DNA from: a virus
Lineage: Duplodnaviria; Heunggongvirae; Uroviricota; Caudoviricetes
Length of the DNA stretch: 64,000 bases
Virus record (IMG/VR): IMGVR_UViG_3300029142_000001
Span: 1 to 64,000 of that record
Strand: one strand, 5' to 3'
Both the position numbers and the translations under genes were made by a program. The notes beneath the pieces are model-generated. The model had not been told where the DNA came from. It was given only the letters and a program-made list of their open reading frames with translations, and did not search any database. Below, piece after piece: positions 1 through 64,000 of this stretch; within the stretch, counting starts at the first letter, position 1; each line of letters starts with the position of its first letter.

Positions 1-652
1 AAATAATTATGACAAAAATATGTTACTGGTTTTTTAAGAAAAGTTGCCATTTCTACAACATATCTATCTTCTGTAATAACCTCTTTACAATTACTAATTC
101 TTGCTGCCATTTCATGATATGAATCACACATATTTATAATGTTAAGATTATCTATTGAATTACAAAATTCTTCATATTCTTTCAATAAAGGATTCATTTC
201 AATTGTAGAAAGAACATAACCATCATCCGTGAAAGAATAATATTGTCCTAGATTATCTAAAAGAGGATTACCAGAATTTTTTACAAGACTAATATCTATA
301 TTTTCAAGGAAAAGATTATTTTGTGAATCGGTTGTTGAGCAAAAATGATAAGAACACATTTGAGTTATTGCTCTTCGAAATCTTTCGTTTAAATCATGAT
401 CATTAAATGTTCTGTATCCCGCATCAATTTGAATAATTGGTATTCCATATGTGTGAGCATCAATACATCTTTGAAGAGACTGAATCCCTTCACCCTGGAG
501 AATTAATACAGATTCAGGATCATAATATTTTCTTAGCTTATAAGAAGGATCACAAGAAATGAAATCATATCTATCATCTTTTTGTAATTCTTTAGATAAT
601 CTATCTACATAAAATTCATTTTCATATAATATGAATACTTTGATTTTTTCCA
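1..652 (-). CDS. hypothetical protein (N-terminal part; ORF runs off window start)
   Basis: Open minus-strand frame from ATG at 650-652 (MEKIKVFILYENEFYVDRL...) with no stop before position 1; sits in a glycosyltransferase neighbourhood. Confidence 0.4.
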
Positions 653-661
653 TATAAATCC

Positions 662-1480
662 TTAAAAATAACATCTTCCATCAATAGGACTGAATGGACC
701 ATTTACTTGCCGAGAAGGTCTAATCCAATCTTCATTGTTAAAATCTCTGTGTTCCCATCTTTTACCCATGACTCCAAATAATAATTGAAGTGGACCACCC
801 ATATGAATTGCTGAAGTTTTCATTTCAGTTTTAACCCAGGATGCAAGAGGCAAACCAATAGCTCCGCAACCAATCAATACCAAATCGATATTATGGAGAT
901 TCATCAATTCATTCTGAAGTCTTTTATTTTCTTCATCCCATGACAAATACCCATTTTCTGGATCAATAATTTGAGAATAATTAGATTCAATAAACTGAAA
1001 ATCCGCTCTTTGTGGAAACCAATCTTGATTGTCCCAAAAAGAAAAACGATCCATTTGATACTTGTAATCATCAACAAACGGACTTACAATAGCAATTTTT
1101 TTATCTGATAAAGATCGAGTCCAGATAGGATTTGGATCGAAAGCACCTAAGTCAATAAGTTTTCTATCTGAAGATGCATATCTTTCATCTAATACATTTT
1201 CGAAAGGAATATTAGTCCACAAACAAAGAGCATCTATATGACTTAACCCATTCAAATAATATTTACAAAATTTAACGAAAGATTCTTCGTGTAATGGATG
1301 AATTCCAGCAGATCCTGTTATTTGATATTCAATATTTCCAGTTAAAGGAATCGGATGCATTTTTTCAGTTAAAGGATTATACAATTTATTTATCGCATGT
1401 AATTCAGTAGCTCCAATTTTTCCAGCAGCAAAGGGAGTATTAGATTCAATCAATTGTTTTAGTAATTCAGGACCGTACAT
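662..1480 (-). CDS. hypothetical protein, possibly glycan-biosynthesis associated
   Basis: 272-aa ORF tightly packed with two glycosyltransferases; no decisive motif recognised. Confidence 0.4.
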   Translation of the reverse strand: MYGPELLKQLIESNTPFAAGKIGATELHAINKLYNPLTEKMHPIPLTGNIEYQITGSAGIHPLHEESFVKFCKYYLNGLSHIDALCLWTNIPFENVLDERYASSDRKLIDLGAFDPNPIWTRSLSDKKIAIVSPFVDDYKYQMDRFSFWDNQDWFPQRADFQFIESNYSQIIDPENGYLSWDEENKRLQNELMNLHNIDLVLIGCGAIGLPLASWVKTEMKTSAIHMGGPLQLLFGVMGKRWEHRDFNNEDWIRPSRQVNGPFSPIDGRCYF

Positions 1481-2288
1481 AACCAGATTCCTTCACGATT
1501 TCTAAAGTAGTATCAAAAGATCCTTTTGAAGAACAATTCTTTTTATACCATTCATAATTATTTTGTTGAATAGATTCTAAAATATCATCAGAAGTATTAT
1601 AGATACCTTCAATATCATCCTCTGTTTCCATACGAAGGAAGTTTACTCCTTCTTCCCACTCATTCCAATAGTCTGTCGCAACTCCAGGAGTAACAACAGG
1701 AATCGCACCTAAAGCAGTTGCTTCGATATCTCGATTACACTTCGGACCATATCCTGGAAGAAGGAAAGCAAATTTAGTGATACTCATATTATAGAGATAG
1801 TCTTGGGGCGTGTATGGATATGGTGTCTGGGCACCTTTAACTACGGCAAAATTTTGAATATGTTTAGTCCAATCGATTTTCGTTTGAAATCTATTTTTGA
1901 ACTGAGTTTCATTTTCTACTTTACCAACAAACATGGATTTCCACATTCTGTATCGCGGAAGAACTTTTTTCATAGTTAAAACAGCTTGTTCTAGTAAATG
2001 CGGATTTCGAGCCCATAAAATCCAAGGATATGCATTATCGATATCTTGGGGAACTTGATTTCCAAAAAGCCCAATTTTAAATTCTGGAAGACCGCCAAAA
2101 TCAGTTACAAGATCATAATCATACAGAAGAATTTCTCCATGATCATCCATCCAAACATACCGATCAGGAGATTCTAAAACATCAACAAATCCATCCCTAT
2201 GCCATAGCTTAATGATTTCTCTAAAGCTATCTCCTTTATGTCCCCATGCATCATTTGGGTAATATACAGTTCGTTTCATACAATCCAT
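1467..2288 (-). CDS. glycosyltransferase, GT-B fold (GT1/GT4-like)
   Basis: C-terminal LLPGYGPKCNRDIEATALGAIPVV resembles the E-x7-E / EAxAxGxPVI sugar-donor binding motif of GT-B enzymes. Confidence 0.5.
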   Translation of the reverse strand: MDCMKRTVYYPNDAWGHKGDSFREIIKLWHRDGFVDVLESPDRYVWMDDHGEILLYDYDLVTDFGGLPEFKIGLFGNQVPQDIDNAYPWILWARNPHLLEQAVLTMKKVLPRYRMWKSMFVGKVENETQFKNRFQTKIDWTKHIQNFAVVKGAQTPYPYTPQDYLYNMSITKFAFLLPGYGPKCNRDIEATALGAIPVVTPGVATDYWNEWEEGVNFLRMETEDDIEGIYNTSDDILESIQQNNYEWYKKNCSSKGSFDTTLEIVKESGYVRS

Positions 2289-2959
2289 GCTCCAGCATTT
2301 TTTAGTGCATTAACTTTTGTCTCATAACCAATCATATAATTGGCATGTATCAGGTATTTATTGGGACATTCATTACCCTCATTGAAGAAAGTATTTCCAT
2401 TCGGAAAAAGTTCTTGGGGAAGTGTCACAACAGGAATTCGAGTTTCAACACAATAACGAATGAATCGTAACTGATCATCAAAAATTCCATCTGTATCTGG
2501 ATTATAATCATTGACCATATCAATGACTCTGTAGGATGCTTCAGATGGTCTCAGACCTAAGAATCCGGTACAGATAGCTGTATGGGGAGGATCAGTCTGG
2601 CAGACCACATCAGCGACTTCTAACTCCCCCTCAATATATGGAACAGGATCCTGAAAATAGAAGAGATCACTATCACAGAAAATCACATCACCATATTTTT
2701 CCATCTGTTCTTTGATAATGAAAAACTTATTCTGAATCAGATCTCGATAATCCAGAGTTCCCCAATCCATTGCTTCAGAGTTACATTTTTTGTAATCTAT
2801 AACGATACACTCATGACCCTCTGATTCTAATGCATCTTTTGATTCAATATCCATACAGAAAATCGTAATAGGAGTATAGGAGTTCACTTTACGAAAACTT
2901 CGAACCATATTACGACACATCTCAGTATGACCAAAATTAGTGTATGTGATTAATTTCAT
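2276..2959 (-). CDS. nucleotide-diphospho-sugar transferase, GT-A fold (PF03407-like)
   Basis: DxD motif (FCDSDLFYF) and C-terminal LIHANYMIGYETKVNALKNAGAW typical of the Nucleotid_trans family. Confidence 0.5.
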   Translation of the reverse strand: MKLITYTNFGHTEMCRNMVRSFRKVNSYTPITIFCMDIESKDALESEGHECIVIDYKKCNSEAMDWGTLDYRDLIQNKFFIIKEQMEKYGDVIFCDSDLFYFQDPVPYIEGELEVADVVCQTDPPHTAICTGFLGLRPSEASYRVIDMVNDYNPDTDGIFDDQLRFIRYCVETRIPVVTLPQELFPNGNTFFNEGNECPNKYLIHANYMIGYETKVNALKNAGAWIV

Positions 2960-3675
2960 TCTTTATCATCCATATCAATATATTCTAGAATTTGCTCTTC
3001 AATATCATCACCAGAAAATATTTTCATGATTTGATAACCAGCATCACAAAGATTTCCACCGCAATCAATATCATCCACTAAAACAATTTCATTTTCTTTT
3101 GAAATACGAACATTATATGTGGATTCAGAATTTAATGTTTTTTTATAATCCAATAAAAGATTTCGGTAAAAATCTAATGTAAAATCAGTATCAGTATATA
3201 CTCTCCCATCAGAGACTGTCCATAGACCATATTTAAAAGTACAATCTCCATAAACTTTAGCCAATACATTAGTTCTTTTTGAACTAAGAGATTCTTCATA
3301 CAATGAAGAAATATATTCTAAAATTTCTTTACCAATATTATCAGAAAGATCAAAACTTGTAATATATTCTCTATCATCAGGACAACAACCGCAATGAGAA
3401 GGAATATGTTCATAAAATTCGATCTCTTTACTATCAATCTCCATTACAATATTGCCATTATTTAATTGGGTCATAAGCTTAATGGCATCAATATTTGAAA
3501 TATGAATTATTCTTTCTCCATCAGGAAGAATCCAAAAATACTCTGTGTATTCATCTACAACATATTCAACATTAGATCTAATTTTTTTTTCTTCTTTATA
3601 TTGTACATCTTCCCCGTATATAAATTTTAAAGCACGAGTGATAGTCTCATTTTTTTCAGATTTAATTGCGATCAT
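2956..3675 (-). CDS. hypothetical protein
   Basis: 239-aa ORF, 4-bp overlap coupling with neighbours. Confidence 0.5.
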   Translation of the reverse strand: MIAIKSEKNETITRALKFIYGEDVQYKEEKKIRSNVEYVVDEYTEYFWILPDGERIIHISNIDAIKLMTQLNNGNIVMEIDSKEIEFYEHIPSHCGCCPDDREYITSFDLSDNIGKEILEYISSLYEESLSSKRTNVLAKVYGDCTFKYGLWTVSDGRVYTDTDFTLDFYRNLLLDYKKTLNSESTYNVRISKENEIVLVDDIDCGGNLCDAGYQIMKIFSGDDIEEQILEYIDMDDKE

Positions 3676-3901
3676 CTTTTAATTCCTTGCATTTTTCTTG
3701 ACTACACGGACAACTTATAGATCCCCAAACACAAAAACATGTTTTACATGTTACTCCAGTTCCATCAAAATATCCTTTTGATCCGCATGGAAGATTAATA
3801 CCTTTATGACTATCTCCATCATCATATTTTAATCTTATTTCATCCATAATGAATTTCTCAGAAACAAGTAGAACATAGTACACCGGGTTGTAGCTGATCA
3901 A
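3662..3901 (-). CDS. small cysteine-rich protein (zinc-ribbon-like)
   Basis: CGSKGYFDGTGVTCKTCFCVWGSISCPCSQEKC cysteine cluster. Confidence 0.4.
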   Translation of the reverse strand: MISYNPVYYVLLVSEKFIMDEIRLKYDDGDSHKGINLPCGSKGYFDGTGVTCKTCFCVWGSISCPCSQEKCKELKDDRN

Positions 3902-4151
3902 ATAATCTAACAGGTATTTCTACAAATATTTGTGTTCCCATTGGATATCCTGGGCCATATCGCAAATCACAATCTTCAGTAACATTAATTTTTACTGGTT
4001 CATTCCATTCCGTAATTTCGTACCCTTCATATTCTTCTTTGTATTCATTTAATGTAAAATCAAAACAATCACAATGAATTCTAAGAGCATGATCTTCGCT
4101 TTCTGCTACTACATGATGAATCTCACCATCATCAATCTGATACACTTTCAT
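3858..4151 (-). CDS. hypothetical protein
   Basis: Internal Met (MKVYQ) preceded by AAGGAG RBS; the longer ORF to 4178 would overlap the terminator hairpin. Confidence 0.45.
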   Translation of the reverse strand: MKVYQIDDGEIHHVVAESEDHALRIHCDCFDFTLNEYKEEYEGYEITEWNEPVKINVTEDCDLRYGPGYPMGTQIFVEIPVRLFDQLQPGVLCSTCF

Positions 4152-4159
4152 TATACACT

Positions 4160-4203
4160 CCTTAAAATAAAAACGCAATACTCTTTTTCAAAAGTATTGC
4201 GTT
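4160..4203 (-). terminator. rho-independent terminator downstream of SPFH gene
   Basis: 10-bp stem aacgcaatac/gtattgcgtt with A-run on plus (T-run on minus) after the hairpin. Confidence 0.5.
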
Positions 4204-4208
4204 GAATG

Positions 4209-5210
4209 TTATTCACTTGGCGGGGTGCTTGGGATTTGAATTAAAGTTCCTGCTCCGCTTCCATCTCCACCGTTCATCATTTCAACAGATGGACGGACAC
4301 CATTCCATTTTTCAATCCATTGCTGGAATGCCTGAATTCTCAATAGTTCAATATAATCCGATCCTGACTGAACAGCCTGCTCGATTTCATATCGACGAGC
4401 ATCTGCTTGAAGTTGTGCAACATGCTTTGCAGCTTCTGCTCTTTCAATATCAGTTGCGTTACGAATGGTCTGTGCTTCCTGCTCTGCAAGTGCAGATGCC
4501 TTGTCCTGTTGTGCTTCCACAACTCGATCAATTGCTCTCTGAATTTCTGTAGATTCATAAGCGAATCCAGACCCCATACCAATCGTGGTAATAGTAATTC
4601 CTCTTTCGGCAAAGTATGGAATTGTATTATCTCGAACCGTGGTCATGATTTGATTTTTCATAGTTCGAAGAATATCCATATCATATTCAGCACACTGTCT
4701 AGCCAATTGATCCTGAATGAATGCTCTCACTTCGGTATCCAGAACACCATCCAATCGATCATTTCCTTCCATAGACGGATACAAGTAAAGGAATTGAGGA
4801 ACATCTTCTGGATTAATCTGTGCTACGATTGTAATATCAATCGAAAATCCTACGGAATCTCTTGATTCAACCCAAATTGAATTTGCGTTTCCTGCTTCCC
4901 AATCACGAGTCTTCGGGGCACGATCGACTACGATAACTCGAACAGTATCAATATAATCTCCAGAGAACCAAAGATATCCATCTTTCTTCCATCGGCGAGG
5001 AACTTGAATTCTTCGAGCCGCTACCTTACTTTGACGAAGGAATGCAACGGATTCAAACGAATCCTGTGCAAGACTATCTCCCTCAAGGGGAATTACAAAT
5101 GCCGTTTCATTTGATCCGATTTCAACATATTTCGGTTCATTAAACTTCCTACAGCCGATCATAGTCAGTGCAAGAAAAATCAACATCGAAATCATCATAT
5201 ATTTTTTCAT
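4209..5210 (-). CDS. SPFH/band-7 (prohibitin/HflC-like) domain lipoprotein
   Basis: Signal peptide with lipobox (LTMIGC), SPFH-like core, C-terminal coiled-coil AEQEAQTIRNATDIERAEAAKHVAQLQADARRYEIEQ. Confidence 0.65.
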   Translation of the reverse strand: MKKYMMISMLIFLALTMIGCRKFNEPKYVEIGSNETAFVIPLEGDSLAQDSFESVAFLRQSKVAARRIQVPRRWKKDGYLWFSGDYIDTVRVIVVDRAPKTRDWEAGNANSIWVESRDSVGFSIDITIVAQINPEDVPQFLYLYPSMEGNDRLDGVLDTEVRAFIQDQLARQCAEYDMDILRTMKNQIMTTVRDNTIPYFAERGITITTIGMGSGFAYESTEIQRAIDRVVEAQQDKASALAEQEAQTIRNATDIERAEAAKHVAQLQADARRYEIEQAVQSGSDYIELLRIQAFQQWIEKWNGVRPSVEMMNGGDGSGAGTLIQIPSTPPSE

Positions 5211-5239
5211 TTTAAAATTAACTCCTAATTACCTTTAAA

Positions 5240-5794
5240 TTAAACCATTTCTTCGCGGAGACTTTTTTCTAATTCTTCCATACTCAAATTAGCCCATTCT
5301 AAAAAACTATACGATTCATGTAATGCAATCGGATAATATGGATCTATTTTAGAGTTAGGATCTTTTAATTGTTCTTTATAAAAATCTAAAATTTCTAAAT
5401 CAGAATATCTTCCTTTCGTATGTGGTTTTTCTTGAAACCCACGATAAAATTCAACCTGTTCAGTATCAAAATTGATGATATATCCGTATTCACAAAAACA
5501 AGAATCACGAACAAATTCATTTTCAAAAATCATTCTTGTTTCTTCTCCATTCATCCATAGAATGGGTTCTCTTGATACTCTTCTAATTTCATCATAATGA
5601 GAATCTCTTTCAACACCCTTTAGATTTGCAATTCTTTCTCGTACAACAGAATAATCTAATGGATGATTTACAAGAAGCCATTGAATCGCGGCTTTTACAC
5701 CTTCACCTAAAAAATCTGGATATGAATCAAAATGATTATAAGATAAATAATCTTTTTCATTAACTCTAAATCCAACAATTCCTCTTGTTCCCAT
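5240..5794 (-). CDS. hypothetical protein
   Basis: 184-aa ORF. Confidence 0.5.
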   Translation of the reverse strand: MGTRGIVGFRVNEKDYLSYNHFDSYPDFLGEGVKAAIQWLLVNHPLDYSVVRERIANLKGVERDSHYDEIRRVSREPILWMNGEETRMIFENEFVRDSCFCEYGYIINFDTEQVEFYRGFQEKPHTKGRYSDLEILDFYKEQLKDPNSKIDPYYPIALHESYSFLEWANLSMEELEKSLREEMV

Positions 5795-5798
5795 TTTA

Positions 5799-6080
5799 TT
5801 ATTCCTTATCTAATGGGATTGGAAACGGAGATGTTCCATCTTCAAGACCCAAAGCTTTTTTTGCATCATCCCATAATGCAGTTTCATCAACATTTCTATC
5901 ACATGTCCAATGCCCTGCATTATACAGGTTCAAAAGAGCATTTTCAAGTTCTGCATTGAGAGATAAAACTCTTTGAAGAACTTTTAATACTGATACATCA
6001 CTATTATCCATTTGTAGAAGTATCCCTTCTTCGAATTCCTCTGATAAGAACAATAACACCACCAGCATTAAGAATAGCAC
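5799..6080 (-). CDS. hypothetical protein
   Basis: 93-aa ORF, overlaps next ORF in a different frame. Confidence 0.3.
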   Translation of the reverse strand: MLFLMLVVLLFLSEEFEEGILLQMDNSDVSVLKVLQRVLSLNAELENALLNLYNAGHWTCDRNVDETALWDDAKKALGLEDGTSPFPIPLDKE

Positions 6081-6276
6081 CGGTAAAAATAATGTTTCCT
6101 CTTACTTGTTCATATCTAACCATATCTCTACTTGCACTTGGAGAATTCAAAGCCAGAACAGCTTGATCATCCATAACATCAGCTTCAATCATATTGTAGC
6201 CAGTTAAAGTTGCTCCAGCAATCAAGAGAACAAGAAGAATTCTCCACAACGATACTTTATATTGTCCAAATTTCAT
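6004..6276 (-). CDS. small membrane protein
   Basis: Two hydrophobic segments (ILLVLLIAGATLTGY, IFTGAILNAGGVIVLI). Confidence 0.4.
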   Translation of the reverse strand: MKFGQYKVSLWRILLVLLIAGATLTGYNMIEADVMDDQAVLALNSPSASRDMVRYEQVRGNIIFTGAILNAGGVIVLIRGIRRRDTSTNG

Positions 6277-6791
6277 TAAAGTCCTTTCGATTCTAAATAT
6301 TCTTCAAAAATTCCCAAACTATCATAGTGTACAACATATGGAGTAACATGATGCTTTTCACATAATTCTTTATATTCGGCCATCATTTCACGATAAAAAG
6401 ATTCAAAAGATTCAACATCATCGATACTCCACCAATTACTATAAATATGATGAGTTCTAACTACAAGATTATAGAAAATTCTTCCGGAATCGATATACAT
6501 TCCGATGCCATTGCTCTTGTCTCCCATAAGATATTCACCAGTACCAACTCTTTCCCATTCTAATTCTGGTTCTAATTCATTTTCAGTTGAATCAATGTTC
6601 TCTAAAATATTTAAAATAGTAGTAACAACTGATTCAATATTTACACCGGCAGCAAACATCGCAGACTTATTTTGCAATGCATGAGAAATAGGATTATTAT
6701 GAGTAACTTTTCCTCCACCAAACGAAGGAAATTTTTCGGAAAGTTCTTTTACAATACTTCCAATATGTACATCACTAACTTCAACTAACAT
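6276..6791 (-). CDS. hypothetical protein
   Basis: 171-aa ORF. Confidence 0.5.
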   Translation of the reverse strand: MLVEVSDVHIGSIVKELSEKFPSFGGGKVTHNNPISHALQNKSAMFAAGVNIESVVTTILNILENIDSTENELEPELEWERVGTGEYLMGDKSNGIGMYIDSGRIFYNLVVRTHHIYSNWWSIDDVESFESFYREMMAEYKELCEKHHVTPYVVHYDSLGIFEEYLESKGL

Positions 6792-7059
6792 TATAATTTC
6801 CTTTTCCTCTTTGAATGGTTCTATACTGAGCCAATCTTTTTGAATACTTTAATTGGTATTTTGTCTTAGGAGTTCCCAGTGTCATAATTCCACTGATCCC
6901 ATCAACAAATGCTCCAATCGAACACATGATTTTGAAAAATCTAAGATTGAGATTCATCATATTTCTCCAATTGAAATCCGCAAATTTCACACGAGATGAT
7001 TGTTGTGGGATCATTATGATCCACTGATCTTTCAATAACAACCTCACTTTTACAATCAC
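6781..7059 (-). CDS. hypothetical protein
   Basis: 92-aa ORF. Confidence 0.3.
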   Translation of the reverse strand: MIVKVRLLLKDQWIIMIPQQSSRVKFADFNWRNMMNLNLRFFKIMCSIGAFVDGISGIMTLGTPKTKYQLKYSKRLAQYRTIQRGKGNYNVS

Positions 7060-7095
7060 AAGATGGACAATAATCTTCGTAAATCATATCATACC

Positions 7096-7602
7096 TTACT
7101 TAAATGGTTCATCAAGAATCAAATTCATGTATCGTTTAATCTTCTTACCAACAGCTTGCTTCATGGTAAAACCAAACTTTTCTGGAGCGGTCTGAGTGAC
7201 CCACTCTCGAAAGTTCGTTCCCATTTCTGTAGAACGAGCCCACCAATCGGCAACCATTTCAGCAAGATAGATATCGGGCATCTTATCAATACCACCCCAA
7301 TATTCTGGATGATGAGAATTAGATTTTTGATGATTCAAAATTGCATAAGGAATTGCATCCTTATTTTCTGAATCTCGACACCCGATTGCTTCCCATTCAA
7401 TTCCACGAAATTTACTCTGATCATGAATAAATGAATTTGCAATAAGAGTTCGGCCAAATTCACTTTCACCTTCTTCGATGAGAGCTTCGCCCATTCGAAT
7501 ACATGCATTCTGTACATTCTGAATATGGCGTGTCAATTCTCTTAACTTTTTCAAATCAATAAGAACATCTTCCGCAGCGATTTTAGGTGTTTCGGTGGTC
7601 AT
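7096..7602 (-). CDS. putative HD-domain phosphohydrolase
   Basis: H...HD...H...HH...D pattern (TRHIQ, SFIHDQ, NHQ, HHPEYW, VAD) reminiscent of YfbR-like HD hydrolases. Confidence 0.35.
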   Translation of the reverse strand: MTTETPKIAAEDVLIDLKKLRELTRHIQNVQNACIRMGEALIEEGESEFGRTLIANSFIHDQSKFRGIEWEAIGCRDSENKDAIPYAILNHQKSNSHHPEYWGGIDKMPDIYLAEMVADWWARSTEMGTNFREWVTQTAPEKFGFTMKQAVGKKIKRYMNLILDEPFK

Positions 7603-7634
7603 TATTACTCCTATACATGGAGATATATGTATGG

Positions 7635-7976
7635 TTATGAATTTTCGATTTCGTTGGATTGATTACACATCAGATCATGAACAACCTGAATCAAAGTCAA
7701 ATGAGTTTCCTGTCGGAAAAATGAAAAATCACGACCATCAGTAGAACAAACTTCAGTAGAACAAACTTCAGGATTAAAAATCACTGGACATTTATTCATT
7801 CGTCCCATAGCAATTTGAGTCCCAAGATCTTTTTGGAAAGTATCAGAAGGATTGCATTGGGACCAGCCAACATGGACATGATCCCCGACACTTTGGGCAA
7901 CAATAACTCCAAAAGGACGACCCCGACCTTGACTATTCGAACCTGCTTGTTCCCGAACATAACGCTTAATCATCAT
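7635..7976 (-). CDS. hypothetical protein
   Basis: 113-aa ORF; contains a 15-bp tandem duplication (EVCST EVCST). Confidence 0.4.
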   Translation of the reverse strand: MMIKRYVREQAGSNSQGRGRPFGVIVAQSVGDHVHVGWSQCNPSDTFQKDLGTQIAMGRMNKCPVIFNPEVCSTEVCSTDGRDFSFFRQETHLTLIQVVHDLMCNQSNEIENS

Positions 7977-8038
7977 TTATCCTTTCATGTGAGAGGGTAC
8001 ATTCCTCTTTATAGAGTATATGCATAAAATTTTGAAAG

Positions 8039-8614
8039 TCAAGTGACTTTTTTATCTTTTTTAAGCAATTTTAAAACCTCAAGTGCCACTTCACTCGGAT
8101 CAAATAAACTATAAAATTTATATGAAAGTCCTATTTGATCATAACAATAATCTTCCGAGAAAAGATCTTTCCACATTTTTTCACGAATTAACCATTCTTT
8201 TTCTGCTTCCACATATTCTTCGGAGGTAATTTTTTTATCTTGAAGAGCATACGCAAACCAAGGATCAGATTGATTTTGATAATGCCAATCTGAAAATCTA
8301 TCATCAATAAATTTTGGTGCGTTAGAATCTATAAAAGTAGCACAGAAAATTTCATTATTATAAAATATAATTGTACAAGATGCCTTTATATCAAAATAAT
8401 CACCCCAAGAATTGTAGTTTTTATCTGTTTCTTCCTTAATAGATTCATAAATTTTTACATAGTCCATTGATGATTTAAGATCATATTTTAAAATTTTATC
8501 ATGGATATCATCTATCTTATACTGAATCCACTTCTTTCTGTATTGTTTCATATAGTCCATTAATTCTTCAATGGTTCCATCAAATTTATAGACATTTAAA
8601 ATTTTCATACTCAT
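8039..8614 (-). CDS. hypothetical protein
   Basis: 191-aa ORF. Confidence 0.5.
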   Translation of the reverse strand: MSMKILNVYKFDGTIEELMDYMKQYRKKWIQYKIDDIHDKILKYDLKSSMDYVKIYESIKEETDKNYNSWGDYFDIKASCTIIFYNNEIFCATFIDSNAPKFIDDRFSDWHYQNQSDPWFAYALQDKKITSEEYVEAEKEWLIREKMWKDLFSEDYCYDQIGLSYKFYSLFDPSEVALEVLKLLKKDKKVT

Positions 8615-8629
8615 AATAAAATAAATTCC

Positions 8630-8947
8630 TTAAATTGGTAATTCGTTGGAATGGTCTTTTTTAATCATTCTTTTTGAAATTGCTTCTGCTTCAATCTTAT
8701 CTCGAATGGGACCAGAAATCATAGACGAAACAGCTTCTGGTTCAATCTCGTGAATCTCACACATATCAATAATTGTTTCAATATACTGTGGAGATTTTCC
8801 ATCTGTTGCAGATTGTACTAGACGAGCTTCAAGCTCCTGAATGAATTCTCGCCTAAAAGATGGATCGAGATGTTTCGTTTGTAATACCATTCCGTTTTCT
8901 AGCATTTTTAGTCCTTTAAAAAAACAATCTCCACGCCTTTTAGACAT
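8630..8947 (-). CDS. hypothetical protein
   Basis: 105-aa ORF. Confidence 0.45.
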   Translation of the reverse strand: MSKRRGDCFFKGLKMLENGMVLQTKHLDPSFRREFIQELEARLVQSATDGKSPQYIETIIDMCEIHEIEPEAVSSMISGPIRDKIEAEAISKRMIKKDHSNELPI

Positions 8948-8959
8948 GGAGATCTTAAA

Positions 8960-9361
8960 TTAAAATTGATACTCTTCAAATAAGTCCATGATATCTGTCG
9001 GGATATCTTCTGGGTTTTTGGTTGCTCTGGCTATTGCTCTTTCCATTTCGTGCTGAGTCAATGCATAAGTATGATAACCGTGTTCATTCACATCTGGTAG
9101 ATTACCATTTGCTGGTTTGACAATTCCCACATAATAAAATTTGTTTGCGGAAGTTTTACGATCATCGTTGCTCACAAAATAGGTCACACCACATACATAT
9201 TCACGAATTCTTCGTTTACGCATTTGTTCTACAGCATCTTGATCTACTTCTAGACTATCATCTTTAAAATCATGATCTCGCGTAAGAGAAATTGCAAAAC
9301 CTAAAAACAATCCATAAACGCATTCACAAAATTTAAGTAACCATATTCTCATCGTATTCAT
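8960..9361 (-). CDS. hypothetical protein
   Basis: 133-aa ORF. Confidence 0.45.
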   Translation of the reverse strand: MNTMRIWLLKFCECVYGLFLGFAISLTRDHDFKDDSLEVDQDAVEQMRKRRIREYVCGVTYFVSNDDRKTSANKFYYVGIVKPANGNLPDVNEHGYHTYALTQHEMERAIARATKNPEDIPTDIMDLFEEYQF

Positions 9362-10053
9362 ACTAAAATCTCCATATTATTTAATTGCCTAAATTGTCGA
9401 ATCGTTTTCAATAATTGAGGAACATAATCCATAGATTTTTGTCGAAAAATTTGACAAAATCCAGCCTCATTCCCCATGATTATAACGGTATCATCTATTC
9501 TTTGTCCAGTCATTTCTTCCCACATGATTGCATAAGTAGTAGCCTGAAGAAAATAGTTCTCAATCCACTTTTCTTTTTTGATTTTATCGGAACCTTTAAA
9601 ATCGATGATAGAAAGAGTTCCATCGTATTCAGCAACACAGTCCACTCGACCAGCAATTTTTAATGTATGTGAATAAAGAGGAACTTCAAGAGCATGAACA
9701 TTATTAATTTTATGAAGATATGGTTTCATGGAATTCAGAATACTTCGATGATTAACATCTTCTACTTCCGAAAAATCTTCAATATCATTGTTTAAATATC
9801 GTTCAATAGTATCATGAACGATATTTCCTCTGCTAGTTGCCTTTTCAGATTTTGTTTTATTTCCTGGTTGACTTCGCCACTCTTTAAAAAAATCTTGTTT
9901 ACTGAAACCGGTGACGGTCGTAACTGACGGATAATTCACATAGATACTTGGATCATTAGGAGACGGAACGGCGTATGTTCTACTGCCACTATCAAGAGTT
10001 GTTGATTCAATCTCTTCAAAAATAATCGGGGTTTTAACATGAGTAAATTTCAT
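9358..10053 (-). CDS. PD-(D/E)XK nuclease (RecB/Cas4/lambda-exonuclease-like)
   Basis: GRVDCVAEYDG...IIDFKGSDKIKKEKW...YFLQATTYA matches the D / ExK / QxxxY motifs of RecB-family nucleases. Confidence 0.55.
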   Translation of the reverse strand: MKFTHVKTPIIFEEIESTTLDSGSRTYAVPSPNDPSIYVNYPSVTTVTGFSKQDFFKEWRSQPGNKTKSEKATSRGNIVHDTIERYLNNDIEDFSEVEDVNHRSILNSMKPYLHKINNVHALEVPLYSHTLKIAGRVDCVAEYDGTLSIIDFKGSDKIKKEKWIENYFLQATTYAIMWEEMTGQRIDDTVIIMGNEAGFCQIFRQKSMDYVPQLLKTIRQFRQLNNMEILV

Positions 10054-10332
10054 TTAGAATTTTCTATTAAGAGTTGATCCTGGAGTTCCCTCGTGAATTT
10101 TTGCAAGGGTCTCTTTCCATCCATTATCATTTTTCAAACCACTTAGACGAACAGAATCAATAATTGCAAATGTATGTGCCCCTTCGGTTTCTGGAATATA
10201 TTTTTCAATACACCCTACTTTACCACAATGAGGGCATGGTTGGTCATAAACATCCATGACTTCAAATTTATCTTCAAGTTCCATATTCCATTCATGCCCA
10301 CAATCAGTGCAACGAAAATTATATTCTGCCAT
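10054..10332 (-). CDS. zinc-ribbon protein (FmdB-like)
   Basis: CTDCGHEW...CPHCG two CxxC pairs. Confidence 0.45.
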   Translation of the reverse strand: MAEYNFRCTDCGHEWNMELEDKFEVMDVYDQPCPHCGKVGCIEKYIPETEGAHTFAIIDSVRLSGLKNDNGWKETLAKIHEGTPGSTLNRKF

Positions 10333-10342
10333 ATAAATACCT

Positions 10343-10723
10343 TTAATCTCTGGGCATGTAAGCTAAGTTAGGAATATTATTTAGATCACTGATAATATCA
10401 GGATAATGAGGAATTTCAAAACAATTTGTTGTAAGTTGAACTATTTCATCAATTCTTTGATTAATTTCCTCTGCATAAGAAGTATAATCTTCAATTCTTT
10501 GTTCTAAAGCTTCAAGATAATAATCAATTTTCTTTTTATTGAAAAAATTCTTTTTGGAAGACCATTCATTCCATAAATTTTCATATTTTTCAAGTCTTCG
10601 ATGAATTGATGTATCAATCTTTTTTAACGAAACGAGAATAGATTTTGCATCAAGAAACATGCATAAATTATATATGCCAGCTTCGACAAAAATTTGATTT
10701 GAAGTACGAATTTTCTTAGACAT
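10343..10723 (-). CDS. hypothetical protein
   Basis: 126-aa ORF; last gene of the minus block before the divergent region. Confidence 0.45.
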   Translation of the reverse strand: MSKKIRTSNQIFVEAGIYNLCMFLDAKSILVSLKKIDTSIHRRLEKYENLWNEWSSKKNFFNKKKIDYYLEALEQRIEDYTSYAEEINQRIDEIVQLTTNCFEIPHYPDIISDLNNIPNLAYMPRD

Positions 10724-10864
10724 AAAGCAATTTTTCCTCTATAGTATATATGCCCCAATCATAACTCCTTGGAAACAATGATTACCATGAGTATTATATA
10801 TCCGGGGGTGGGCGGGGATATTGATAGGGTAACAACTAGAAATCGATTTGTCAATAGGATTTTT

Positions 10865-11329
10865 ATGGAAAAGCGAAAAAAAATTAAGGCTATCGTCGCC
10901 TATGATGAAAATTTTGGAATAGGAATAAATGGAAATCTTCCGTGGAATAATTCCAGAGATTTACAACATTTTAAAATTCAAACAAAAGATCATATCTGTA
11001 TTATGGGACGAACTACTTGGGAAAGTTTACCGAATAAAAGGCTTCCTGGGAGAGAAATTTGGGTATGTACACAAACTGTCCATGAAAAAATGGATGGCGT
11101 TCAATTTTATACCGAAAAAGAAATACGAGATAAAATTTATAAAAATTCTGATTTGACTTTTATGATTTGTGGTGGTATAATGACATGGAAGACATTTCAA
11201 GATATCATTGATGAATGGATTATCACAGAAATACCAGGAGTTTATGAATGTGATACATTTTTTGATCCAAGCATGATTCATAATTTTAATGAAAATCTTT
11301 CAGTAAAAATTTACCAAAGGAATGTGTAA
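10865..11329 (+). CDS. frd: dihydrofolate reductase
   Basis: IKAIVAYDENFGIGINGNLPWNNSRDLQHFKIQTKDHICIMGRTTWESL is the classic DHFR N-terminal signature; start moved to the Met before this motif. Confidence 0.75.
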   Translation: MEKRKKIKAIVAYDENFGIGINGNLPWNNSRDLQHFKIQTKDHICIMGRTTWESLPNKRLPGREIWVCTQTVHEKMDGVQFYTEKEIRDKIYKNSDLTFMICGGIMTWKTFQDIIDEWIITEIPGVYECDTFFDPSMIHNFNENLSVKIYQRNV

Positions 11330-11589
11330 TGCGAGTTTCTTATGACGAACAAGGTAATCAAGTATTTTATACTGACTGTGGAAATTATGTTGGATATTTG
11401 ATGGAGCTTTGTGAATATGAGAAATATGGCGAATCAAAATATGTTTTTGGAATTCATTTAGATAATGGTATTCCAAAAAATGATCGAATTAATTTCAATG
11501 GTCATCCATTTATTTCCCGAGGTACTAAAGGGAATTATTGTTATTTTCGATCTGTTTTTAATGATGATGTTATGGAAAATATTCAATGA
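11329..11589 (+). CDS. hypothetical protein
   Basis: 86-aa ORF, start overlaps frd stop. Confidence 0.45.
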   Translation: MRVSYDEQGNQVFYTDCGNYVGYLMELCEYEKYGESKYVFGIHLDNGIPKNDRINFNGHPFISRGTKGNYCYFRSVFNDDVMENIQ

Positions 11590-11870
11590 AAAATGCAGAA
11601 ACAGTTGTAGATAAATTGCGTGAACGAATAGAGCAAAATCATGAAGGATATGATTCTAAAGATTTAGAAAATGCATCTGATTATGATACTGTCTTAGATA
11701 TTGAAATTTTAAAAAAAATTGAAAAATTGAAAAATATTCTTGATAATGTATCTGAAATTTTAAATAATGTATCTCATATTCCGTTTTATGCCTACGGAGA
11801 TAATCAAGCGGCTTGTGAAATGTCAGAAACTATTGGAAGGGCTCTTGAGATTATTTTAGAAAGAGAATAA
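11586..11870 (+). CDS. hypothetical protein
   Basis: 94-aa ORF. Confidence 0.45.
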   Translation: MKNAETVVDKLRERIEQNHEGYDSKDLENASDYDTVLDIEILKKIEKLKNILDNVSEILNNVSHIPFYAYGDNQAACEMSETIGRALEIILERE

Positions 11871-11874
11871 TAAA

Positions 11875-12159
11875 ATGAATAATAAAATGATATTATTTGT
11901 AATTTTCTGTTGTTTATTTCTTTTTATTTTTATTGGTTTAGGTGCTGGTGCAGTTTCTAATTCTCTAAAGCAGGATGCTAAAGAAGCTCAGAAAATTCAT
12001 TCTATTACTCAATTTGATTGTAATGGAAATATCATCGGAGAATGGATTTCTGTCGGGAATGTGTACACCTATAACTATCCCGGTGTAAAATTTACAGATA
12101 GTAATGGTATAGAAATTCAATTAATGGGGACAATTCAAATTATTGAATTGTCTTATTAA
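11875..12159 (+). CDS. small membrane protein
   Basis: N-terminal hydrophobic segment ILFVIFCCLFLFIFIGLGAGA. Confidence 0.45.
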   Translation: MNNKMILFVIFCCLFLFIFIGLGAGAVSNSLKQDAKEAQKIHSITQFDCNGNIIGEWISVGNVYTYNYPGVKFTDSNGIEIQLMGTIQIIELSY

Positions 12160-12178
12160 GAATTAACGGAGTTAAATA

Positions 12179-12451
12179 ATGAGTAATGATTCAAAAATAT
12201 TTGATGATGGTGGAGCGGCATTCCCACGATCTCACAGTAAAGATCAGCATCAGAATGAGAAAGGTTGTTGGGCACAAGACGGCATGACCCTTCGTGATTG
12301 GTTTGCGGGCCAAGCGTTAAGCGGGATGTTAGCTTATGGTGGATCCATCAAAGGAGACTATCATACCAATGCAAGCTTTGAAGCAGCAGCCCTTGATGCT
12401 TATGTATGGGCAGATGCTATGATTGATGTTAGAAAGGGAAAAAATGAGTAA
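12179..12451 (+). CDS. hypothetical protein
   Basis: 90-aa ORF. Confidence 0.4.
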   Translation: MSNDSKIFDDGGAAFPRSHSKDQHQNEKGCWAQDGMTLRDWFAGQALSGMLAYGGSIKGDYHTNASFEAAALDAYVWADAMIDVRKGKNE

Positions 12452-12716
12452 ATATAGTAAATGGATTTTGAAACAAGCATCTGATCCAAGTGTGTGGGGC
12501 ACTCCTGGAAAATATACTATTAAACATTTACCTACGGGAGAATGTTTATGGATTTCTAATGGAGCTTCTGGACTTCATTGGGATACTTTCGAAGGTAGAA
12601 GAAATACTATAATCCCTTGGTGGTGTAAGCGTCGTCTATGGAATCGTCTCCAAAAAATGCTTCAAAATCGTATGATGGGCTCTAATAAAAATGGAGAAAC
12701 CCATGAAGAATCATGA
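12423..12716 (+). CDS. hypothetical protein
   Basis: 97-aa ORF. Confidence 0.4.
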   Translation: MMLEREKMSKYSKWILKQASDPSVWGTPGKYTIKHLPTGECLWISNGASGLHWDTFEGRRNTIIPWWCKRRLWNRLQKMLQNRMMGSNKNGETHEES

Positions 12717-13059
12717 AAAAATTATAAAGTATCTTAGAGAAGCAGATCAAATTGATGGTGCTTGCATGAATCATAGAGGATATGGTACATATGCTGATGC
12801 TGCTGATTTGATTGAGCAGATGCAGAAACTTTTAAATTCATGGCCTATGACTAAAGATGGTGTATACCTTCCATTAGATGAAGCAATTATTGTTTGGTAT
12901 ATGGATGGAAATGTTCTAGTACAAGGAGCGGCTGGTATTGAGGTTGAAGTATTGTTTGCGGATCCTAACAATTCAGAAATTTTATTCAGTCCCAATGATG
13001 GTGTCAGATCGTGCTTTTTTTCTAAAAAAGCAGCTTTAGATAGTATTAATCCCACTTGA
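12691..13059 (+). CDS. hypothetical protein
   Basis: 122-aa ORF. Confidence 0.45.
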   Translation: MEKPMKNHEKIIKYLREADQIDGACMNHRGYGTYADAADLIEQMQKLLNSWPMTKDGVYLPLDEAIIVWYMDGNVLVQGAAGIEVEVLFADPNNSEILFSPNDGVRSCFFSKKAALDSINPT

Positions 13060-13083
13060 CATTTTACTTAAATCGTATATAAT
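13056..13083 (+). promoter_or_regulatory. sigma70-like promoter (TTGACA-16-TATAAT)
   Basis: ttgaca at 13056-13061, tataat at 13078-13083. Confidence 0.5.
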
Positions 13084-13127
13084 GTATGAAGGATAGAATA
13101 AATTATTCTGATTTTAGGAGAAATCAA

Positions 13128-14282
13128 ATGGCCCGAGGCCGAGCAATTTCAAAATCCGTTGGACAGGTTCTGAGTAAACAACTTGCAGGATCCCGACCAG
13201 TGTTTGATACTGATGATTTGGATCATGAATATAGTTCTGATGTTCAAGTCATGTCTGCTTTGAACTGGTATAGTTCAATGGCTTCTGATAAGAAAGAGCG
13301 GACTTGGTTTGTTGCGTACATGAAGGAACAAAAGATCTTTACAGGATCTGATCTCTCTCGAATCAAAGATTTTGATTCGAAGATTTTCTCTCGTGTTGGT
13401 CGTTATTGTCAAATGCTTTCTGATGGATATCCGATTGATTCGTGGGCACTTCCTAAGATTCAAGAAGTTGTTCGTGATTTGCAATTGCGTCTTAAGCCAG
13501 TTGCTAATTCTTCTTACAGTTCTTCCGGACCTTCTGTTCAAGATCGTATGAACGAAAAAGCTTTGGAGTATGCTTCGAATATTCAGACAGTTATTGATGA
13601 TTTCACTCTGACTATCCGAGATCGTAAAAAGTCAGAAGATTCAGATGTGTTTGATATTGTTTCTTTTGTGAATGTGCATGAAATCAAGCCTCTGATGGCA
13701 AATCGTATTGTTCCATATATTGAGGAATCTAAGAATACTTGGGCTGATGTGGTCAAATCACAAGATCCTGATATTCGTGAAGGCTATTCTATCTACACAA
13801 CTTCTCAAATGAATCGAATCATTCGATTTCATGATTGGATTCTTGAAGGATTGTCTGCGAAGGGTTCGGAAAAGAAGGTTCGTAAGCCTCGTAAGACCAA
13901 AAAGAAAACTCCAACTCAGCTTGTGAAGGCTGTTCAGTTTCTTGATAGTACAAAAGAATATGGAGGTTTGAAGTCTATTAAGCCAGAATCAATTATTGGT
14001 GCTGGTAAGCTTGTGATGTTTAATACCAAATATCGTGAGTTTACGATCTTCGAAGCTTCTGATGTTGATGGATTTGGAATGAAGGGAACGACCCTTCAGG
14101 GATTTGATCCTTCCAAATCTGTTTGTAAGCGAGTCCGTGAACAATATGTCAAGGATCTTTTGGGAACCACTTCGAAGGGAATTCGAGCCATTCGAAACGG
14201 ATTCAAAAGCATTAACAGCAAGGAAAACACACCAACGGGACGAATCAATAAGGATTGCATTCTCGTAAAGGTAATGAAGTAA
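13128..14282 (+). CDS. hypothetical protein
   Basis: Start placed at MARGRAISK after AGGAG RBS; 384 aa; lysine-rich segment KKVRKPRKTKKKTP. Confidence 0.5.
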   Translation: MARGRAISKSVGQVLSKQLAGSRPVFDTDDLDHEYSSDVQVMSALNWYSSMASDKKERTWFVAYMKEQKIFTGSDLSRIKDFDSKIFSRVGRYCQMLSDGYPIDSWALPKIQEVVRDLQLRLKPVANSSYSSSGPSVQDRMNEKALEYASNIQTVIDDFTLTIRDRKKSEDSDVFDIVSFVNVHEIKPLMANRIVPYIEESKNTWADVVKSQDPDIREGYSIYTTSQMNRIIRFHDWILEGLSAKGSEKKVRKPRKTKKKTPTQLVKAVQFLDSTKEYGGLKSIKPESIIGAGKLVMFNTKYREFTIFEASDVDGFGMKGTTLQGFDPSKSVCKRVREQYVKDLLGTTSKGIRAIRNGFKSINSKENTPTGRINKDCILVKVMK

Positions 14283-14294
14283 AAGGATATAGAA

Positions 14295-14504
14295 ATGAGT
14301 CTTTCATTTGAGTTTCTAATTAATAATCCGTATACACAACATGTTCCTCTTGGATCTTTGTTAAGGATCAAAAATTCAGAGGAAAAGTATAAGGGCCAAT
14401 CAAAAGCATACCTCAAAGGTGCCCATCAAGAAGTTTCTGAGGAACCAGTAAAGGAAACTCGACAACAGAGACGGGCAAGAGAAAGAAAAGAAAGAAAGTC
14501 ATGA
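14295..14504 (+). CDS. hypothetical protein
   Basis: 69-aa basic ORF. Confidence 0.35.
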   Translation: MSLSFEFLINNPYTQHVPLGSLLRIKNSEEKYKGQSKAYLKGAHQEVSEEPVKETRQQRRARERKERKS

Positions 14505-14665
14505 AGAATGAAGCAACTAATCAAGAACGCTTCGATACCGGAGCTTTGTTAAAAGAACTTCGTGAAAAGAAAAAAATTGCAAAAGAGAAACTTCGCAAAA
14601 CTTGCACACAAGAAGAATCTTGTTTCGCAAGATTGCGTAGAATATTCAGTTAAGGGAAATATATT

Positions 14666-15091
14666 ATGAATCGTGAAGATGTAGACACAAGGGACAATCA
14701 GTCTATTTTTAACTATTTTTGGCAGAAGTTTATTGTTGAAAGTGTACCTCGATGTACTAAAGAAAATGGTAATGGATGTCAATACGCTCCTACTCCTGGT
14801 ACCGGTCAGATTGGATGTGCTATTGGTTGTTTATTGGATCCTGAAGATGCAATTCAATGGGATAATGAATTGCCATTATTTACAACAATTAAAGATATAT
14901 ATTCGAGTCACCCAGACAAATACAATAAATATTTTGATTATACCCAACTTGAATTTTTAAAAAATCTTCAAGTTCTGCATGATTCAGGATTAGTTTATAA
15001 AGAAGATCCTTCTATGTATCGACATTATCAAAATCTTCTCAATATCGTTCTTCGTTATAATGTGACAATTTCTGAAGGAGTTATAGAATGA
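14666..15091 (+). CDS. hypothetical protein
   Basis: 141-aa ORF with GGGAAA RBS. Confidence 0.45.
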   Translation: MNREDVDTRDNQSIFNYFWQKFIVESVPRCTKENGNGCQYAPTPGTGQIGCAIGCLLDPEDAIQWDNELPLFTTIKDIYSSHPDKYNKYFDYTQLEFLKNLQVLHDSGLVYKEDPSMYRHYQNLLNIVLRYNVTISEGVIE

Positions 15092-15372
15092 ATTCAGAAG
15101 AGATCACTTCAGAAGAAATTGATGTTATGAATCGATTCATCACTGAATGGATGATTTGTGCAATGATTGAATTGTATGGAGAAGTTGATGAAGAAGAGGT
15201 TGCCGATCATTACTATATGTGCGTTTCAAAAATTCCTGACGACGGAATTGAAAAATTAGAACTGATTCAAATCGTAGCAGATTATTTGGATGATATTGGA
15301 GCAAATGGAGCATCAATGGAATTGAGAACTAAGTTTTTAGCTCTGTTAGTAAACTCATTGGAAGAAAAATAA
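15088..15372 (+). CDS. hypothetical acidic protein
   Basis: 94-aa ORF, ATGA overlap with the upstream gene. Confidence 0.4.
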   Translation: MNSEEITSEEIDVMNRFITEWMICAMIELYGEVDEEEVADHYYMCVSKIPDDGIEKLELIQIVADYLDDIGANGASMELRTKFLALLVNSLEEK

Positions 15373-15744
15373 ATGAACAAAGATGAAATGATTAAAAAAC
15401 TCCAAAAAGAAAGAGATATTTTAATTTGCATGGCTGTAGATGCGGAAATGATTTCATTTAGAGATGCCAATGATCTTGACTCTGATGAAGATCCAAATAA
15501 TTGGGGATTTTATTTCTATCATACAGGCGAACTTTTACTTGAAGGTGATATTGAAACTTGGGGGAAAGGAAAAGAATATTTAATCAGAGAAAAGGAAACA
15601 TTGAATCAAACACCCGAATATGATAATAAACCAGAATTGATTTGTCCAGAATGTGGAAAGGGACTTAGTAGAGAAAATAGTAGATGTTGCGGTATGGTGT
15701 ATGGTCGAAGAGGATGGAGACAATTGGGAATGTATGACGGATGA
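15373..15744 (+). CDS. hypothetical protein
   Basis: 123-aa ORF. Confidence 0.4.
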   Translation: MNKDEMIKKLQKERDILICMAVDAEMISFRDANDLDSDEDPNNWGFYFYHTGELLLEGDIETWGKGKEYLIREKETLNQTPEYDNKPELICPECGKGLSRENSRCCGMVYGRRGWRQLGMYDG

Positions 15745-15929
15745 ATTGTGTAAACAGATGTGTATGTTTTGAAACTTTTTTCTTGGATATAGAAAAACTG
15801 ATTGATTCTTCCTTGACATTACAAGAAAATTTTGATAACATAGAAAAGATTACAAAATGCGGAACTGCCTGTGGATTATGTATTCCATATATTGAAGATT
15901 TAATATCTAAAAAGAGTAAAAATAAATGA
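15741..15929 (+). CDS. BFD-like [2Fe-2S]-binding mini-protein
   Basis: CVNRCVC...CGTACGLC resembles the CxC...CGxC pattern of bacterioferritin-associated ferredoxin domains. Confidence 0.35.
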   Translation: MNCVNRCVCFETFFLDIEKLIDSSLTLQENFDNIEKITKCGTACGLCIPYIEDLISKKSKNK

Positions 15930-16216
15930 TGTATGAAAAAGTTGAGATTGAAATACATTCAATAGAAGAACCGTCATCATCCGAAACTGAATTTCCTACC
16001 TATCGTTATAGACAACTTTTAAGAGAAGGTGAAGTAGGTGTTTGGGAATCAAATGTAGGACCGTTGGCAGTTCTTTTTGAAGATCCATTAGGAAATAGAT
16101 TTTTGTATTGGTTCGATGGAAATATGGTTTATGGGCACCCTTCAAATACTTTTACAAAAGTAGATAATGTTTTTGCAAAAGTAAGTATTAATGGTTGGAT
16201 GAAAGCCATTTATTAA
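15926..16216 (+). CDS. hypothetical protein
   Basis: 96-aa ORF. Confidence 0.4.
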   Translation: MMYEKVEIEIHSIEEPSSSETEFPTYRYRQLLREGEVGVWESNVGPLAVLFEDPLGNRFLYWFDGNMVYGHPSNTFTKVDNVFAKVSINGWMKAIY

Positions 16217-16228
16217 AAAGGATCCATA

Positions 16229-16609
16229 ATGAATATTGTTATTCTTATCATGTTAGCGATTCTTGTATTAATGGTATGGGTTACTATTAATGATTATGTA
16301 AAATCTCAAAAAGAAAAAATGCATGATAAAGAAACGAATGAAGATATATGGGAATCAGCATATTCTGCTGTTCGTAAATTTTATGAAAATGAAGAAGATC
16401 CAGAAGGAAAAGAAATTCTAGAAAAAACAATCAAACATCTTGATGCATTGAGATCATTTAATTTTCCACCGCCCTTATATGTTATATACGATGATCACGA
16501 TGGAGCAAAACAATTTTATTCAACAATTGAATATCACTCAGATACATCATTTTTCACGATTGATATCGATGAAAATGGAACAGATACATTTATTGGATTT
16601 AGAAAATGA
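16229..16609 (+). CDS. hypothetical protein with N-terminal TM helix
   Basis: MNIVILIMLAILVLMVWV hydrophobic start. Confidence 0.45.
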   Translation: MNIVILIMLAILVLMVWVTINDYVKSQKEKMHDKETNEDIWESAYSAVRKFYENEEDPEGKEILEKTIKHLDALRSFNFPPPLYVIYDDHDGAKQFYSTIEYHSDTSFFTIDIDENGTDTFIGFRK

Positions 16610-17406
16610 AAAACGAATACAGGCATCCTAAAGAATTGAGTTTTGAAAAACTCCAAGAATACGATATGTATGTAAACAATGGTGTTCTTTTTGTTAAAAA
16701 TAATACTGATGAAGAAGAATTTGAAGAACAACACCCAGGAGATGGGTTTTCTATGACTTATTTACAGAAGACCATCCAGGTCAAGGATACCACATTTGGT
16801 CAATTCTGGGAATTGATGCGTCCGAATATGGATGTATGGAATGTTATTTTTGCCGGGGCTCTTGCAAACCATGATCTTTTGGTTTTTGATGAGAATATGC
16901 AAAAAGATTTGCCTGTTCGTGATAAAGTTTCTAATTTCATTGATAGTATTGATTATCTTGAGGTTAGTAGAACTTATGAATGTGAAAATTTTACTGGAAT
17001 AGATAGATTAAATCCTCTTATGGATTTTGGCGGGTACGGTGTGGTTAAGGATGATGTGTTCCCAGAACCCACTCCGATGGCCAAGGGCATTTCATTTATG
17101 AATATGTACGAATTGAAAAATATTCCTTTTTATATTACTGAAAAGTTTTATATTTATGATTCTAGATCGGAAGATCATCCTTTGGGAGAAAAACATGATT
17201 ATGGAGAACAAACATTTACTTTGTATGATGTTCTTAAAATGATTTTTTGGGAGATTACTTGGTATGGATATCCTGATGAAGTCCAAGAAATTAGAAAGGG
17301 ACTTGTTCAAAGAGTTGAAGATATCAAAAGTGGAAAAATTAAAACGACTCCAATTGAGGATGTGGAATTCTTCTGTGATTTGAATTTTAAAGAAGGTGCT
17401 GATTGA
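16606..17406 (+). CDS. hypothetical protein
   Basis: 266-aa ORF, ATGA overlap. Confidence 0.5.
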   Translation: MKNEYRHPKELSFEKLQEYDMYVNNGVLFVKNNTDEEEFEEQHPGDGFSMTYLQKTIQVKDTTFGQFWELMRPNMDVWNVIFAGALANHDLLVFDENMQKDLPVRDKVSNFIDSIDYLEVSRTYECENFTGIDRLNPLMDFGGYGVVKDDVFPEPTPMAKGISFMNMYELKNIPFYITEKFYIYDSRSEDHPLGEKHDYGEQTFTLYDVLKMIFWEITWYGYPDEVQEIRKGLVQRVEDIKSGKIKTTPIEDVEFFCDLNFKEGAD

Positions 17407-18170
17407 TACTGATTGATTTCAATCAAATTGTTATTACAAGATTGCATATGTTCTTTCTTCGCGGAGAGAAGAATAATGATATATTCAGTAATCCAATTTT
17501 GAAAAAATCTCTTGCAAATGATATATTCTTTTTCTTGAAATCCATTCACTTTAACTATGGGTCAAGATATGGAGATGTTGTTTTATGTTTTGATGGAAAA
17601 AATGTTTGGAGAAAGGAAATATTCGAGCATTATAAAGTAAAAAGAAAAAAGGCAAAAAGCTCCAATGCTGAAATGTGGAAATTTGTCCATGAATTTCTTG
17701 TTTACTTTTATGAAAAATATAAAACCGGACCATTAAAATTATACAATTTTGATAGATTTGAAGCAGATGATGTTATCTCTGTTCTTATTCATGAAAATCC
17801 TGATGAGAATCATTTGATTGTTTCAAAAGATAAAGATTTCCATCAACTACATGTATTTGACAATGTTCTTCAATATGACTATAGTAAAAAGCATACCATA
17901 CAGGAAAAAACAGATAATCTTAAAGAACATATCATTCGTGGAGATGTATCTGATGGAATTCCAAACATTTTAAGTGATTCAGATACATTTGTGAACGATA
18001 AGAAAAGGCAAACTCCACTTTCTAAGAAGAGATTTGAAGCTTTGATTAGCAAAGATCCTTCCGAATATGATGAAAAAACCAGAAAAAACTATGAAAGAAA
18101 TCGAATTTTGATTTCATTAAGGGATATTCCCGATGAAATTTACAATGAAATCAAAGAAAAGACTAAATAG
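17403..18170 (+). CDS. rnh: RNase H / 5'-3' flap endonuclease (T4 rnh-like)
   Basis: Collinear matches to T4 RNase H: LIDFNQIV, VVLCFDGKNVWRKEIFEHYKVKRKK, DRFEADDVISVL, SKDKDFHQLH, IIRGDVSDGIPNI. Confidence 0.8.
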   Translation: MILIDFNQIVITRLHMFFLRGEKNNDIFSNPILKKSLANDIFFFLKSIHFNYGSRYGDVVLCFDGKNVWRKEIFEHYKVKRKKAKSSNAEMWKFVHEFLVYFYEKYKTGPLKLYNFDRFEADDVISVLIHENPDENHLIVSKDKDFHQLHVFDNVLQYDYSKKHTIQEKTDNLKEHIIRGDVSDGIPNILSDSDTFVNDKKRQTPLSKKRFEALISKDPSEYDEKTRKNYERNRILISLRDIPDEIYNEIKEKTK

Positions 18171-18197
18171 AATTAGTATAAATTATAGGAGAATTAT

Positions 18198-18608
18198 ATG
18201 CGTACTATTGGAGAAACATTGGAGGCTTTTGATCTCCTTGAAAATGATGAAGATAGATTTTCTTTTATGCGTGAGCATTATACCAATGCAATGATGAATT
18301 TTATAAAATTAGCATATGGTGACAATGCTTGGACCTATGAAAATCGTGAAATTCCTTCTGTCAATATTGATGATGCTCCATATGGATATTCCGATACAAA
18401 TCTAACATTTGAACTTAAAAGAATGTATATTTTCCTGGAAAATTCAGATGTTGGTCATGATCGCCAAGATGAAATTTTTATTCAGATTGCAGAAGGTCTT
18501 CCAGCTTTCGAAGCATCATTATTCATGAATATGGTTCAAGGAAAAAGTCTTGGAGTTGATGGGTTAGATGAATTTGTTGCAAGTAACTTTGCGGATTTGG
18601 TTGCATAA
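18198..18608 (+). CDS. hypothetical protein
   Basis: 136-aa ORF. Confidence 0.45.
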   Translation: MRTIGETLEAFDLLENDEDRFSFMREHYTNAMMNFIKLAYGDNAWTYENREIPSVNIDDAPYGYSDTNLTFELKRMYIFLENSDVGHDRQDEIFIQIAEGLPAFEASLFMNMVQGKSLGVDGLDEFVASNFADLVA

Positions 18609-18770
18609 TAATGTCAAAAAAAGATAGACATAATGAAGATAAGTTTTCAGATCGCCTTTCGGAAGAAAGAGAAAAAAGATCTAAAAGAAATAGTACCAAA
18701 AAAACTTTAAGAAATCTTCGTGATATGTTAGCGGATAAAGAATACGATGTAGATTGGGAGGAAGATCTCT

Positions 18771-18962
18771 ATGATGAAAATTCTAGGTAAATGTTCAAAT
18801 TGTGGTGGAAATGTAATGGAACCAAATATCGTCCATTCTACCGTCCCAATTCCTCCAAAGTGTGATGGATGCGGAAATGTTCCAGAATCTTATATGAAGA
18901 TTATTAAGACAGTTCCCGAAAAGAAAAACGACGATACAAATAAAACATTTTTACAGGAGTAA
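18771..18962 (+). CDS. zinc-ribbon protein
   Basis: CSNCGG...CDGCGN. Confidence 0.4.
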   Translation: MMKILGKCSNCGGNVMEPNIVHSTVPIPPKCDGCGNVPESYMKIIKTVPEKKNDDTNKTFLQE

Positions 18963-18965
18963 TAT

Positions 18966-19583
18966 ATGAAGCGTGAAATTATTATGATCATTGACAGATC
19001 AGGATCTATGTCCAGTATGGCCAGCGATGTTCGAGGGGGATTTGATTCTTTTATTGATGAACATAGAAATGAAAATGTAGAGGCAGGATTTACACTTGTT
19101 CAATTTGATGATCAATATCAGGTTGATTATGAAGGTGTTCCGATTAATTCTGAAATTTCTCTAGATTTTACCCCGAGGGGAATGACCGCACTGCATGATG
19201 CGATCGGAAAAACGATTATCTCTCAGGGGGAAAGATTCGCAAAAATGAGCGAAGCAGATCGACCAGAAAAAGTCCTTGTCATTATTCAAACAGATGGTAT
19301 TGAAAATGCTAGTAAAGAATACACCGCTGATAGAATTAAAGATCTAATCGAACAGCAAACAAGAGATTATAACTGGGAATTCATGTATCTTGGTGCGAAT
19401 CAAGATGCTATTGTTGAAGCAAGGAAATTTGGAATTGCGGCTGGTTCTTCTCTTACATATGGTGGAGATAAAATGTTCAATACTATGAGTGCAGTTGCAA
19501 CAAAATCTGTTGGTTATACTAGGAGTTCTATTGATGAAGGTGTTCAAGAATTCTCTGCTGAAGAAAGAACCGAACTTAGCTAA
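18966..19583 (+). CDS. von Willebrand factor A (vWA) domain protein
   Basis: MIDAS motif IIDRSGSMSS near the N-terminus, downstream TDG acidic loop. Confidence 0.55.
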   Translation: MKREIIMIIDRSGSMSSMASDVRGGFDSFIDEHRNENVEAGFTLVQFDDQYQVDYEGVPINSEISLDFTPRGMTALHDAIGKTIISQGERFAKMSEADRPEKVLVIIQTDGIENASKEYTADRIKDLIEQQTRDYNWEFMYLGANQDAIVEARKFGIAAGSSLTYGGDKMFNTMSAVATKSVGYTRSSIDEGVQEFSAEERTELS

Positions 19584-20145
19584 TATTTTCTAATCCATAT
19601 TTACACAAGAAATAGGCATCCACGATATCTGAAACTGGATTGCCTATTTCTTTTTTGTTTGGTGATATAAGCATTTTCAAATCTATTCCGGTTTCTTCTA
19701 TAAAGCTTTCATGCATTTTTAGTTTATCTGCATTGCCTTTTCCGCTTGCAAATTTTTTGATTGTGGTTGGAGCGATTACTAAAACTGGAATAGCTGCAAG
19801 ATGGAGAGATAATTTCAACACTCCAGTATTTTCGGCAATGTTGAATACCTTTCCTTTGGATCCCATTGAATATCCTTCTAAACATACATGAATATTTTCG
19901 TAATTTTTAAGTATATCAATCACCCAACTTGATAGATTTAAATATCTTTCCATATCATTTTTATATGGTTTGGCTAAATTTCCAGATATGTTTTTTCGGA
20001 ATTTAGTTCCCAAACTTGTTACTTTTGTATAATAAAAAACATCACAATTATCAAATGTAAATTCATCGTTTTTTGATGAGTATACGCAAATACATGGCGT
20101 AGTCATCGAATAATCTATTCCAACAATCGTTTTTGGGGTTGACAT
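19576..20145 (-). CDS. RuvC-like Holliday junction resolvase (putative)
   Basis: TIVGIDYS...CLEGYS...DIVDAYFL arrangement of acidic residues typical of RuvC/RNaseH-fold resolvases; lone minus-strand gene in a plus block. Confidence 0.45.
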   Translation of the reverse strand: MSTPKTIVGIDYSMTTPCICVYSSKNDEFTFDNCDVFYYTKVTSLGTKFRKNISGNLAKPYKNDMERYLNLSSWVIDILKNYENIHVCLEGYSMGSKGKVFNIAENTGVLKLSLHLAAIPVLVIAPTTIKKFASGKGNADKLKMHESFIEETGIDLKMLISPNKKEIGNPVSDIVDAYFLCKYGLENIS

Positions 20146-20175
20146 AATAATCTCCAGAAGGTACAATATTTAGTC

Positions 20176-21198
20176 ATGATTAGCTTAACACTTGAAAGAG
20201 ACTTCATAACAAAATCTGGATCTCACTTAGATCAATTTAGGTGGAAAGATCAGCATAAAACTGCTGTTTGCCGTTGTCCATATTGTGGTGATTCTAAAAA
20301 GAGTACCACAAAGGCAAGAGGATATTTTTTCATCAATAATAAATCTGGTGGATATTCATATAAATGTTTCAACTGTGGAGTTGTTAAAGGATTATACAAT
20401 TTTCTGGAAGATCATTTTCCGGATTTATTCATTCAAATGAAATATGAATTTATCAAGGAAAAGAAATTTGAACAGAAGATGAAATCTACATTGCCAATAA
20501 TAAAATCTGTTCCAAAAACGATTTCATATGTTCCGGATCTTATGGATCAATATCCATCTATTATGGATTTATCAGAATCTCATGAAGCTAGGGTGTATAT
20601 GGAAAAAATTCGTATGCTTCCTAAAGAATCTCTTTCTAGGATATATTATTGTGATGATTTTTCTGTCTTAGCTCCAGAAATTGATCCAGCCAAAGATAAT
20701 TTACATTCAGACGCAAGAATTCTCTTCCCTCTCTATACCAGAGATAAGGTATTCTTTGGCGTATCTGCCAGATGTATTGGGTCTCAATCAGATTTGAGAT
20801 ACATCACTATTAAAAATCCAAATATTGATCATGATAAAATCTATGGATTGGAAAGATTTAACAGTAATATCCCCGGATATTGTGTAGAAGGTGCCTTAGA
20901 TTCAGAATTTATTCCTAATTGTATTGCACAAACAGGAATGGGGATGAAGAATAATTTTTCTAACATAACCTTAATAACTGATAACGAACCTCGTAATAAA
21001 GAAGTGTGTAACTACATCAAAAAGAATCTTGAAAAAGGATTTACTGTTTGTATGTGGGGGAATGAATTCACTTTCAAAGATATTAATGAAGCCATTCAGA
21101 ACGGATGGACAACGCAACAAATAGTTAATCATATCGAAAAAAATTCTTACAAAGGTCTTCAAGGAACGCTTAAAATGGCATCTTGGGCCAAGTGTTGA
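20176..21198 (+). CDS. DNA primase (T4 gp61-like, zinc ribbon + TOPRIM)
   Basis: CRCPYCGDSKK...YKCFNCG zinc-binding domain, then CVEGALDSE and ITLITDNEPRNKE TOPRIM-like acidic motifs. Confidence 0.6.
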   Translation: MISLTLERDFITKSGSHLDQFRWKDQHKTAVCRCPYCGDSKKSTTKARGYFFINNKSGGYSYKCFNCGVVKGLYNFLEDHFPDLFIQMKYEFIKEKKFEQKMKSTLPIIKSVPKTISYVPDLMDQYPSIMDLSESHEARVYMEKIRMLPKESLSRIYYCDDFSVLAPEIDPAKDNLHSDARILFPLYTRDKVFFGVSARCIGSQSDLRYITIKNPNIDHDKIYGLERFNSNIPGYCVEGALDSEFIPNCIAQTGMGMKNNFSNITLITDNEPRNKEVCNYIKKNLEKGFTVCMWGNEFTFKDINEAIQNGWTTQQIVNHIEKNSYKGLQGTLKMASWAKC

Positions 21199-21241
21199 AT
21201 CTACATAAGAGTACCAAATAAAATACAGAATATAACAGAGG

Positions 21242-22117
21242 ATGTTTATGATAAAAAATCATGAAGAGATGCAGTATTTACAATTACTAGAAGAATGCAT
21301 TAATCAAAAAGATTTACAAGAAGACAGAACGGGTACTGGGACTTTCGGAGTCATAGGGAGATCAATGAGATTTGATCTCTCTCATAATAGGATGCCTCTG
21401 TTAACAACAAAGAAAGTATATTGGAAGGGTGTTGTAGAAGAACTTCTGTGGTTTATTTCAGGACATACAAACTCTCAAATTCTCGAAGATAAAGGTGTGA
21501 ATATCTGGAAGGGAAATACTTCTAGAGAGTTTTTAGATAATAGAGGTCTTGAATCATATCCAGAAAAAGAAATTGGTCCAGGATATGGATTTCAATGGAG
21601 AAACTGGAATGGTGATTATGATGTATGGTTAAATTGGGGAATTCGAACCGGAATTGATCAGTTTGATACCCTTATTAATGAAATTAAAAACAATCCTTCA
21701 TCAAGAAGGCATGTCTTATGTTCCTGGAATGTATCCGCCATTCCGCATATGGTTCTTCCACCATGCCACTGTCTTGCACAGTTCTTTGTAAGAGGGAATA
21801 AATTATCTTGTTTGTTATATCAAAGATCATGTGATATGTTTTTAGGTGTTCCTTTTAATATTGCGAGTTATGCTCTATTAACACATATGATTGCAAAGGA
21901 AACTGGTCTCGAAGCCGATGAATTCATATGGAATGGTGGAGATATCCATCTATATTCAAATCATATAAATCAAACAAAAGAGCAAATTAGTAGAACCCCG
22001 TATGAATTCCCCACGGTTGAATTACCAAATAAATCAATTTATGATATTACAATCGAAGACATTCAATTAAATGATTATCAGTCCCATCCGTCTATCAAAG
22101 CAGATATGGCGGTTTAA
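21242..22117 (+). CDS. td: thymidylate synthase
   Basis: DRTGTGT, FGxQWRNW, PPCHCLAQF, LSCLLYQRSCDMFLGVPFNIASYALLTHMIA signatures; true start possibly 21248 or 21269. Confidence 0.85.
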   Translation: MFMIKNHEEMQYLQLLEECINQKDLQEDRTGTGTFGVIGRSMRFDLSHNRMPLLTTKKVYWKGVVEELLWFISGHTNSQILEDKGVNIWKGNTSREFLDNRGLESYPEKEIGPGYGFQWRNWNGDYDVWLNWGIRTGIDQFDTLINEIKNNPSSRRHVLCSWNVSAIPHMVLPPCHCLAQFFVRGNKLSCLLYQRSCDMFLGVPFNIASYALLTHMIAKETGLEADEFIWNGGDIHLYSNHINQTKEQISRTPYEFPTVELPNKSIYDITIEDIQLNDYQSHPSIKADMAV

Positions 22118-22137
22118 GTTTTAGGAGTTACGAGTCG

Positions 22138-25100
22138 ATGTCAAATATTTCTTTCCCTATAGAAAATCAAAATAATGATATGGCAGATTACTGCTTCGTT
22201 TCAAAGTACGCCATGTACGATAAATCAAAGAAGAGACGAGAATCTTGGCCAGAAGCAACAAATAGAGTAATGAAGTGTCTTACTAAGAAATATCCTCAAA
22301 TGGAAGATATTATTCAAAATGAGTTACATGCGGCTTTTAATAACAAAGAAATTTTAGGATCTCAACGACTTTTGCAATTTGCTGGAAAGGCTGTTGAAAA
22401 GCATAATCTGAGAGTTTACAACTGTGCTGGATCATATGTTGATCGTCTTGATTTCTTTCATGAATGCATGTATGTTCTTCTCTGTGGTACAGGGGCTGGA
22501 TTTTCTGTTCAGAAGCATCACATTGCAAAACTTCCAGGATTAAAATCTCAAGATCAGATTCAATCTAGAACTTTGAAGACATTTGTAATTCCAGATACTA
22601 TTGAAGGATGGGCTGATGCTGTTGGTGTTTTGGTATCATCATATTTTTCAGAACCAATAGAGAAATTTAGAGAATATGCAGATAGTCATGTTATTTTTGA
22701 TTATACTGAAATCCGTCCAGAAGGTTCTCCGTTTTCTCATGGAATTGGGCGAGCCCCCGGTCCTGCCGGTCTTCAGAAGACTCTTGAAAAAATCAAAGAA
22801 CTTCTTGATCGTCTGGTAAAATCTCAAGTCAAAAACATCCGTCCTATTCACGCTTATGATATGGTGATGCATATTGCAGATGCCGTATTGTCTGGTGGTG
22901 TGAGAAGATCTGCTACGATTTGTATGTTTTCTCATGATGATATGGAAATGATTCAAGCAAAGTCTGGTAACTGGTTTATTGAAAACCCACAAAGAGCGAG
23001 ATCCAATAATTCTGCAATGCTTCTTCGAAATAAAATTACCAGAAAAGAATTTGAAAAGTTTAAGGAATACACCAAGCAATTCGGTGAGCCTGGATTCTTA
23101 TGGGTTGATAGTCTTGAATATATTTTCAATCCCTGCCTTACTGATGATACATGGATTCATACATCTGATGGTCCACGAATGATTTCTGATTTGATGGGAA
23201 CTCAATTTGAAGCTGTTGTAGATGGAAAAATTGAACAGTCAACCGAGAAAGGGTTTTATAATACGGGAACTCAAGAAGTATTTGAGATTCATACTGATCA
23301 TGGTTATACTCTTCGAGGAACCGCAAACCATCTTATTGAAACAGAAGAAAGTGGATGGGTTCCTATTCATCTTCTTAATGAAAATGACTCTATCAAGCTT
23401 CAAGATCAGCGCCAATTTTCCTCTTGGGATGGTCAGGGATCGTATTCTGATGGCTGGTTGCTAGGATCTCTCGTTGGAGATGGAACATTTCATGATGATA
23501 CTGCGTATCTGTGTTATTGGGGGGAAACAAAAGAACATATGAGAAAGTATGCAGTAGATTTACTACATGAATCTGTTTCATGCAGATCTCATTGTGGATC
23601 TGCAAAGTCATTCGTCCCACATGATAAAATAACAATTTCAAGTAGAGGATTGTATGATTTAGCTTCAGAATTTGATATTGATAAGACAAAAGTACTTACC
23701 GATTCTGTAGAGAAAACATCATCTTCTTTCCATAAGGGATTTTTATCTGGATGGTTTGATGCAGATGGATCCGTACAAGGAAACACTAAAAAGGGTGTAA
23801 GTATTCGTCTTACTTCTACTTCTCTTGAAAATCTTCGTAGAGGTCAACGAATGCTTCTTCGTATGGGAGTGGTTTCTAAGATCTATGAGAATAGACGAGA
23901 AGCTGGTTATAGGGAAATGCCTGATGGTCATGGAAATACAAAAAAGTACTATTGTAAAGCTGTTCATGAATTGATTGTTTCTAAAGAAAATATTCTGAGA
24001 TTTTCTAAAACTATTGGATTTTCTGATCCAGAGAAACAAGAAAAGCTTGACTCTCTTATCAATTCATACACAAGAACTTTGAATAGAGAATCATTTACCT
24101 CTAGAGTTACCGGAATTAGATCTGCTGGGATTGAAAAGGTATATGATTGTACAATCGATTCTGATAGACATGCTTTTGATGCAAACGGAATAACATCACA
24201 TAATTGTGTTGAAATTATGTTCTATTGCTATAACGAACAAGGAGAATCTGGATGGCAGTTCTGTAATCTTAGCACAATTAATGGTAGTTTGGTTAAAAAC
24301 AAAACTGATTTTTATCATGCTGCTGAAATGGCATCTCTCATCGGAACACTTCAAGCTGGGTTCCATGATTTTCCATATCTTGGCAGAGTAACAGAAGAAA
24401 TTGTCCGGAAAGAAGCTCTTATTGGTGTTTCTATTACTGGAATGATGACAAATCCTGATATTCTTTTTGATCCTGAAACTCAAAGAAATGCTGCTTCTAA
24501 AGTTCGCAGAATGAATCAACGAATTGCCAAGGCTATCGGCATTAATCAAGCTGCTAGAAATACATGCGTAAAACCAGAAGGATCTACAACAACTATGTTG
24601 GGACTTGCGGCACTTTCAGGATGTCATGCCGGTAAAGGAAAGTATATCCTTCGTAGAATTCAAGCAAATAAATCAGAAAATCCAGTCGGATTTTACAAGA
24701 ATATTAATCCAACTTCTGTAGAGCATTCTGTGTGGTCTAGTGGAGGAACGGACGATGTAATCACATTCTGCTGTGTATCTGATGATGATGTTATTCAAGA
24801 AAAGAATCTCACGGCATTAGAATTTCTCTCTAAAGTTCTTTCTACTCAAATGAATTGGGTAGAATACGGGACAAATGAAGAACTTTGTTCAGAACCTACA
24901 ATGAGACATAATGTTTCAAATACTGTTCGTGTTCGTGATGACGAATGGGATAGTGTTTGGGATTATATCTATGAAAATAGACAACATTTTGCTGGTATAT
25001 CTTTCTTATCAATGACTGGTGATAAGGATTATAATCAGGCTCCATTCTGTGAAGTATTTACGGCAGATCAAATCGTTGAAGAATATGGACAATGTTCTCT

Positions 25101-25560
25101 ATTCTCTTCGGGATTAATTGAATCAGCTTTGAAGTACTTTCCAAACCTGTGGGATGCATCATCGTGTCTTCTCGGATACGGAGAAATCATTGATGCCCAG
25201 GCATTGAGGGCAAAGATTACTTTTGAATGGGACAATCCAGAGCAAAAAAGAGATTGGAAGGAAAGAGGACTTTCTCCACGATCTATCAATGAAGAATTAG
25301 ATGTTTGGCTTGATCAGACAGTAACAAATCTATCTGGAAAGAGATATTGGATTGCAAAATCAAAAGCATTTGCCGGAAAGTACATGGATGGAAATCTTCG
25401 CCAATACACATATATGATCAAGGATGTATTCAATAACAAACTGTGGCATGATATTATTCGTGAGCATAAGCCTGTAGATTACACAAAGATGATTGAAGAA
25501 CATAACATGACAAAGGGTTCAGAAGAACTTGCATGTGCCGGTGGTACATGTGAAATTTAA
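22138..25560 (+). CDS. ribonucleotide reductase catalytic subunit (probably class II, NrdJ-like) containing an intein
   Basis: No ATP-cone and no adjacent small subunit; active-site NPC|VEI split by a 357-aa insertion; extein about 783 aa; CNLSTIN downstream. Confidence 0.75.
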   Translation: MSNISFPIENQNNDMADYCFVSKYAMYDKSKKRRESWPEATNRVMKCLTKKYPQMEDIIQNELHAAFNNKEILGSQRLLQFAGKAVEKHNLRVYNCAGSYVDRLDFFHECMYVLLCGTGAGFSVQKHHIAKLPGLKSQDQIQSRTLKTFVIPDTIEGWADAVGVLVSSYFSEPIEKFREYADSHVIFDYTEIRPEGSPFSHGIGRAPGPAGLQKTLEKIKELLDRLVKSQVKNIRPIHAYDMVMHIADAVLSGGVRRSATICMFSHDDMEMIQAKSGNWFIENPQRARSNNSAMLLRNKITRKEFEKFKEYTKQFGEPGFLWVDSLEYIFNPCLTDDTWIHTSDGPRMISDLMGTQFEAVVDGKIEQSTEKGFYNTGTQEVFEIHTDHGYTLRGTANHLIETEESGWVPIHLLNENDSIKLQDQRQFSSWDGQGSYSDGWLLGSLVGDGTFHDDTAYLCYWGETKEHMRKYAVDLLHESVSCRSHCGSAKSFVPHDKITISSRGLYDLASEFDIDKTKVLTDSVEKTSSSFHKGFLSGWFDADGSVQGNTKKGVSIRLTSTSLENLRRGQRMLLRMGVVSKIYENRREAGYREMPDGHGNTKKYYCKAVHELIVSKENILRFSKTIGFSDPEKQEKLDSLINSYTRTLNRESFTSRVTGIRSAGIEKVYDCTIDSDRHAFDANGITSHNCVEIMFYCYNEQGESGWQFCNLSTINGSLVKNKTDFYHAAEMASLIGTLQAGFHDFPYLGRVTEEIVRKEALIGVSITGMMTNPDILFDPETQRNAASKVRRMNQRIAKAIGINQAARNTCVKPEGSTTTMLGLAALSGCHAGKGKYILRRIQANKSENPVGFYKNINPTSVEHSVWSSGGTDDVITFCCVSDDDVIQEKNLTALEFLSKVLSTQMNWVEYGTNEELCSEPTMRHNVSNTVRVRDDEWDSVWDYIYENRQHFAGISFLSMTGDKDYNQAPFCEVFTADQIVEEYGQCSLFSSGLIESALKYFPNLWDASSCLLGYGEIIDAQALRAKITFEWDNPEQKRDWKERGLSPRSINEELDVWLDQTVTNLSGKRYWIAKSKAFAGKYMDGNLRQYTYMIKDVFNNKLWHDIIREHKPVDYTKMIEEHNMTKGSEELACAGGTCEI
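23134..24204 (+). mobile_element. LAGLIDADG-type intein in the RNR active site
   Basis: Begins with Cys (CLTDDTW), two LAGLIDADG-like motifs (LLGSLVGDGTF, LSGWFDADGSV), ends ...SHN followed by extein Cys. Confidence 0.7.
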
Positions 25561-25571
25561 AGGAGAATAAT

Positions 25572-25847
25572 ATGGATATGTCAAATAAAATTCGCCCGAA
25601 CAAAAATCTTATGGCCGTTATTCGTGATAAGGCAAAAGAAAAAACTGAATCAGGACTTTTTATTCCTGAAACATCAAATAAAAGTGTAAATTCAGGAACT
25701 GTTGTTGCCATAGGAGATGATCTTCCTGATTTTATTACAGTTGGATCGAGGGTTTCATTTGCTGCTGTTGCTCGAACAGAAATAGAACTTGAAGGTCAAA
25801 CTCTACTTATGCTGCATATAGATGATTTATATGCAAAAATACTTTGA
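25572..25847 (+). CDS. groES: GroES-like co-chaperonin
   Basis: IRPNKNLMAVIRDK...EKTESGLFIPE...GTVVAIGDD matches the GroES mobile-loop and core pattern. Confidence 0.6.
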   Translation: MDMSNKIRPNKNLMAVIRDKAKEKTESGLFIPETSNKSVNSGTVVAIGDDLPDFITVGSRVSFAAVARTEIELEGQTLLMLHIDDLYAKIL

Positions 25848-25854
25848 AATTAAC

Positions 25855-25883
25855 TTGACTTTATGATTTATGAATCCTATACT
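25855..25883 (+). promoter_or_regulatory. promoter (TTGACT-17-TATACT)
   Basis: -35 at 25855-25860, -10 at 25878-25883, member of the cTTGACTTT family. Confidence 0.5.
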
Positions 25884-25902
25884 GTAAAGTGTAGGATTTT
25901 TT
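25873..25902 (+). terminator. rho-independent terminator overlapping the promoter -10
   Basis: aatccta...taggatt stem followed by TTTTTT. Confidence 0.5.
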
Positions 25903-25915
25903 ATAGGAAAATTAA

Positions 25916-26137
25916 ATGAAATTTATAGATAAGATTGGTAATTGGATTCGGTTAGCAATAGAAATAATCTTTTTACAGCCCTATAGATTATTTCAACTTA
26001 TTGGATCAAAATGTGAAAATGAAAACAATGTTGAGCTATTTGAATCTATTGGGGTGCTTTTGACTTCTTTGTGGGCAACTTTTTTCATTTTTGCTATAGT
26101 AATGTTTCTTATAGTTTGTATAGCTGTTCTTTTATAA
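25916..26137 (+). CDS. small membrane protein, paralog 1 of a tandem array
   Basis: 73 aa, C-terminal TM helix; TAAAGGAAT-type RBS. Confidence 0.5.
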   Translation: MKFIDKIGNWIRLAIEIIFLQPYRLFQLIGSKCENENNVELFESIGVLLTSLWATFFIFAIVMFLIVCIAVLL

Positions 26138-26149
26138 AGGATTTTAATA

Positions 26150-26341
26150 ATGATTTCACTCATTTTGTGTGTGGCAATGTATTTTCTGGGGGTGATTAGT
26201 TTTCGTAATACTCGTTTATATGAATATATGGAATCTGGAAAGGGCATTGTAAATATTATAACTTTAATTGTATGGCCTTTAATTATCATTCATTGTATTA
26301 TTGATTATATACTTACTTTTGCATATGAAAAATTGCTATGA
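26150..26341 (+). CDS. small membrane protein, paralog 2
   Basis: 63 aa, two hydrophobic segments. Confidence 0.5.
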   Translation: MISLILCVAMYFLGVISFRNTRLYEYMESGKGIVNIITLIVWPLIIIHCIIDYILTFAYEKLL

Positions 26342-26541
26342 CTAAAATTCTAAACTATATTATAGATTGGCCTTCTTATATTGTAGATTGGGCTATTCCT
26401 AAAATTTATAATTCATGGAATAAAGATCTTGTTGATTGTTTTTTGCATATTATGGCACTTATTCAAGTTTTATGGGTGTTAGGTATAATGGTTACATGTA
26501 TATCTTTAATTGTAGGAATTATTTCAGCATTGATTTTATAA
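26338..26541 (+). CDS. small membrane protein, paralog 3
   Basis: 67 aa; WP motif then VLWVLGIMVTCISLIVGIISALIL. Confidence 0.5.
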   Translation: MTKILNYIIDWPSYIVDWAIPKIYNSWNKDLVDCFLHIMALIQVLWVLGIMVTCISLIVGIISALIL

Positions 26542-26551
26542 AGGAATTTCC

Positions 26552-26767
26552 ATGAATATTTTTGATAGAATTGCATTATTTATATCCCGAACAATATCTA
26601 TTATAACACTTCCTATTGTATGGCCTCTGGCTTTAGGAGACTATATTTCAATGAAGTGTACTACACATAGAACAAGTGAAATTTGGACAACTGTATCTAT
26701 AGTGATCCAAATTATATGGGTATTAGCTATATTTTCTTTAATTTTGTTTGCTGGATTTATCTTTTAG
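26552..26767 (+). CDS. small membrane protein, paralog 4
   Basis: 71 aa; VWPLALGDY then IIWVLAIFSLILFAGFIF, similar to paralog 3. Confidence 0.5.
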   Translation: MNIFDRIALFISRTISIITLPIVWPLALGDYISMKCTTHRTSEIWTTVSIVIQIIWVLAIFSLILFAGFIF

Positions 26768-26776
26768 GAATTCATA

Positions 26777-27874
26777 ATGAATATTGAATCTTTAGGATTT
26801 ACAATTGTAGAACTTGAACAAGCCATTGAAGATGGCTTTGTTTCTGTTCGTGATCATCCTACAGAGGATCTTCGTATTTACAATTATACTGCAAAAGCAC
26901 AATATTCTAGAACATGGAATTCTGTAACAAGACAATGTAGAGGTCTTATTTTAGATCATGATTTGAACATCATTGCTTTGCCCTATGCTAAGTTCTTCAA
27001 TATTGAAGAAGAAATGGCAAATCCTGATAGTACTTGGCATACACCGACCAAATATTTCCTACAGGAAAAGCATGATGGTTGGTTGGGAATTCTTTATAGA
27101 GAACCAAAGTCTGGTTTGCTTTCAATTGCATCTCGTGGATCTTTTGATAGTTCTGGTGCTATTATTGCAACAAATATTCTCCGCACTAATCACTCTGATT
27201 TTGTTCCGGTGGAAGGTCTTACATACATGTTTGAAATCATTCATCCAGAAACAAAAATTGTTCTGGATTATGAAGGAAAAGAATCTCTCGTGTTTTTTGG
27301 CGTGAATAGTGTAAATGGACCCAACAATGATGTGAGTATATTTGACCAAATGCGGAAAAATGGTTTTGAAATTTGTGAATTCAAAGAACTTGGATGTGGA
27401 AATCTACGATTTTTGTTTGAAGAATACAAGCATGAAAATACAAAGAACAAAGAAGGATATGTTGTTGTAGATGCCAATGATTTTTCAAATCGGCTCAAGA
27501 TCAAATTTGAAAATTATATTCGTGATCATAGAATCATTACTCAACTAACCCCTCTTCGAGTGTGGGAAGCATTGCGTGATGGAGTCTACGATAATATTGT
27601 ATCCGTGTGTCCAGATGAGCATATGGAATGGTTACAGGAAATGCGAAATGAAATCGTAGAGCAATACAACGAAATTTTCTGGAAATCAAAGGCTGCGTTT
27701 GCAAGTTTGATGCTTCAGGTTTGGGATTTAATGTCCGATCCTTTGACTATTGATCGGAAAGAATTTGCTCAAAAAGCATTAAAATATCCAGAATTTGCAC
27801 CAATTTTGTTCGCTATGCTTGACAAAAAGGATTTTTCTCCTATAATTTGGAAGAAAATTAGACCAAATTCTTAA
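26777..27874 (+). CDS. rnlA: RNA ligase, Rnl1 family (T4 RnlA-like)
   Basis: LRIYNYTAKAQYSRTWNSVTRQCRGLIL and KFFNIEE parallel T4 Rnl1 YRIFSYNYASYSDW...ECRGIMF / KFFNLNE; motif I EKHDGW (KxDG). Confidence 0.65.
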   Translation: MNIESLGFTIVELEQAIEDGFVSVRDHPTEDLRIYNYTAKAQYSRTWNSVTRQCRGLILDHDLNIIALPYAKFFNIEEEMANPDSTWHTPTKYFLQEKHDGWLGILYREPKSGLLSIASRGSFDSSGAIIATNILRTNHSDFVPVEGLTYMFEIIHPETKIVLDYEGKESLVFFGVNSVNGPNNDVSIFDQMRKNGFEICEFKELGCGNLRFLFEEYKHENTKNKEGYVVVDANDFSNRLKIKFENYIRDHRIITQLTPLRVWEALRDGVYDNIVSVCPDEHMEWLQEMRNEIVEQYNEIFWKSKAAFASLMLQVWDLMSDPLTIDRKEFAQKALKYPEFAPILFAMLDKKDFSPIIWKKIRPNS

Positions 27875-27889
27875 TAAAGGAATTTTAAA

Positions 27890-28123
27890 ATGATTGATTA
27901 TGTGAATGCTTATGAAGTTAGGGTTCAATTTTGTTTGAGAATTCCATTGTTTTCCAAAGCTATTGATCGTGATGATACTCGTGATCGATGCTTTAAGCCC
28001 TGGGCATGGAGAGTCACAACCCGTGCATTTTCTCAAAAAAAATATAAAAACAATCGCATTTATATGAGTATGACTGACGCACTTTTGTTTGCTTCATGTG
28101 AAATGACAAACGAGTATACCTAA
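27890..28123 (+). CDS. hypothetical protein
   Basis: 77-aa ORF. Confidence 0.4.
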   Translation: MIDYVNAYEVRVQFCLRIPLFSKAIDRDDTRDRCFKPWAWRVTTRAFSQKKYKNNRIYMSMTDALLFASCEMTNEYT

Positions 28124-28150
28124 AACGATTTATATTAAAGGAATATTTTA

Positions 28151-29533
28151 ATGAACATGAATAATTTTATTTTGCGAACTGATGCATATAAGCTGACTCA
28201 CTGGCTCCAATATCCCCCAGGAACTCGGCATGTATATTCATACATGGAGTCTCGTGGTGGTGACGGTGACAGTACTTTGTTTTTCGGGTTGCAGTACTAT
28301 CTTCGTGAATATCTTGAAGGAACTGTTGTATCTCTAGAAGATGTTGATGAGGCACGAGAATTTGCACAATCTGTTTTCGGAACGGATAATTATTTTAACT
28401 ATGCTGGATGGTTGCGTATTGTGAATATGCATGGAGGTCGATTGCCTGTTCGTATTCGGGCTGTTGAAGAAGGGACTTGGATTGGTAAGCAAAATGTGAT
28501 GCTTACAATCGAAAATACAGATCCTGAACTTCCTTGGATTACTAATGTCATTGAAACTCTTTTGATGAAGCTTTGGTATCCAATTTCTGTTGCTTCTTAT
28601 TCTGGAAGCATCTATGATCTTCTTCGTGCAAAGGCAGCACTTACAGGTGGAGAAGTTTCTCCATTCCATTTGAATGATTTTGGATATCGTGGGGTTTCAT
28701 CCGAAGAATCTGCTGGTATCGGTGGGATGGCCCACCTTGTAAACTTCATGGGAACTGATACCCTTCGAGGAATCTTGTTTGCTCAGAAGTATTACGATGC
28801 AGAATATGGAACTGGTATGAGTGTTTTTGCTACGGAGCATTCCACAACCACAACTCACCTTGAATCGGGAGAAGAAGCAGCTATCGGTCAATATCTTGAT
28901 AACGCTGTAGGTATTGCTTCGATTGTTATGGATTCGTATGATACTTACCGATTTGTTGATGAATATATTGGAAAGGTATATCGAGATCGAATTGTTCATG
29001 GAAATGTCCGTGTTGTTCTTAGGCCAGATTCTGGAAATCCCATCGATCAAGTGATGTATATTCTGAATTCTTTGGAAAAGACTTTCCCGATTGAAAGAAA
29101 TGAAGAAGGATACAAACTACTTCATCCAAACATTGGAATCATCTATGGAGATTTCATGTCTTTTGAGACAATCGGAGAAGTTTGTAATGCCATGAAGGAT
29201 GCTGGATGGGCTATCGATGGTCGAAATGTGGTGTTTGGAATGGGTGGAAACCTTCTTCAGAACACTAATCGAGATACCCATCAATTCGCTCTGAAGTGTT
29301 CCTCATCGATGAACGGGGATGGGGAGTGGTTCGATGTCTACAAGGATCCAAAGACCATGCAATCTAAGAGATCCAAGAGAGGGCGTTTGGGACTGATTCG
29401 AGATGATAACGGAGATTTTCAAACTGTTCCAGAGGCTGATGGGGACGAATCTCTACTTTCCGTTGCTTTTGAAAACGGACGAATTGTTCGTCGCACAACA
29501 TTCAGTGCTGTTCAAAAGACTGCACAAATGTAA
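28151..29533 (+). CDS. nadV: nicotinamide phosphoribosyltransferase (NAMPT)
   Basis: N-terminal NFILRTDAYKLTHWLQYPPGT and overall 460-aa architecture typical of NAMPT/NadV. Confidence 0.8.
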   Translation: MNMNNFILRTDAYKLTHWLQYPPGTRHVYSYMESRGGDGDSTLFFGLQYYLREYLEGTVVSLEDVDEAREFAQSVFGTDNYFNYAGWLRIVNMHGGRLPVRIRAVEEGTWIGKQNVMLTIENTDPELPWITNVIETLLMKLWYPISVASYSGSIYDLLRAKAALTGGEVSPFHLNDFGYRGVSSEESAGIGGMAHLVNFMGTDTLRGILFAQKYYDAEYGTGMSVFATEHSTTTTHLESGEEAAIGQYLDNAVGIASIVMDSYDTYRFVDEYIGKVYRDRIVHGNVRVVLRPDSGNPIDQVMYILNSLEKTFPIERNEEGYKLLHPNIGIIYGDFMSFETIGEVCNAMKDAGWAIDGRNVVFGMGGNLLQNTNRDTHQFALKCSSSMNGDGEWFDVYKDPKTMQSKRSKRGRLGLIRDDNGDFQTVPEADGDESLLSVAFENGRIVRRTTFSAVQKTAQM

Positions 29534-29585
29534 CCATACACTGCCCCGTTTATGAAAATGAACGGGGCAATTTTAGGAGAATACA

Positions 29586-29822
29586 ATGAAATCCGTACCT
29601 AATTGTGATCGTCTTGATTGTAGATTTGTTAGTCTTGGAATGTCTGCAACGGCTGTTCATTCTCCTATCGTGTATGATAAGTATGGAAATCCCGTCGCTG
29701 GTGGATCAAATAGAATTACTGAAACAGTAGAATGTATTACATGTGGAAAGAGATTTACAAACTCACAAACGGAACTTGAGATTGCTCAAGAGGAAATTCC
29801 AAATTGGAAGGAATACGAATGA
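29586..29822 (+). CDS. hypothetical Cys-containing protein
   Basis: 78-aa ORF with GGAG RBS. Confidence 0.4.
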   Translation: MKSVPNCDRLDCRFVSLGMSATAVHSPIVYDKYGNPVAGGSNRITETVECITCGKRFTNSQTELEIAQEEIPNWKEYE

Positions 29823-30193
29823 GAGCCACTAGAAAAGAAATTTTAAAAATTGTATTAGATAATATTCGAAATAATTTTGATAATTGTAAACTTAGACATA
29901 CTGCCCTAGATTATTATTCACATTATTCATATATAATTGAATATTCAAAAGTTTGTACTGAAAAATCAAATGTGATTGTGATTGATTGTGACAGACGAAG
30001 AAAACCAATTTATGTTTATTTTGGAATATGTTGTAAAAATGGATTTATTTCTGAAAACGATGTTATTAAATATGAATTTTCTCGAAGAAATTTAAGAAAA
30101 ATTAAAAGAGCATTGAGAAAGAGTCTGAAAGCTCAAGCAAAAAAAGAAAGTGAAGAAAAAGACAAGAAGATTCTTGACTTTTTAGAGAAATAG
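29804..30193 (+). CDS. hypothetical basic protein
   Basis: 129-aa ORF, lysine/arginine-rich C-terminus. Confidence 0.4.
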   Translation: MEGIRMRATRKEILKIVLDNIRNNFDNCKLRHTALDYYSHYSYIIEYSKVCTEKSNVIVIDCDRRRKPIYVYFGICCKNGFISENDVIKYEFSRRNLRKIKRALRKSLKAQAKKESEEKDKKILDFLEK

Positions 30194-30367
30194 ATCTATA
30201 ATGTATTAACTCTCTGATGATTCCATGAAGGATGAAATTCATATTGAATCAGAGTTTGAACATCGGCAAAATATAGATGTCCTTAAAAGTGAATTTATGA
30301 TACTTCGATTGATTAAATTTCACAGGTTTTTCGAAAGCCGACGAAATACGCAAGACCAAGGGACAGG

Positions 30368-30400
30368 ATTTCCATCTCTGGCGAGGGATGGAAATTTTTT
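30368..30400 (+). terminator. rho-independent terminator
   Basis: 9-bp perfect stem atttccatc/gatggaaat followed by TTTTTT. Confidence 0.65.
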
Positions 30401-30410
30401 ATAAAATAGC

Positions 30411-30438
30411 TTGACTTTTCTTTATTTTTTGATATAAT
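30411..30438 (+). promoter_or_regulatory. promoter (cTTGACTTTt-16-TATAAT)
   Basis: -35 at 30411-30416, -10 at 30433-30438, AAGGAG RBS and ATG at 30458. Confidence 0.6.
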
Positions 30439-30457
30439 AAGGTAAAGGAGATTTATT

Positions 30458-30829
30458 ATGAGTCTTATGACTAACATTCTTGATGTTCCTCAAATTCCGG
30501 GAATGGCTGACGAAGAATATCAGAAGCTGTATAACAGAGTTGAAATTTTTATTCGAGGAATGCGGCGGTGGATCGTAGATGTTAAGGGATATAACCCCGA
30601 AAGAATTTTGAATGATGTGAATTGCCCTTATTGGTGTGAGGCATTTGGAATTCTCCACGCCCTTGAAATTCTTGGATACGGATTTATGGGTCCAGAGAGT
30701 GTTCCGACTCAAAACGGAGAATTCAATCTTAAGTATTGGCTTAATCAAATTCTTCTAAATGTTGCTTATGAGACAGGCTATAAGAGAAATTATTTTGAAA
30801 ATCTAAAAAGGTTAAAAAATGAAAAGTGA
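30458..30829 (+). CDS. hypothetical protein
   Basis: 123-aa ORF directly downstream of the promoter. Confidence 0.5.
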   Translation: MSLMTNILDVPQIPGMADEEYQKLYNRVEIFIRGMRRWIVDVKGYNPERILNDVNCPYWCEAFGILHALEILGYGFMGPESVPTQNGEFNLKYWLNQILLNVAYETGYKRNYFENLKRLKNEK

Positions 30830-30960
30830 TTATATGTTGAAATTACTCAGAAGTATCAAGACTTAATCGGAAATTGATAAAGAAATCCTTTTTATGGCTT
30901 CTCATCATATTCAAAATCTAGAAGAAAAACTGGAAAAACTCGAATCTGGAGATAATAGTA

Positions 30961-31335
30961 ATGGATGCAATTGAAATCAGTAGATGGGGAAAAGATCATT
31001 GGTCTTTGTTTGCATATCTTGGTACAAGAGTGGTTGATTATCAAGGAACTACAAACCCTCAACATATGCGAGGTAAGTTTAATAACATGTGGAAACCAGA
31101 ATATGGATCTAGATTGAAAGGTTATTTTGAAAATAGAGATCCAGAATATCTTCTTGATGATCATGATGATTACGATTGTCTCCATGATATCGAAGCTGCT
31201 GGATTTATCAAAAACAATGGAAGTGGTATTAATCCACTTGTATCTTTTACTGATGAAGGGTATGATGTACTTCTAAAGCTTACGAAACACAAAGCAAGCG
31301 GTGGAAATTTTGCAGAGTTTGAATATAAGGAATAA
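30961..31335 (+). CDS. hypothetical protein
   Basis: 124-aa ORF. Confidence 0.45.
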   Translation: MDAIEISRWGKDHWSLFAYLGTRVVDYQGTTNPQHMRGKFNNMWKPEYGSRLKGYFENRDPEYLLDDHDDYDCLHDIEAAGFIKNNGSGINPLVSFTDEGYDVLLKLTKHKASGGNFAEFEYKE

Positions 31336-31338
31336 TAC

Positions 31339-32313
31339 ATGTCTACACATATTTGTCCGGTAGTACGGATTAAAAAGAGTCCACACCCAAATGCGGATTC
31401 TCTTTCTATTATGGAAATTATGGGATATGAAGTAGCTTTACGGAGTGATGATTGGGAAGATGGTCAATTGGCTGTTCATATTCCTCCTGATTATTGGGTT
31501 CCAGATACTTATCCATTTCAGTTTCTAAAACCAACTTCAACAAAGTGGCAGCGTACTCGAACAAAGAAGTTTCGTGGTCGTTATTCCTATGGATTTTTGA
31601 TTCCTTTGCCTGAAGAATTAAATCTTCAGGTAGGGGATAATGCTATGGAAGCTCTTGGAATCATTCGATATGAAGCACCAGAAAACACTTTTTCTGGAGA
31701 TAATGAATCCGCACCAGAAGGAATTTATCCGAAATACGATATCGAAAACTATCAGAGATACACGGATCTATTGGTAGATGGTGAAACTCAGGTTATTGTA
31801 ACCGAGAAAATTCATGGTGCAAATGCTCGATTTGTATTTACAGACGGGCGTATGCGTGCCGGTACAAGAACTCAATGGAAGAAAAGAGATAGTACCTGTA
31901 TGTGGTGGAGAGCAGTAGAACAAAATCCTTGGATTGAGGAATGGTGTACTGCAAATCCAGACATTACCATATATGGTGAAGTATTTGGTAATGTTCAAAA
32001 TTTAAAGTATGGTGCGATCGGTGGACAAATTTTCTTCCGGGCGTTTGATCTTCTTCAAAATGGTGAATGGATTGATTACACTAATTCCAGAGAAATTGGA
32101 AAGGGTATCGAATGGGTTCCTCTTGTTTATAGTGGACCAATGAACATCGAACTCTTTTCGGAAATCATTTTGGGCAATACTCAATTGATGGATCCAAAGA
32201 ATGCTCATATGATGGAGGGCGTGGTTATTCGTCCATTTGAAGAGATGTATGATTCTTCTGTTGGAAGAGTTATTCTTAAGCTTGTCTCGCCTAGATATTT
32301 GGAGAAGAACTAA
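31339..32313 (+). CDS. RNA ligase, Rnl2-like nucleotidyltransferase domain fused to an N-terminal Myf/EMAP-type tRNA-binding OB domain
   Basis: N-terminal ICPVVRIKKSPHPNADSLSIMEIMGYEVALRSD...QLAVHIP fits the tRNA-binding arm consensus (v.kI...HPnAdkL.v..vd.G); motif I EKIHGANARF matches Rnl2 KIHGTN. Confidence 0.6.
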   Translation: MSTHICPVVRIKKSPHPNADSLSIMEIMGYEVALRSDDWEDGQLAVHIPPDYWVPDTYPFQFLKPTSTKWQRTRTKKFRGRYSYGFLIPLPEELNLQVGDNAMEALGIIRYEAPENTFSGDNESAPEGIYPKYDIENYQRYTDLLVDGETQVIVTEKIHGANARFVFTDGRMRAGTRTQWKKRDSTCMWWRAVEQNPWIEEWCTANPDITIYGEVFGNVQNLKYGAIGGQIFFRAFDLLQNGEWIDYTNSREIGKGIEWVPLVYSGPMNIELFSEIILGNTQLMDPKNAHMMEGVVIRPFEEMYDSSVGRVILKLVSPRYLEKN

Positions 32314-32627
32314 TGGGTGTGTCTATTTTTAAGGTCTCAAATGGAACAAATATAGAAAAGGGAAATCCTAATCCCAAAAATTTTAATATTTTAGAGGTTA
32401 GGGAAATAGATTCATATTTGATTGCTAAAATTAATTTTCCAGATTGTACAAATTACGAGGGAAACAAAATAATTGTTTTCCAAAATATGTCAAGCAAACA
32501 TCTTTATACCCTAAAAGATGTTGACCCACATTTTACAGAGAATAATAGCATAATTGCTAGATTTAGACCAGATGAGCTAGGAATGAAGATGGCAGTTTTG
32601 TTGTGTGTTAATTCAAAAGGATTATAG
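32313..32627 (+). CDS. hypothetical protein
   Basis: 104-aa ORF, ATG overlaps the upstream stop. Confidence 0.4.
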   Translation: MGVSIFKVSNGTNIEKGNPNPKNFNILEVREIDSYLIAKINFPDCTNYEGNKIIVFQNMSSKHLYTLKDVDPHFTENNSIIARFRPDELGMKMAVLLCVNSKGL

Positions 32628-32628
32628 T

Positions 32629-33348
32629 ATGAGTAAAAAAGTCATGTTGGTTATTGCGAATTACAAAGACGAGAGGCAATCTATTTTTGATAATCAAATC
32701 TCTCCGAGAAATCAAGAATTTGCAGATGAACATGGATACGAATATATTGTCAGTAAAGGCGGTGATATATTTCGAGGTAATCCAACATGGTGGAAATTTA
32801 CTATACCTGTACAAATGATTAATGAGGGTGTTCTTCGACAAGAAGACACTCTTTTACATTTAGATGCAGATATGGTTATCACCAGAATCGGTAAAGATTA
32901 TCCTAATGATAAAACTTTTGCATACTCCATTGATAATGGAAATACGCATTGCATGGGAAATTATTCTCTTAAGATCAATGATTGGTCTGTAAATATGATT
33001 CGCCATATTCTTAGTGAAGAACTTTGGATGAAGATGCAAAATGATTATCATTGGTCCAGATTCAGAGAACAAGCTGCTTGGTATACTCTTTCTGGTGTGT
33101 GTCATCATAGCTGGGTTCCATTTTTGGATATGCCGAATTATGGATGGCATTCACACTTTACGGATGAAACTCGATATTCTGTAAGAGAACTACACGAAAG
33201 AGTGCATGTTTTAGGACCAGAATGGAATACGACTCTTGTAAATCCTCAAGAGAGATACTATATTCAACCATCAGACCCAAGCGAAACAATAATTAGACAT
33301 TTTGCTGGTGGTCAAAGATGGGATGTTAGTGATTGGATTTGGGCATGA
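32629..33348 (+). CDS. putative GT-A glycosyltransferase (DxD)
   Basis: LHLDADMVI DxD motif; start placed at MSKKVML after GGATTATAG RBS-like stretch. Confidence 0.4.
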   Translation: MSKKVMLVIANYKDERQSIFDNQISPRNQEFADEHGYEYIVSKGGDIFRGNPTWWKFTIPVQMINEGVLRQEDTLLHLDADMVITRIGKDYPNDKTFAYSIDNGNTHCMGNYSLKINDWSVNMIRHILSEELWMKMQNDYHWSRFREQAAWYTLSGVCHHSWVPFLDMPNYGWHSHFTDETRYSVRELHERVHVLGPEWNTTLVNPQERYYIQPSDPSETIIRHFAGGQRWDVSDWIWA

Positions 33349-34247
33349 AAAAAGATACAATTAGAATATGTTTTGTAGATTTTTGGCCTAATCTGTTCCA
33401 GGACGATAATTATTTTTATAATCTTCTATCAACAAAATACAATGTGATTATTGATTTTGAAAATCCAGATATTGTATTCTATTCTGTTGATTATATGAGG
33501 CGTGGAGATATTCGTAGATACATGGATAAACCATGTAAAAAGATCTATTACACAGGAGAAAACACACTTCCTGATTGGAATGTTGCTGATCTCGGATTCA
33601 CATTCGATTATGCATCACATGGAGGAAAGAACTACAGACTTCCTCTTTGGTCTCTCCTTATTAACTGGTTTGATCGTCCATACATTCAAGAAAGAGATCA
33701 TGCATATCTCCATGATCCAGAATATCTTCTAAATTCTAAGAAATTCTCCGGATTCAAGAATCTATTTTGTAATTTTGTATACACACAACCCAAAGCCCGT
33801 AGAGTTACTATATTCCCTAAATTGACCGAGGCATTTCCGGGTATGATTCATTCTGCTGGATCTGTTTTTAACAACACCGGAACAAAACTTCCCGGTCGTG
33901 GAGATACAAAGGATAAAGTAGATTATTTGTCAAATTTTAAATTTACCATCTCATTTGAGAATCAACAAGCAAGTGGATATCAAACCGAAAAAATATTCCA
34001 TCCAATGATGGTTGGAAGTATTCCAGTTTATTGGGGAAATCCAACTGTAAAGACTGATTTTAATCCAGACTCTTTCATCAATGCAAATACCATGACTGAT
34101 GAAGAGGTTATACATAGAATGCGTGAAATTCATGAAGATGATGAGCTATATCAGCATATCTTATCTCAACCGTGGTTTCACGATAATAAGTTTCCAGATT
34201 TTATCATGCCCACTAATGTTCTTGCAAAGATAGAGAGTATTTTATGA
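33345..34247 (+). CDS. alpha-1,3-fucosyltransferase-like (GT10)
   Basis: FKFTISFENQQASGYQTEKIFHPMMVGSIPVYWG matches the GT10 FxLxFEN...DYxTEK motif. Confidence 0.55.
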   Translation: MKKDTIRICFVDFWPNLFQDDNYFYNLLSTKYNVIIDFENPDIVFYSVDYMRRGDIRRYMDKPCKKIYYTGENTLPDWNVADLGFTFDYASHGGKNYRLPLWSLLINWFDRPYIQERDHAYLHDPEYLLNSKKFSGFKNLFCNFVYTQPKARRVTIFPKLTEAFPGMIHSAGSVFNNTGTKLPGRGDTKDKVDYLSNFKFTISFENQQASGYQTEKIFHPMMVGSIPVYWGNPTVKTDFNPDSFINANTMTDEEVIHRMREIHEDDELYQHILSQPWFHDNKFPDFIMPTNVLAKIESIL

Positions 34248-34909
34248 TTCCAACAACTTATGTTTTACATTATGATAAATTGCCAGAGAGAAGACAATTT
34301 ATGGAATATCAATTTGAACATCAAAAATTTTGTGATGTTGTTTGGTATACCGATGAGGAAGATAATCTAGAAGGAATTTACGATGGTGTAAACTCTTCTA
34401 GATTTACTGAAAAGGTCCGGATTGGTGGTTGGAATACAGAAGAACATCGTCCCCGATTTTTAAATCAAGCAGAAATATCATTAACAGCAAAATTCGGAAG
34501 AGTTTTTAGATTGATCGCAGAAAATCCAAATCCATATTCTTTGCTGTTTGAAGATGATGCTTGTTTATGCCCACATTTTCTTCAAAATATGAATTTATAT
34601 TTGCATAACACTCCAGATGATTGGGATGTTATCTATATGGGATCTGGTGCAAATTTACATCCTAAAAATCTTGAAATTGGAAAATATGCATATTTGATGG
34701 ATCATCCAGCTTCTCGTTGTGCAGATTCTATTCTTATCAAAAGAGAAGCGGCCAAGAAACTCGCAGATGATTTCTTTCCGTTTGATCTCTGTTCAGATTG
34801 GGAAATTGGATATCTTCAGGCAAAACATAAAATGAATGTTTATTGGTGGGAACCTTCTTTGGTTCATCAAGGATCTGAAACTAATCTCTTTAATTCTTCT
34901 CTAAGGTAA
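34244..34909 (+). CDS. glycosyltransferase family 25 (LPS/LOS-type)
   Basis: YVLHYDKLPERRQFMEYQF N-terminal and LLFEDDACLCPHF motif typical of GT25. Confidence 0.5.
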   Translation: MIPTTYVLHYDKLPERRQFMEYQFEHQKFCDVVWYTDEEDNLEGIYDGVNSSRFTEKVRIGGWNTEEHRPRFLNQAEISLTAKFGRVFRLIAENPNPYSLLFEDDACLCPHFLQNMNLYLHNTPDDWDVIYMGSGANLHPKNLEIGKYAYLMDHPASRCADSILIKREAAKKLADDFFPFDLCSDWEIGYLQAKHKMNVYWWEPSLVHQGSETNLFNSSLR

Positions 34910-34915
34910 AAGTAT

Positions 34916-35497
34916 ATGTCAGAAAGATACATCATAACCCCAGGAGCGTGTGGAACACATGCTCTTATAGATTTTATGGGGTCAAGCTATTCGAAACGAG
35001 ATCATCATCGTAGAAACTCAAATAGCTTTCAGGCAAATTCAAAAATTGTGTATCTTTTTGCAAATCCATATGATACCATTCTTTCTTTTTTCAGGAGAAA
35101 CGATCAAGGAGGAAAATTCCTTGAATCTCATTGCAAACATATGGAAGGAAATGATGGATATTTCCATAAGAAGAAAATTACACTGGAAGAGTTTTTGAAA
35201 GATCCCAATGATCCTTTCATGCTGGAAGATCATTATCTGGAGTATGTAAATAATGTAAATAGAAACTATGATCTTCTGGTTGTAAGATATGATACTCTTA
35301 AATATGAAGGTCCAAAATCGATTATTGATTTTTGGGGATTGGATATCGATCCATCCAAATTTAAATTTATAAAAAGAAATTCTTGTTGGACTGATCAGTC
35401 AGAAGAAATACAGGATCTTTTTTATCAGAAATATGGAAAGTTCAAAGACATGTATGATCAGCTTCCTAATTCCCAATTGTATAAGAGAGAAAATTAA
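34916..35497 (+). CDS. putative sulfotransferase
   Basis: IITPGACGTHAL (5'-PSB-like P-loop) and LFANPYDTILSFF (3'-PB RNPxD-like) motifs. Confidence 0.4.
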   Translation: MSERYIITPGACGTHALIDFMGSSYSKRDHHRRNSNSFQANSKIVYLFANPYDTILSFFRRNDQGGKFLESHCKHMEGNDGYFHKKKITLEEFLKDPNDPFMLEDHYLEYVNNVNRNYDLLVVRYDTLKYEGPKSIIDFWGLDIDPSKFKFIKRNSCWTDQSEEIQDLFYQKYGKFKDMYDQLPNSQLYKREN

Positions 35498-36465
35498 TGA
35501 AAAAAATTGTATTTTATTCTGATCATTGTGATATTCGAGGAACTGGAATTACCATTTTTGAATTCGCTATTGGATGTCGAGATATTCTTGGTCATGATGT
35601 TCTTTGTGCTTTTTCCAGAAATAACAAGCACAATCATCCAGACGCAATCAAAAAATTTGAAGATCATGGACTTACAATGGCATGGTTTGATGATGTTCAT
35701 CAAGCAAAGAATATTATTCCGAGTCTTGGCTATGAGTATGTTTTTCAGATTCGAAGTGAGGGGTATAACCCGGATTATGATTTTCCTGGTATGAAGAATT
35801 TGATTCAACAAACAGGTGTTCGAACTCCTGCAAGTCAAGCCTATGGTCATAGATATTCCCATGTATCTCGATGGGTAGATAAATTTTGTGGTGGTGATGG
35901 ATCAAATGCTGTTCCAATCCCTATTCGTCTTCATGAAACAAAAGAAGATTTGAGAGAAGAATTAGGAATTCCTAAAGAAATGACTATTTTTGCAAGAACT
36001 GGTGGTGAAGATACTTGGAATCTTTGGTTTGCTAATAATGCAATTGTAAAGGCTTTGGAACAAAATGAAAATATAGGATTTTTGTTCCAAAATACTCCGA
36101 ATGTTCCCTCTCATCCAAGAATATTTCATGCAAGAACAACAGCAGATGCAGAGTATAAAAGAAAATTTATTAACACATCTGATTTTATGCTTCATTGTCG
36201 AGTAGAAGGAGAATCTTTTGGAGTTGCTGTTGCTGAATTTTCATCTGCAAATAAACCTGTAATCACATGGTCAGAATCACGAGAAAGAGCCCATATAGAT
36301 TATTTGGGTTCTAAGATGTATCAATATACGACTGAAGATCAATTGGTCAATCTTTTAATTTATTTTGATCGTGGAGGGAAAGCAAAAATAGGTGATTGGA
36401 ATGCATATGAAGATTTCACTTCAGAAAAGATCATGAAAACATTTGAAAGGATCTACCTATCATGA
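35497..36465 (+). CDS. glycosyltransferase, GT-B fold
   Basis: EGESFGVAVAEFSSANKPVI matches the E..FG...EA...G.PVI donor-binding motif. Confidence 0.5.
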   Translation: MKKIVFYSDHCDIRGTGITIFEFAIGCRDILGHDVLCAFSRNNKHNHPDAIKKFEDHGLTMAWFDDVHQAKNIIPSLGYEYVFQIRSEGYNPDYDFPGMKNLIQQTGVRTPASQAYGHRYSHVSRWVDKFCGGDGSNAVPIPIRLHETKEDLREELGIPKEMTIFARTGGEDTWNLWFANNAIVKALEQNENIGFLFQNTPNVPSHPRIFHARTTADAEYKRKFINTSDFMLHCRVEGESFGVAVAEFSSANKPVITWSESRERAHIDYLGSKMYQYTTEDQLVNLLIYFDRGGKAKIGDWNAYEDFTSEKIMKTFERIYLS

Positions 36466-37265
36466 GAAATGAACTAACTGTACTTATTCCTACACATGCA
36501 GTCAAGGTTGAACAGATTGGACCATACAAAAATCATCGTCAACAAAATCGAACCGCTCCATATACCGATTTGATTGAAAAGGTGATCAAAAACATTCAAG
36601 AATCATTAACTTTATTTGATTTACAATTTGTGATTGGATTGGATCATAAAGAAGACGATGATCTTTCTTGTGAGTATTTGGAAAATCTCAAGAAATTGGG
36701 CCATACTGTGATAACAACAGATTCTAAACTTGAAGATAAACCTCTTACAACTGTTACAGCAACTAGAAACTTTTTGAATCTCATTGATCATTCTCCTACC
36801 GAATGGTTTATGTTATGGGAGCATGATTGGGTATTTTCAGATTCTGACTTTATTCGAGAAAAGCAAGAATCTATTTTAGCAAGTACATTATGGCATACTC
36901 CATTGGGAAGAGATGTCATGCTTAGATTTAACCAAAGAGAAAATAAAACATATGAAGGCCATGAATTTGTATGGGTTGAATATGAATCTCCAGAAACAAA
37001 AGGCCAAGTTTTAAGAACAAGTCTCTATTCTAATAATCCATTCATCACCAGTAAAACATATTGGAAAAAATTCTTCGAGCCATATGCAAGAGAAATTCCT
37101 GATTGGTGGGGAGAACATGGGGCATTTATTGAAGGTCCAATCAATAGAAATCTTAAAGAAAAACACAATGTAGAAGATTATACGATTAACCTATTTGGAA
37201 ATATGGGAATGAAAGCCTCAGTTCATCATTTAAACGGGCAAGTATGGGATAATAGAAATGACTAA
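36462..37265 (+). CDS. hypothetical protein, possible GT2-like glycosyltransferase
   Basis: ELTVLIPTHA resembles the GT2 N-terminal strand; weak. Confidence 0.3.
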   Translation: MRNELTVLIPTHAVKVEQIGPYKNHRQQNRTAPYTDLIEKVIKNIQESLTLFDLQFVIGLDHKEDDDLSCEYLENLKKLGHTVITTDSKLEDKPLTTVTATRNFLNLIDHSPTEWFMLWEHDWVFSDSDFIREKQESILASTLWHTPLGRDVMLRFNQRENKTYEGHEFVWVEYESPETKGQVLRTSLYSNNPFITSKTYWKKFFEPYAREIPDWWGEHGAFIEGPINRNLKEKHNVEDYTINLFGNMGMKASVHHLNGQVWDNRND

Positions 37266-38151
37266 AAAAATTGCGATGTTTTGGGATTATGATCCAAATC
37301 AACCAGATCAATGGTGCACTCCTTATGGGATTTATAGTCATCTCAAAAATGTTTTTCGATATGAGATGAGGCAATATTGTACTCTTAAAGGAGACAAGAC
37401 AAAAGGATTCAGAGATTATCTTGAAGATGATTTTCAAGCTGATGCTCTTGTTCTTTTTAATGCTGGACCACTTCCAGGAGCAGAAAATTACTGGAATAAA
37501 GAAGTTATGGGAGATGCTCTATTAATTCAAGAAGCTGGTGATGAACCTCAATGCTATAATCACACTCTTTCATTTAGTACAAATTCTGATCTTGTCCTCA
37601 CTCCCGATCTCCGATGTGTAGAGATGTATGAAACTCGTGGAGTTAATGTTGAATGGATGACTCATTGGTGTGATGAAAAGATTTTTTTCGACAAACCAGA
37701 TCAAGAAATTACAAATGATGTTGTCAGTTCTATGTGTGGAGGAAGACAAAGAGCAAGTGTCATTCAAAATCTTGTTGGTCCAGAAAAATTTAAAAATGCG
37801 ACTGGATTAATCGGATTGCAAAATGGAGAATGGCTTCGAACAGGAAAAATTATTCTCCAAGATTCTAGATATGATGAAATAACCAGAAGAATTTTCGAAG
37901 GTATGGGATGTAAAAGAATGGTCCTGACAGATAGGATTTCGAAGGATACAGGACTTGAAGATCTTTTTGTTGATAGAGAGGATATCGTATATTACGACTC
38001 ACCAGAACATGCGGTTGAACTTATTGAGTACTATCTTAAGAATGATTCTGAAAGAGAAAGAATAGCCGAAAATGGCTATTTAAAGGTCATGGAGGGGCAT
38101 ACTTCTCTCCATAGAGCAGATCAAATTTCTCAATTTATTTTATCAAATTGA
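37258..38151 (+). CDS. CgeB-like glycosyltransferase (putative)
   Basis: C-terminal EHAVELIEYYLKNDSERERIAENGYLKVMEGHT resembles the Glyco_trans_1_2/CgeB C-terminus. Confidence 0.4.
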   Translation: MTKKIAMFWDYDPNQPDQWCTPYGIYSHLKNVFRYEMRQYCTLKGDKTKGFRDYLEDDFQADALVLFNAGPLPGAENYWNKEVMGDALLIQEAGDEPQCYNHTLSFSTNSDLVLTPDLRCVEMYETRGVNVEWMTHWCDEKIFFDKPDQEITNDVVSSMCGGRQRASVIQNLVGPEKFKNATGLIGLQNGEWLRTGKIILQDSRYDEITRRIFEGMGCKRMVLTDRISKDTGLEDLFVDREDIVYYDSPEHAVELIEYYLKNDSERERIAENGYLKVMEGHTSLHRADQISQFILSN

Positions 38152-38153
38152 CT

Positions 38154-38181
38154 TGACTTTTACATGTTTTTCTCCTATACT
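38154..38181 (+). promoter_or_regulatory. promoter (TTGACTTT-16-TATACT) with conserved RBS cassette
   Basis: -35 at 38154-38159, -10 at 38176-38181, GGAAAGGAGAA RBS. Confidence 0.6.
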
Positions 38182-38200
38182 ATGGGAAAGGAGAAATACC

Positions 38201-38416
38201 ATGAATATGGATACTATTAAAACTCTTCTCCAAGAAGGAATCCACGATGTTACATCTGATTCACCTGACTTTTATGAGCGTGATTCTAGAGAATGTATGA
38301 GAATTGCCCGTATGGAAAATGGATTTATTTCATTGATTGGTATTCTCGTTGAAAACGGCATTCTCAAAGAAGATGATGTCCTTAAGATTGAAATGGATAT
38401 TTATCATACTTATTAA
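38201..38416 (+). CDS. small early protein
   Basis: 72 aa; start chosen downstream of the promoter/RBS cassette. Confidence 0.5.
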   Translation: MNMDTIKTLLQEGIHDVTSDSPDFYERDSRECMRIARMENGFISLIGILVENGILKEDDVLKIEMDIYHTY

Positions 38417-38444
38417 ATATTTTCCTGGAAGTGTTTGACTTTCA

Positions 38445-38472
38445 GGGATTTTAACATAGTATACAAAAAGGA
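38445..38472 (+). promoter_or_regulatory. promoter (TTGACTTT-16-TAGTAT) embedded in an imperfect terminator hairpin
   Basis: cctggaag...ctttcaggga-tttt hairpin around the -35 at 38445-38450. Confidence 0.45.
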
Positions 38473-38480
38473 AAATTATC

Positions 38481-38897
38481 ATGAACATTGTTGATTTTAC
38501 ATTTGGAATTGCACCTTCTGTCCAAGCAATCGCTCAGATGCTTAATGGTCGGAGTGAAGAAATGAGTTCTTCCCTTACTCCACTTACTCTTTTTAAAACT
38601 TCCCCTTGGTATAATGGCCGAGAAAGGGGAATGGTATTCACTCTTGGAATTCCTGAAATTTGTAAGAGTATGAATATCGTGGTATTCGAACATCGTAACG
38701 GTGGTGGACTATGTGGTTATGCTTGGATTACAGATAGTGCATATTATCTAAATCCCCCATCTCTTAATGATTCACTTGATCGTATCTATGAAGACGAAGA
38801 AACAATTTCATTTTTCTGTTCTGAAAATGAAATTAATGAAATGGCAGAGCGTATTTATGACACTTTTTCTGAATTTATTGATGAATATGTAGATTAA
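38481..38897 (+). CDS. hypothetical early protein
   Basis: 138-aa ORF with AAAGGAAAAT RBS. Confidence 0.5.
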   Translation: MNIVDFTFGIAPSVQAIAQMLNGRSEEMSSSLTPLTLFKTSPWYNGRERGMVFTLGIPEICKSMNIVVFEHRNGGGLCGYAWITDSAYYLNPPSLNDSLDRIYEDEETISFFCSENEINEMAERIYDTFSEFIDEYVD

Positions 38898-38902
38898 ATT
38901 GT

Positions 38903-38931
38903 TTGACTTTTGCATGTTTTACTACTATACT
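38903..38931 (+). promoter_or_regulatory. promoter (TTGACTTT-17-TATACT), near-identical cassette to 38154
   Basis: ttgacttttgcatgttttactactatactatgggaaaggagaatt is a close copy of the 38154 cassette. Confidence 0.6.
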
Positions 38932-38950
38932 ATGGGAAAGGAGAATTATC

Positions 38951-39154
38951 ATGTTGACTCAAGGAACCATTCTTGTTGCCCCCGCTGGAAACTTTATTCT
39001 CGGGGCCATTACAATTTATCCGGATCCTATTGATAATACTCCAGTTATTGAAATTCCTGCTACGCATATAGGAACAAATCAAACTCATATGTTGAATGTT
39101 GAGTCAACTCTTCAAAATATTGCTGAAGGCGTGATTAAAATTCATGAGAAATAA
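38951..39154 (+). CDS. small early protein
   Basis: 67 aa downstream of the cassette. Confidence 0.5.
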   Translation: MLTQGTILVAPAGNFILGAITIYPDPIDNTPVIEIPATHIGTNQTHMLNVESTLQNIAEGVIKIHEK

Positions 39155-39166
39155 AGGTAAATAAAA

Positions 39167-39571
39167 ATGAGAAAATTGTATGTTACATATGAAATGAACT
39201 GTTTTGAAGATACATCCAATCATTATGGCCCAGGGGCTTATGATTATGAATGGAGTACTCGATACGATCCTGAATTAACAGCAGTTTATTCTGAATTTCC
39301 TGAAAACTTTCAGTTTTCCTATGAAAAGTTTTCTGTTGATTTTGATTCAACTGAAGTTTATGTTCTTGCTGTTGTTTATTCAAGTGGTGATACTTTCGGT
39401 AATTCTTCGGGAAATCTTGCAATTGTTGGTATTTATGAAACAATTGAACAGGCTAGAGAAATTGAGAAAAGCATTCTTTCGAATACTTTTGATCCTGAAA
39501 AATATCATCCTTGGGGTGGTTATTTTGAAAGAATTGAAGAAATTAAGATTGAGAAATTTGGAGTTATGTAA
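39167..39571 (+). CDS. hypothetical acidic protein
   Basis: 134-aa ORF. Confidence 0.45.
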   Translation: MRKLYVTYEMNCFEDTSNHYGPGAYDYEWSTRYDPELTAVYSEFPENFQFSYEKFSVDFDSTEVYVLAVVYSSGDTFGNSSGNLAIVGIYETIEQAREIEKSILSNTFDPEKYHPWGGYFERIEEIKIEKFGVM

Positions 39572-39763
39572 TGAAATATGAAAGCGTAAAAGATATTCCA
39601 GATGAACTATTAATCTCTTTGTGTAGGCGTAATCTTAATAAGTGTTGGCTTGATGATTTCACCACTACAATGCTTGTAAATGAGCTTGCACTTCGAATGC
39701 AAATTCGGAACGAGGAATTGCATAATTGCAAGAAAGATCAATACTAAAACATTCCCTGAAAGC

Positions 39764-39791
39764 TTGACTTTCGGGGATTTTTTGATATAAT
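39764..39791 (+). promoter_or_regulatory. promoter (TTGACTTT-16-TATAAT) with -35 in the loop of a terminator-like hairpin
   Basis: ccctgaaag(cttgac)tttcgggg followed by TTTTTT; -10 at 39786-39791. Confidence 0.55.
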
Positions 39792-39796
39792 AGATT

Positions 39797-40060
39797 ATGG
39801 AAAATACTCCGTACATTTTGATCAAGTCCGAAGATTTTATGTTTACATACATCAATTATAAGACACACGATGTTGTTGCTTTTAATTGGTTGTCAATAGT
39901 CATTGGCGGATTCATGCTGCTGTTTTGGCTGTATGTCCTTTTTGAATTTATGATCGTTCGGGTACAAGGAAATTCACATCTTATTGAAGAGGGGCAATTT
40001 CCTGTTTATGTGATGTTTTTCTTTCAAATTGTTTTGACAGTAGTATTAATTATTATGTGA
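39797..40060 (+). CDS. small membrane protein
   Basis: 87 aa with two TM-like segments. Confidence 0.45.
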   Translation: MENTPYILIKSEDFMFTYINYKTHDVVAFNWLSIVIGGFMLLFWLYVLFEFMIVRVQGNSHLIEEGQFPVYVMFFFQIVLTVVLIIM

Positions 40061-40072
40061 AAAGGTTTTGTA

Positions 40073-40669
40073 ATGGATAAAATGTTGGCAAAATGTTTTG
40101 AAATTTCGATGAAAGCTCATGAAGGTCAGACTCGAATTGGTGGGGGATCATATTTCTTTAATCATGTTTTGGAAGTATATGCTCGTGCAGTTGCGGCAAT
40201 TCCCGAAGAGTATGATGATTCATCGGAACTTCGACTTATTATTGGATGTATTGCTCTTCTTCATGATGTAGTAGAAGATTGTGAAGATTGGACCATTGGA
40301 AGAATTAAAAAAGAATTGTCGGGCATGGAACATTCCCAATCTGTTATTTTATTTACAAATGAAATGGATTTAAATCAATGGGTTCAAACCCAATATGATT
40401 CAAAAACCGATAAAATCGTGTATATGATGGAAAATTGTTCTAGATATACTGCTATTGTGAAGCTTGCAGATAGATTGTGTAACATCAAAACACTTCATGA
40501 ATTGGAACAATGGAATTCAACAAAGAAATATGATTATCTTATGGATGCAACGATTATTTGCCATAAAGCAGCTAAAAGATTTTATTATTTTGAACCTGTA
40601 TTGGCCTTATCTCTACACCTAAAAAGAGAGATTCGTAAGCAATTAACCCATTTGAATGGAGAGCAATAA
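40073..40669 (+). CDS. HD-domain (p)ppGpp hydrolase-like small alarmone hydrolase
   Basis: KAHEGQTRIGGGSYFFNHVLEV...ALLHDVVED matches the SpoT/Mesh1 HD hydrolase core (H...HD...ED). Confidence 0.55.
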   Translation: MDKMLAKCFEISMKAHEGQTRIGGGSYFFNHVLEVYARAVAAIPEEYDDSSELRLIIGCIALLHDVVEDCEDWTIGRIKKELSGMEHSQSVILFTNEMDLNQWVQTQYDSKTDKIVYMMENCSRYTAIVKLADRLCNIKTLHELEQWNSTKKYDYLMDATIICHKAAKRFYYFEPVLALSLHLKREIRKQLTHLNGEQ

Positions 40670-41141
40670 TATGTTTGATGGATATGTGAGTATAGAAAAA
40701 GAAACTCTAAGAAATGTGTGTCTCAAAAGAATTAAAATTGAAGAAAACAGAGCCATAGAAAAGAATAGAGAATCCTTAGAATCTCAAAGAATGTATATTG
40801 GTTCTAATCCAAGATTTATGATTGGAAACCGTGGATTCTTTTTTAGAACATGGACACAAGAAACCATTGAAGAAGTTGAAACTCGACTCAAGAAAGAAGC
40901 AAAAGATTCTGAAAAATATGTACGAAGAAGATCTGCTTATCATAATAATAGATCACATTTGTCACTCAAACAAAATTGTTGGGATTGGTTTAATCGCAAT
41001 ATATTTTTTGATACTACGATCAATTATAGAAAAGAATTCTTTTTGGCAAAAAGATATCTTAAAATTGCTAAAAGTGCAAATGCACTAGAACCAATTTACA
41101 TCTCAGCAAATGATTTTGATTTACTTAATATAGATCTTTGA
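40656..41141 (+). CDS. hypothetical protein
   Basis: 161-aa ORF. Confidence 0.4.
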   Translation: MESNNMFDGYVSIEKETLRNVCLKRIKIEENRAIEKNRESLESQRMYIGSNPRFMIGNRGFFFRTWTQETIEEVETRLKKEAKDSEKYVRRRSAYHNNRSHLSLKQNCWDWFNRNIFFDTTINYRKEFFLAKRYLKIAKSANALEPIYISANDFDLLNIDL

Positions 41142-42288
41142 CCTGATCATATTTCAAAACATAATCACCAGTAATTACTTCTTCCGCATCATATTCAATG
41201 AGCGGAAGATTTTTTAATCTCCTGGAATTTACTTTTGTGGTTTCATAGAATCTATCCATAAATTGATCTGTCATTTCTGCATTTGGATTCCAGAATGAAG
41301 AATCTGGATTCCAAAGAATCATAGTATCAATCCCCATATGGAATAGATGTTTATGCATAGCAGTCCACAATGCAATTTCTTTAGACATATCTTCTTTTCT
41401 TGTCCATGAATTTTTTCCATATCTTCCATATCCTGGTGGAGCAATCCAAGGCACTACAATTCCATTATCCGCACATTGTCTGCATATATTTAATTGGAAA
41501 ATAAAGAAATTCCATCTGGGATTCTTTGTATAATCTTTGAAAAAATGTTCAGATGGTTTATCAAAGTAAAATATTGGAGAAGACCGAGAAGTGACAGAAT
41601 CTGCTCTTACTCTCCAATTTGTATCTGTATACATCACATCAGTTAAATTTAAATCTGCATAGTTAGAGTGTGGAATGCTTTTACCGAACATTGGAAACAT
41701 TGGTCGATTAAATATTCTTCGAATAGCATCGGCGGTTTCATCAATGATATGATCGTTGTAATCGTTAATTGCAATTCGTGTTTCCGGATTTGTTATGTTG
41801 AAAAAATCTTCAAATTGTACATTTCGTACAGATTCTGGAAGCTTTCTCATGGCATCAGAATCATCGAAAATAGAACGAAAAAAATCTTCTCTTTGATTTC
41901 CTTTAGGAATATTCCAATAAAGTGGAGAATCTTCAAAATCATGAATAAAATAATCTGGGGATATGTTTAATTGAACAAGATGCCAAATGTAATCTCTCCA
42001 ATATTGCCAAACTCCATCAATAAATGGTCCATTTTTAATAAATTCTGCTGGATTTGATCTGTCAAATGAATATCTCAATCCAGGAACATTGAATTCTTTC
42101 CAGAATCGTAGCCCTATTTTATTGGGTTGAATTTCTTCTATTTTTTGCTTGGTATCGTTAGCAAGCTGTTCGGGTGTCTTGTTTCGAGGATCTACAACGA
42201 TTGATTCAGACATATTTTCGAATTTTTCTTCACTGGATCTCATCCATGTGTATACTGTTAGGTCTTTGGTAAGCATATATTCCTCCAA
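41125..42288 (-). CDS. hypothetical protein (opposite-strand insert)
   Basis: 387-aa minus-strand ORF embedded in a plus-strand region; Trp/Asp-rich, no motif recognised. Confidence 0.5.
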   Translation of the reverse strand: MEEYMLTKDLTVYTWMRSSEEKFENMSESIVVDPRNKTPEQLANDTKQKIEEIQPNKIGLRFWKEFNVPGLRYSFDRSNPAEFIKNGPFIDGVWQYWRDYIWHLVQLNISPDYFIHDFEDSPLYWNIPKGNQREDFFRSIFDDSDAMRKLPESVRNVQFEDFFNITNPETRIAINDYNDHIIDETADAIRRIFNRPMFPMFGKSIPHSNYADLNLTDVMYTDTNWRVRADSVTSRSSPIFYFDKPSEHFFKDYTKNPRWNFFIFQLNICRQCADNGIVVPWIAPPGYGRYGKNSWTRKEDMSKEIALWTAMHKHLFHMGIDTMILWNPDSSFWNPNAEMTDQFMDRFYETTKVNSRRLKNLPLIEYDAEEVITGDYVLKYDQVKDLY

Positions 42289-42305
42289 TTTTATTTAGGA
42301 AATTG

Positions 42306-42334
42306 CTTGACTTTAATAAAATAAGGGATATAAT
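42306..42334 (+). promoter_or_regulatory. promoter (TTGACTTT-17-TATAAT)
   Basis: -35 at 42306-42311, -10 at 42329-42334, AAAGGAG RBS. Confidence 0.55.
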
Positions 42335-42353
42335 GTTTTAAAGGAGAATCTCT

Positions 42354-42620
42354 ATGTGGAAATTTTTTAAGAGATTTCAAACGCGAGATCTTATTCGAGA
42401 GAACATCGAAAATATCGATCCATCTGATTTTGAACTGCAACTTGTAGAACTTAAAGCTGGTTTTTTGGAAGATTGTAGATTTGATAAGAGAGGGTATCAT
42501 CATACCAAATATTTCATTTTTAAGTATTCTGGTCATATCGTTCTTATGATTAATGGAGTTCAGGAACGAGTAGATGAGCCCTGGTTGGTTAACTATTACG
42601 AGAGAATTATTGCATCATAG
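42354..42620 (+). CDS. hypothetical protein
   Basis: 88-aa ORF after the promoter. Confidence 0.45.
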   Translation: MWKFFKRFQTRDLIRENIENIDPSDFELQLVELKAGFLEDCRFDKRGYHHTKYFIFKYSGHIVLMINGVQERVDEPWLVNYYERIIAS

Positions 42621-42633
42621 TAAAGGAATAAAA

Positions 42634-43845
42634 ATGCAGCATGTAGTTTACGATAAGAATTCTGGAATGCGTGTTCCTGTCAAGGTTTGGACCAAGGATT
42701 ATGAACGGTCAGCACTTGAACAAGCAATGAATGTTGCTCGTCTTCCGTTTATTCATAGTCATGTTGCACTTATGCCTGATACACATTTTGGGTATGGTGT
42801 TCCTATTGGATCCGTTGTTCCCTGTGATGGTTATGTGATTCCCAACGCGGTTGGAGTTGATATCGGATGTGGTATGTGTGCTGTGAACACTCGTATTCAT
42901 CTAGGGGATTTTAGTGATTCTGATATTGATACTCTTTTCAATACATTGAAGACTAGAATTCCTGTTGGTTCAAACTGGCATAAGTCAGATGAATATACTG
43001 CATTGCGATTCGATGAAACCGCTAATGAATTGGCAGATATTTTTGGTCGATATGATCCTGTTGGAAAGAAGCCAATCGATGAAAATTCTTTGGTTCGAAT
43101 GTCTGGAACACTCGGAGATGGAAATCATTTCGTTGAGCTTCAGATTGATGAACACAAGAATATTTGGATCATGATTCATTCGGGATCAAGAGCTTTTGGT
43201 GCATCTATCGCAGATCATTATCATCGTCTTGCAAAGAGAATGTGTGAGCTATACCATAGTGACCTTCCTACGCTTGATCTTGCATATCTTCCTGTGAATT
43301 CCGAAGAAGGACAGGGATATATCCAGGCAATGAATCTTGCTTTGGAATTTGCATATCTTAACCGACGAGTAATGATGCTCAATGTGTTGGAAGTGCTGAG
43401 AAGTATGATTCATGGGGCTCCTATGATGGATGAAATGATTAACATCCACCATAACTATGCAGCCATTGAAAATCACAGAGGAAAGAATGTGTGGGTGCAT
43501 AGAAAGGGAGCAACTTCTGCCCGAGAAAATCAGATTGGAATTATTCCTGGATCTATGTGTACCAAGTCGTACATTGTAAGAGGAAAGGGAGATGGTCATT
43601 CCTTTATGTCTTGTTCTCATGGATCGGGTAGAAACTTCAGTCGAAAGGAAGCAAAGAGACGAATTGATGATGGAATTGATCCTTCTCAGGAAGATCAGTT
43701 GAACGGAGTCAAGGTTTTTGGAGCTTCGGATGTTCGTGATGAAGTTTCATCGGCATATAAGAATGTGGAAGATGTCATGGGATATCAGACAGATTTGGTT
43801 GAAATTTTGCATGAATTGCGTCCTCTGGCAGTTCTAAAGGGTTAA
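42634..43845 (+). CDS. rtcB: RNA-splicing ligase RtcB
   Basis: MPDTHFGYGVPIG, GVDIGCGM, GDGNHF, HSGSRAFG, NIHHNY, CSHGSGR motifs of the RtcB family; start at 42634 after AAAGGAATAAAA. Confidence 0.85.
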   Translation: MQHVVYDKNSGMRVPVKVWTKDYERSALEQAMNVARLPFIHSHVALMPDTHFGYGVPIGSVVPCDGYVIPNAVGVDIGCGMCAVNTRIHLGDFSDSDIDTLFNTLKTRIPVGSNWHKSDEYTALRFDETANELADIFGRYDPVGKKPIDENSLVRMSGTLGDGNHFVELQIDEHKNIWIMIHSGSRAFGASIADHYHRLAKRMCELYHSDLPTLDLAYLPVNSEEGQGYIQAMNLALEFAYLNRRVMMLNVLEVLRSMIHGAPMMDEMINIHHNYAAIENHRGKNVWVHRKGATSARENQIGIIPGSMCTKSYIVRGKGDGHSFMSCSHGSGRNFSRKEAKRRIDDGIDPSQEDQLNGVKVFGASDVRDEVSSAYKNVEDVMGYQTDLVEILHELRPLAVLKG

Positions 43846-43898
43846 ACCCATATAAGATGTGGAATGAAAGTTTCACATCTTTTTTGAAAGGAAGAAAA

Positions 43899-44090
43899 AT
43901 GGAACAATATCATACATATGCAACAGAAGATCTTGTAGAAATTATTGAAACATCAGAATTTCAAAATATCAATGCTATTGCCGCTCTATGCGGAAGGGCT
44001 TTAGAGCTTGAAGATGAGCTTTTTGATTATCGAGATGATGAGGATCCGGAATGGGATAATACAGAAGCTTCGTATCCTCCAATTTTTTAA
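43899..44090 (+). CDS. small acidic protein
   Basis: 63 aa after GAAAGGAAGAAAA RBS. Confidence 0.4.
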   Translation: MEQYHTYATEDLVEIIETSEFQNINAIAALCGRALELEDELFDYRDDEDPEWDNTEASYPPIF

Positions 44091-44107
44091 ATTTTATTCA
44101 AAATCCC

Positions 44108-44136
44108 TTGACTTTTACATGTTTTACTGCTATACT
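44108..44136 (+). promoter_or_regulatory. promoter cassette (TTGACTTT-17-TATACT), third near-copy
   Basis: cccttgacttttacatgttttactgctatact matches the cassettes at 38154 and 38903. Confidence 0.6.
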
Positions 44137-44171
44137 TGTCTTAGGGAATAGCCCCTCAAAGGAGAATTGAA

Positions 44172-44444
44172 ATGACTACTGAAAATGTTGCTCAGAAAAT
44201 GATGGAAGTAAATGCTCATACTCGCTTGGTAAATCACACTAATGCAATTGCACATAGACTTGAACAAATTGCTGAAGATATTCGACGCGAAGCGGATATT
44301 TTTGAAAAAGATATTGAAGGAAATCATATTGTGGGGGTTTCTCAAGTTCAAGCTTTGGTTATTCAAGGAATTGCAAATGTGGGATTGGATAATCTCCCTA
44401 TTCTAGCTAATGAAGTGATTGAAGTTCTAAAAATGAGATCTTGA
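44172..44444 (+). CDS. hypothetical early protein
   Basis: 90-aa ORF with AAAGGAGAATTGAA RBS. Confidence 0.5.
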   Translation: MTTENVAQKMMEVNAHTRLVNHTNAIAHRLEQIAEDIRREADIFEKDIEGNHIVGVSQVQALVIQGIANVGLDNLPILANEVIEVLKMRS

Positions 44445-44463
44445 TTTTTATTTTGAAAATAGC

Positions 44464-44492
44464 TTGACTTTTAAATGATTTTACCGTATAAT
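44464..44492 (+). promoter_or_regulatory. promoter (TTGACTTT-17-TATAAT)
   Basis: -35 at 44464-44469, -10 at 44487-44492. Confidence 0.55.
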
Positions 44493-44534
44493 TAATTGAA
44501 CACTAAAAAGGGCAAAAGCCCAGGAGAATTGAAA

Positions 44535-44873
44535 ATGATTGATGAAACTCGTATTGATGAATTTGTTGTGGAATGGAATAACGCTCGCCAAGATATTGGA
44601 ATGTCACCCGTCACTTCTCGGCGTGGATACAAGTACACTCGCGTCTTGGACAATGAAGGAACGACTCTTGGATTTGTCGATAATTCCACTGGAGATGTTC
44701 TGAAGGCAGCTTCGAATGCAGCACCCGCAACCAACCATGTTCGTGGATCTGCAACCAACCCGGCATCTGATATGCTTGTTGATGGAGCAATTCCCCATCT
44801 CAAGCGTGGTCGTCGTCCCCGTGGTGAAACCGTGGAAGTTGTTGAAGTCGAATCGCCTGAAAGCGTTGCATAA
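44535..44873 (+). CDS. small protein with AT-hook-like motif, GC-rich coding
   Basis: Start after CAGGAGAATTGAAA RBS; KRGRRPRGE resembles an AT-hook; local GC much higher than surroundings. Confidence 0.45.
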   Translation: MIDETRIDEFVVEWNNARQDIGMSPVTSRRGYKYTRVLDNEGTTLGFVDNSTGDVLKAASNAAPATNHVRGSATNPASDMLVDGAIPHLKRGRRPRGETVEVVEVESPESVA

Positions 44874-44936
44874 ACACAACAAGAAAGTAGCCATGAAACA
44901 CTGACTACTTTCTTTTTACAATTCGGAGAAATTTGT

Positions 44937-45239
44937 ATGAAGTATAAAATTAGACGATTAAGAATTTTGTTGATCGCATTTATAGGAATTTTTATTGGAT
45001 TGTTGGTGACTTCAATTATAATAAATAATTCTATCAATAATGAGGTTGACAAGCAGATCAGAAGTTTGTATGATATCAGAGGCAATTCCATGTTTACCGA
45101 TATTGTTTTTATGACTGATAAGCAGAAGGAATTGTACGCGGAAGAATTGGCTAATACTTATGTTAAGGAATCATGGACTAATCAGAACTGGCTGTTTAGG
45201 ACTGTATTTAAAGAAAAATTCGAGAGAGAAGTTTTTTAA
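44937..45239 (+). CDS. membrane protein
   Basis: N-terminal TM helix LLIAFIGIFIGLLVTSIII. Confidence 0.45.
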   Translation: MKYKIRRLRILLIAFIGIFIGLLVTSIIINNSINNEVDKQIRSLYDIRGNSMFTDIVFMTDKQKELYAEELANTYVKESWTNQNWLFRTVFKEKFEREVF

Positions 45240-45252
45240 GGAGATTTTTAGT

Positions 45253-45573
45253 ATGAAGAAGTGTTTGAGTATTGTTCTTGGTCTTGGTATTCTTTTTGGA
45301 ATGGGGTGTAATCGTGTTGAACGCATTGGATCAGTTGGTGAACAGAGTTTCTATGTTGTCCGTTCAAGTGCATTTGAAGGTCCAAATGTTGCTGCACTAT
45401 ACACAGATGACGGTACTCCCGGATCTCTTTCTATCGTTGGTACATTTGCAGCAGATGGTGTTCTGAATGCGGCTGTACAAGCTGGTGGGGCTGTAGCGGC
45501 AGCAGAGGTTCAGGATGCAGATACAACCGAAGTTCGATTGCTTAATCGTGCTGCACCACCGCCCCGTCCATAA
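45253..45573 (+). CDS. small lipoprotein
   Basis: MKKCLSIVLGLGILFGMGC lipobox; GC-rich Ala/Pro-rich tail. Confidence 0.5.
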   Translation: MKKCLSIVLGLGILFGMGCNRVERIGSVGEQSFYVVRSSAFEGPNVAALYTDDGTPGSLSIVGTFAADGVLNAAVQAGGAVAAAEVQDADTTEVRLLNRAAPPPRP

Positions 45574-45579
45574 ATCTTA

Positions 45580-45608
45580 AAACGAAATGTATCACTTCAG
45601 TTTCGTTT
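45580..45608 (+). terminator. hairpin terminator (weak T-run)
   Basis: aaacgaaa / tttcgttt 8-bp stem with 13-nt loop. Confidence 0.35.
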
Positions 45609-45653
45609 ATGCTCTGGAAACAGGGCATTTTCGATTATACAAAGGGAGATTTT

Positions 45654-46166
45654 ATGAGAAAAGACATTATTGATCTAGCAAAAAGATTAAATCGTAGATG
45701 TGAGATGGCTGGTGATGGATATTCTTACGAACATATTCGCACAGAACCAGATGGATCTCCAATAGAAGGATATGATCTAGAACTCGATATGAGAATTCTT
45801 TCTGCTTTAGAGAAATATCTTATTTCCCAGGATTCTGTCAGAGAAGATATTTTTGATCATATCAATCAAGAACGACTTCGACAAGATCAAAAATGGGGTG
45901 TCCAAAGACATCCATTTATTTATTCTAATTCTCAAAGACTTAAAGATATCTTTGATTATTATGGATTAATCGATCCAGGAAAAGCTAAACATCAATGCGA
46001 TAGTCGTGCTGATAATGGAACATTGACCTGGACAGATATTCTTTATGAGGAATTTACAGAATGGGTAGAATCTGTCCATAATAAATCGAAAGAGGAACAA
46101 AGAGAAGAATTAATTCAGCTTGTAGCGGTTGCAGTTGCTGCATTAGAACAGCTTGACAAAGAATAA
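45654..46166 (+). CDS. MazG-like nucleotide pyrophosphohydrolase (dATP/dGTP PPase-like, putative)
   Basis: NQERLRQDQKWGVQRHP resembles the ERxRQxxKWG motif of phage all-alpha NTP pyrophosphohydrolases. Confidence 0.4.
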   Translation: MRKDIIDLAKRLNRRCEMAGDGYSYEHIRTEPDGSPIEGYDLELDMRILSALEKYLISQDSVREDIFDHINQERLRQDQKWGVQRHPFIYSNSQRLKDIFDYYGLIDPGKAKHQCDSRADNGTLTWTDILYEEFTEWVESVHNKSKEEQREELIQLVAVAVAALEQLDKE

Positions 46167-46180
46167 TACTTCTATATAAT
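46153..46180 (+). promoter_or_regulatory. promoter for the tRNA cluster (TTGACA-16-TATAAT)
   Basis: -35 at 46153-46158, -10 at 46175-46180, first tRNA begins 46188. Confidence 0.55.
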
Positions 46181-46187
46181 GATAGTA

Positions 46188-46260
46188 GGGGGATTGGTGA
46201 AACTGGATATCATGAAAGACTACGAATCTTTTGTTCCGAGTTCGAATCTCGGGTTCCCCG
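46188..46260 (+). tRNA. tRNA-Arg (anticodon ACG)
   Basis: Acceptor GGGGGAT/GTTCCCC (2 GU), AC stem aaaga/tcttt loop ctACGaa, T-arm ccgag-ttcgaat-ctcgg; D-arm not cleanly resolved. Confidence 0.55.
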
Positions 46261-46268
46261 TTTAAACT

Positions 46269-46352
46269 GGAAGAGAACCGGCTGGATCAGGAGCCTGTCT
46301 TGAAAACAGGTAGGGTTAATAGCCCTTGGGGGTTCGAGTCCCCCCTCTTCCG
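46269..46352 (+). tRNA. tRNA-Ser (anticodon TGA), class II
   Basis: Acceptor ggaagag/ctcttcc, AC stem cctgt/acagg loop ctTGAaa, long variable arm, T-arm ggggg-ttcgagt-ccccc. Confidence 0.7.
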
Positions 46353-46374
46353 CTTCTATTTAAAGGAGAAAAAT

Positions 46375-46572
46375 ATGAAAATTTTAGCAGTTTTAGTGTT
46401 TTGCTTGTTTGTTCTTTCTGGATGTTCAACATCTAGTACAGATGTTTCCCAGGTTGATGACTCCGGAGTATCATTAACCGTGGTTAATCCAGATACAGGC
46501 ATTCAAGAAACACTTCGTTTCGATTCTAAAAGAGAAGCAGATGAATACATGTCGGGATTGTATTCAGATTAA
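46375..46572 (+). CDS. small secreted/lipoprotein
   Basis: MKILAVLVFCLFVLSGC signal/lipobox after TAAAGGAGAAAAAT RBS. Confidence 0.5.
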   Translation: MKILAVLVFCLFVLSGCSTSSTDVSQVDDSGVSLTVVNPDTGIQETLRFDSKREADEYMSGLYSD

Positions 46573-46593
46573 TTTTTTCAAAAAGGAAGAAAA

Positions 46594-47436
46594 ATGCACA
46601 GACTAATTTCGTTGATACTATTTTGCATCGTATGTTTAAGCATAGGTACAAGTTCAGCATTTGCAAGTGGAGATTATCCGTATCCATATACAGGACCAAG
46701 TGATGGTCAGTCTGGATATGGATATGTTCCTGAACATCACTACGATCCAGGAACAGGAAATGGACCTACAGATCCATATACTATTTTCCTTTTGGAAATG
46801 ATTAATGGAGCAGATGAATATGAAGAAGTAAGCAAGAAGAATTTGTCTCTTTGTTTATTCTTTGCAACTACTCCGTATGAAAGATTGCAATGCATCATCG
46901 GCCATGCAAGTAACGATCGAATCGAAGCAGAAAAACACCATGCTTGGATGCAAAGACGAGACAATTACATGCAATTTTTATTCTGTAGATGTATGGAAAA
47001 TGCAGGAGATTTTGGTACATGTAACGATAAGTATCCAACACATCCAAACGATCCTACATGGTACCCAACTCCATCATATTGTGATGGACTAGATGAGGCA
47101 ACTTGCCCTGAATGGGATCCAGATGCTGGTGAAGATGGTTTCGGTGGTTGTGTGGGTCAAGGAGAAGGAGATTGGGATTGGCTTGAAAATCTGAATTACC
47201 CAGTTGGTGATCCAGAAAGCAATGACGGATTCGATTCTTGGACACAAGAAATGCACGATGTTTATGAGGACTGGAGAGTTTCAGTTGCAACAAACATGAG
47301 AGATTTCTATACAGATATTGAAAACGGAGAAACTCTTGAAGATGCAATCGTTTTCTTTTACATTGCATATGATGCTGATACAAGTGCTTTTATCTCATCA
47401 TTTTACGCAGAAGTTATCGCATCTGGTAACTATTAA
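46594..47436 (+). CDS. secreted cysteine-rich protein
   Basis: Signal peptide MHRLISLILFCIVCLSIGTSSAFA; acidic, Cys-rich mature region. Confidence 0.5.
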   Translation: MHRLISLILFCIVCLSIGTSSAFASGDYPYPYTGPSDGQSGYGYVPEHHYDPGTGNGPTDPYTIFLLEMINGADEYEEVSKKNLSLCLFFATTPYERLQCIIGHASNDRIEAEKHHAWMQRRDNYMQFLFCRCMENAGDFGTCNDKYPTHPNDPTWYPTPSYCDGLDEATCPEWDPDAGEDGFGGCVGQGEGDWDWLENLNYPVGDPESNDGFDSWTQEMHDVYEDWRVSVATNMRDFYTDIENGETLEDAIVFFYIAYDADTSAFISSFYAEVIASGNY

Positions 47437-47466
47437 GTATAAACACATTGCCCTATAAGGGCAATT

Positions 47467-47551
47467 GGAAGATAATCCCCGATGGTGAAGGGCCTCGCTT
47501 GGAAAGTGAGTGGAGCTTAATAGGCTTCTGGTTCGATTCCAGTATCTTCCG
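47467..47551 (+). tRNA. tRNA-Ser (anticodon GGA), class II
   Basis: Acceptor ggaagat/atcttcc, AC stem ctcgc/gtgag loop ttGGAaa, long variable arm, T-loop ttcgatt. Confidence 0.6.
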
Positions 47552-47580
47552 TTTTTAAAATCTCATTTTAAATAAAATCT

Positions 47581-47669
47581 GGAAAGTAGGCAACTATCGG
47601 TTCGTTGCACCACCCTGCTAAGGTGGCGTATTCTTCGGAGTACTAAGGGTTCGAGTCCCTTACTTTCCG
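47581..47669 (+). tRNA. tRNA-Ser (anticodon GCT), class II
   Basis: Acceptor ggaaagt/actttcc, AC stem ccacc/ggtgg loop ctGCTaa, long variable arm, T-arm aaggg-ttcgagt-ccctt. Confidence 0.65.
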
Positions 47670-47675
47670 CTTAAC

Positions 47676-47749
47676 ATTCCTGTAACTCAATTGGCCAGAG
47701 TGCTTGCTCGACATGCAAGTGGTTCCCAGTTCGAATCTGGGCAGGAATA
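47676..47749 (+). tRNA. tRNA-Val (anticodon GAC)
   Basis: Acceptor attcctg/caggaat, D actc/gagt, AC cttgc/gcaag loop tcGACat, T-arm cccag-ttcgaat-ctggg. Confidence 0.7.
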
Positions 47750-47762
47750 TTTTGAAAATTAC

Positions 47763-47790
47763 TTGACTTCCTCGAAATATCTCCTATAAT
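47763..47790 (+). promoter_or_regulatory. promoter (TTGACTTc-16-TATAAT)
   Basis: -35 at 47763-47768, -10 at 47785-47790. Confidence 0.55.
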
Positions 47791-47827
47791 GTATTATAAT
47801 GTATGTAAAGACTTGAATGGAGTTAAA

Positions 47828-48022
47828 ATGGTAGATCCTGTCATGGCTTTAATTATTTTGGGTGTAGGAATTTTATATTGTGTTATTCGTATTGCAACGA
47901 ATTCGCCCGAAAGAATGTATAAAATTCAGAAAAAAGCCTTCGAAAGACAGAAACGAACTGATGAAGCTTTTGCTTCATATTTGGGTGAATATTACAAAAT
48001 TAAAAATGATGTGTACAAGTAA
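47828..48022 (+). CDS. small membrane protein
   Basis: 64 aa, N-terminal TM helix. Confidence 0.45.
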   Translation: MVDPVMALIILGVGILYCVIRIATNSPERMYKIQKKAFERQKRTDEAFASYLGEYYKIKNDVYK

Positions 48023-48037
48023 TTATAGGAATTTATA

Positions 48038-48256
48038 ATGGAATTTGATCTTGAAAAAGTAATTGAAGAAATCATTGTTGGTAATTCAAATGGAATCAAA
48101 TATACTGCATTGATTGCAGAAGTTCTCGATATCGCACAATCTTCCGGAGCTATTGTAACTCTCGATGAGATCGAAAATGCTGTTACATCAAAGTATACTT
48201 ATCTCAAATACACATTCCAAGGGCGGGAAAAGTGGTTTGTTTTTAAGAATAGTTAA
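48038..48256 (+). CDS. hypothetical protein
   Basis: 72-aa ORF. Confidence 0.4.
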   Translation: MEFDLEKVIEEIIVGNSNGIKYTALIAEVLDIAQSSGAIVTLDEIENAVTSKYTYLKYTFQGREKWFVFKNS

Positions 48257-48268
48257 ACGGAGTATATC

Positions 48269-48727
48269 ATGAATACAATCAATGAATTCACAGATGAAGA
48301 ACTTCAGCAAGAACTTGATCGAAGAAAGATTCAAGCTGCTTGTGAAGAAACTCTAAAAAAGTTGAAGGAATGGGGAAATCCTTATGGAGTGTGGAGGATT
48401 TCAACAGAAGGTGATTGTGAAGGGCGTACAGTAAATGTTCTTGCAACTCGAAAAGGCCATATTGCTGATCTTGCAAGAATCTATGAGAGGGATAAGATGT
48501 ACACTCTCACATTCACAAAAATTGATTTGGATGAAGATGATATTGTAGATACGCCTTCAGAAAAAGGTTCATTCTCTCTTAATTATCACACTTTTCCATC
48601 AGAAGTTGGAGGACATCATCTTGCAATGAGTCAAAAAGTTCATATTGTACAAGAATGGATTGGACCTAATTTTATTGTAGAGAGTTATGAACGAGGATCT
48701 TTTATTGTTAGTAAGAAAAAAACATAG
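48269..48727 (+). CDS. hypothetical protein
   Basis: 152-aa ORF. Confidence 0.45.
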   Translation: MNTINEFTDEELQQELDRRKIQAACEETLKKLKEWGNPYGVWRISTEGDCEGRTVNVLATRKGHIADLARIYERDKMYTLTFTKIDLDEDDIVDTPSEKGSFSLNYHTFPSEVGGHHLAMSQKVHIVQEWIGPNFIVESYERGSFIVSKKKT

Positions 48728-48779
48728 TTTAAAATAATATGAAAGCCTTCATTTTCCTATATAACTATAGGAGAGTGAA

Positions 48780-49271
48780 ATGGAAAAGAAAGTTTTAAAT
48801 GATTTAATAAATTCTGGATTGACACATAAAGAAATTGCAAATAAGGTGGGATGTAGTCAAACCAATGTAAGATATTATATCAAAAAATATAACATTAAAA
48901 AAGGATATTGTATAGTATGTAATAATCAATTGCAAGGAAATCAAAGAAAATATTGTTCTGATCAATGTAAGGGAAGAATATATAAAGAAAATGCAAATAT
49001 ATATGAAAATCAAAAAAAGAGAGCAATTGAAAGAAAAATTAAATTAATAAATATGTGTGGTGGTGAATGTTCTGTATGTGGTTATAAAAAAAATATAGCA
49101 GCATTACATTTTCATCATATTTTACCGGATACAAAATTATTTCAATTAGATTCTAGAAAATGTGCAAATTCTAAATGGAGTACACTACTAACAGAAGTTA
49201 AAAAATGCTCTCTTTTATGTGCAAATTGTCATGCTGAATTACATCATAAAAAATACAATAATTTGATTTAG
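48780..49271 (+). CDS. HNH homing endonuclease with N-terminal HTH
   Basis: LTHKEIANKVGCSQTNVRYYI HTH; HNH core ALHFHHILPD...CSLLCANCHAELHHK. Confidence 0.6.
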   Translation: MEKKVLNDLINSGLTHKEIANKVGCSQTNVRYYIKKYNIKKGYCIVCNNQLQGNQRKYCSDQCKGRIYKENANIYENQKKRAIERKIKLINMCGGECSVCGYKKNIAALHFHHILPDTKLFQLDSRKCANSKWSTLLTEVKKCSLLCANCHAELHHKKYNNLI

Positions 49272-49357
49272 GGGCGAGTTCCATAGCGGCCTAATGGACC
49301 GGACTCATAATCCGGCGAGTTCACACTCAAACGCAGGTTCGAATCCTGTCTCGCCCA
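49272..49357 (+). tRNA. atypical class-II-like tRNA with CAT anticodon
   Basis: Perfect acceptor gggcgag/ctcgccc, D ccat/atgg, AC ccgga/tccgg loop ctCATaa, 17-nt variable region with gagt/actc stem, T-arm gcagg-ttcgaat-cctgt; 86 nt. Confidence 0.45.
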
Positions 49358-49376
49358 TTTTAAAGGAGAATATAAC

Positions 49377-49907
49377 ATGATTTGGCTGGGATGTATTTAT
49401 ATTAGTGTAATTCTTTTGTTGGTGGCCATTTTTGATCCTGGAGATTTTTTTGGATGTATAGCATTAATGTGGTTTATTTTATCTTTATTGATGCTCCTGG
49501 TACTCACTCCCGCTTTTTATGCTGAATCCCGAAGACTTAATCCGAATAGATTGGTTCAACAAAAAGTAATTTTTGAAGAATCTATTCTTCCATCGGAAGA
49601 AGGTTACTATGGTTTATATTTAAATGAATGGAGTGAATTTCATTATGTATCAACTGGATTTGCATTTAGATATTCAGATGGAACAAAAGATTTTGTAGAA
49701 TCGTACTCAATTTCCTTTTCAGATGATGTAGATGCTCCTACAGTATTTAAGTACAAGAATATCTATGAGGTAAATGATTTGTTTTTTCCTTCTTTCAAAT
49801 CGCACATTACTCATGAAGATGGTGTATATTATTTCGTATTTCCATCATCATATCGATCAGAATTTAATACAAAATTCATTACTACTACTTTGTACGAGGA
49901 TTTTTAA
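49377..49907 (+). CDS. membrane protein
   Basis: 176 aa, two N-terminal TM helices. Confidence 0.45.
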   Translation: MIWLGCIYISVILLLVAIFDPGDFFGCIALMWFILSLLMLLVLTPAFYAESRRLNPNRLVQQKVIFEESILPSEEGYYGLYLNEWSEFHYVSTGFAFRYSDGTKDFVESYSISFSDDVDAPTVFKYKNIYEVNDLFFPSFKSHITHEDGVYYFVFPSSYRSEFNTKFITTTLYEDF

Positions 49908-50275
49908 TGGAATGGTACTTTCTTATTATTCTGGCCATTTTTATCACAAAACACCTTATTGTTGATTTTTTCTGGCAGTCTGGATATGAAGTGGCAAACA
50001 AAGGAACTTATGGACATTTCGGTGGTATTTTACATACCGGAAAACATGTCATTGTTTCGGCTTTCTTTCTTATGTTTCTTGTTTCTCCTTTGACTCTTTT
50101 TCTTCTATGTGCATTTGAATTTGTGGTCCATTACCATATGGACTGGTTTAAGATGTGGTGGGGAAAAAGAAAGAAATTTACACCAAATGATGCAAAATTT
50201 TGGCATTGGATGGGAATAGATCAATATATACATTACTTTACTTATCTGATTATGGTTGCTATAATGCTTCTGTAA
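49907..50275 (+). CDS. multi-pass membrane protein
   Basis: 122 aa with 3-4 hydrophobic segments. Confidence 0.45.
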   Translation: MEWYFLIILAIFITKHLIVDFFWQSGYEVANKGTYGHFGGILHTGKHVIVSAFFLMFLVSPLTLFLLCAFEFVVHYHMDWFKMWWGKRKKFTPNDAKFWHWMGIDQYIHYFTYLIMVAIMLL

Positions 50276-50285
50276 GATAAAATTG

Positions 50286-50358
50286 GCTCCTGTATATCAA
50301 TGGCGAGATGGCTTCCGTTACATGGAAGAGGTTGCTGGTTCGAATCCAGCCAGGAGCA
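50286..50358 (+). tRNA. tRNA-Val (anticodon TAC)
   Basis: Acceptor gctcctg/caggagc, AC cttcc/ggaag loop gtTACat, T-arm gctgg-ttcgaat-ccagc. Confidence 0.7.
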
Positions 50359-50360
50359 TT

Positions 50361-50510
50361 ATGACAAAAGAAGAAGCAAACAAAAAGTTAGAAGAAATTA
50401 TTGAAAATTATAGGAAAGAATTTATAATTTTAGATAAAATTCGTAAAGATGAGCAGGAAAAATTTGATAATTCTTGGATAGGTAAAATTGTAAACAGATT
50501 GGAATTTTAA
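50361..50510 (+). CDS. small hypothetical protein
   Basis: 49-aa ORF beginning right after the tRNA; the longer listed ORF would overlap the tRNA. Confidence 0.3.
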   Translation: MTKEEANKKLEEIIENYRKEFIILDKIRKDEQEKFDNSWIGKIVNRLEF

Positions 50511-51085
50511 TTATGAAAAATAGCACAGATTTCCAAAAAAATGTCTAGAATATTTCATTATATTTTTTCATGTATGGAACCCATTATGGGAAATGATATG
50601 CAAGAATTTGTTTTAGAATGTGAAGAAGACTAAAAATGAATAATTTATCATATAACGAAGACAAAGCGGATTTAATCAGGAAGGCAGCAGTAAATGAAGC
50701 TTTTAAGTTTCTAGAAAATCCTGATGATCTCGATGTTTTAGAAAGATTAATAGAATATGGAACTATTTTGAAAAATATAAAAAATGAAAGTGAAGGAGCA
50801 TATAGTAATGGATATTGATATTTTGACAAGTGGACTGAAAGATTTTCTGAAATCATTTGACCCAACCCTTGAAACATGCTATAATGCTGATGACCCTTCA
50901 GAATGGTATACCGGAAATGCAGATGACGATATGAGCAATGGATATGATGCTGGATATCACGCGGCACAAGAACAAATTATGGGAATTGTGAAGGCAGCAG
51001 AAGCAGGTAGATAATATATACAAAGGCGGCGTGAAACTTAAACGGTCAAGACGAAACTTTGACTCCGGATTCGTAACCGGAATTT

Positions 51086-51158
51086 GGGACGGTAGCTTAG
51101 TTGGTAAAGCGTACCGCTGATAACGGTGAGATCATAGGTTCAAGTCCTATTCGTCCTA
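51086..51158 (+). tRNA. tRNA-Ile (anticodon GAT)
   Basis: Acceptor gggacgg/tcgtcct, D gctt-agttggta-aagc, AC taccg/cggtg loop ctGATaa, T-arm atagg-ttcaagt-cctat; resembles E. coli tRNA-Ile. Confidence 0.7.
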
Positions 51159-51190
51159 TTTTTTAGATATTATTCACAGGAAATTATAAA

Positions 51191-51379
51191 ATGAATACCA
51201 AGCATAAATCTATTAGGCATTCAAAGAAAAATCTACGAATCAAATCACATCATATTGATTCTAATTTTCCACCACGGCTTAATATTGATGGGATACAATT
51301 AAAATCATCTATCCCTACAACATATTCTACCGGAGATTATATTTTATGGGGACCAAAAAGATTTAGAACAGAAAGTTGA
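51191..51379 (+). CDS. hypothetical basic protein
   Basis: 62-aa ORF. Confidence 0.35.
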   Translation: MNTKHKSIRHSKKNLRIKSHHIDSNFPPRLNIDGIQLKSSIPTTYSTGDYILWGPKRFRTES

Positions 51380-51639
51380 ATATTATGGAAACTTTTGAAG
51401 ATAAAATTGATGAATTAATCAGTCTTTTAGAGTATATGAAGGATGAAATTCCATCAGAAGAATTAAAAGAACCTTCAAATATTTCAATTGGAATTGCAAT
51501 GCATGGATGGACGCATAGAAATTCAGATATGCATAGAACTGAATACCGAATGATACGATGGGCAGATATCTATACAAGAGGCATGGGTATAGAAGCATCA
51601 TTGGTAAAATCTAGACATTTTAGTAAAATTTCAGATTAA
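51376..51639 (+). CDS. hypothetical protein
   Basis: 87-aa ORF. Confidence 0.4.
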   Translation: MNIMETFEDKIDELISLLEYMKDEIPSEELKEPSNISIGIAMHGWTHRNSDMHRTEYRMIRWADIYTRGMGIEASLVKSRHFSKISD

Positions 51640-51645
51640 AATTTG

Positions 51646-51717
51646 GGGGTAGTAGCTCAGTGGTAGAGCTTTTCGTTGATAACGGAACGGTCGGAGGTTC
51701 GAACCCTCCCTGCCCTA
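51646..51717 (+). tRNA. tRNA with GAT anticodon (Ile, second copy)
   Basis: Acceptor ggggtag/ctgccct (2 GU), D gctc-agtggta-gagc, AC tttcg/cggaa loop ttGATaa, T-arm ggagg-ttcgaac-cctcc. Confidence 0.55.
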
Positions 51718-51743
51718 TTGTTTGACATTAAAGGAGATATATT

Positions 51744-52070
51744 ATGTCAACTCCAACAGGTGGAAATTCCTTGCATGTTCTTGGCTCAAAGCCTCTTCAT
51801 AGAAGGTATGATACAAAAATGTTCATGAAGTATATTCGACCATCGTATTACATGGCAAACGCTCCTGAATGTTTTTGCTTGTCTGTTTTCTTCTTCTGTA
51901 TTCTTGCAGGATTGATTCCTTTTACAAGCTTGCTTACTGGAAGCACTTTGCTTATTGGTTTGAGTGTACTTGGATTTATGTTTCTAGCTTCTGCTTTGTT
52001 TTTGATGCTTGGAATTTATTCAAAAATTTCTTATGCACGAGAGAGAAATAAGAAAAATTCCTCTACATAA
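51744..52070 (+). CDS. membrane protein
   Basis: 108 aa, two TM helices. Confidence 0.45.
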   Translation: MSTPTGGNSLHVLGSKPLHRRYDTKMFMKYIRPSYYMANAPECFCLSVFFFCILAGLIPFTSLLTGSTLLIGLSVLGFMFLASALFLMLGIYSKISYARERNKKNSST

Positions 52071-52077
52071 TAGTAAT

Positions 52078-52149
52078 GCTCTTCTGCCCGAATGGTTAGG
52101 GTCTGGATTGCAAATCCAGTATATTTCGGTTCGAATCCGAAGGGGAGCT
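52078..52149 (+). tRNA. tRNA-Cys (anticodon GCA)
   Basis: Acceptor gctcttc/ggggagc, AC ctgga/tccag loop ttGCAaa, T-arm ttcgg-ttcgaat-ccgaa. Confidence 0.65.
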
Positions 52150-52157
52150 TTAAAATT

Positions 52158-52229
52158 GTCCTTATGGTGATAGTGGTAACACACTTTCTTGGTACGAAAG
52201 AATCTCAGGTTCGATTCCTGATAGGGACT
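52158..52229 (+). tRNA. tRNA-Thr (anticodon GGT)
   Basis: Acceptor gtcctta/tagggac, AC ctttc/gaaag loop ttGGTac, T-arm tcagg-ttcgatt-cctga. Confidence 0.65.
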
Positions 52230-52243
52230 TTGGAGAATACACA

Positions 52244-52546
52244 ATGAATTTTTATGATGTGCATGGAAGAAGAATCTATGTTTATAGAGTTTACCATTAT
52301 GAATCAAATGAATTATATGTTACATCTCAAAAAGGTGTAGAAGATGAAATCAAAAAAATCATTAATAGAATTGAGATTTTGTTCAAAGAGATTATGGACT
52401 TAGATTATGATAATTCAGAACATGAAGAAATTGAGAAAAATCTAATTGATCAAATAAACTATTTACGAGAAAAAGCGTTTTCTAAATATGGACTCACTAA
52501 GATTGAAGCTGAAGAAGATCGTACTTTTATGAGTATGCATTTCTAA
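52244..52546 (+). CDS. hypothetical protein
   Basis: 100-aa ORF. Confidence 0.45.
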   Translation: MNFYDVHGRRIYVYRVYHYESNELYVTSQKGVEDEIKKIINRIEILFKEIMDLDYDNSEHEEIEKNLIDQINYLREKAFSKYGLTKIEAEEDRTFMSMHF

Positions 52547-52558
52547 AGAAGATTTGAT

Positions 52559-52798
52559 GTGAAAAGAACAGCAATTATCTATTTTAAAGACGGCACACAC
52601 ATAAAAACACAAAAACATATCTCTTCTAAACAGATTGAAAATTCATATTTATCTAGAACTGAAATAAGAGATATGATTGATAATGAAATTAGAAAATCTG
52701 TTAGGGCGTTTTTAGTTAGACATGATCGAAAAATTGAAAATATTGATTTCACCAGAACAAATTCAGCAATGATTAAATTTGTGTTTGAAGAATCTTGA
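52559..52798 (+). CDS. hypothetical protein
   Basis: 79-aa ORF. Confidence 0.4.
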   Translation: MKRTAIIYFKDGTHIKTQKHISSKQIENSYLSRTEIRDMIDNEIRKSVRAFLVRHDRKIENIDFTRTNSAMIKFVFEES

Positions 52799-52822
52799 CT
52801 TTCAAAAAATATACTCTATAAT
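52795..52822 (+). promoter_or_regulatory. promoter (TTGACTTT-16-TATAAT)
   Basis: -35 at 52795-52800, -10 at 52817-52822. Confidence 0.55.
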
Positions 52823-53033
52823 GAAGACAAAGGGAGATATTCATGAAACTTTGGTCTCTTAGAATGATGATCGCTTTTGCTCAATTTGTAAGTGCAATTA
52901 TTTGCATATTTACTTTGGCAGCAATTCGACCTTCATTTCAAACAAAATTTCAAATGAAGCTCCTTAGATCATATTGTGAAGATCTTGAAAAAGAACTACC
53001 CAAATCCAATATGTAAAAATTTCTTTAAATGGC

Positions 53034-53061
53034 TTGACTTTACATATTTTTATGTTATAAT
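53034..53061 (+). promoter_or_regulatory. promoter (TTGACTTT-16-TATAAT)
   Basis: -35 at 53034-53039, -10 at 53056-53061. Confidence 0.55.
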
Positions 53062-53079
53062 GTGTATAGGAGATTAATC

Positions 53080-53427
53080 ATGTTTGAAAATGAAGATTAT
53101 TGCGAGTCTGAATTTAATCAATTGATCGATTGTGTCTCATATGACCCAGAGGGAAAGGTTTCTGATTTGATTCGGGAGCTTCAAAAAATCAAAGAGAGAT
53201 ATGAGGGTGCCACAATCATTCAAGATGGGTATCCGGAAGATGGAAGATATTGTGTAGTCCATTATGTCCGAAAGACTCCTGAAGAGATTGAAGAATATAA
53301 AAAAGAACAAGAGGCCAAGGAACAAGAGAAAAGGCGAAGAGAAGAGAATCAACGAAAAGGCGATTTGATGATTATGAGAAATCTTGCAAAAAAGCATAAT
53401 ATTCGTATTGAATTTCCAGAAAATTGA
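53080..53427 (+). CDS. hypothetical charged protein
   Basis: 115 aa after GGAGATTAATC RBS. Confidence 0.45.
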   Translation: MFENEDYCESEFNQLIDCVSYDPEGKVSDLIRELQKIKERYEGATIIQDGYPEDGRYCVVHYVRKTPEEIEEYKKEQEAKEQEKRRREENQRKGDLMIMRNLAKKHNIRIEFPEN

Positions 53428-53446
53428 CTATATAATGCTACAACAT

Positions 53447-53520
53447 GAGAGTGAAGCTTATTAGGAAAAGCGGTAGATTTCCAATCTACAGTCTTGCGGG
53501 TTCAAATCCCGTCACTCTCT
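53447..53520 (+). tRNA. tRNA-Gly (anticodon TCC)
   Basis: Perfect acceptor gagagtg/cactctc, D gctt/aagc, AC gtaga/tctac loop ttTCCaa, T-arm gcggg-ttcaaat-cccgt. Confidence 0.7.
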
Positions 53521-53769
53521 TTACTCCTGTTGAGGATTCGCCAAAATCCAAGATAGCGGGACTAAAATTTGGGATAGATGCAAAGGACGATTTTAAATCT
53601 TGGCGGGTTTATTATGACAGTCTTGTTGAATACCAAATTTTAGGATTTTATAAATGGGAGTGTCGGCTCGGCTGTTAAGAGCAGTATGAATACTATAGAT
53701 CATGCTATTTGAGAAGATTGATCGTCTTAACTCAAGCACGCGGGTTCAAATCCCGACCACTTCCTGCCT

Positions 53770-53841
53770 GTCCCTGTAGTTTAACTGGGAAAACAGTTGA
53801 CTTGTAATCTACAGATCTCGGTTCGATTCCGAGCGGGGACT
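53770..53841 (+). tRNA. tRNA-Thr (anticodon TGT)
   Basis: Acceptor gtccctg/cggggac, D gttt-aactggga-aaac, AC gttga/tctac (one U-U) loop ctTGTaa, T-arm ctcgg-ttcgatt-ccgag. Confidence 0.6.
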
Positions 53842-53977
53842 TTGAAACTTGGTTAGGGCGGAAAGGGCACTGGAACTAACCACCAACCCTTTCCGTCAAT
53901 TTCCGGTTAAGCATAAAAAGCGATGCGTTCGCCTTGTAAGCGAAATAACTCGGGGCAGTACCGGGAACCGGATTTTT
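53842..53977 (+). ncRNA. structured GC-rich small RNA embedded in the tRNA cluster (non-tRNA)
   Basis: 9-bp perfect hairpin cggaaaggg/ccctttccg (53859-53895), then a 71-nt domain closed by tccggtt/aaccgga (53902-53972), then TTTTT; no ORF. Confidence 0.45.
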
Positions 53978-54049
53978 AGGACTATAGTGTAACTGGCAGC
54001 ACTAGAGACTCTGACTCTCTCAGTACAGGTTCGAATCCTGTTAGTCTTG
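53978..54049 (+). tRNA. tRNA-Gln (anticodon CTG)
   Basis: Acceptor aggacta/tagtctt, D gtgt/gcac, AC agaga/tctct loop ctCTGac, T-arm acagg-ttcgaat-cctgt. Confidence 0.65.
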
Positions 54050-54058
54050 TTTTCATCT

Positions 54059-54131
54059 AGGATCGTCGTATAACGGCTTATTATAGCGGGCTTTGAACCC
54101 GTTGATGGGGGTTCGATTCCCTCCGGTCCTG
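54059..54131 (+). tRNA. tRNA-Gln (anticodon TTG)
   Basis: Acceptor aggatcg/cggtcct, AC gcggg/cccgt loop ctTTGaa, T-arm ggggg-ttcgatt-ccctc; D-arm slightly irregular. Confidence 0.55.
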
Positions 54132-54154
54132 TTCAAAAATAAAATAAAAATTGC

Positions 54155-54183
54155 TTGACTTTTCGAGATAAATCTCCTATAAT
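54155..54183 (+). promoter_or_regulatory. promoter (TTGACTTT-17-TATAAT)
   Basis: -35 at 54155-54160, -10 at 54178-54183. Confidence 0.55.
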
Positions 54184-54211
54184 GGTATAGTACCAAATAG
54201 GAGATTTTTTA

Positions 54212-54685
54212 ATGCTTACTGAATCTATTACTCTGATGACAAAAACTCGTATTGGTAAATCTACTTGGAATGTGAAATTTCATCCCAGCGTGGAAACTTA
54301 TGAAAAGATTCGTTGCCTGATTGGGAAAAATTCTTCATTTTTTCGGGCTGAAAATCGAAATCGTTATACTAGTGAAATGACCTGGGATGAAATGATTGAG
54401 GCTGGAAAGAGCTATATGGTAGGGAGTGATGTCCCCACTAAGAAGTATCTTGCATCACATACAACTTACATGAATGATTCTCAGTGGCTTTACTGGGCTG
54501 TTCAGTGGGCATTTGAAAATGAAGATGGGCGATTGATTGTGAAAACGCATTCAAAAGATTATGAGATTTACCGTAGGGGTGAATGGGTTGAAATTGCTCT
54601 TCCTCATCATGGTCGAGGCGGTGAAAAGCATTGGGTTGTTCATAAGAGCAATCCAAACAAGAAGATTTTGATTAATGTTGATTGA
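54212..54685 (+). CDS. hypothetical protein
   Basis: 157-aa ORF after AATAGGAGATTTTTTA RBS. Confidence 0.5.
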   Translation: MLTESITLMTKTRIGKSTWNVKFHPSVETYEKIRCLIGKNSSFFRAENRNRYTSEMTWDEMIEAGKSYMVGSDVPTKKYLASHTTYMNDSQWLYWAVQWAFENEDGRLIVKTHSKDYEIYRRGEWVEIALPHHGRGGEKHWVVHKSNPNKKILINVD

Positions 54686-54693
54686 GAAATAAA

Positions 54694-54882
54694 ATGAAAA
54701 AGTATCGAGTTCAGTGGACATATTTGGTAGATAAATCTAGAACTGCAATTGTAGAGGCAGAATCAGAAGATGAAGCTTCTGAAATTGCATCCATGCTGGA
54801 AGATACTGATCCTAGAATGGTAGAACAACGAGATAAAACCGAACCATTGAATTGGGAAGTTGAGGAAATTGAAAATGACTGA
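54694..54882 (+). CDS. small acidic protein
   Basis: 62 aa. Confidence 0.4.
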   Translation: MKKYRVQWTYLVDKSRTAIVEAESEDEASEIASMLEDTDPRMVEQRDKTEPLNWEVEEIEND

Positions 54883-55495
54883 TCGAAAACTTACATCTTA
54901 TGGAGGGTCTGGATTTTCATATGAACAAGATGGAAAAGTTTATGATGTAGATGCTCATACCGATAAACAAAATTCCATTATCAGTATGCTTTTTGAGTAT
55001 GATTTTCGAAGGGTGGATAATGAATTTCTAGAAGAAAATGGATTTTATCCAGATGATGAGAATGTACATCATCTATTTCATAAAATGACAGATGCTGTTG
55101 ATGAATGGAAAGAAGAAAATCCAGGTGTTTTTGGATATAAACTAATGAAATTTATGGAAGATACAGTAAACAATGATGTTTTTCTTAGGAATCATGTTAC
55201 GGTTGCATATGTGGATGATGATTCACATGCAAGTTCCGTAGTATTTTTGGTTCCTCATTATACAAATTACAGATACATGGGAACATCTGTTTGGTATGTT
55301 CCTCAATGCACAGGAGAAGAAGATATTCGTTTTTTCCTGTACCCAGGGGCTCATAGAGAAATGATTCGTGCGTTGAATCTTATTGTTGAAAAATATTTTG
55401 ATGAAGGATATCCACAAGTAAAATCCCCAATGGACAGAGAAATAGATAGACTAAAAGGAGAACTTCTAGACACAGTTGATGGAGAAGAACAATGA
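54875..55495 (+). CDS. hypothetical protein
   Basis: 206-aa ORF. Confidence 0.45.
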   Translation: MTDRKLTSYGGSGFSYEQDGKVYDVDAHTDKQNSIISMLFEYDFRRVDNEFLEENGFYPDDENVHHLFHKMTDAVDEWKEENPGVFGYKLMKFMEDTVNNDVFLRNHVTVAYVDDDSHASSVVFLVPHYTNYRYMGTSVWYVPQCTGEEDIRFFLYPGAHREMIRALNLIVEKYFDEGYPQVKSPMDREIDRLKGELLDTVDGEEQ

Positions 55496-55857
55496 ATGTT
55501 GATTATGCAGATATTGGATCTTGCTTGCATACTGTCATGCGAAAATTTTTAAGTAGTGATGTATCAGCAATTGTTTGGAATTTCATTCATATGGATGCAG
55601 CAAATGATGCATGGGAAATTATTCTAAAGGATATTTCCAAAGAATTTGAAGAACTTGAACTAGATCCAGAAGATCCGGATAGTGTAAAAGATGAACAAAT
55701 TGCAAAAGTTCTCCGCTATGCATGGATTGAAAATTATAACCCATTTGATGCAAAAAGAGAAGAAACTATTCTTCGTGTAGCTGGAAGAGGATTTGATCAG
55801 GAAAATGATTGGCTTGGATTTGCAAATTGTCTTAGAGAATGGGTAATTGAATCATAA
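55492..55857 (+). CDS. hypothetical protein
   Basis: 121-aa ORF, ATGA overlap. Confidence 0.45.
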   Translation: MNVDYADIGSCLHTVMRKFLSSDVSAIVWNFIHMDAANDAWEIILKDISKEFEELELDPEDPDSVKDEQIAKVLRYAWIENYNPFDAKREETILRVAGRGFDQENDWLGFANCLREWVIES

Positions 55858-55867
55858 GATTTATCAA

Positions 55868-56173
55868 ATGAAAAAGAAACAATTAATTCGATATAATTTC
55901 AGAGAAGAGGTATTCAAGAGAGATGATTATCGGTGTAGATGTTGTGGTATAAAAGATGTAAAATTGGATGCCCATCATATTATTGATAGAAATAATATGC
56001 CAAATGGTGGATATGTGAAAGAAAATGGCATATCATTATGCGAACCATGTCACGAGAAAGCAGAGTTTGAACATCAGGGAATGGAGCCCCTTCCAGGGTA
56101 TAGCAGAAGAGAATTGTTTTTACTGATCAATTCAAATGAGAAATTGGCCAGATACAAATCAGAAAGACTTTGA
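55868..56173 (+). CDS. HNH endonuclease
   Basis: YRCRCCG...LDAHHIIDRNNMPNGG...CEPCHEKAE HNH core. Confidence 0.6.
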   Translation: MKKKQLIRYNFREEVFKRDDYRCRCCGIKDVKLDAHHIIDRNNMPNGGYVKENGISLCEPCHEKAEFEHQGMEPLPGYSRRELFLLINSNEKLARYKSERL

Positions 56174-56810
56174 TATGTGCTATAAATATCCTAGAACCTT
56201 TCATTTAGATTGTTCTCCTGGAGTGCAGTCTGATGATAAAATCTTTCCAGATATGAGTGTGTTGAAAAAGCATCGCTTCGTTATGACAGAAAAGATGGAT
56301 GGAGAAAACACCACTCTTTATCGTGATAAAATGCACGCTAGATCTTTGAACTATCGACATAACTATACTAGAGATTTGATTAGATCCTATCATGCTCTTA
56401 TCAAGTATGATATTCCACAGGGTTGGAGGATATGCGGAGAAAATCTTTCATATGTTCACAGTATTGAATATAAAGAATTGCCCCACTATTTCATGGTATT
56501 TTCTGTGTGGGATTCAAATAATAATTGTCTTTCATGGGAAGACACAAAATCATTTTGCTCCGATCGGGGAATCTATATGGTTCCAGAAATTGGAAAAGAT
56601 TTTACTGGAACTGTTGAAGACACTGCAAGATTGTTTATGGAATATGAAAAAAACAAAGAATGTGAAGGCTTTGTTTTGAGAAATCAGGATGCATTTTCAT
56701 ATGAAGATTTTGGAAAAAATGTATTTAAATGGGTAAGAGAAAATCATGTTCAAACGGATGAACATTGGCTAAAGAATGCCATCCCACAAAGGTATAATAA
56801 GGAGATTTGA
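56136..56810 (+). CDS. putative RNA/polynucleotide ligase (KxDG nucleotidyltransferase, Rnl2/DRB0094-like)
   Basis: KYPRTFHL near the N-terminus and TEKMDGEN motif I; alternative start at 56175 (MCYKYPRT); 5' end overlaps the HNH gene. Confidence 0.45.
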   Translation: MRNWPDTNQKDFDMCYKYPRTFHLDCSPGVQSDDKIFPDMSVLKKHRFVMTEKMDGENTTLYRDKMHARSLNYRHNYTRDLIRSYHALIKYDIPQGWRICGENLSYVHSIEYKELPHYFMVFSVWDSNNNCLSWEDTKSFCSDRGIYMVPEIGKDFTGTVEDTARLFMEYEKNKECEGFVLRNQDAFSYEDFGKNVFKWVRENHVQTDEHWLKNAIPQRYNKEI

Positions 56811-56811
56811 T

Positions 56812-57027
56812 ATGAAATTTGAAGTTGGGTGTGCCCCTGTTGTTTTGGTATTTATTGTATTTTTGATTCTTAAGCTGACCGGTGCTATTGGCTGGAGTTG
56901 GTGGTGGGTTACTGCACCAATTTGGATTCCTGCTGGAATTGCTGCAATTACTGGATTGTTTTGGATTGCATTTATTGTAGTTGTATTTCTTGGGGCACTT
57001 ACATATGGACTTCTTACCGCCAAATAG
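56812..57027 (+). CDS. small membrane protein
   Basis: 72 aa, three hydrophobic segments, GGAGATTTGAT RBS. Confidence 0.45.
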   Translation: MKFEVGCAPVVLVFIVFLILKLTGAIGWSWWWVTAPIWIPAGIAAITGLFWIAFIVVVFLGALTYGLLTAK

Positions 57028-57033
57028 GGGAAT

Positions 57034-57282
57034 ATGATGTTTGAAGTACTTTTATTTGTTTATATTATTGTAGGAATTGTTTTAACACTTCCATGTATGA
57101 TGATTATTTCAAATTTGGATGAAGATTTTTCTGCTATGATTGATAATGAATCAAAATCTTTGAATTATGATACCTTTCTCAATCTTTTAATAGTAATTTT
57201 GTTTGCTTCATCTGGTCCTTTCGTGGGAATTTATATTTATTTAAAATACAAAGCAGGGAGATCTATTGATGAAATTGTATAG
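57034..57282 (+). CDS. small membrane protein
   Basis: 82 aa, two TM helices. Confidence 0.45.
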   Translation: MMFEVLLFVYIIVGIVLTLPCMMIISNLDEDFSAMIDNESKSLNYDTFLNLLIVILFASSGPFVGIYIYLKYKAGRSIDEIV

Positions 57283-57637
57283 CGTTGGAGAAGATGAATT
57301 AAATGAATTTGATATAAAAGAATTAGAAAGATCATATTCCGTTGAATGGGGAGTGTATCATTACACCGAAGATGGATATGATGGATGGGGAAATCTTGTA
57401 TTTAAGACCACTGATGGAAAATATTTTGCACATGATTTTTCCCATTGTTCTTGTTTCGGTCCTTTGTCTTTTTGTGATCTTGGAATGCCTGAAGAAGTTG
57501 ATTTTATCTCTATGATTAGAGATATTAGAGGTCTTGAAAATGTCATGGTAAAAGATAAAAAATCAAAAGAATATCAAATGCTTAAAAAGATTGGAAGAAT
57601 TGAAAAAATTAAAATTTCTGAATTGATGAAATTGTAA
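57266..57637 (+). CDS. hypothetical protein
   Basis: 123-aa ORF. Confidence 0.45.
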   Translation: MMKLYSVGEDELNEFDIKELERSYSVEWGVYHYTEDGYDGWGNLVFKTTDGKYFAHDFSHCSCFGPLSFCDLGMPEEVDFISMIRDIRGLENVMVKDKKSKEYQMLKKIGRIEKIKISELMKL

Positions 57638-57686
57638 AAATCCATAAATAGTAAAGATCATTAACTATTAAAAAGGATCTTTACAG

Positions 57687-60041
57687 ATGGCAAATTACTA
57701 TATCCGCCAGGATGCTACTTCTGGCGATGGATCAGAAAATTCTCCATATGGCTCATTTACAGAATTTCTAGCAGCAGAATCGCCTTCTTCTGGTGATTCT
57801 GTTTTTATATCAAACCTTAAACCCCTTCTAGAAGGAGAAGTCACTATGACTGATCTAACTGGGGTGACTTTTGATGTTTGGGATGAAAGAAATGATGGAT
57901 CGAGATGGCAAAAATGGAATGCAGAATCTGCTACACCGGCGACACTTCATGCTACCGGTGCAGGATTTAGAGTATATAAAACTGCAACAGCAGTAAATGC
58001 AAATGCTTTAGGGGCAACAGAAGAATGGAGCAAATCTAAAGATTCAAATGGCAATCGTTATGGATTTCTAGAAGAACAAGCAAATACAACTGCATTAGAA
58101 ACAAATCGTGGACATTTTATCGATGGATCCAATATTTTGTTTGTTTCTGTGCCTCTTTCTACAGATACAACAGGAAAAGAATATCTTGTTCTGATTCCTG
58201 GTCATGGAATTATCATGACCGGATGTACAAATTGTACTATGAAAAATGGTGTTGTAGGTTTAACCACAGAAAATGGTAACGGTAACGGATATGGTATTCG
58301 AATTACCGGATCTAGTAAAAACAATACATTTATTGATATGGAATTTGATGGTTGTCAATATCATGGATTTGGTGATATTTCAAATTCTCCTACACACACA
58401 TTAACAAGACCAATTTTTAGAACACATATCCGAGGAACAGATTCTCAATATGTTGCATTTGGTAATAATGGGATTATCGAAAATTGTGTTGTTGATGGTG
58501 CCCATTTCTGGCCAGCACCTTGGATGTATGTTGATCAAACTTCTGTAGATGATTGGCAGTCATCTTCTTTGACGGCTGGAATCAAAGCTATTGCAGCACA
58601 CCATGCGGATGATACTGATTGTTCAACAGCAGTGCAAGGAATTGTTATTAAAAATTCTATACAACATCCAAATACATATCTCCCAGAAGTAAGATCTGAA
58701 TATGCAACATTTTCTGCAAATGCAACAAACCATCCAGTTCCTTCAGATTTAGATGATTGGGAAACATATCCGGTCGTGTTTAGAGATAGTGAAGCTTCTG
58801 GAGAAATTCAAGTTGGTGGAGGTTCAAAAGGCTCTACAAATTCTGTAAATCATGTAAATATTGCTATTGTTAGAAGTACTTTTGATATTGATGGATCTGA
58901 TGCATCCAGGCCAAATACTGCTTACGGTGGATTTATCGCAACGAGTTGTCAGTCTGTAGATGCTGATATTACCTCTAATATTCTTTGTGTTTCTTCTCTT
59001 CTGGCTGCAAAAACAAATTCTACGGCAGATACAAGAGTTATATTTAATCGATTAAACGGTGCAACTATGACTTTGATAAATTGCACACTGTATCTAAAAG
59101 GATCATACTCTGATAGACAGGCTATATGGAGCGGTGCGTCTAGTATGGGACAATTAAAAATTATTGATAGTATCTTTGTTGCGGATGAAGAAGATGGTGG
59201 AGATACAACACCAGGATTGCTAGCCGGTGGTGGAATGACACAAGCAAAAATTACTTCAGATTGTGTCATGGAAGGAAATTGGTATTCTCCTAATCTTTCA
59301 GATACTTACAACAATGCTGTTGGTGGAGTTAGTAAATCTTGGTGGCAATCAAATGTTGATGTTGCTGCAAATGATCCAGAATTTACAAGAACACCATCTT
59401 ATAATTCTTCAAATGAACCTTCTGTCAATATTAAAAATCTTAGATCAAATAGAAAAACTACTGGACCAGAAGGAAGAAATTCAAGACCATTCAATCAGAG
59501 ATATGGGCCAGATCAATATGGATTGGCAACTTCAAGAAAAGCTGGATTATGGGGAGTATCATCATCTAATGTTGATAGTCCTAATTGGTTAAGTCCTATT
59601 GAGCAAAAATCAGCAATTCTTACACAAAGAGGATGGGAAATTAGATCAAACGGTAATGGAAATCCAAATGCGATGGAAGTTATTGTAAGTGGTAATTTTG
59701 CAAATTCGGAATCAATTAATGAAGCACCAAGATTTTATGAAGGTTCGTATGATCTTTCTAGAACATTAGTGGGTGTTTCAGGTGCAGAAATCAATCCGTA
59801 TTTGATTGAAGTTGTAGACTCAAATAAAATTCTTGGAGAAGATACGGTAACAATTGGATCTACTTCTGGATTCCCTGGAGGCGTATATGTTGAACCAGCT
59901 TCAAATATTACAAGTCCTATAACCTTATTCAGAATTGTTGGAACTCCCGAAGTTACTGGAGAAGGAATTGGAAGTATTACCTTTGCTGATTCATATGGAT
60001 TAGAGGTTAATGCTCAAATAACCTATTCTATCGAAGAATAA
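57687..60041 (+). CDS. right-handed beta-helix (pectate-lyase fold) protein, possible tailspike/depolymerase or glycan-modifying enzyme
   Basis: 784 aa; YYIRQDATSGDGSENSPYGS N-terminal signature and repeated short beta-strand units (NCTMKNGVVGL, GIRITGSSKNNTFIDMEFDG...) typical of parallel beta-helix proteins. Confidence 0.5.
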   Translation: MANYYIRQDATSGDGSENSPYGSFTEFLAAESPSSGDSVFISNLKPLLEGEVTMTDLTGVTFDVWDERNDGSRWQKWNAESATPATLHATGAGFRVYKTATAVNANALGATEEWSKSKDSNGNRYGFLEEQANTTALETNRGHFIDGSNILFVSVPLSTDTTGKEYLVLIPGHGIIMTGCTNCTMKNGVVGLTTENGNGNGYGIRITGSSKNNTFIDMEFDGCQYHGFGDISNSPTHTLTRPIFRTHIRGTDSQYVAFGNNGIIENCVVDGAHFWPAPWMYVDQTSVDDWQSSSLTAGIKAIAAHHADDTDCSTAVQGIVIKNSIQHPNTYLPEVRSEYATFSANATNHPVPSDLDDWETYPVVFRDSEASGEIQVGGGSKGSTNSVNHVNIAIVRSTFDIDGSDASRPNTAYGGFIATSCQSVDADITSNILCVSSLLAAKTNSTADTRVIFNRLNGATMTLINCTLYLKGSYSDRQAIWSGASSMGQLKIIDSIFVADEEDGGDTTPGLLAGGGMTQAKITSDCVMEGNWYSPNLSDTYNNAVGGVSKSWWQSNVDVAANDPEFTRTPSYNSSNEPSVNIKNLRSNRKTTGPEGRNSRPFNQRYGPDQYGLATSRKAGLWGVSSSNVDSPNWLSPIEQKSAILTQRGWEIRSNGNGNPNAMEVIVSGNFANSESINEAPRFYEGSYDLSRTLVGVSGAEINPYLIEVVDSNKILGEDTVTIGSTSGFPGGVYVEPASNITSPITLFRIVGTPEVTGEGIGSITFADSYGLEVNAQITYSIEE

Positions 60042-60056
60042 TTTCTCAAATTCTAC

Positions 60057-60084
60057 TTGACAAATTCAAATCTCCTGCTATAAT
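60057..60084 (+). promoter_or_regulatory. promoter (TTGACA-16-TATAAT)
   Basis: -35 at 60057-60062, -10 at 60079-60084. Confidence 0.5.
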
Positions 60085-60104
60085 CATATAGTGGGAGATT
60101 TTTT

Positions 60105-60311
60105 ATGACGAATTTGTTGGAATGGGCTCTTAAAAATAGAGAAGAGCTAATTGAATGCCGTCCGAAAAGGGGATGGAATGCATATACTTTTCGACTCTTC
60201 ACGGAAGTAAGAATTCCAGAAATGAGCGAAAATGAAATTAAAATGCATGATTGGGAAAAAATTTCAGAAAAAATAGAGAAAAATTTGACTTTTGGCGGAA
60301 AACTCGTATAA
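60105..60311 (+). CDS. hypothetical protein
   Basis: 68-aa ORF after GGGAGATTTTTT RBS. Confidence 0.4.
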   Translation: MTNLLEWALKNREELIECRPKRGWNAYTFRLFTEVRIPEMSENEIKMHDWEKISEKIEKNLTFGGKLV

Positions 60312-60331
60312 TTAGTAGTACCAAATAACTT

Positions 60332-60405
60332 GTCCCTATAGTTTAAGTGGTTTAGAATTTCTGACTTTCAATCAGAGGATCCGGGTTCGAGCCCCGGTAG
60401 GGATG
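60332..60405 (+). tRNA. tRNA-Glu (anticodon TTC)
   Basis: Acceptor gtcccta/tagggat, AC tctga/tcaga loop ctTTCaa, T-arm ccggg-ttcgagc-cccgg; resembles E. coli tRNA-Glu. Confidence 0.6.
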
Positions 60406-60442
60406 CTTCTTCTTTGAAAAGTGAATGAAGGTAAAGATAAGT

Positions 60443-60517
60443 GGGGCGGTAGCTCAGTTTGGTAGAGCAGTTGGTTGAAGTCCAGCGTTGTCGCAGGTTC
60501 AATTCCTGTCCGCCCCA
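60443..60517 (+). tRNA. tRNA-Phe (anticodon GAA)
   Basis: Perfect acceptor ggggcgg/ccgcccc, D gctc-agtttggta-gagc, AC gttgg/ccagc loop ttGAAgt, T-arm gcagg-ttcaatt-cctgt. Confidence 0.7.
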
Positions 60518-60769
60518 TTGAATGGTATAATCCTTACGCCATACGAGACAGCAGGAAGATCCTGCCCGTCAGTAAAATGTGGGATCGGTAAACTAAAGGC
60601 CGCATGGTTCCCTGTGTCTGATCAGCACATATCCAGTAAACCAAGAGACAAGGGAAAGACCTTTGACGATCGGAATAGACGATAGTTTTATGTGGTGTAA
60701 ATGGTGATGCACACCTGGAGTCGTATTATTCCAGGAGGAATGGGTTAGATACCCATCATACAAACTTTT

Positions 60770-60851
60770 CCACCTGTGGCAGAGCGGCAATTGCGGCAGA
60801 TTGTAAATCTGTTCCCGTTTGGGTTCGGGGGTTCGAGTCCCTCCGGGTGGA
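60770..60851 (+). tRNA. tRNA-Tyr (anticodon GTA), class II
   Basis: Acceptor ccacctg/cgggtgg, D gcag-agcggcaa-ttgc, AC gcaga/tctgt loop ttGTAaa, 14-nt variable arm, T-arm ggggg-ttcgagt-ccctc. Confidence 0.65.
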
Positions 60852-60856
60852 CTTTT

Positions 60857-60928
60857 GGGGGATAAGCTTTAATGGTGAAGCACTTGACTTTTAATCAAGA
60901 GAACGGGGATCGTTACCCCGATCCCCTA
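60857..60928 (+). tRNA. tRNA-Lys (anticodon TTT) with atypical T-loop
   Basis: Acceptor gggggat/atcccct, D gctt/aagc, AC cttga/tcaag loop ctTTTaa, T-arm cgggg-ATCGTTA-ccccg (A54/T58 swapped). Confidence 0.55.
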
Positions 60929-60948
60929 TTTATAATGATAGGTAAAAA

Positions 60949-61378
60949 TATGCATAATAAAATAAAAGGTACGATAGGAGAAGCAAAAATACTCCATGAT
61001 TTGCTTGAAAAAGAATTTAGGGTTTTTACTGAATTTGGAGATCTTTCTAAGATTGATTTGATTGCTGAAAAAGATAATAAACTTTTTCGATTTCAAGTAA
61101 AAGCATATCATTCTAAAAATGGAGTTGTTAACTTAGAAAGAAGAAAAAGAGGTCCAAATTATAAATTTGTATACCAAGAAAAAGATGTAGATATTTTTGC
61201 AGTATATGTTTTAGATAAAGATTTAATATTTTATGTTTCAAGTGAAGATTTATGTTCTGCTAAAACTCAACTAAGTTTCAGAATAGATCCACCAAAAAAG
61301 AAACAAACAAAAAATATTAGATATTTAAAAGATTATACACTTGAAAAAGCACTTTCGAGGGATAAGCTTAAGTGGTGA
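60949..61378 (+). CDS. PD-(D/E)XK-type nuclease-like protein inserted between two tRNA-Lys genes
   Basis: GDLSKIDLIAEKDNKLFRFQVKA fits D...(D/E)xK; start placed after the tRNA; 3' end overlaps the next tRNA by about 20 nt. Confidence 0.4.
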
Positions 61379-61428
61379 AGCATTCGGTTCTTACCCGAAA
61401 GAATAGAGTTCGATTCTCTAATCCCTTA
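61357..61428 (+). tRNA. tRNA-Lys (anticodon CTT)
   Basis: Acceptor gagggat/atccctt, D gctt-aagtggtg-aagc, AC ttcgg/ccgaa loop ttCTTac, T-arm tagag-ttcgatt-ctcta; 5' half nearly identical to the tRNA at 60857. Confidence 0.6.
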
Positions 61429-61457
61429 TTTTAAATTAAAACATAAGGAAATATATT

Positions 61458-61718
61458 ATGGATAATACACATCTAATGCAAAGATTGAATAATATTGATT
61501 ATGATTTTTTTACTTTTGGTGATAATGATTCTCGTCAGGAAGAACAAATTCTTGCTGAACTTGAAATGGCATCTGTTGATCAGTTGTTTAGAGGATATCA
61601 TAATCTTCTTCACGAAGCAGAACATTGGTCTATTGGATCGCGTATAGATCGTGTAGTCGTATCTCTTTGTTTTGAAAGAATGCAAATCATTCAAAGGCGA
61701 ATTGAAGAAATTATTTAA
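61458..61718 (+). CDS. hypothetical protein
   Basis: 86-aa ORF after AAGGAAATATATT RBS. Confidence 0.45.
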   Translation: MDNTHLMQRLNNIDYDFFTFGDNDSRQEEQILAELEMASVDQLFRGYHNLLHEAEHWSIGSRIDRVVVSLCFERMQIIQRRIEEII

Positions 61719-61723
61719 TCATT

Positions 61724-61795
<72 letters not shown>

Positions 61796-61973
61796 TTAAA
61801 AATGAGTATATTTGGTATCTATGCCAATTTTGCGGGTGTAAAATAGGTATCACCTGTCAATATACGGGATTACCCGAAGGTTGGGATTATGTCAGGACTT
61901 CCATGCTTGAGTTGTCAAGGCACCAGCTACAGTTTAAGCATTGTGGGAATGGAGACCCACTATATTCATTTTA

Positions 61974-62057
61974 GAATCGGCTGGGCGATGGCGAGCCCAA
62001 GAGACCGTACATCTCTTAGAAACAATTTTTGTGATGGTTCGAATCCATCCCGATTCA
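61974..62057 (+). tRNA. class-II tRNA with GTA anticodon (Tyr-like, atypical anticodon loop)
   Basis: Perfect acceptor gaatcgg/ccgattc, D gggc-gatggcga-gccc, AC agaga/tctct loop ccGTAca (C33, C37), 16-nt variable arm, T-arm gatgg-ttcgaat-ccatc. Confidence 0.45.
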
Positions 62058-62077
62058 TTTTTTTTATTTTAAATTGC

Positions 62078-62105
62078 TTGACTTTCTCATATTTCACGCT
62101 ATAAT
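62078..62105 (+). promoter_or_regulatory. promoter (TTGACTTT-16-TATAAT)
   Basis: -35 at 62078-62083, -10 at 62100-62105. Confidence 0.55.
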
Positions 62106-62258
62106 ATAACTCTCAACCATATTGTGGGTAAAAGATAAGAGTGAAAACACCGCCTAGAAAGTTCGATTCTTTCATATCTAGAAATGAGAGCCAGATATCT
62201 GGAAGGATAGGTCAAAAGAGTTCGATTCTCTTAATATGGTTTTAAAAGGAGATTTCAA

Positions 62259-62468
62259 ATGTTTGAAGGATTTATTATTGCTATTTTCATTATTACTGTT
62301 TTGGTTGGATTGGCATTCATTGTAACAGCAAATATGTTTCCTGGAATGACTGAAATCGGAGATCCGACACCTAAGCGATATCGAAATGTTCCTATCGGAC
62401 AAATTAATCATACCAAATATTATGGAAAAGTATAAATCGAATGAGAACCTTGGGAAGTCCAAGTAGTA
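62259..62468 (+). CDS. small membrane protein (ORF absent from the supplied ORF track)
   Basis: 69 codons read directly from the sequence after a strong AAAAGGAGATTTCAA RBS; N-terminal TM helix FIIAIFIITVLVGLAFIV. Confidence 0.5.
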
Positions 62469-62499
62469 TTATTCCCCAGAGTCTTCGGACTCCATATTT

Positions 62500-62583
62500 G
62501 ATTGGGTGGCTGAATGGTTTAAGCAACGGACTGTTAATCCGTGAGATTAATTCTCAATGCAGGTTCGAATCCTGTCCCAATCG
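62500..62583 (+). tRNA. atypical class-II (Ser-like body) tRNA with GTT anticodon
   Basis: Perfect acceptor gattggg/cccaatc, D-arm tggctgaatggtttaagc like tRNA-Ser, AC acgga/tccgt loop ctGTTaa, 16-nt variable arm with gaga/tctc stem, T-arm gcagg-ttcgaat-cctgt, discriminator G. Confidence 0.45.
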
Positions 62584-62601
62584 TTCATAAGGAATTAGAG
62601 T

Positions 62602-63165
62602 ATGAAGGAAATTATAAAAGATTGTAAACATCATGGACAAAATCAAATACATGTTGTAGACAGTATTGGAAGAAGTAGATGTAAAAAATGTAGGTCTAAA
62701 GCAGTTATAAAATCAAGAAAAAAAAGAAAACAAAAACTAGTAGAATACCGTGGCGGTAGATGCGAATTATGTAATTATAGTAAATGTTATGATGCATTGG
62801 AATTTCATCATATTAATCCAGATGAAAAAGAATTTGGATTATGTGTAAGGGGATTGACAAGATCGTGGGAGGAAATAATTAATGAATGTATGAAATGTAT
62901 TTTAATTTGCTCAAATTGTCATAGGGAACTACATAACGGGATGACTAAAATACCGGAAGATTATACTCCAATAATAAATGAAAAAATAGAATTAAAAATT
63001 ATAAAGGGTCGATCAAGACCTTACGATAAAAAAGATATTAGAGTTTGTACGAATTGTAATAAAAAATATCAAGCAAAATCAAAAAATCAGAAATATTGTT
63101 CATCAAAATGTAATATTCAAGTAAAAAATAAATTAAATAGGACATCAAAAAAAATAATGAAATGA
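62602..63165 (+). CDS. HNH homing endonuclease
   Basis: CKKCRSKA...CELCNYSKCYDALEFHHINPDEKE...CSNCHRELH HNH core with zinc-binding cysteines. Confidence 0.6.
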   Translation: MKEIIKDCKHHGQNQIHVVDSIGRSRCKKCRSKAVIKSRKKRKQKLVEYRGGRCELCNYSKCYDALEFHHINPDEKEFGLCVRGLTRSWEEIINECMKCILICSNCHRELHNGMTKIPEDYTPIINEKIELKIIKGRSRPYDKKDIRVCTNCNKKYQAKSKNQKYCSSKCNIQVKNKLNRTSKKIMK

Positions 63166-63173
63166 TGTTTATT

Positions 63174-63245
63174 GACTCCTTAGCTCAGAGGCAGAGCGTT
63201 CGGTTGTTAACCGAAGTGTCGAGATTTCGAAATTCTCAGGAGTCG
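63174..63245 (+). tRNA. tRNA-Asn (anticodon GTT) with atypical T-arm
   Basis: Perfect acceptor gactcct/aggagtc, D gctc-agaggca-gagc, AC ttcgg/ccgaa loop ttGTTaa, T-arm gaga-tttcgaaat-tctc (4-bp stem, 9-nt loop). Confidence 0.55.
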
Positions 63246-63626
63246 TTACGATAGATAGACTTACTCAATGAATTGTGATCAGATTCGAGTAAGTGGTAAG
63301 GGCTATGGAATGGCACGAGTAAAACAGTATTGTCATGCATCCCTGCGAGATTCGAAACTCGCCTATCATTTTCAGTGCTTGGGTGGAGAGACATTCAAAA
63401 TTCGAAATCATCAAATATAGTTTGTGCATGAATTATATGAGATGTTGCAGAATGTACAGGTTCGATTCCTGTCACTGGACTTTAAAAAGGTTTTGAAGCA
63501 CGAATAGATTAAGTGATTCATAAAGCCCTATCTAGCCTGGATAAGAGATTATCCGACCGAGAGCAGGGCAGAATAATCAGGTTCGAATCCTGATATCAAT
63601 ATTTTATTTTATGAAAGGAAATATTT

Positions 63627-63971
63627 ATGACAACAATTTACAATGATGGAAATCGAAGAGTAGCGAGATTGGGAACCCCAACAGCAGGGGGAGCATTTGC
63701 TAGTTATGGTGTCTATGAAAGTGATTCTATTGATCCTTTGGCCACCATTTATTTTCAACCAGATACAATTCCAAATGTTGGAGTCGTAGGAAATACAAAT
63801 GAAACTCTCATCTCTATGGTAATTGATCGTCTTGAATGTTTCCAGGCTAGTCAATTCTCTTGTGCTGAAAATCAATTCGCTTTAGAAAATCTAAAAGAAG
63901 CATTAAATTGTCTAGAAGAACGAACAAGAAACAGACAACAAAGAGGCGTAGAAGGGACACATGAGGCTTAA
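63627..63971 (+). CDS. hypothetical protein
   Basis: 114-aa ORF after GAAAGGAAATATTT RBS. Confidence 0.45.
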   Translation: MTTIYNDGNRRVARLGTPTAGGAFASYGVYESDSIDPLATIYFQPDTIPNVGVVGNTNETLISMVIDRLECFQASQFSCAENQFALENLKEALNCLEERTRNRQQRGVEGTHEA

Positions 63972-64000
63972 ATGTGGAAGAGCAATCAAATACTTTTTAT

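Follow-up and report, generated by a model that had tools for sequence, protein, structure and literature searches.

Four consecutive short open reading frames (ORFs), p1 to p4, occupy positions 25916–26767 of the window, which is the whole 64,000-nucleotide stretch of phage DNA analysed here (IMG/VR record IMGVR_UViG_3300029142_000001, Caudoviricetes; tRNA-rich, with a low GC content of about 34%). An earlier note on this DNA had described them as a tandem array of four paralogous small membrane proteins. The locus raises two questions: whether the four proteins are similar beyond their hydrophobic composition, and what role such proteins may have in the phage.

The four genes

The ORFs are as follows.

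25916–26137, plus strand: p1, 73 residues, core family member
26150–26341, plus strand: p2, 63 residues, family membership not established
26338–26541, plus strand: p3, 67 residues, probable diverged family member, start overlapping the p2 stop as ATGA
26552–26767, plus strand: p4, 71 residues, core family member

As the earlier note had proposed, four consecutive ORFs of 63–73 residues are present at 25916–26767, all on the plus strand. The same four genes were called independently on three public contigs (JGI 3300029145; Logan SRR4039770 and SRR4039771), which are 99.99–100% identical to the window and hence provide no variation to analyse. With a codon-usage log-odds score trained on 25 long genes of the window, the annotated frame of each of p1–p4 is positive and the other five frames are negative. 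An antisense ORF of 98 residues (25993–26289) has a negative score in its own frame. Given the matching calls on the public contigs and the best coding score in their own frames, p1–p4 are therefore real small membrane-protein genes.

The same ribosome-binding site had been ascribed to all four genes, and this description fits two of them. TAAAGGA(T/A)T precedes p2 and p4, its TAA being the stop codon of the preceding gene, but p1 is preceded by ATAGGAAAA, and p3 lacks a Shine-Dalgarno sequence, its start being coupled to the p2 stop through the ATGA overlap. Small transmembrane (TM) proteins account for about 18 of roughly 123 greedily chosen ORFs in the window, and only p1–p4 are consecutive.

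Relatedness of the four proteins

The Smith-Waterman score between p1 and p4 is 73, compared to a mean of 29–30 for shuffled sequences (z = 8.2 with global shuffles). When residues were permuted only inside 10-residue blocks, such that the hydrophobicity profile is kept, the similarity was equally evident (z = 8.75), and none of 2000 shuffles reached the observed score. The two proteins also find each other reciprocally by phmmer among the 490 ORFs of the window (E about 1e-4). By these comparisons, p1 and p4 are clearly homologous, beyond what hydrophobic composition would give.

The assignment of p3 is less direct. Aligned with p4 alone, it reaches a z of about 3 (p 0.007–0.02). Against a profile of p1, p4 and two homologues from outside the window (see below), built with p3 left out, it scores 9.2 bits, a value reached by 1 of 2000 shuffles of either kind (p about 0.0005), and the alignment is collinear over the Trp-Pro (WP), the loop and the xLW motif. 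When the same profile was used to rank the 490 window ORFs, p3 obtained only E 0.038 and rank 4, behind one spurious ORF. It keeps the WP, the Q-x-x-W motif and a Cys before the TM helix, but has neither the D-K near the N-terminus nor the K-C spacing. An internal tandem duplication of 21 nt in its N-terminus (YIIDWPS/YIVDWAI) accounts for part of the poor alignment. A motif, (V/I)LWVL(G/A)I, had been noted in p3 and p4, and this observation is essentially right, the sequences being (Q)VLWVLGI in p3 and IIWVLAI in p4. Taken together, the alignments indicate that p3 is probably a diverged family member.

In contrast to p1, p3 and p4, p2 scores −1.9 bits against the family profile, which is not significant (p = 0.64–0.86 against shuffles), and WP is the only family trait that it keeps. 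Two shorter resemblances were found: a 14-residue p2–p4 motif, IITL-IVWPL...DYI (also written IITL(P)IVWPL), with a z of 2.0–2.4 and p of about 0.03, and a 12-nt exact identity between p2 and p4, ATTGTATGGCCT (p 0.016 against p4; 0.044 against any of the three genes). Since ITLIV-type strings recur in these TM segments, the p3 TM helix included, both are counted as suggestive only. A circularly permuted origin, in which p2 would combine the TM helix of one copy with the Trp-Pro helix of the next, was also considered and rejected: the similarity of the p1 C-terminus (FLIVCIAV) to the p2 N-terminus (SLILCVAM) is not significant (blastp E 0.09). The relation of p2 to the family is thus uncertain on this evidence, and it may be an unrelated or a highly derived neighbour.

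No further family members were found among the 490 window ORFs by phmmer. An 87-residue two-TM protein encoded at 39797–40060 is like p1, p3 and p4 in that its sequence stops within the last TM helix (...VLIIM), but it has no detectable relation to the p1/p4 family.

The description of four paralogues therefore holds for p1 and p4 and probably for p3, and is not borne out for p2, which shows no significant similarity to the others beyond hydrophobic composition apart from one short motif. Two clear copies and one probable copy in this phage are well supported by the alignments. That p1–p4 form no family at all, either because the similarity reflects hydrophobic composition alone or because some of the ORFs are not genes, is highly improbable: it can draw on the p2 score, on the window ranking of p3 and on the recurrent ITLIV-type strings, but each of the four ORFs has its best coding score of six in its own frame, and for p1 and p4 this view is ruled out by the block-shuffle result and by an outside homologue in which the non-hydrophobic positions D, K/R, P, K-C, E and W are likewise conserved.

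Relatives outside the window

An HMMER profile search of 1.84e9 representative proteins retrieved p1, p3, p4 and one outside protein of 78 residues, P0124 (E 8.6e-5). Its cluster mate, P0125, is encoded on a 3.6-kb ENA contig, L073, of a different, uncultured phage. A tblastn search with P0125 against the window matches p1 with 34% identity over 70 residues (E 3.6e-8) and p4 with E 5e-5; the other genes of L073 have no match in the window. The P0125 gene is single-copy on its contig, so that tandem multiplicity is not a trait of the family. An HNH endonuclease gene precedes it at a distance of 4 nt, and a promoter, TTGACA-17 nt-TATACT, in the same style as those of the window, comes after it. 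Another gene of L073 codes for a virion protein whose relatives occur in cyanomyoviruses and phage HMO-2011.

The contigs of P0124 and P0125 differ at 14 of 844 aligned nucleotides, with no differences in the first 639. Eight of the 14 fall within the 31 nt of the inter-helix loop codons (nt 640–670 of the P0124 contig, L004; nt 2843–2873 of L073), compared to 3 in 206 nt for the rest of the gene. This clustering is significant (scan-permutation p 2.6e-4), and the Lys-Cys pair is kept. The loop patch comprises five replacements and three silent changes, with no excess of replacements. For this reason, the patch may have arisen by recombination or gene conversion rather than by diversifying selection. 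Identity between the two contigs is complete across the HNH gene and for 98 nt into the small gene, after which the mosaic loop patch follows; lying near a free-standing HNH endonuclease gene, the patch is possibly a recombination or co-conversion boundary.

All other searches returned neither a further relative nor a known family. The proteins have no sequence match in Pfam, PHROGs, NCBIfam, PADLOC or the PDB, and in Pfam and PHROG searches at E<=1 no annotated family was matched, the weak hits being to families that are unrelated or lack annotation. When 5.8e9 proteins were searched by word index with p4 alone, only the query was retrieved, and a four-sequence profile searched against the same 5.8e9 proteins retrieved only sequences that were already known. 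With Foldseek, no viral model of BFVD was matched at E below 0.5. Neither INPHARED (megablast) nor IMG/VR contains a close relative of the locus. In tblastn searches of INPHARED at E<=10, p1 has no match, while p4 and P0124 gave three matches that were treated as chance: the C-terminal part of a 190-residue Streptomyces-phage membrane protein, a stretch antisense to a 618-residue gene of a faecal contig, and a match that is short and partial. The loop was also sought as a degenerate DNA pattern (K-C-[ED]-N-[ED]-[ND]-N-x-E); IMG/VR contained no match, and none of the 48 matches in JGI metagenomes or 20 matches in GTDB genomes lies in a small TM protein.

The results support well the assignment of p1 and p4, and probably p3, to a new, phage-specific and very rare family of putative small two-helix inner-membrane proteins, with one outside relative found and no representative in any of the curated libraries searched.

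Predicted anatomy and topology

AlphaFold2 models, computed from a five-sequence alignment, consist of two long helices for both p1 (residues 3–31 and 36–72; pLDDT 80.6) and p4 (residues 3–34 and 39–70; pLDDT 78.1). In both models, the predicted four-residue break between the helices falls exactly at the invariant Lys-Cys pair (K32-C33 in p1; K35-C36 in p4). The two helices may pack as a hairpin.

The C-terminal helix of p1, p3 and p4 is a strong, long TM helix that extends to the last residue (...AVLL, ...ALIL and ...GFIF, respectively). In contrast, p2 contains two hydrophobic segments (residues 1–20 and 29–59) and ends in EKLL. The N-terminal half of p1, p3 and p4 is amphipathic (muH 0.5–0.65) and is TM-like only in p4. 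Helix 1 of p1 carries a continuous polar stripe (D5-N9-R12-E16-R24-Q27; muH 0.65), and the TM-like helix 1 of p4 contains W24-P25. A Trp-Pro had been described as conserved within an N-terminal amphipathic segment of all four proteins. WP does occur in p2, p3 and p4, but p1 has Gln-Pro instead, and the WP of p2 is located in its second hydrophobic segment.

The positions kept across p1, p4 and the outside homologues are D5, K/R6, I11, a Pro in helix 1, the Lys-Cys pair, the Glu that opens helix 2, and a [Q/N/S]xxW motif in the TM helix, in which a conserved polar residue (Q, N or S) sits three positions before the invariant Trp. In the full-length alignment of p1, p4, P0124 and P0125 these positions are collinear, in the order Pro-helix, Lys-Cys and Trp-TM, and the helix 1 Pro is mostly part of a WP. 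The conserved Cys is not preceded by a lipobox, and a lipoprotein identity was rejected.

In p1 and P0124, the N-terminal tail is net positive and the loop is net acidic. By the positive-inside rule, an N-in/C-in topology with the loop outside is therefore favored, provided that helix 1 is membrane-spanning; in p4 and P0124 this helix is TM-like. In p1 and p3 it is too polar for a standard TM helix, so that a tail-anchored arrangement, with an interfacial helix and a cytoplasmic loop, is equally possible.

Genomic context and transcription

The cluster is flanked by a gene for a GroES-like protein (25572–25847; Cpn10, E 9e-15) and a gene for an RnlA-type RNA ligase. The genes around it encode a DNA primase, ThyA, an intein-containing class II ribonucleotide reductase (RNR), GroES, RnlA, nicotinamide phosphoribosyltransferase (NAMPT), an Rnl2-like ligase and glycosyltransferases. 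It is thus located in an early/replication, nucleotide-metabolism and RNA-repair region of a tRNA-rich phage. No lysis genes (endolysin, spanin) or structural genes are found within about 8 kb on either side. Among 5.8e9 proteins, the best homologue of the adjoining RNA ligase does not exceed 43% identity.

Several other features of the window were observed. The RNR gene (22138–25560) is split by an intein with a LAGLIDADG homing-endonuclease domain (Pfam). NAMPT and an SPFH/Band-7 domain protein (phrog_200, 'lipoprotein') are encoded at 28151–29533 and 4209–5210 (minus strand). Twenty-four tRNA genes are located on the plus strand at 46188–63246 among small ORFs and promoters, with two genes each for Ile-GAT, Tyr-GTA, Asn-GTT and Lys-TTT. 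Beside these tRNA genes, the window has an unusually rich RNA-repair set (26777–27874, 31339–32313, 42574–43845 and 56136–56810), consisting of the RnlA-type ligase, the Rnl2-like ligase (PF09414), RtcB (E 6e-112) and an RNA-ligase-like gene (phrog_24030). The combination of the RNA-repair set and the tRNA genes suggests counter-defence against anticodon nucleases.

The elements that bear on transcription of the cluster are as follows.

25855–25883, plus strand: sigma-70-type promoter, TTGACT-17 nt-TATACT, 32 nt upstream of the p1 start
25872–25902, plus strand: 12-bp hairpin, GAATCCTATACT / AGTGTAGGATTT, with loop GTAA, running into a T-run (RNAfold)
26777–27874, plus strand: RnlA-type RNA ligase 1 gene (PF09511), starting 9 nt after p4, not a family member

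The p1 promoter is one of about 22 mostly intergenic plus-strand promoters with the extended consensus aaatt(g)C-TTGACTTT...TATAAT. The 5′ arm of the hairpin contains the −10 hexamer of this promoter. The hairpin looks like the terminator of the upstream RNR-GroES unit; it was not called by a consensus terminator scan because it has too few G-C pairs. Neither a promoter nor a terminator was found between p4 and rnlA, and the next consensus promoter is at 27819. Judged from this arrangement, p1–p4 are probably co-transcribed with the RnlA-type RNA ligase as one unit driven by the host RNA polymerase. From the promoter type, we infer that this unit is early.

The near-consensus sigma-70-type promoters extend over 11153–62107 of the plus strand (for example, 38153–38181, 44108–44136, 54155–54183 and 60285–60312). 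Each consists of an A/T-rich stretch and C-TTGACTTT, followed after 16–18 nt by TATAAT or TATACT, and lies just upstream of genes or tRNA clusters. The phage appears to rely heavily on the host RNA polymerase. In several of these promoters (54155–54215, 60057–60105, 38153–38200 and 25872–25902), the −10 hexamer is in the loop or the 5′ arm of a strong hairpin, whose 3′ arm is the Shine-Dalgarno sequence GGAGA followed by a T-run. Such hairpins look like combined terminator/promoter modules, in which the ribosome-binding site might be sequestered in read-through transcripts and not in those initiated at the promoter, an arrangement that recalls the T4 e and soc genes.

Possible functions

The p1–p4 promoter is of the same class as those driving the tRNA and replication genes. 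This class, the replication and nucleotide-metabolism surroundings and the lack of lysis genes are compatible with a factor that acts early at the membrane. Phages commonly carry small early membrane ORFans, the majority of which have other or unknown roles. The role that we prefer, tentatively and by analogy, is that of an early inner-membrane immunity-type or superinfection-exclusion factor working like T4 Imm. According to this proposal, the host RNA polymerase would transcribe p1–p4 and RNA ligase 1 from their own consensus promoter, probably early, and the long C-terminal TM helix would insert the proteins into the cytoplasmic membrane, with helix 1 either spanning the membrane or lying on its surface. 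In the N-in/C-in version, the short Lys-Cys loop would face outward. The loop, together with the polar TM residue of the [Q/N/S]xxW motif, could bind a membrane partner, such that a membrane-inserting component of incoming phages would be blocked, and divergence of the paralogues along with variation of the loop could give different specificities.

T4 Imm is a small early membrane protein whose inter-helix loop binds the tape-measure protein of an incoming phage (bioRxiv 10.64898/2026.03.06.709160). T4 Imm, with which HK97 gp15 is grouped here as described in the same paper, shares with the present family a small size (about 60–90 residues) and the character of a helical, phage-encoded inner-membrane protein, as well as early synthesis if the predicted timing of the family is right. 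The loop, which is the functional contact of T4 Imm, is the part of the family that varies between P0124 and P0125. T4 Imm differs in being modelled with four helices rather than two, and it has no detectable sequence similarity to the family. More generally, neither the library searches, the PDB sequence search nor Foldseek against BFVD gave a sequence or fold link between the family and T4 Imm or any other characterised protein.

A second possibility is nearly as likely as an immunity factor, namely that the proteins are host-takeover effectors, i.e. early small membrane proteins that bind and inhibit a membrane machine of the host, such as the divisome, peptidoglycan or lipid II synthesis, transporters or a membrane protease. 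The anatomy and context described above (sigma-70-type promoter, replication/metabolism surroundings, strong TM helix with an amphipathic helix, polar TM residue) would serve such a function equally. There is also a precedent: Gp11 of the S. aureus phage PhiNM1, an early small membrane protein, binds MurG and DivIC and inhibits host cell division and peptidoglycan synthesis (PMC11237401). Gp11 resembles the family as the product of an early gene acting at the cytoplasmic membrane, and differs in being single-copy and in having no homology to the family. However, searches of Pfam and PHROGs revealed no homology to any effector of this kind, and several diverged copies with a variable loop are less expected for one conserved host target.

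Less likely than either of these roles, and improbable in itself, is a membrane-permeabilising peptide, whose amphipathic and TM helices would oligomerise into a viroporin- or toxin-like small pore or depolarising assembly, or an anti-defence peptide that neutralises a membrane-bound abortive-infection effector. The unbroken polar stripe of p1 helix 1 and the conserved Q/N/S in the TM helix could suit either peptide, and an anti-defence role would fit the probable co-transcription with rnlA as well as the investment of the window in tRNA repair (RtcB, two further RNA-ligase genes and 24 tRNA genes). The argument is nevertheless one of guilt by association. PADLOC, NCBIfam and the toxin families gave no match, and an early-expressed pore would harm the phage unless it is tightly controlled.

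A role in lysis timing, as holin, antiholin or pinholin, is very unlikely. Class II holins and pinholins (e.g. S21 of phage 21) form a two-helix N-in/C-in hairpin with a weakly hydrophobic first helix, and holins typically have a C-terminal tail in the cytoplasm, beyond the last TM helix, that is charged and in most cases basic. The size of 63–73 residues and the possible two-TM N-in/C-in hairpin, with a weakly hydrophobic first helix, do resemble class II holins, and paralogous pairs could serve as holin and antiholin. In contrast, p1, p3 and p4 end inside the TM helix and have no charged tail, no holin family is matched in Pfam or PHROGs, endolysin and spanin genes are lacking within about 8 kb on either side, and the promoter of the cluster, in the replication region, is of the host sigma-70 class common to the replication and tRNA genes.

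Two further groups of proteins offer partial parallels. Short helical-hairpin membrane proteins encoded beside toxin genes in bacteria and plasmids have their specificity in loops and TM contacts and are often diversified; they differ from the present family in that p1–p4 have no toxin gene nearby and no homology to them. The high-light-inducible proteins (HLIPs) of cyanophages are likewise encoded by tandem genes for small single-TM proteins in an aquatic-type phage, and the contig of the outside homologue carries the cyanomyovirus-like virion protein mentioned above. HLIPs bind chlorophyll through an ExxNGRxAMxGF-type motif, and an HLIP identity was rejected, as the motif is absent from all four sequences by direct reading and there is no Pfam match.

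Within the preferred immunity-type role, a bolder version would make the cluster a multi-specificity exclusion array. Each diverged two-helix protein would present its short Lys-Cys loop at the outer side of the inner membrane and keep the genomes of a different set of competing phages from entering, the loop being a fast-changing specificity determinant swapped by phage recombination. The mosaic loop patch between P0124 and P0125 suggests such an exchange. As a whole, this version is improbable.

Significance

The cluster is an ordinary kind of phage ORFan small-membrane-protein cluster, and its sequence family has not been described before. In practice its value is modest, as both phage and host are uncultivated, only one outside relative is known, and nothing points to a new kind of mechanism. 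No part of phage genomes is less well understood than the small membrane proteins, several of which govern superinfection, host takeover or lysis timing. The anatomy of this family is clear and testable: a Pro kink is conserved, the Lys-Cys turn is invariant, the TM helix carries a polar-x-x-Trp motif, and the loop is variable. If the cluster does act as an exclusion array, it would represent a second way, with a simpler structure, of doing what T4 Imm does.

Follow-up and report, generated by a model that had tools for sequence, protein, structure and literature searches.

Four RNA ligases of different clades accompany a large tRNA array in an uncultured phage with a T4-like backbone

We analyzed a 64,000-nt stretch of DNA (the window) from an uncultured phage with a T4-like backbone, which in our Pfam scan included a T4 RNase H, a gp33-like coactivator, and a Cpn10/gp31-like protein. 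Four intact RNA ligase ORFs from four different clades lie on its plus strand, all where the original prediction of three ATP-type ligases plus RtcB had placed them. That prediction was borne out: each ORF matched its Pfam profile well over the Pfam thresholds, the PHROGs were concordant, and in the profile (HMM) searches the RNA_lig_T4_1, RNA_ligase, and RtcB families were all matched by the expected ORFs. Sequence, profile, and structure comparisons showed that the catalytic motifs are intact in all four proteins.

The first gene (26777–27874) encodes a 365-aa Rnl1-like ATP-dependent RNA ligase with EKHDGW as motif I. The protein matched PF09511 RNA_lig_T4_1 (E = 2e-14), phrog_562 (E = 6e-62, residues 12–363), and the T4 Rnl1 structures 5tt6 and 9do4 (E = 2e-9 to 4e-10); in the comparison with T4 Rnl1, motifs I, III, IV, and V lined up. 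These matches uphold the Rnl1-like call, though the protein is divergent. It scored 44 bits against a TIGR02308 equivalog cut-off of 242, and its nearest phage homologues, from Streptomyces and Arthrobacter phages, share 33–37% identity with it.

The second gene (31339–32313, 324 aa) had been described as an Rnl2-like ligase fused to a tRNA-binding domain. While the protein is indeed a ligase, it belongs to the Rnl5 family of DraRnl/NgrRnl-type nick-sealing RNA ligases, and what had been read as a tRNA-binding domain corresponds to the OB module of Rnl5; Pfam tRNA_bind did not match at E ≤ 0.1. The OB module is N-terminal and is followed by a nucleotidyltransferase domain with motif I EKIHGAN. 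Both PF21189 OB and PF09414 RNA_ligase matched (E = 1e-22), as did TIGR02306 (E = 4e-39, although the 134.5 bits fall under the equivalog cut-off of 151.15) and NgrRnl (5cot, E = 2e-13), and the family invariants K157, E214, D237, E293, and K314 are present. An AF2 model (pLDDT 93.2) superposed along its entire length on NgrRnl (TM 0.75–0.78, E = 1e-20) and gave a TM of only 0.42–0.48 against T4 Rnl2. On the profile and structure matches, we rejected an Rnl2 identity.

The third gene encodes RtcB, a GTP/Mn-type 3′-phosphate RNA ligase of 403 aa when read from the ATG at 42634 (42634–43845, within an ORF open from 42574). Its identity as predicted was confirmed by full-length PF01139 (E = 5e-112) and phrog_1075 (E = 6e-118) matches and by alignment with Pyrococcus horikoshii RtcB (E = 4e-44), in which the D/C/H metal ligands and the guanylylated His (SCSHGSGR) line up. 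Every catalytic residue is present. The protein falls within the phage clade represented by phrog_1075 and shares no more than 43% identity with RtcB proteins from deposited phages.

The last gene, predicted as a KxDG ligase at 56136–56810, encodes a minimal RNA ligase of the Rnl2 superfamily that consists of the nucleotidyltransferase domain only. The ligase call stood, but translation most likely starts at ATG 56175 (211 aa) and not at 56136 (224 aa). Motif I reads EKMDGEN, and matches were obtained to PF09414 (E = 7e-29), phrog_24030 (positions 128–335), and phrog_34045. Residues K53, D55, G56, E102, E177, G178, and K198 are invariant in 63 homologues. For the AF2 model (pLDDT 86.7), the top Foldseek matches were all ATP RNA ligases (Rnl3 2vug, NgrRnl, and T4 Rnl2; TM ∼0.5, 14–20% identity). 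Like the 31339 protein, it therefore has the nucleotidyltransferase fold of lysine-adenylylating enzymes, and we rejected a DNA ligase fragment for both. By the precedent of the T4 Rnl2 N-domain, a ligase reduced to this domain may not seal breaks alone.

Directly upstream on the plus strand lies a 101-aa HNH nuclease gene (55868–56173; PF01844), missed in the original prediction and part of the same module as the mini-ligase. Its best PHROG is phrog_24030 "RNA ligase", at profile positions 2–63 of 342, and it shares 52% identity (E = 6e-17) with the N-terminus of a fused relative, P0009. By these sequence matches, it is a homologue of the N-terminal domain of fused HNH-ligase proteins. Across 84 related loci, the HNH-ligase linkage takes three different forms; 19 loci carry an in-frame fusion, and the window is the only one with a separate HNH ORF directly upstream. 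This uniqueness raises the question of whether at least one of the four ligase ORFs is an inactive remnant, in particular with the split being a frameshift or assembly error that broke a former fusion. The HNH and ligase frames differ by +1, a run of five T (T5) precedes the overlap by 15 nt, and the sequence data are metagenome assemblies only. However, both ORFs retain all family-invariant residues, and the ligase ATG lies one base past the HNH stop codon in a TGA-T-ATG junction, a typical translational-coupling arrangement. In addition, the N-terminus MCYKYPRT and the length of 211 aa from ATG 56175 are typical of many stand-alone relatives, and another JGI contig, L001, matches at 100% identity across an 11,399-nt overlap. 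We consider an inactive remnant, including a broken fusion, very improbable.

The mini-ligase lies inside a tRNA array of 24 genes on the plus strand (46188–63246; ARAGORN, confirmed with Rfam RF00005), and ARAGORN found nine further tRNAs on the same contig just past the window end, 33 in all. The large tRNA cluster of the original prediction is therefore real. Small ORFs and homing-endonuclease-like genes are interspersed in the array, including a PDDEXK_5 gene (60872–61378) and HNH-like ORFs (48780–49271 and 62602–63165) found in the Pfam scan. Some of the tRNAs have an atypical architecture.

The ligases might serve the phage's own RNA metabolism instead of counter-defence, in maturation or quality control of the 33 tRNAs, in resealing cuts that phage-encoded nucleases introduce, or in RNA circularization. 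RtcB is the tRNA-splicing ligase of archaea and eukaryotes, and here it is encoded 2.3 kb upstream of the array in which the mini-ligase sits. The atypical tRNAs, as well as the JGI name of one relative ("ATP-dependent RNA circularization protein"), are consistent with such a role. However, ARAGORN and Rfam reported no introns, split or permuted tRNAs, the Rfam search returned no RNA families besides tRNAs, and tRNA maturation in bacteria or phages is not known to need a ligase. We find this explanation doubtful to improbable.

We found 17 near-consensus sigma-70 sites (at least 11 of 12 matches), all intergenic and on the plus strand, and no T4-type late promoters ahead of any plus-strand gene. 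For instance, TTGACT-16-TATAAT (42307–42334) heads a short unit of ORF 42354–42620 and RtcB, a perfect 12/12 site (46153–46180) precedes the first tRNA by 8 nt, and an 11/12 site (54155–54183) heads the unit containing the HNH and mini-ligase genes. These strong promoters of host type suggest that the region is transcribed early. Between the first two ligases lies a plus-strand nicotinamide phosphoribosyltransferase gene for NAD salvage (NAMPT, 28151–29533; PF18127 and PF04095), a gene that 10 related loci (including L007, L008, L022, L023, L026, L031, L032, L053, and L090) likewise have close to the mini-ligase. The plus-strand gene at 40073–40669, 2 kb upstream of RtcB, encodes a stand-alone RelA/SpoT-type HD hydrolase (small alarmone hydrolase), matching the hydrolase part of TIGR00691 (E = 2.5e-9), PDB 9s6k (E = 1e-5), the (p)ppApp hydrolase 7smg, and phrog_990; given these matches, we rejected a role as an end-healing phosphoesterase. 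NAMPT, the alarmone hydrolase, NUDIX, Gad1, and a weak Acb2/Tad1-like match are candidate counter-defence neighbours. Candidate anti-defence genes lie downstream.

The original prediction had noted that no Pnkp was seen. A Pfam scan of 81 window ORFs of at least 85 aa gave no Pnkp-type domain, none of the six frames of the window holds a Walker-A (P-loop) motif, and a Pnkp is also absent from the 9 kb past its end. The observation thus stands for ∼73 kb of a probably much larger genome, elsewhere in which a Pnkp may well be encoded. Archease, RlaP, CCA-adding enzyme, 2H phosphoesterase, and Hen1 were likewise not found within the window. In seven related loci, a T4-type Pnkp gene lies within ∼4 kb of the mini-ligase (0.1–1.3 kb in five).

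The four ligase genes are scattered over 30 kb at intervals of 4.5–13.5 kb and belong to separate transcription units; unrelated genes intervene, among them a glycosyltransferase cluster. Hence, they form neither an operon nor a discrete "system". Independent accessory or mobile genes may instead have accumulated in a hyperplastic early region as no functional unit. The Rnl1-like protein would then serve mainly in tail-fibre attachment, as T4 gp63 does, the Rnl5 enzyme would act on RNA-containing DNA nicks in replication or repair, the HNH-ligase pair would be a selfish mobile cassette, and RtcB a lone acquisition. Beyond the scatter, the separate promoter units, and the intervening glycosyltransferases and NAMPT, phrog_562 carries the annotation "RNA ligase and tail fiber protein attachment catalyst", the three HNH-ligase arrangements suggest a mobile module, and homing-endonuclease-like genes are frequent in the region. 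Even in Deinococcus, which becomes sensitive to ionising radiation when DraRnl is lost, the physiological function of Rnl5 enzymes is uncharted (PMC5397189). In none of 88 related viral loci did RtcB come within 10 kb of either of the ATP ligases; accumulation of accessory genes may therefore be all that lies behind the co-occurrence.

On the other hand, the combination of RNA ligases, tRNA arrays, and Pnkp is found again in many viral contigs unrelated to one another. Arrays of at least four tRNA genes lie within 10 kb in 12 mini-ligase loci and in five of eight Rnl5-like loci; in L015–L017 an Rnl1-like gene precedes the Rnl5-like gene by 5–6.6 kb in the same order as in the window, and in L006 the mini-ligase is surrounded by AAA_28 kinase, Metallophos, and NADAR genes. 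The Erwinia jumbo phage pEa_SNUABM_37 has an Rnl5-like gene immediately next to its RtcB gene (genes 00115 and 00116, both annotated "hypothetical"). This recurrent grouping and adjacency argue for a common RNA-repair theme. When all four proteins were used as a single tblastn query, we obtained 1,069 matching places in 1,055 deposited phage records, so that at most 14 records hold more than one of the four clades, an undercount since divergent paralogues escape tblastn. This makes the meeting of four clades by pure chance unlikely, and we regard mere accumulation as an unlikely account of the set.

We lean toward the reading that the window is an early accessory region with a redundant kit that sustains the translation machinery, in which ligases would reseal cut tRNAs and phage tRNAs would substitute for them. 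As originally proposed, both end chemistries are covered: RtcB joins 3′-phosphate or 2′,3′-cyclic-phosphate to 5′-OH ends, and the ATP ligases join 3′-OH to 5′-phosphate ends. Metal-independent host tRNases (PrrC, RloC, colicin or HEPN types) would leave 2′,3′-cyclic-phosphate and 5′-OH ends, which RtcB could reseal directly via a His-GMP intermediate without end healing. Two-metal tRNases such as PARIS AriB would leave 3′-OH and 5′-phosphate ends, as reported for AriB (PMC12409363), and the ATP-dependent ligases could reseal these via lysyl-AMP without Pnkp. The shape of the substrate probably decides which ATP ligase acts: the Rnl1-like enzyme, after the T4 example, would seal breaks in single-stranded anticodon loops and the Rnl5 enzyme nicks within duplex RNA stems, while the HNH-coupled mini-ligase would be a two-gene version of the known HNH-ligase fusion. 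Phage tRNAs would stand in for depleted or irreparable host tRNAs; tRNA-targeting defences are known to be neutralised by phage tRNAs (PMC11464382, PMC11555353, PMC10264068). We infer a role against host toxins by analogy. The early promoters, tRNA array, NAD salvage, alarmone hydrolase, and downstream anti-defence candidates make the defence evasion of the original prediction plausible, but not as a discrete system.

Compared with known enzymes, the Rnl5-type ligase shares with DraRnl (Deinococcus radiodurans) and NgrRnl (Naegleria gruberi) the N-terminal OB and C-terminal nucleotidyltransferase layout, with no C-terminal domain, and the catalytic Lys/Glu/Lys motifs; unlike them, it is phage-encoded, at only ∼21% identity. 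RtcB resembles those of E. coli (RtcBA operon) and P. horikoshii in its full-length domain, conserved metal ligands and GMP-accepting His, and its 403 aa approximate the size of the bacterial enzymes, but none of the partners RtcA, RtcR, archease, or PrfH is near it. As in pEa_SNUABM_37, one phage encodes both RtcB and an Rnl5-like ligase, though in the window they are 10 kb apart.

T4 restores tRNAs cut by the PrrC anticodon nuclease with Pnkp and Rnl1, and it has eight tRNA genes. The window shares with T4 the backbone, an Rnl1-superfamily ligase with all motifs aligned, and endonuclease genes interspersed in the tRNA cluster. It differs in the lack of a Pnkp in the stretch covered, in an Rnl1-like protein far under the T4 RnlA equivalog threshold, in 33 tRNAs against eight, and in RtcB, Rnl5, and the HNH-ligase pair, none of which T4 has.

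The closest parallel is with the multi-ligase RNA-repair complements of jumbo phages described by Iyer, Anantharaman, Krishnan, Burroughs & Aravind (2021, Viruses 13:63; PMC7824862). Burkholderia phages BcepSaruman and BcepSauron carry RtcB, Rnl1, and Rnl2, and Xanthomonas phage XacN1 carries three Rnl2 paralogues (PMC7824862) and, by our search, a mini-ligase homologue (45% identity). As in those phages, RtcB and several ATP-type ligases are paired with a large tRNA complement, HNH domains are tied to Rnl2-superfamily ligases, and NAD-salvage and alarmone-hydrolase genes occur in the same genomes. Unlike the jumbo-phage sets, the window holds four clades, including an Rnl5-type, in one 30-kb stretch, its HNH and ligase are two coupled genes and not a fusion, and its phage has a T4-like backbone, a 79-kb contig, and no visible Pnkp. 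The rationale is identical, in that non-redundant ligases were proposed to be specialised against different RNase effectors; fusions of HNH with ligases and substitute tRNAs are likewise described for jumbo phages (PMC7824862). The defence-evasion idea is therefore not new, as Iyer et al. state it almost identically for jumbo phages, and the phage described here is a rich but ordinary example of the kits known from giant phages.

All four RNA ligase open reading frames (ORFs) claimed in the original prediction were found at their coordinates, with Pfam scores well over curated thresholds and PHROGs families in agreement ("RNA ligase" or "tRNA splicing ligase"). The large tRNA cluster was likewise recovered, with ARAGORN calling 24 tRNAs at 46188-63246 and Rfam agreeing; the only Rfam matches were to tRNAs, without any to Y RNA, introns, or further structured RNAs. 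The window sequence has a GC content of 34% and is part of a 79-kb JGI metagenome contig. A second JGI contig overlapping the window end (L001) is 100% identical to the first and runs 9.2 kb beyond the window's 3' end, adding nine tRNAs for a total of 33. Since a megablast search with 20 kb of the window against 50,697 phage records gave zero matches, the phage has no close cultured relative.

The first ligase gene (26777-27874, plus strand) encodes a protein matching PF09511 (RNA_lig_T4_1) over residues 53-245 with an E value of 2e-14 and 54.4 bits against a gathering cut-off of 28.3. With phmmer, the T4 Rnl1 structures 5tt6 and 9do4 matched at E values of 2e-9 to 4e-10, and motifs I, III, IV, and V of the window protein and T4 Rnl1 were in register (KHDGW/KEDGS, FEII/FEFV, EGYVVV/EGYVAV, and KIKFENY/KIKSDWY, respectively). 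The cut-off of TIGR02308, the T4 RnlA equivalog model, was not reached (44.4 bits versus 242.25), and the nearest phage relatives were actinophage ligases with 33-37% identity. Judged by its sequence, the protein falls within the Rnl1 superfamily as a divergent representative. As for the C-terminal helical domain that provides tRNA specificity in Rnl1, the T4 Rnl1 alignment stops at residue 285 of 365, the TIGR02308 match spans model positions 30-328 of 373, and the phrog_562 match covers residues 12-363.

The second ligase (31339-32313, plus strand) had been labeled Rnl2-like and described as fused to a tRNA-binding domain, and neither description held. Its domains are PF21189, an OB module (residues 11-90), and PF09414 RNA_ligase (residues 151-316, E = 1e-22), with no further domain; Pfam tRNA_bind gave no match at E ≤ 0.1, and the supposed tRNA-binding domain is the Rnl5 OB module. 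The match to the Naegleria gruberi RNA ligase (NgrRnl) had an E value of 2e-13 and took in the nucleotidyltransferase domain as well as the N-terminal module. TIGR02306, the DRB0094 family, was also matched (E = 4e-39), at 134.5 bits, slightly under its equivalog cut-off of 151.15. In a 56-sequence alignment, K157, E214, D237, E293, and K314 were invariant; these include the catalytic set of motif I Lys (K157), III Glu (E214), IV Glu (E293), and V Lys (K314), and K157 aligns with K170 of NgrRnl. An AlphaFold model (pLDDT 93.2) superposed on full-length NgrRnl by Foldseek with a TM score of 0.75-0.78 (E = 1e-20), whereas T4 Rnl2 reached only 0.42-0.48. Because of these matches, the invariant residues, and the full-length superposition, we assign it to the Rnl5 family (DraRnl/NgrRnl-type) and not to Rnl2. 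Characterized Rnl5 enzymes act on nicked duplexes, sealing 3'-OH/5'-PO4 breaks where the 3'-OH strand consists of RNA, and they depend on their N-terminal OB module both to become adenylylated and to seal nicks (PMC1807946, PMC5397189, PMC7261155). Nick sealing is the activity predicted for the window protein from these relatives.

The third ATP-type ligase, in the ORF at 56136-56810 (plus strand), is a minimal enzyme. It matched PF09414 with an E value of 7e-29 and 101.7 bits, and a 63-sequence alignment showed K53 (motif I, EKMDGEN), D55, G56, E102, E177, G178, and K198 to be invariant. Sequence and profile searches of the PDB gave no significant match for this mini-ligase and fold comparison was needed. 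The predicted model (pLDDT 86.7) is a single domain, and its top Foldseek matches in the PDB were all ATP-dependent RNA ligases (Rnl3, Rnl5, and T4 Rnl2) at TM scores of about 0.5 and 14-20% identity. T4 Rnl2 proper aligned with a TM score of just 0.43-0.52, and its C-terminal nick-sealing domain is absent from the mini-ligase, which stops about 15 residues past motif V. Neither this protein nor the Rnl5-like one, then, lacks the nucleotidyltransferase fold or is a DNA ligase fragment.

Directly upstream of the mini-ligase lies an HNH ORF (55868-56173) that the original prediction overlooked and that is easily mistaken for a stray homing endonuclease. That it is there by chance was ruled out by fused HNH-ligase relatives: many relatives of the mini-ligase are proteins of 340-360 residues with an N-terminal HNH domain, and the window ORF is 52% identical (E = 6e-17) to the HNH domain of one of them (P0009). 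Similarly, phrog_24030 ("RNA ligase", 342 positions) was the best match of the HNH ORF at positions 2-63 and was matched by the mini-ligase at 128-335. Across 84 independent loci, the HNH domain was fused in frame to the ligase in 19, encoded directly downstream in three, found within 0.9-2.2 kb in four, and missing in 58; the window was the only one with a separate HNH ORF directly upstream. The junction of the two genes reads CTT-TGA-T-ATG, and a protein started at the 56175 ATG would begin with MCYKYPRT... and fit both the family N-terminus MxxxKYPRT and the usual size of about 210 residues. Based on this junction and on the fit of N-terminus and size, the mini-ligase most likely starts at 56175, and its translation would be coupled to that of the HNH gene. 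More than 2,500 proteins belong to this clade of minimal HNH-coupled ligases, and sequence searches turned up no solved structure or biochemistry for it. As a speculation, Iyer et al. 2021 suggest competing DNA as the target of the HNH domain (PMC7824862).

RtcB (42634-43845, plus strand) matched PF01139 over its full length (model positions 1-426 of 426; E = 5e-112, 375.8 bits). When aligned with the Pyrococcus horikoshii enzyme, it preserved the motifs GVDIGCG, GDGNHF, IHSGSR, HHNY, and SHGSGR and retained all metal-binding Asp, Cys, and His residues as well as the guanylylated histidine. Its predicted activity is the GTP/Mn-dependent joining of 3'-phosphate or 2',3'-cyclic phosphate to 5'-OH ends. 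A stand-alone HD protein is encoded 2 kb upstream (40073-40669). We considered it as an end-healing 2',3'-phosphoesterase and dropped this assignment, as it is instead a RelA/SpoT-type small alarmone hydrolase. Such enzymes counter toxSAS, toxins that act by pyrophosphorylating the CCA end of tRNAs (bioRxiv 10.1101/2021.04.30.441581), and the window protein may contribute a fifth tRNA-restoring activity or may act in alarmone degradation alone.

With catalytic motifs intact in all four ligases, RtcB and the ATP-type enzymes cover both end chemistries, as had been proposed. The accompanying statement that no polynucleotide kinase/phosphatase (Pnkp) is present stood for the window and 9 kb beyond. 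Among 81 ORFs of at least 85 residues, Pfam profiles detected no polynucleotide kinase and no HAD-type or calcineurin-type 3'-phosphatase, a six-frame search of the window yielded no Walker-A motif, and a relative's Pnkp used as tblastn query matched neither the window nor the 9 kb that follow. Archease, PrfH, RlaP, CCA-adding enzyme, 2H/LigT, Tpt1, RtcA, and Hen1 were also missing from ORFs of at least 85 residues and from small ligase-flanking ORFs. This absence applies to the ~73 kb in view and need not hold for the whole genome, as relatives have Pnkp next to the same ligase. For instance, T4-type Pnkp lies no more than about 4 kb from the mini-ligase in seven loci (five from IMG/VR plus L007 and L008), at 0.1-1.3 kb in 5/7. 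L007 and L008 additionally have a TPM_phosphatase gene directly upstream of the mini-ligase, with Pnkp 1.2 kb downstream (L007 8244-12752). At another viral locus (L006 7118-9845), candidate end-healing genes surrounding the mini-ligase encode an AAA_28 P-loop protein, two Metallophos proteins, NADAR, and R2K.

The tRNA array itself contains unusual members. The CAU ("Met") tRNA and one of the GUU ("Asn") tRNAs measure 84-86 nt and, with a variable arm forming a stem-loop, fold as class II, and all three Leu tRNAs (UAG, UAA, and CAA) are class I, at 74-76 nt without a long arm. These seemingly swapped architectures occur at 49272-49357 and 62499-62584 of the window and at 12386-12461, 14422-14497, and 15513-15588 of L001 (window-equivalent 64987-68189). 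Similar class oddities were found in 11 of ~155 tRNAs from other large-phage loci, one of which (L065) has three class-I Leu tRNAs together with class-II Thr and Lys tRNAs. We also observed isoacceptor pairs for Lys-UUU, Tyr, Asn, and Ile-GAU at 51085-63246, with two Arg-UCU tRNAs downstream; their sequences are very divergent, hence the pairs are not recent duplications. A PDDEXK_5 ORF (60872-61378) lies between two Lys tRNAs, an HNH/Zn-ribbon-like ORF (62602-63165) between both Asn tRNAs, and an endonuclease-like HTH+HNH-like ORF at 48780-49271 in the tRNA region. Lys, Tyr, and Asn tRNAs are typical anticodon nuclease targets.

From established enzymology, RtcB would directly reseal the 2',3'-cyclic-phosphate/5'-OH breaks left by metal-independent anticodon nucleases, and the ATP ligases would reseal 3'-OH/5'-phosphate breaks. 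Two-metal tRNases such as AriB of PARIS yield 3'-OH/5'-phosphate ends without any healing step (PMC12409363). Extrapolating from characterized relatives, labor could be split such that the Rnl1-like enzyme acts on loop breaks and the Rnl5-like enzyme on duplex nicks. The phage tRNAs would replace depleted host tRNAs (PMC10264068, PMC11464382, PMC11555353). It is conceivable, though we consider it improbable, that the phage truly has no Pnkp and carries a healing-free kit. RtcB would then serve cyclic-phosphate breaks and three shape-specialized ATP ligases the 3'-OH/5'-P breaks of PARIS/retron/PIN-type two-metal tRNases, the HNH protein would work on RNA as a trim-and-seal partner instead of as a DNA homing nuclease, and the class-swapped tRNAs (class-I Leu; class-II CAU and GUU) would be decoys or nuclease-resistant shapes.

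The ligase and tRNA genes sit in a T4-like backbone, marked by T4 RNase H, a gp33-type late-transcription coactivator, Cpn10, DHFR, and thymidylate synthase, and nearly all genes from 10.8 kb on are on the plus strand. Seventeen sites between 27819 and 62105, all intergenic and on the plus strand, fit TTGACA-N16/17-TATAAT at 11 or more of 12 positions, and these sigma-70 promoters share the form TTGACT-N16/17-TATAAT. Near-consensus promoters head the unit of ORF 42354 and RtcB, the first tRNA (8 nt before it), and the HNH and mini-ligase unit. Promoter-like sites were enriched at 46-64 kb (109 versus 73.7 ± 9.6 in shuffles), and a search for the T4-type late promoter (TATAAATA) found none ahead of the ligase genes or any other plus-strand gene. 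On this promoter pattern, the plus-strand stretch is an early accessory region transcribed by the host polymerase. NAMPT lies among the ligase genes, and glycosyltransferase-type genes (FucT/GT10, GT25, sulfotransferase-like, Glyco_trans_1_2, and nucleotide-diphospho-sugar transferase) occupy 32629-38151 between them and 662-2959 on the minus strand at the window start; this cluster may serve cell-surface or DNA modification. A class II (B12-dependent) ribonucleotide reductase (22138-25560) is split by a LAGLIDADG-endonuclease intein. An SPFH/Band-7 protein is encoded at 4209-5210 on the minus strand, opposite to the ligases and over 20 kb from the nearest of them; SPFH modules were reportedly proposed by Burroughs and Aravind in 2016 as scaffolds in RNA-repair systems. 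After the tRNA array (63627-63971; L001 16273-20564) come candidate anti-defense genes for a 114-residue protein followed by DUF6876, DUF932, NUDIX, and Gad1-family proteins. The 114-residue protein (phrog_2428) has a weak precomputed Acb2/Tad1-hairpin match, which our own Pfam scan at E ≤ 0.01 did not reproduce.

We compared 88 viral loci that encode relatives of the mini-ligase (80) or the Rnl5-like ligase (eight). Arrays of at least four tRNA genes lay within 10 kb in 10/80 and 5/8 of these loci, respectively, and also in L006 and L009. In three loci (L015-L017), an Rnl1-like gene precedes the Rnl5-like one by 5-6.6 kb, an order shared with the window. None of the 88 had RtcB at a distance of 10 kb or less from the mini-ligase or the Rnl5-like ligase. 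In the Erwinia jumbo phage pEa_SNUABM_37 (MW845760.1 90005-92578), an Rnl5-like gene (441 residues) directly abuts RtcB (412 residues); both are "hypothetical protein" in the deposited record. Per clade, deposited phage records numbered 707 for RtcB, 430 for Rnl1-like, 162 for Rnl5-like, and 33 for mini-ligase (mostly 230-735 kb genomes). A concatenated tblastn with all four proteins hit 1,055 records at 1,069 places, leaving at most 14 records with more than one of these clades, a figure that is an undercount since divergent paralogues escape: BcepSauron, for example, gives RtcB alone versus three ligase types in the literature. The four-ligase complement is unusually rich in number, though of a kind already known.

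Should the proposed roles be correct, this phage would offer, in little space, a natural catalogue of the RNA-sealing chemistries directed against a growing list of tRNA-targeting defenses (PrrC/RloC, PARIS, retron effectors, Schlafens, and toxSAS), and its four uncharacterized ligases could be useful as tools. The concept is already in the literature, and the value lies in a further example and in enzymes to test instead of in a new principle; a specialist would see a nice example and enzyme source and would not be surprised. Iyer et al. 2021 report that jumbo phages supplement tRNAs with RtcB and ATP-type ligases, that some of their Rnl2-family members carry N-terminal HNH domains, and that alarmone phosphodiesterases and NAD-salvage enzymes occur in the same genomes (PMC7824862), so that the defense-evasion reading of the original prediction is a published hypothesis. 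The small particulars of this phage are its Rnl5-type enzyme, its split HNH/ligase module, its T4-like backbone, and its 33 tRNAs.

Follow-up and report, generated by a model that had tools for sequence, protein, structure and literature searches.

The open reading frame (ORF) at positions 31339..32313 (+) of the analysed DNA raises the question of whether its product is an RNA ligase to which a tRNA-binding module has been newly attached, or a member of an established ligase family in which such a domain has another role. The DNA studied, referred to here as the window, is the whole stretch of 64,000 nucleotides from IMG/VR virus record IMGVR_UViG_3300029142_000001. A preliminary description had proposed a ligase with an Rnl2-type motif I, tethered by a generic tRNA-binding arm to broken tRNAs. 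In the ORF listing of the window, the reading frame is complete, with an ATG start, a TAA stop and 324 codons for amino acids, and direct reading of the sequence places a Shine–Dalgarno-like AAGGA (31327..31331, +) 7 nt 5′ of the ATG. The downstream ORF begins inside the stop codon (TAATG), an overlap typical of genes packed in an operon. Residues 1–50 of the translation are MSTHICPVVRIKKSPHPNADSLSIMEIMGYEVALRSDDWEDGQLAVHIPP. Both strings quoted in the preliminary description are present: ICPVVRIKKSPHPNADSLSIMEIMGYEVALRSD...QLAVHIP lies near the N terminus and KIHGAN corresponds to residues 157–162, within a TEKIHGANARF segment whose lysine is residue 157. Three independent metagenome contigs carry an identical ligase protein, and their gene order is also identical.

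A Pfam scan of the protein assigned residues 11–90 to PF21189, the PHA02142 OB-fold domain (E=2.2e-9), and residues 151–316 to PF09414, RNA_ligase, over model positions 2–171 of 171 (E=3.9e-23 to 1.2e-22). This split of the protein into two domains is far beyond chance. An AlphaFold model built on an alignment of relatives (pLDDT 92.5, pTM 0.85) features a beta-rich N domain and an alpha/beta C domain, which are joined by a low-confidence linker at residues ~111–120. The N-terminal OB domain (31339..31683, +; residues 1 to ~115) is the signature domain of the Rnl5 family and belongs to the Trbp/EMAPII tRNA_bind structural class. It is followed by the interdomain linker (31684..31728, +; residues ~116–130), where model confidence is lowest (pLDDT 68 for residues 111–120), and by a C-terminal nucleotidyltransferase (NTase; adenylyltransferase) domain (31729..32310, +), which is assigned from PF09414 and Foldseek NTase matches. 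The NTase domain stops directly after motif V, without a C-terminal appendage. The Pfam matches and the model thus bear out the two-domain protein that had been described at this locus.

[quoted passage not shown] The prototypes of Rnl5 are DraRnl of Deinococcus radiodurans and NgrRnl of Naegleria gruberi, and both the family and the domain organization that marks it have been described previously (PMC4408790, PMC1807946, PMC7261155). Apart from the PF21189/PF09414 pair, this assignment draws on PHROGs, where phrog_968 (‘RNA ligase’) spans residues 4–323 (E=4.6e-27), and on NCBIfam, where TIGR02306 (RNA_lig_DRB0094, the DraRnl family) is matched over profile positions 12–341 of 341 (E=3.8e-39). 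A phmmer search of PDB sequences with the single ligase sequence returned NgrRnl entries as the only real matches (E=2e-13), and since the alignment starts at residue 14, both the N domain and the ligase domain fall within it. When a profile of 43 relatives was used, residues 16–315 aligned to NgrRnl 19–336 (E=3e-32); T4 Rnl2 was found in the same search at E=3.7e-4, over the NTase part only. Foldseek with the predicted structure gave whole-chain matches to 13 NgrRnl entries (E=6e-20 to 1e-17, TM 0.72–0.78). Other ligases (Rnl3, Rnl2, REL1, Rnl1, Trl1 and DNA ligases) were matched with E≥3.5e-7 and TM scores of ~0.45 or less, with Rnl3, T4 Rnl2 and REL1 among the NTase-domain matches at TM ~0.42, and these matches reflect the common NTase core.

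The relatives have the same organization. A homologue search yielded 1,468 proteins, and the best 120 of these 1,468 all have both PF21189 and PF09414; several of the best 120 are named ‘RNA ligase (TIGR02306 family)’. A homologue is present in 162 phage records, many of which carry an RNA ligase annotation. The domain order, fold and chemistry of the ligase are therefore established family traits, and the fusion is not new. This removes the idea of a generic tRNA-binding module newly tethered to a ligase, because the N domain is the family-defining domain of Rnl5 and takes part in the full-length alignment with NgrRnl. In itself, the protein matters little, being a further divergent example, from a phage, of a family already described.

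Within Rnl5, the closest structural reference is NgrRnl (PDB 5COT/5COU and 6VT0–6VTG), which also has an N-terminal OB domain and a C-terminal NTase domain without a C-terminal appendage, and whose overall fold is shared at TM ~0.77. The two proteins differ in that their identity is only ~21–23%, motif I is KLDG in NgrRnl and KIHG in the phage ligase, and NgrRnl has IAGAEAI where the phage ligase has an HPNADxL motif. NgrRnl also has longer N-domain insertions and is of eukaryal rather than phage origin. The comparison with DraRnl (DR_B0094), the founding member of Rnl5, was made through TIGR02306 and published residues. Here the whole-profile match, a T-x-K-x-H-G motif I and the RG-motif arginine of the N domain are shared, but the score of the phage ligase (134.5 bits) is below the NCBI equivalog cut-off of 151.15, which points to a divergent subfamily rather than a close DraRnl orthologue, while homology to the family is clear. 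The ligase thus represents a separate Rnl5 subfamily, whose members are frequent on large phage-like contigs.

The Rnl2 label in the preliminary description came from motif I, and the motif I of T4 Rnl2 is also K-I-H-G. T4 Rnl2 further resembles the phage ligase in having a PF09414 NTase domain and the same nick-sealing chemistry. Its NTase domain is N-terminal, however, and precedes a helical C domain, which is the opposite order to that of the phage ligase, where the NTase domain is C-terminal and ends at the protein end. Membership of Rnl2 was rejected on this ground, on the TIGR02307 result (E=0.14; 11.6 bits versus a cut-off of 197) and on a fold match that is confined to the NTase domain (Foldseek TM ~0.42–0.45). 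The KIHGAN motif and the PF09414 ligase thus stand, whereas the type is Rnl5, with E=3.8e-39 for TIGR02306 as opposed to 0.14 for TIGR02307. The statement that the architecture is not that of T4 Rnl2 was correct, given the reversed domain order and the TIGR02307 value.

Catalytic residues were mapped through alignments with NgrRnl, using both the single sequence and the profile, and conservation was scored in the 43 relatives. Motif I, T155-E-K157-I-H159-G160 (31801..31818, +), contains K157 as the predicted AMP acceptor, which aligns with NgrRnl K170; E156, K157 and G160 are invariant. Profile alignment identified E214 in motif III (31978..31980, +), E293 in motif IV (32215..32217, +) and K314 in motif V (32278..32280, +) as the equivalents of NgrRnl E227, E312 and K326, respectively, and each of these residues is invariant in the 43 relatives. 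E227 of NgrRnl is a ligand of the catalytic metal (PMC7261155), and K326 touches the α and γ phosphates of ATP. The N domain adds D51, which aligns to NgrRnl D53, and R110, which aligns to NgrRnl K121; the two NgrRnl residues make contacts to the ATP γ phosphate and metal. All motif I, III, IV and V residues placed in this way are intact, and nothing in the sequence suggests an inactive enzyme.

Two positions depart from NgrRnl in the alignments: N137 occupies the position of R149, and H159 that of D172. Arg149 is essential in NgrRnl and contacts the ATP γ phosphate. In addition, the segment of the ligase that faces NgrRnl Arg4 could not be aligned, while H4 is invariant in an alignment of 29 N-domain sequences. 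The change from R149 to N137, together with the unalignable Arg4 segment, indicates that the details of ATP γ-phosphate binding may differ. The two substitutions and the score under the TIGR02306 cut-off could also be taken as signs of an inactive ligase homologue that is kept for binding, but we find this scarcely credible. The motif I, III, IV and V residues, including the lysine nucleophile, are invariant in the relatives, and the D172A mutant of NgrRnl keeps its activity (PMC7261155). The motif I histidine is also a normal Rnl5 state, because DraRnl has T-x-K-x-H-G, with T163, K165, H167 and G168 at these positions and H167 essential (PMC1807946).

The assignment to Rnl5 leaves the likeness of the N domain to tRNA-binding domains to be explained. 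The preliminary description had recognized such a likeness in the N-terminal ~120 residues, and had set a tRNA_bind domain against the normal N-terminal domain of Rnl5/NgrRnl-type ligases. A profile built from 29 N domains (residues 1–125) was compared with PDB sequences and found NgrRnl first (E=2.6e-18) and then tRNA_bind proteins only. These were the MetRS C-terminal domains 5h34 (E=3.2e-4) and 1mkh (E=3.4e-4), followed by PheRS beta subunits, the EMAPII-like domain of human TyrRS, E. coli YgjH and a putative tRNA-binding protein. Alignment of the N-domain profile by hhalign gave E=6.3e-4 with YgjH alone, and 91.5% probability and E=8.7e-7 over 69 columns with an alignment of YgjH, MetRS C and PheT B2. 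The direct comparison with PF01588 (tRNA_bind), which had been suggested as a check, gave no Pfam match at E≤10, either for the whole ligase or for the N domain by itself. PF01588 was weakly matched by 21 of the 29 N domains (best E=9.3e-5), and PF21189 by all 29. The kinship is visible only from family-level profiles and structure. The resemblance to the tRNA-binding arm is thus confirmed by the profile match to MetRS C (E=3e-4) and by hhalign. Of the two possibilities that had been opposed to each other, the N domain aligns to the normal Rnl5 N domain, the outcome that had been named beforehand as a refutation of the proposal, and its kinship to tRNA_bind OB domains holds too.

Two motifs are shared with the PF01588 domains. 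Through hhalign, H16-P-N-A-D-S-L22 (31384..31404, +) corresponds to the HxNADKL signature of tRNA_bind, which reads H25-E-N-A-D-K-L31 in YgjH; H16 and L22 are invariant in the 43 relatives, with conservation of 90% or more at P17, A19 and D20. The hairpin K76-K-F-R79-G-R-Y-S83-Y-G85-F86-L87 (31564..31599, +) likewise corresponds to the tRNA_bind K-x-R-G-x-x-S-x-G-M motif, in which the last position is hydrophobic. The YgjH counterpart of K77-F-R79-G-R-Y-S83-Y-G85-F86 is K73-M-R75-G-E-T-S79-E-C-M82, and R79, S83 and G85 are invariant among the relatives. The arginine of the RG motif in NgrRnl is the counterpart of R79, as Arg79 of DraRnl presumably is too. The phage domain differs from tRNA_bind OB domains in being fused to a ligase, in a helix (residues 58–66) and a C-terminal extension to residue ~115 that are seen in the AlphaFold model, and in that the demonstrated role of the Rnl5 N domain is in ATP chemistry. 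The N domain has an OB fold that falls in the Trbp/EMAPII structural subclass, and remote homology links the Rnl5 OB domain to the Trbp/EMAPII/CsaA tRNA_bind domain; this is a trait of the whole family and not specific to this gene. Among the papers covered by a full-text literature search, none was found to state this link.

In the two characterized Rnl5 enzymes the role of this domain is established as catalytic, in step 1, and does not involve substrate tethering. DraRnl and NgrRnl need the N domain for ligase adenylylation (PMC1807946, PMC4408790, PMC7261155), whereas sealing of a pre-adenylylated nick is intact or even better when it is removed (PMC4408790, PMC1807946). Adenylylation falls to ~10% in the R79A mutant of DraRnl (PMC1807946), and in the Michaelis complex of NgrRnl the OB domain touches the ATP γ phosphate and metal and orients the pyrophosphate leaving group (PMC7261155). 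The substrates of the characterized enzymes are nicked duplexes with an RNA 3′-OH strand (PMC1807946, PMC4408790); the physiological functions of Rnl5 have been called ‘uncharted’ (PMC5397189). By analogy with these family members, a mechanism is proposed in which K157 would attack ATP to form ligase–AMP while the OB domain closes on the active site and sets the pyrophosphate in position to leave, with D51 and R110 taking the parts of NgrRnl D53 and K121. The AMP would then be passed to a 5′-phosphate, and attack by the RNA 3′-OH would seal the nick inside a duplex or stem.

The same domain could in principle act as a tRNA-binding arm that captures a single-stranded 3′-CCA and guides the ligase to broken tRNAs, and such a role could coexist with the one in adenylylation. 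In the co-crystal of Trbp111 with tRNA, the pockets for C75 and A76 of the 3′ end are shaped by R75, F78, S82 and M85, and the pocket residues of Arc1p are V271, R274, S278 and M281 (PMC11286949). Spacing and alignment make R79 of the phage ligase the positional equivalent of Arc1p R274 and Trbp111 F78, S83 that of S82, F86 that of M85 and K76 that of R75, so that the most conserved residues of the N domain fall on the C75/A76 pocket. This reading is also favored by the profile-level homology to tRNA_bind, including the weak PF01588 matches of 21 of the 29 N domains, by the HPNADxL signature, which is found in the clade of this ligase and absent from NgrRnl, and by the 24 tRNA genes and further RNA-repair ligases of the genome. 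Deletion of the N domain, on the other hand, cripples step 1 in both characterized Rnl5 enzymes and leaves sealing of a pre-adenylylated nick in place, which implies that recognition of the substrate at the sealing step does not depend on this domain. DraRnl and NgrRnl act on nicked duplexes, with no tRNA preference reported in the literature examined, and the N domain of NgrRnl contacts the ATP γ phosphate, so the conserved face may already be taken. The phage sequence by itself has no match to PF01588 at E≤10, and a Rnl1-type ligase encoded in the same genome already covers tRNA repair of the T4 type. By analogy with DraRnl and NgrRnl we therefore consider a tRNA-guiding arm distinctly unlikely, and the tethering to broken tRNAs suggested in the preliminary description finds no support in existing data, which point to a catalytic N domain.

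A narrower proposal is that the Rnl5 N domain descends from a tRNA-binding OB of the Trbp/EMAPII type and that its putative pocket of K76, R79, S83 and F86, together with the HPNADxL loop, still holds the single-stranded 3′ end of an RNA such as the CCA of tRNA, and that the phage Rnl5 ligases of this clade are tRNA-directed repair enzymes. We regard this as very unlikely; if it were true, the pocket would give the Rnl5 family a concrete target. What the comparison does add is that the Rnl5 signature domain is clearly of the tRNA_bind (Trbp/EMAPII) OB class and has positional equivalents of the residues through which Trbp111 holds the 3′ end of tRNA.

The surroundings of the gene bear on what an Rnl5 ligase with a catalytic N domain could be used for. 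The window seems to be a segment of a large phage genome; its GC content is 30–39%, and its genes are dense, with a single strand switch near 10 kb. Besides the Rnl5 gene it contains three more ligase genes. One encodes a T4 Rnl1-type RNA ligase (26777..27874, +; PF09511, E=2.1e-14) and another an RtcB 3′-phosphate/5′-OH RNA ligase (42574..43845, +; PF01139, E=5.9e-112). The third is a 224-residue PF09414 ligase ORF (56136..56810), which is preceded and overlapped, in a different frame, by an HNH-endonuclease ORF (55847..56173). An origin of the 224-residue ORF as a recent duplicate of the Rnl5 gene was ruled out (BLASTP E=0.09). ARAGORN placed 24 tRNA genes in an island at 46188..63246, every one of them on the + strand, and 20 of the 24 are above the Rfam gathering score; the Rfam scan of the window found nothing besides tRNAs. 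A NAMPT gene sits between the Rnl1 and Rnl5 genes, and a glycosyltransferase and sulfotransferase cluster lies downstream of the Rnl5 gene.

Counter-defence adaptations reported for jumbo phages include HNH–Rnl2 fusions and combinations in which NAD+ salvage and numerous tRNAs accompany RtcB, Rnl1 and Rnl2-type ligases (PMC7824862). From its gene context, the ligase studied here would be one part of a phage toolkit for RNA repair and translation protection, together with the 24 tRNA genes, the Rnl1-type ligase, RtcB, the HNH-associated ligase and NAMPT. Such a toolkit would preserve tRNAs or other structured RNAs that are cut by host defences. With four ligase genes that differ in type, 24 tRNA genes and NAD+ salvage, the genome illustrates well the RNA-repair arsenal of jumbo phages.

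Alternatively, the ligase could serve the replication or repair of phage DNA by sealing nicks in which the 3′-OH strand ends in ribonucleotides, as in RNA patches or primers in DNA. DraRnl needs RNA only at the 3′-OH side and accepts DNA as the 5′-PO4 and template strands (PMC4408790, PMC5397189), and its loss slows genome reassembly after irradiation (PMC5397189, PMC4408790). This would be in keeping with T4 RNase H/FEN, thymidylate synthase, class II ribonucleotide reductase and exonuclease genes upstream in the window. The closest neighbours with an assigned function, however, are the Rnl1-type RNA ligase, NAMPT and glycosyltransferases, with no replication genes among them, and the relatives on other phage-like contigs have no conserved linkage to replication genes. 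The many tRNAs and RNA ligases of the genome point to RNA repair instead, and we judge a role in DNA metabolism to be unlikely. The preferred reading is thus an Rnl5 ligase that would contribute to RNA repair and in which the OB domain would assist adenylylation.

No gene was consistently adjacent to the ligase relatives on the contigs compared (522 kb, 568 kb and 72 kb); on the contig of one relative, a gene with a cREC domain and a Rnl1 gene are close by. Several other genes of the window were noted. Exonuclease is among its PHROG families and an RNase H/FEN of the T4 type is also encoded, a Cpn10-like gene is present along with that for thymidylate synthase, and the class II ribonucleotide reductase is interrupted by an intein that contains a LAGLIDADG endonuclease.

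Alignment of the Rnl5-family RNA ligase (the ligase) with its characterised relative NgrRnl from Naegleria gruberi places Asn137 (codon 31747-31749) at the position of the essential Arg149 of NgrRnl, and most relatives in this clade likewise carry asparagine here. His4 (codon 31348-31350) is invariant and is located where the region around Arg4 of NgrRnl is unalignable. The ATP γ-phosphate may thus be gripped differently in this clade than in NgrRnl.

Other RNA ligase genes in the window include a T4 Rnl1-type gene (26777-27874; PF09511, E=2e-14), 3.5 kb ahead of the Rnl5 gene, and a gene for RtcB, a 3'-phosphate/5'-OH RNA ligase, at 42574-43845 (PF01139, E=6e-112). No polynucleotide kinase-phosphatase gene was found among the approximately 55 ORFs of the window that were scanned. 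A short way downstream of the RtcB gene is a tRNA island (46188-63246) of 24 genes, all on the + strand, which represent 16 amino acids, with more than one gene each for Ser, Val, Ile, Thr, Gln, Lys, Tyr, and Asn. Two of them, the tRNA-Met (49272-49357) and a tRNA-Asn (62499-62584), have an unusual length of 86 nt, and small ORFs are scattered between the tRNA genes.

An HNH endonuclease ORF (55847..56173; PF01844, E=3e-7) and a 224-aa ORF with the RNA ligase domain PF09414 (56136..56810) overlap in different frames; the match of the ligase ORF to the 342-residue PHROGs profile phrog_24030 is confined to profile positions 128-335. The pair at 55847-56810 resembles a known HNH-Rnl2-type fusion, broken here by a frameshift; the break could be genuine, the product of programmed frameshifting, or an artefact of assembly.

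The gene for nicotinamide phosphoribosyltransferase (NAMPT; 28151-29533; PF18127 and PF04095) sits between the Rnl1-type and Rnl5 ligase genes and is consistent with phage NAD+ salvage that counters host NAD+ depletion. Further upstream, a 1140-aa ORF (22138-25560) carries the insertion domain of a class II (B12-dependent) ribonucleotide reductase, and its sequence is split by an intein splicing domain with a LAGLIDADG homing endonuclease; thymidylate synthase (21242..22117) lies directly upstream of this ORF and a Cpn10/GroES-like ORF directly downstream.

The Rnl5 gene is directly followed by a series of sugar-modifying genes (32605-38151), including those for a GT10 fucosyltransferase (33333..34247), a GT25-like glycosyltransferase (34244..34909), a sulfotransferase-like protein (34916..35497), and a Glyco_trans_1_2 protein (37258..38151); such a cluster is unusual for a phage. 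Near 10 kb (1-10053 versus 10343 onward), the GC skew changes sign and the coding strand switches, from minus-strand genes before this point to plus-strand genes beyond it; the switch may correspond to the boundary of a module or to a landmark related to replication.
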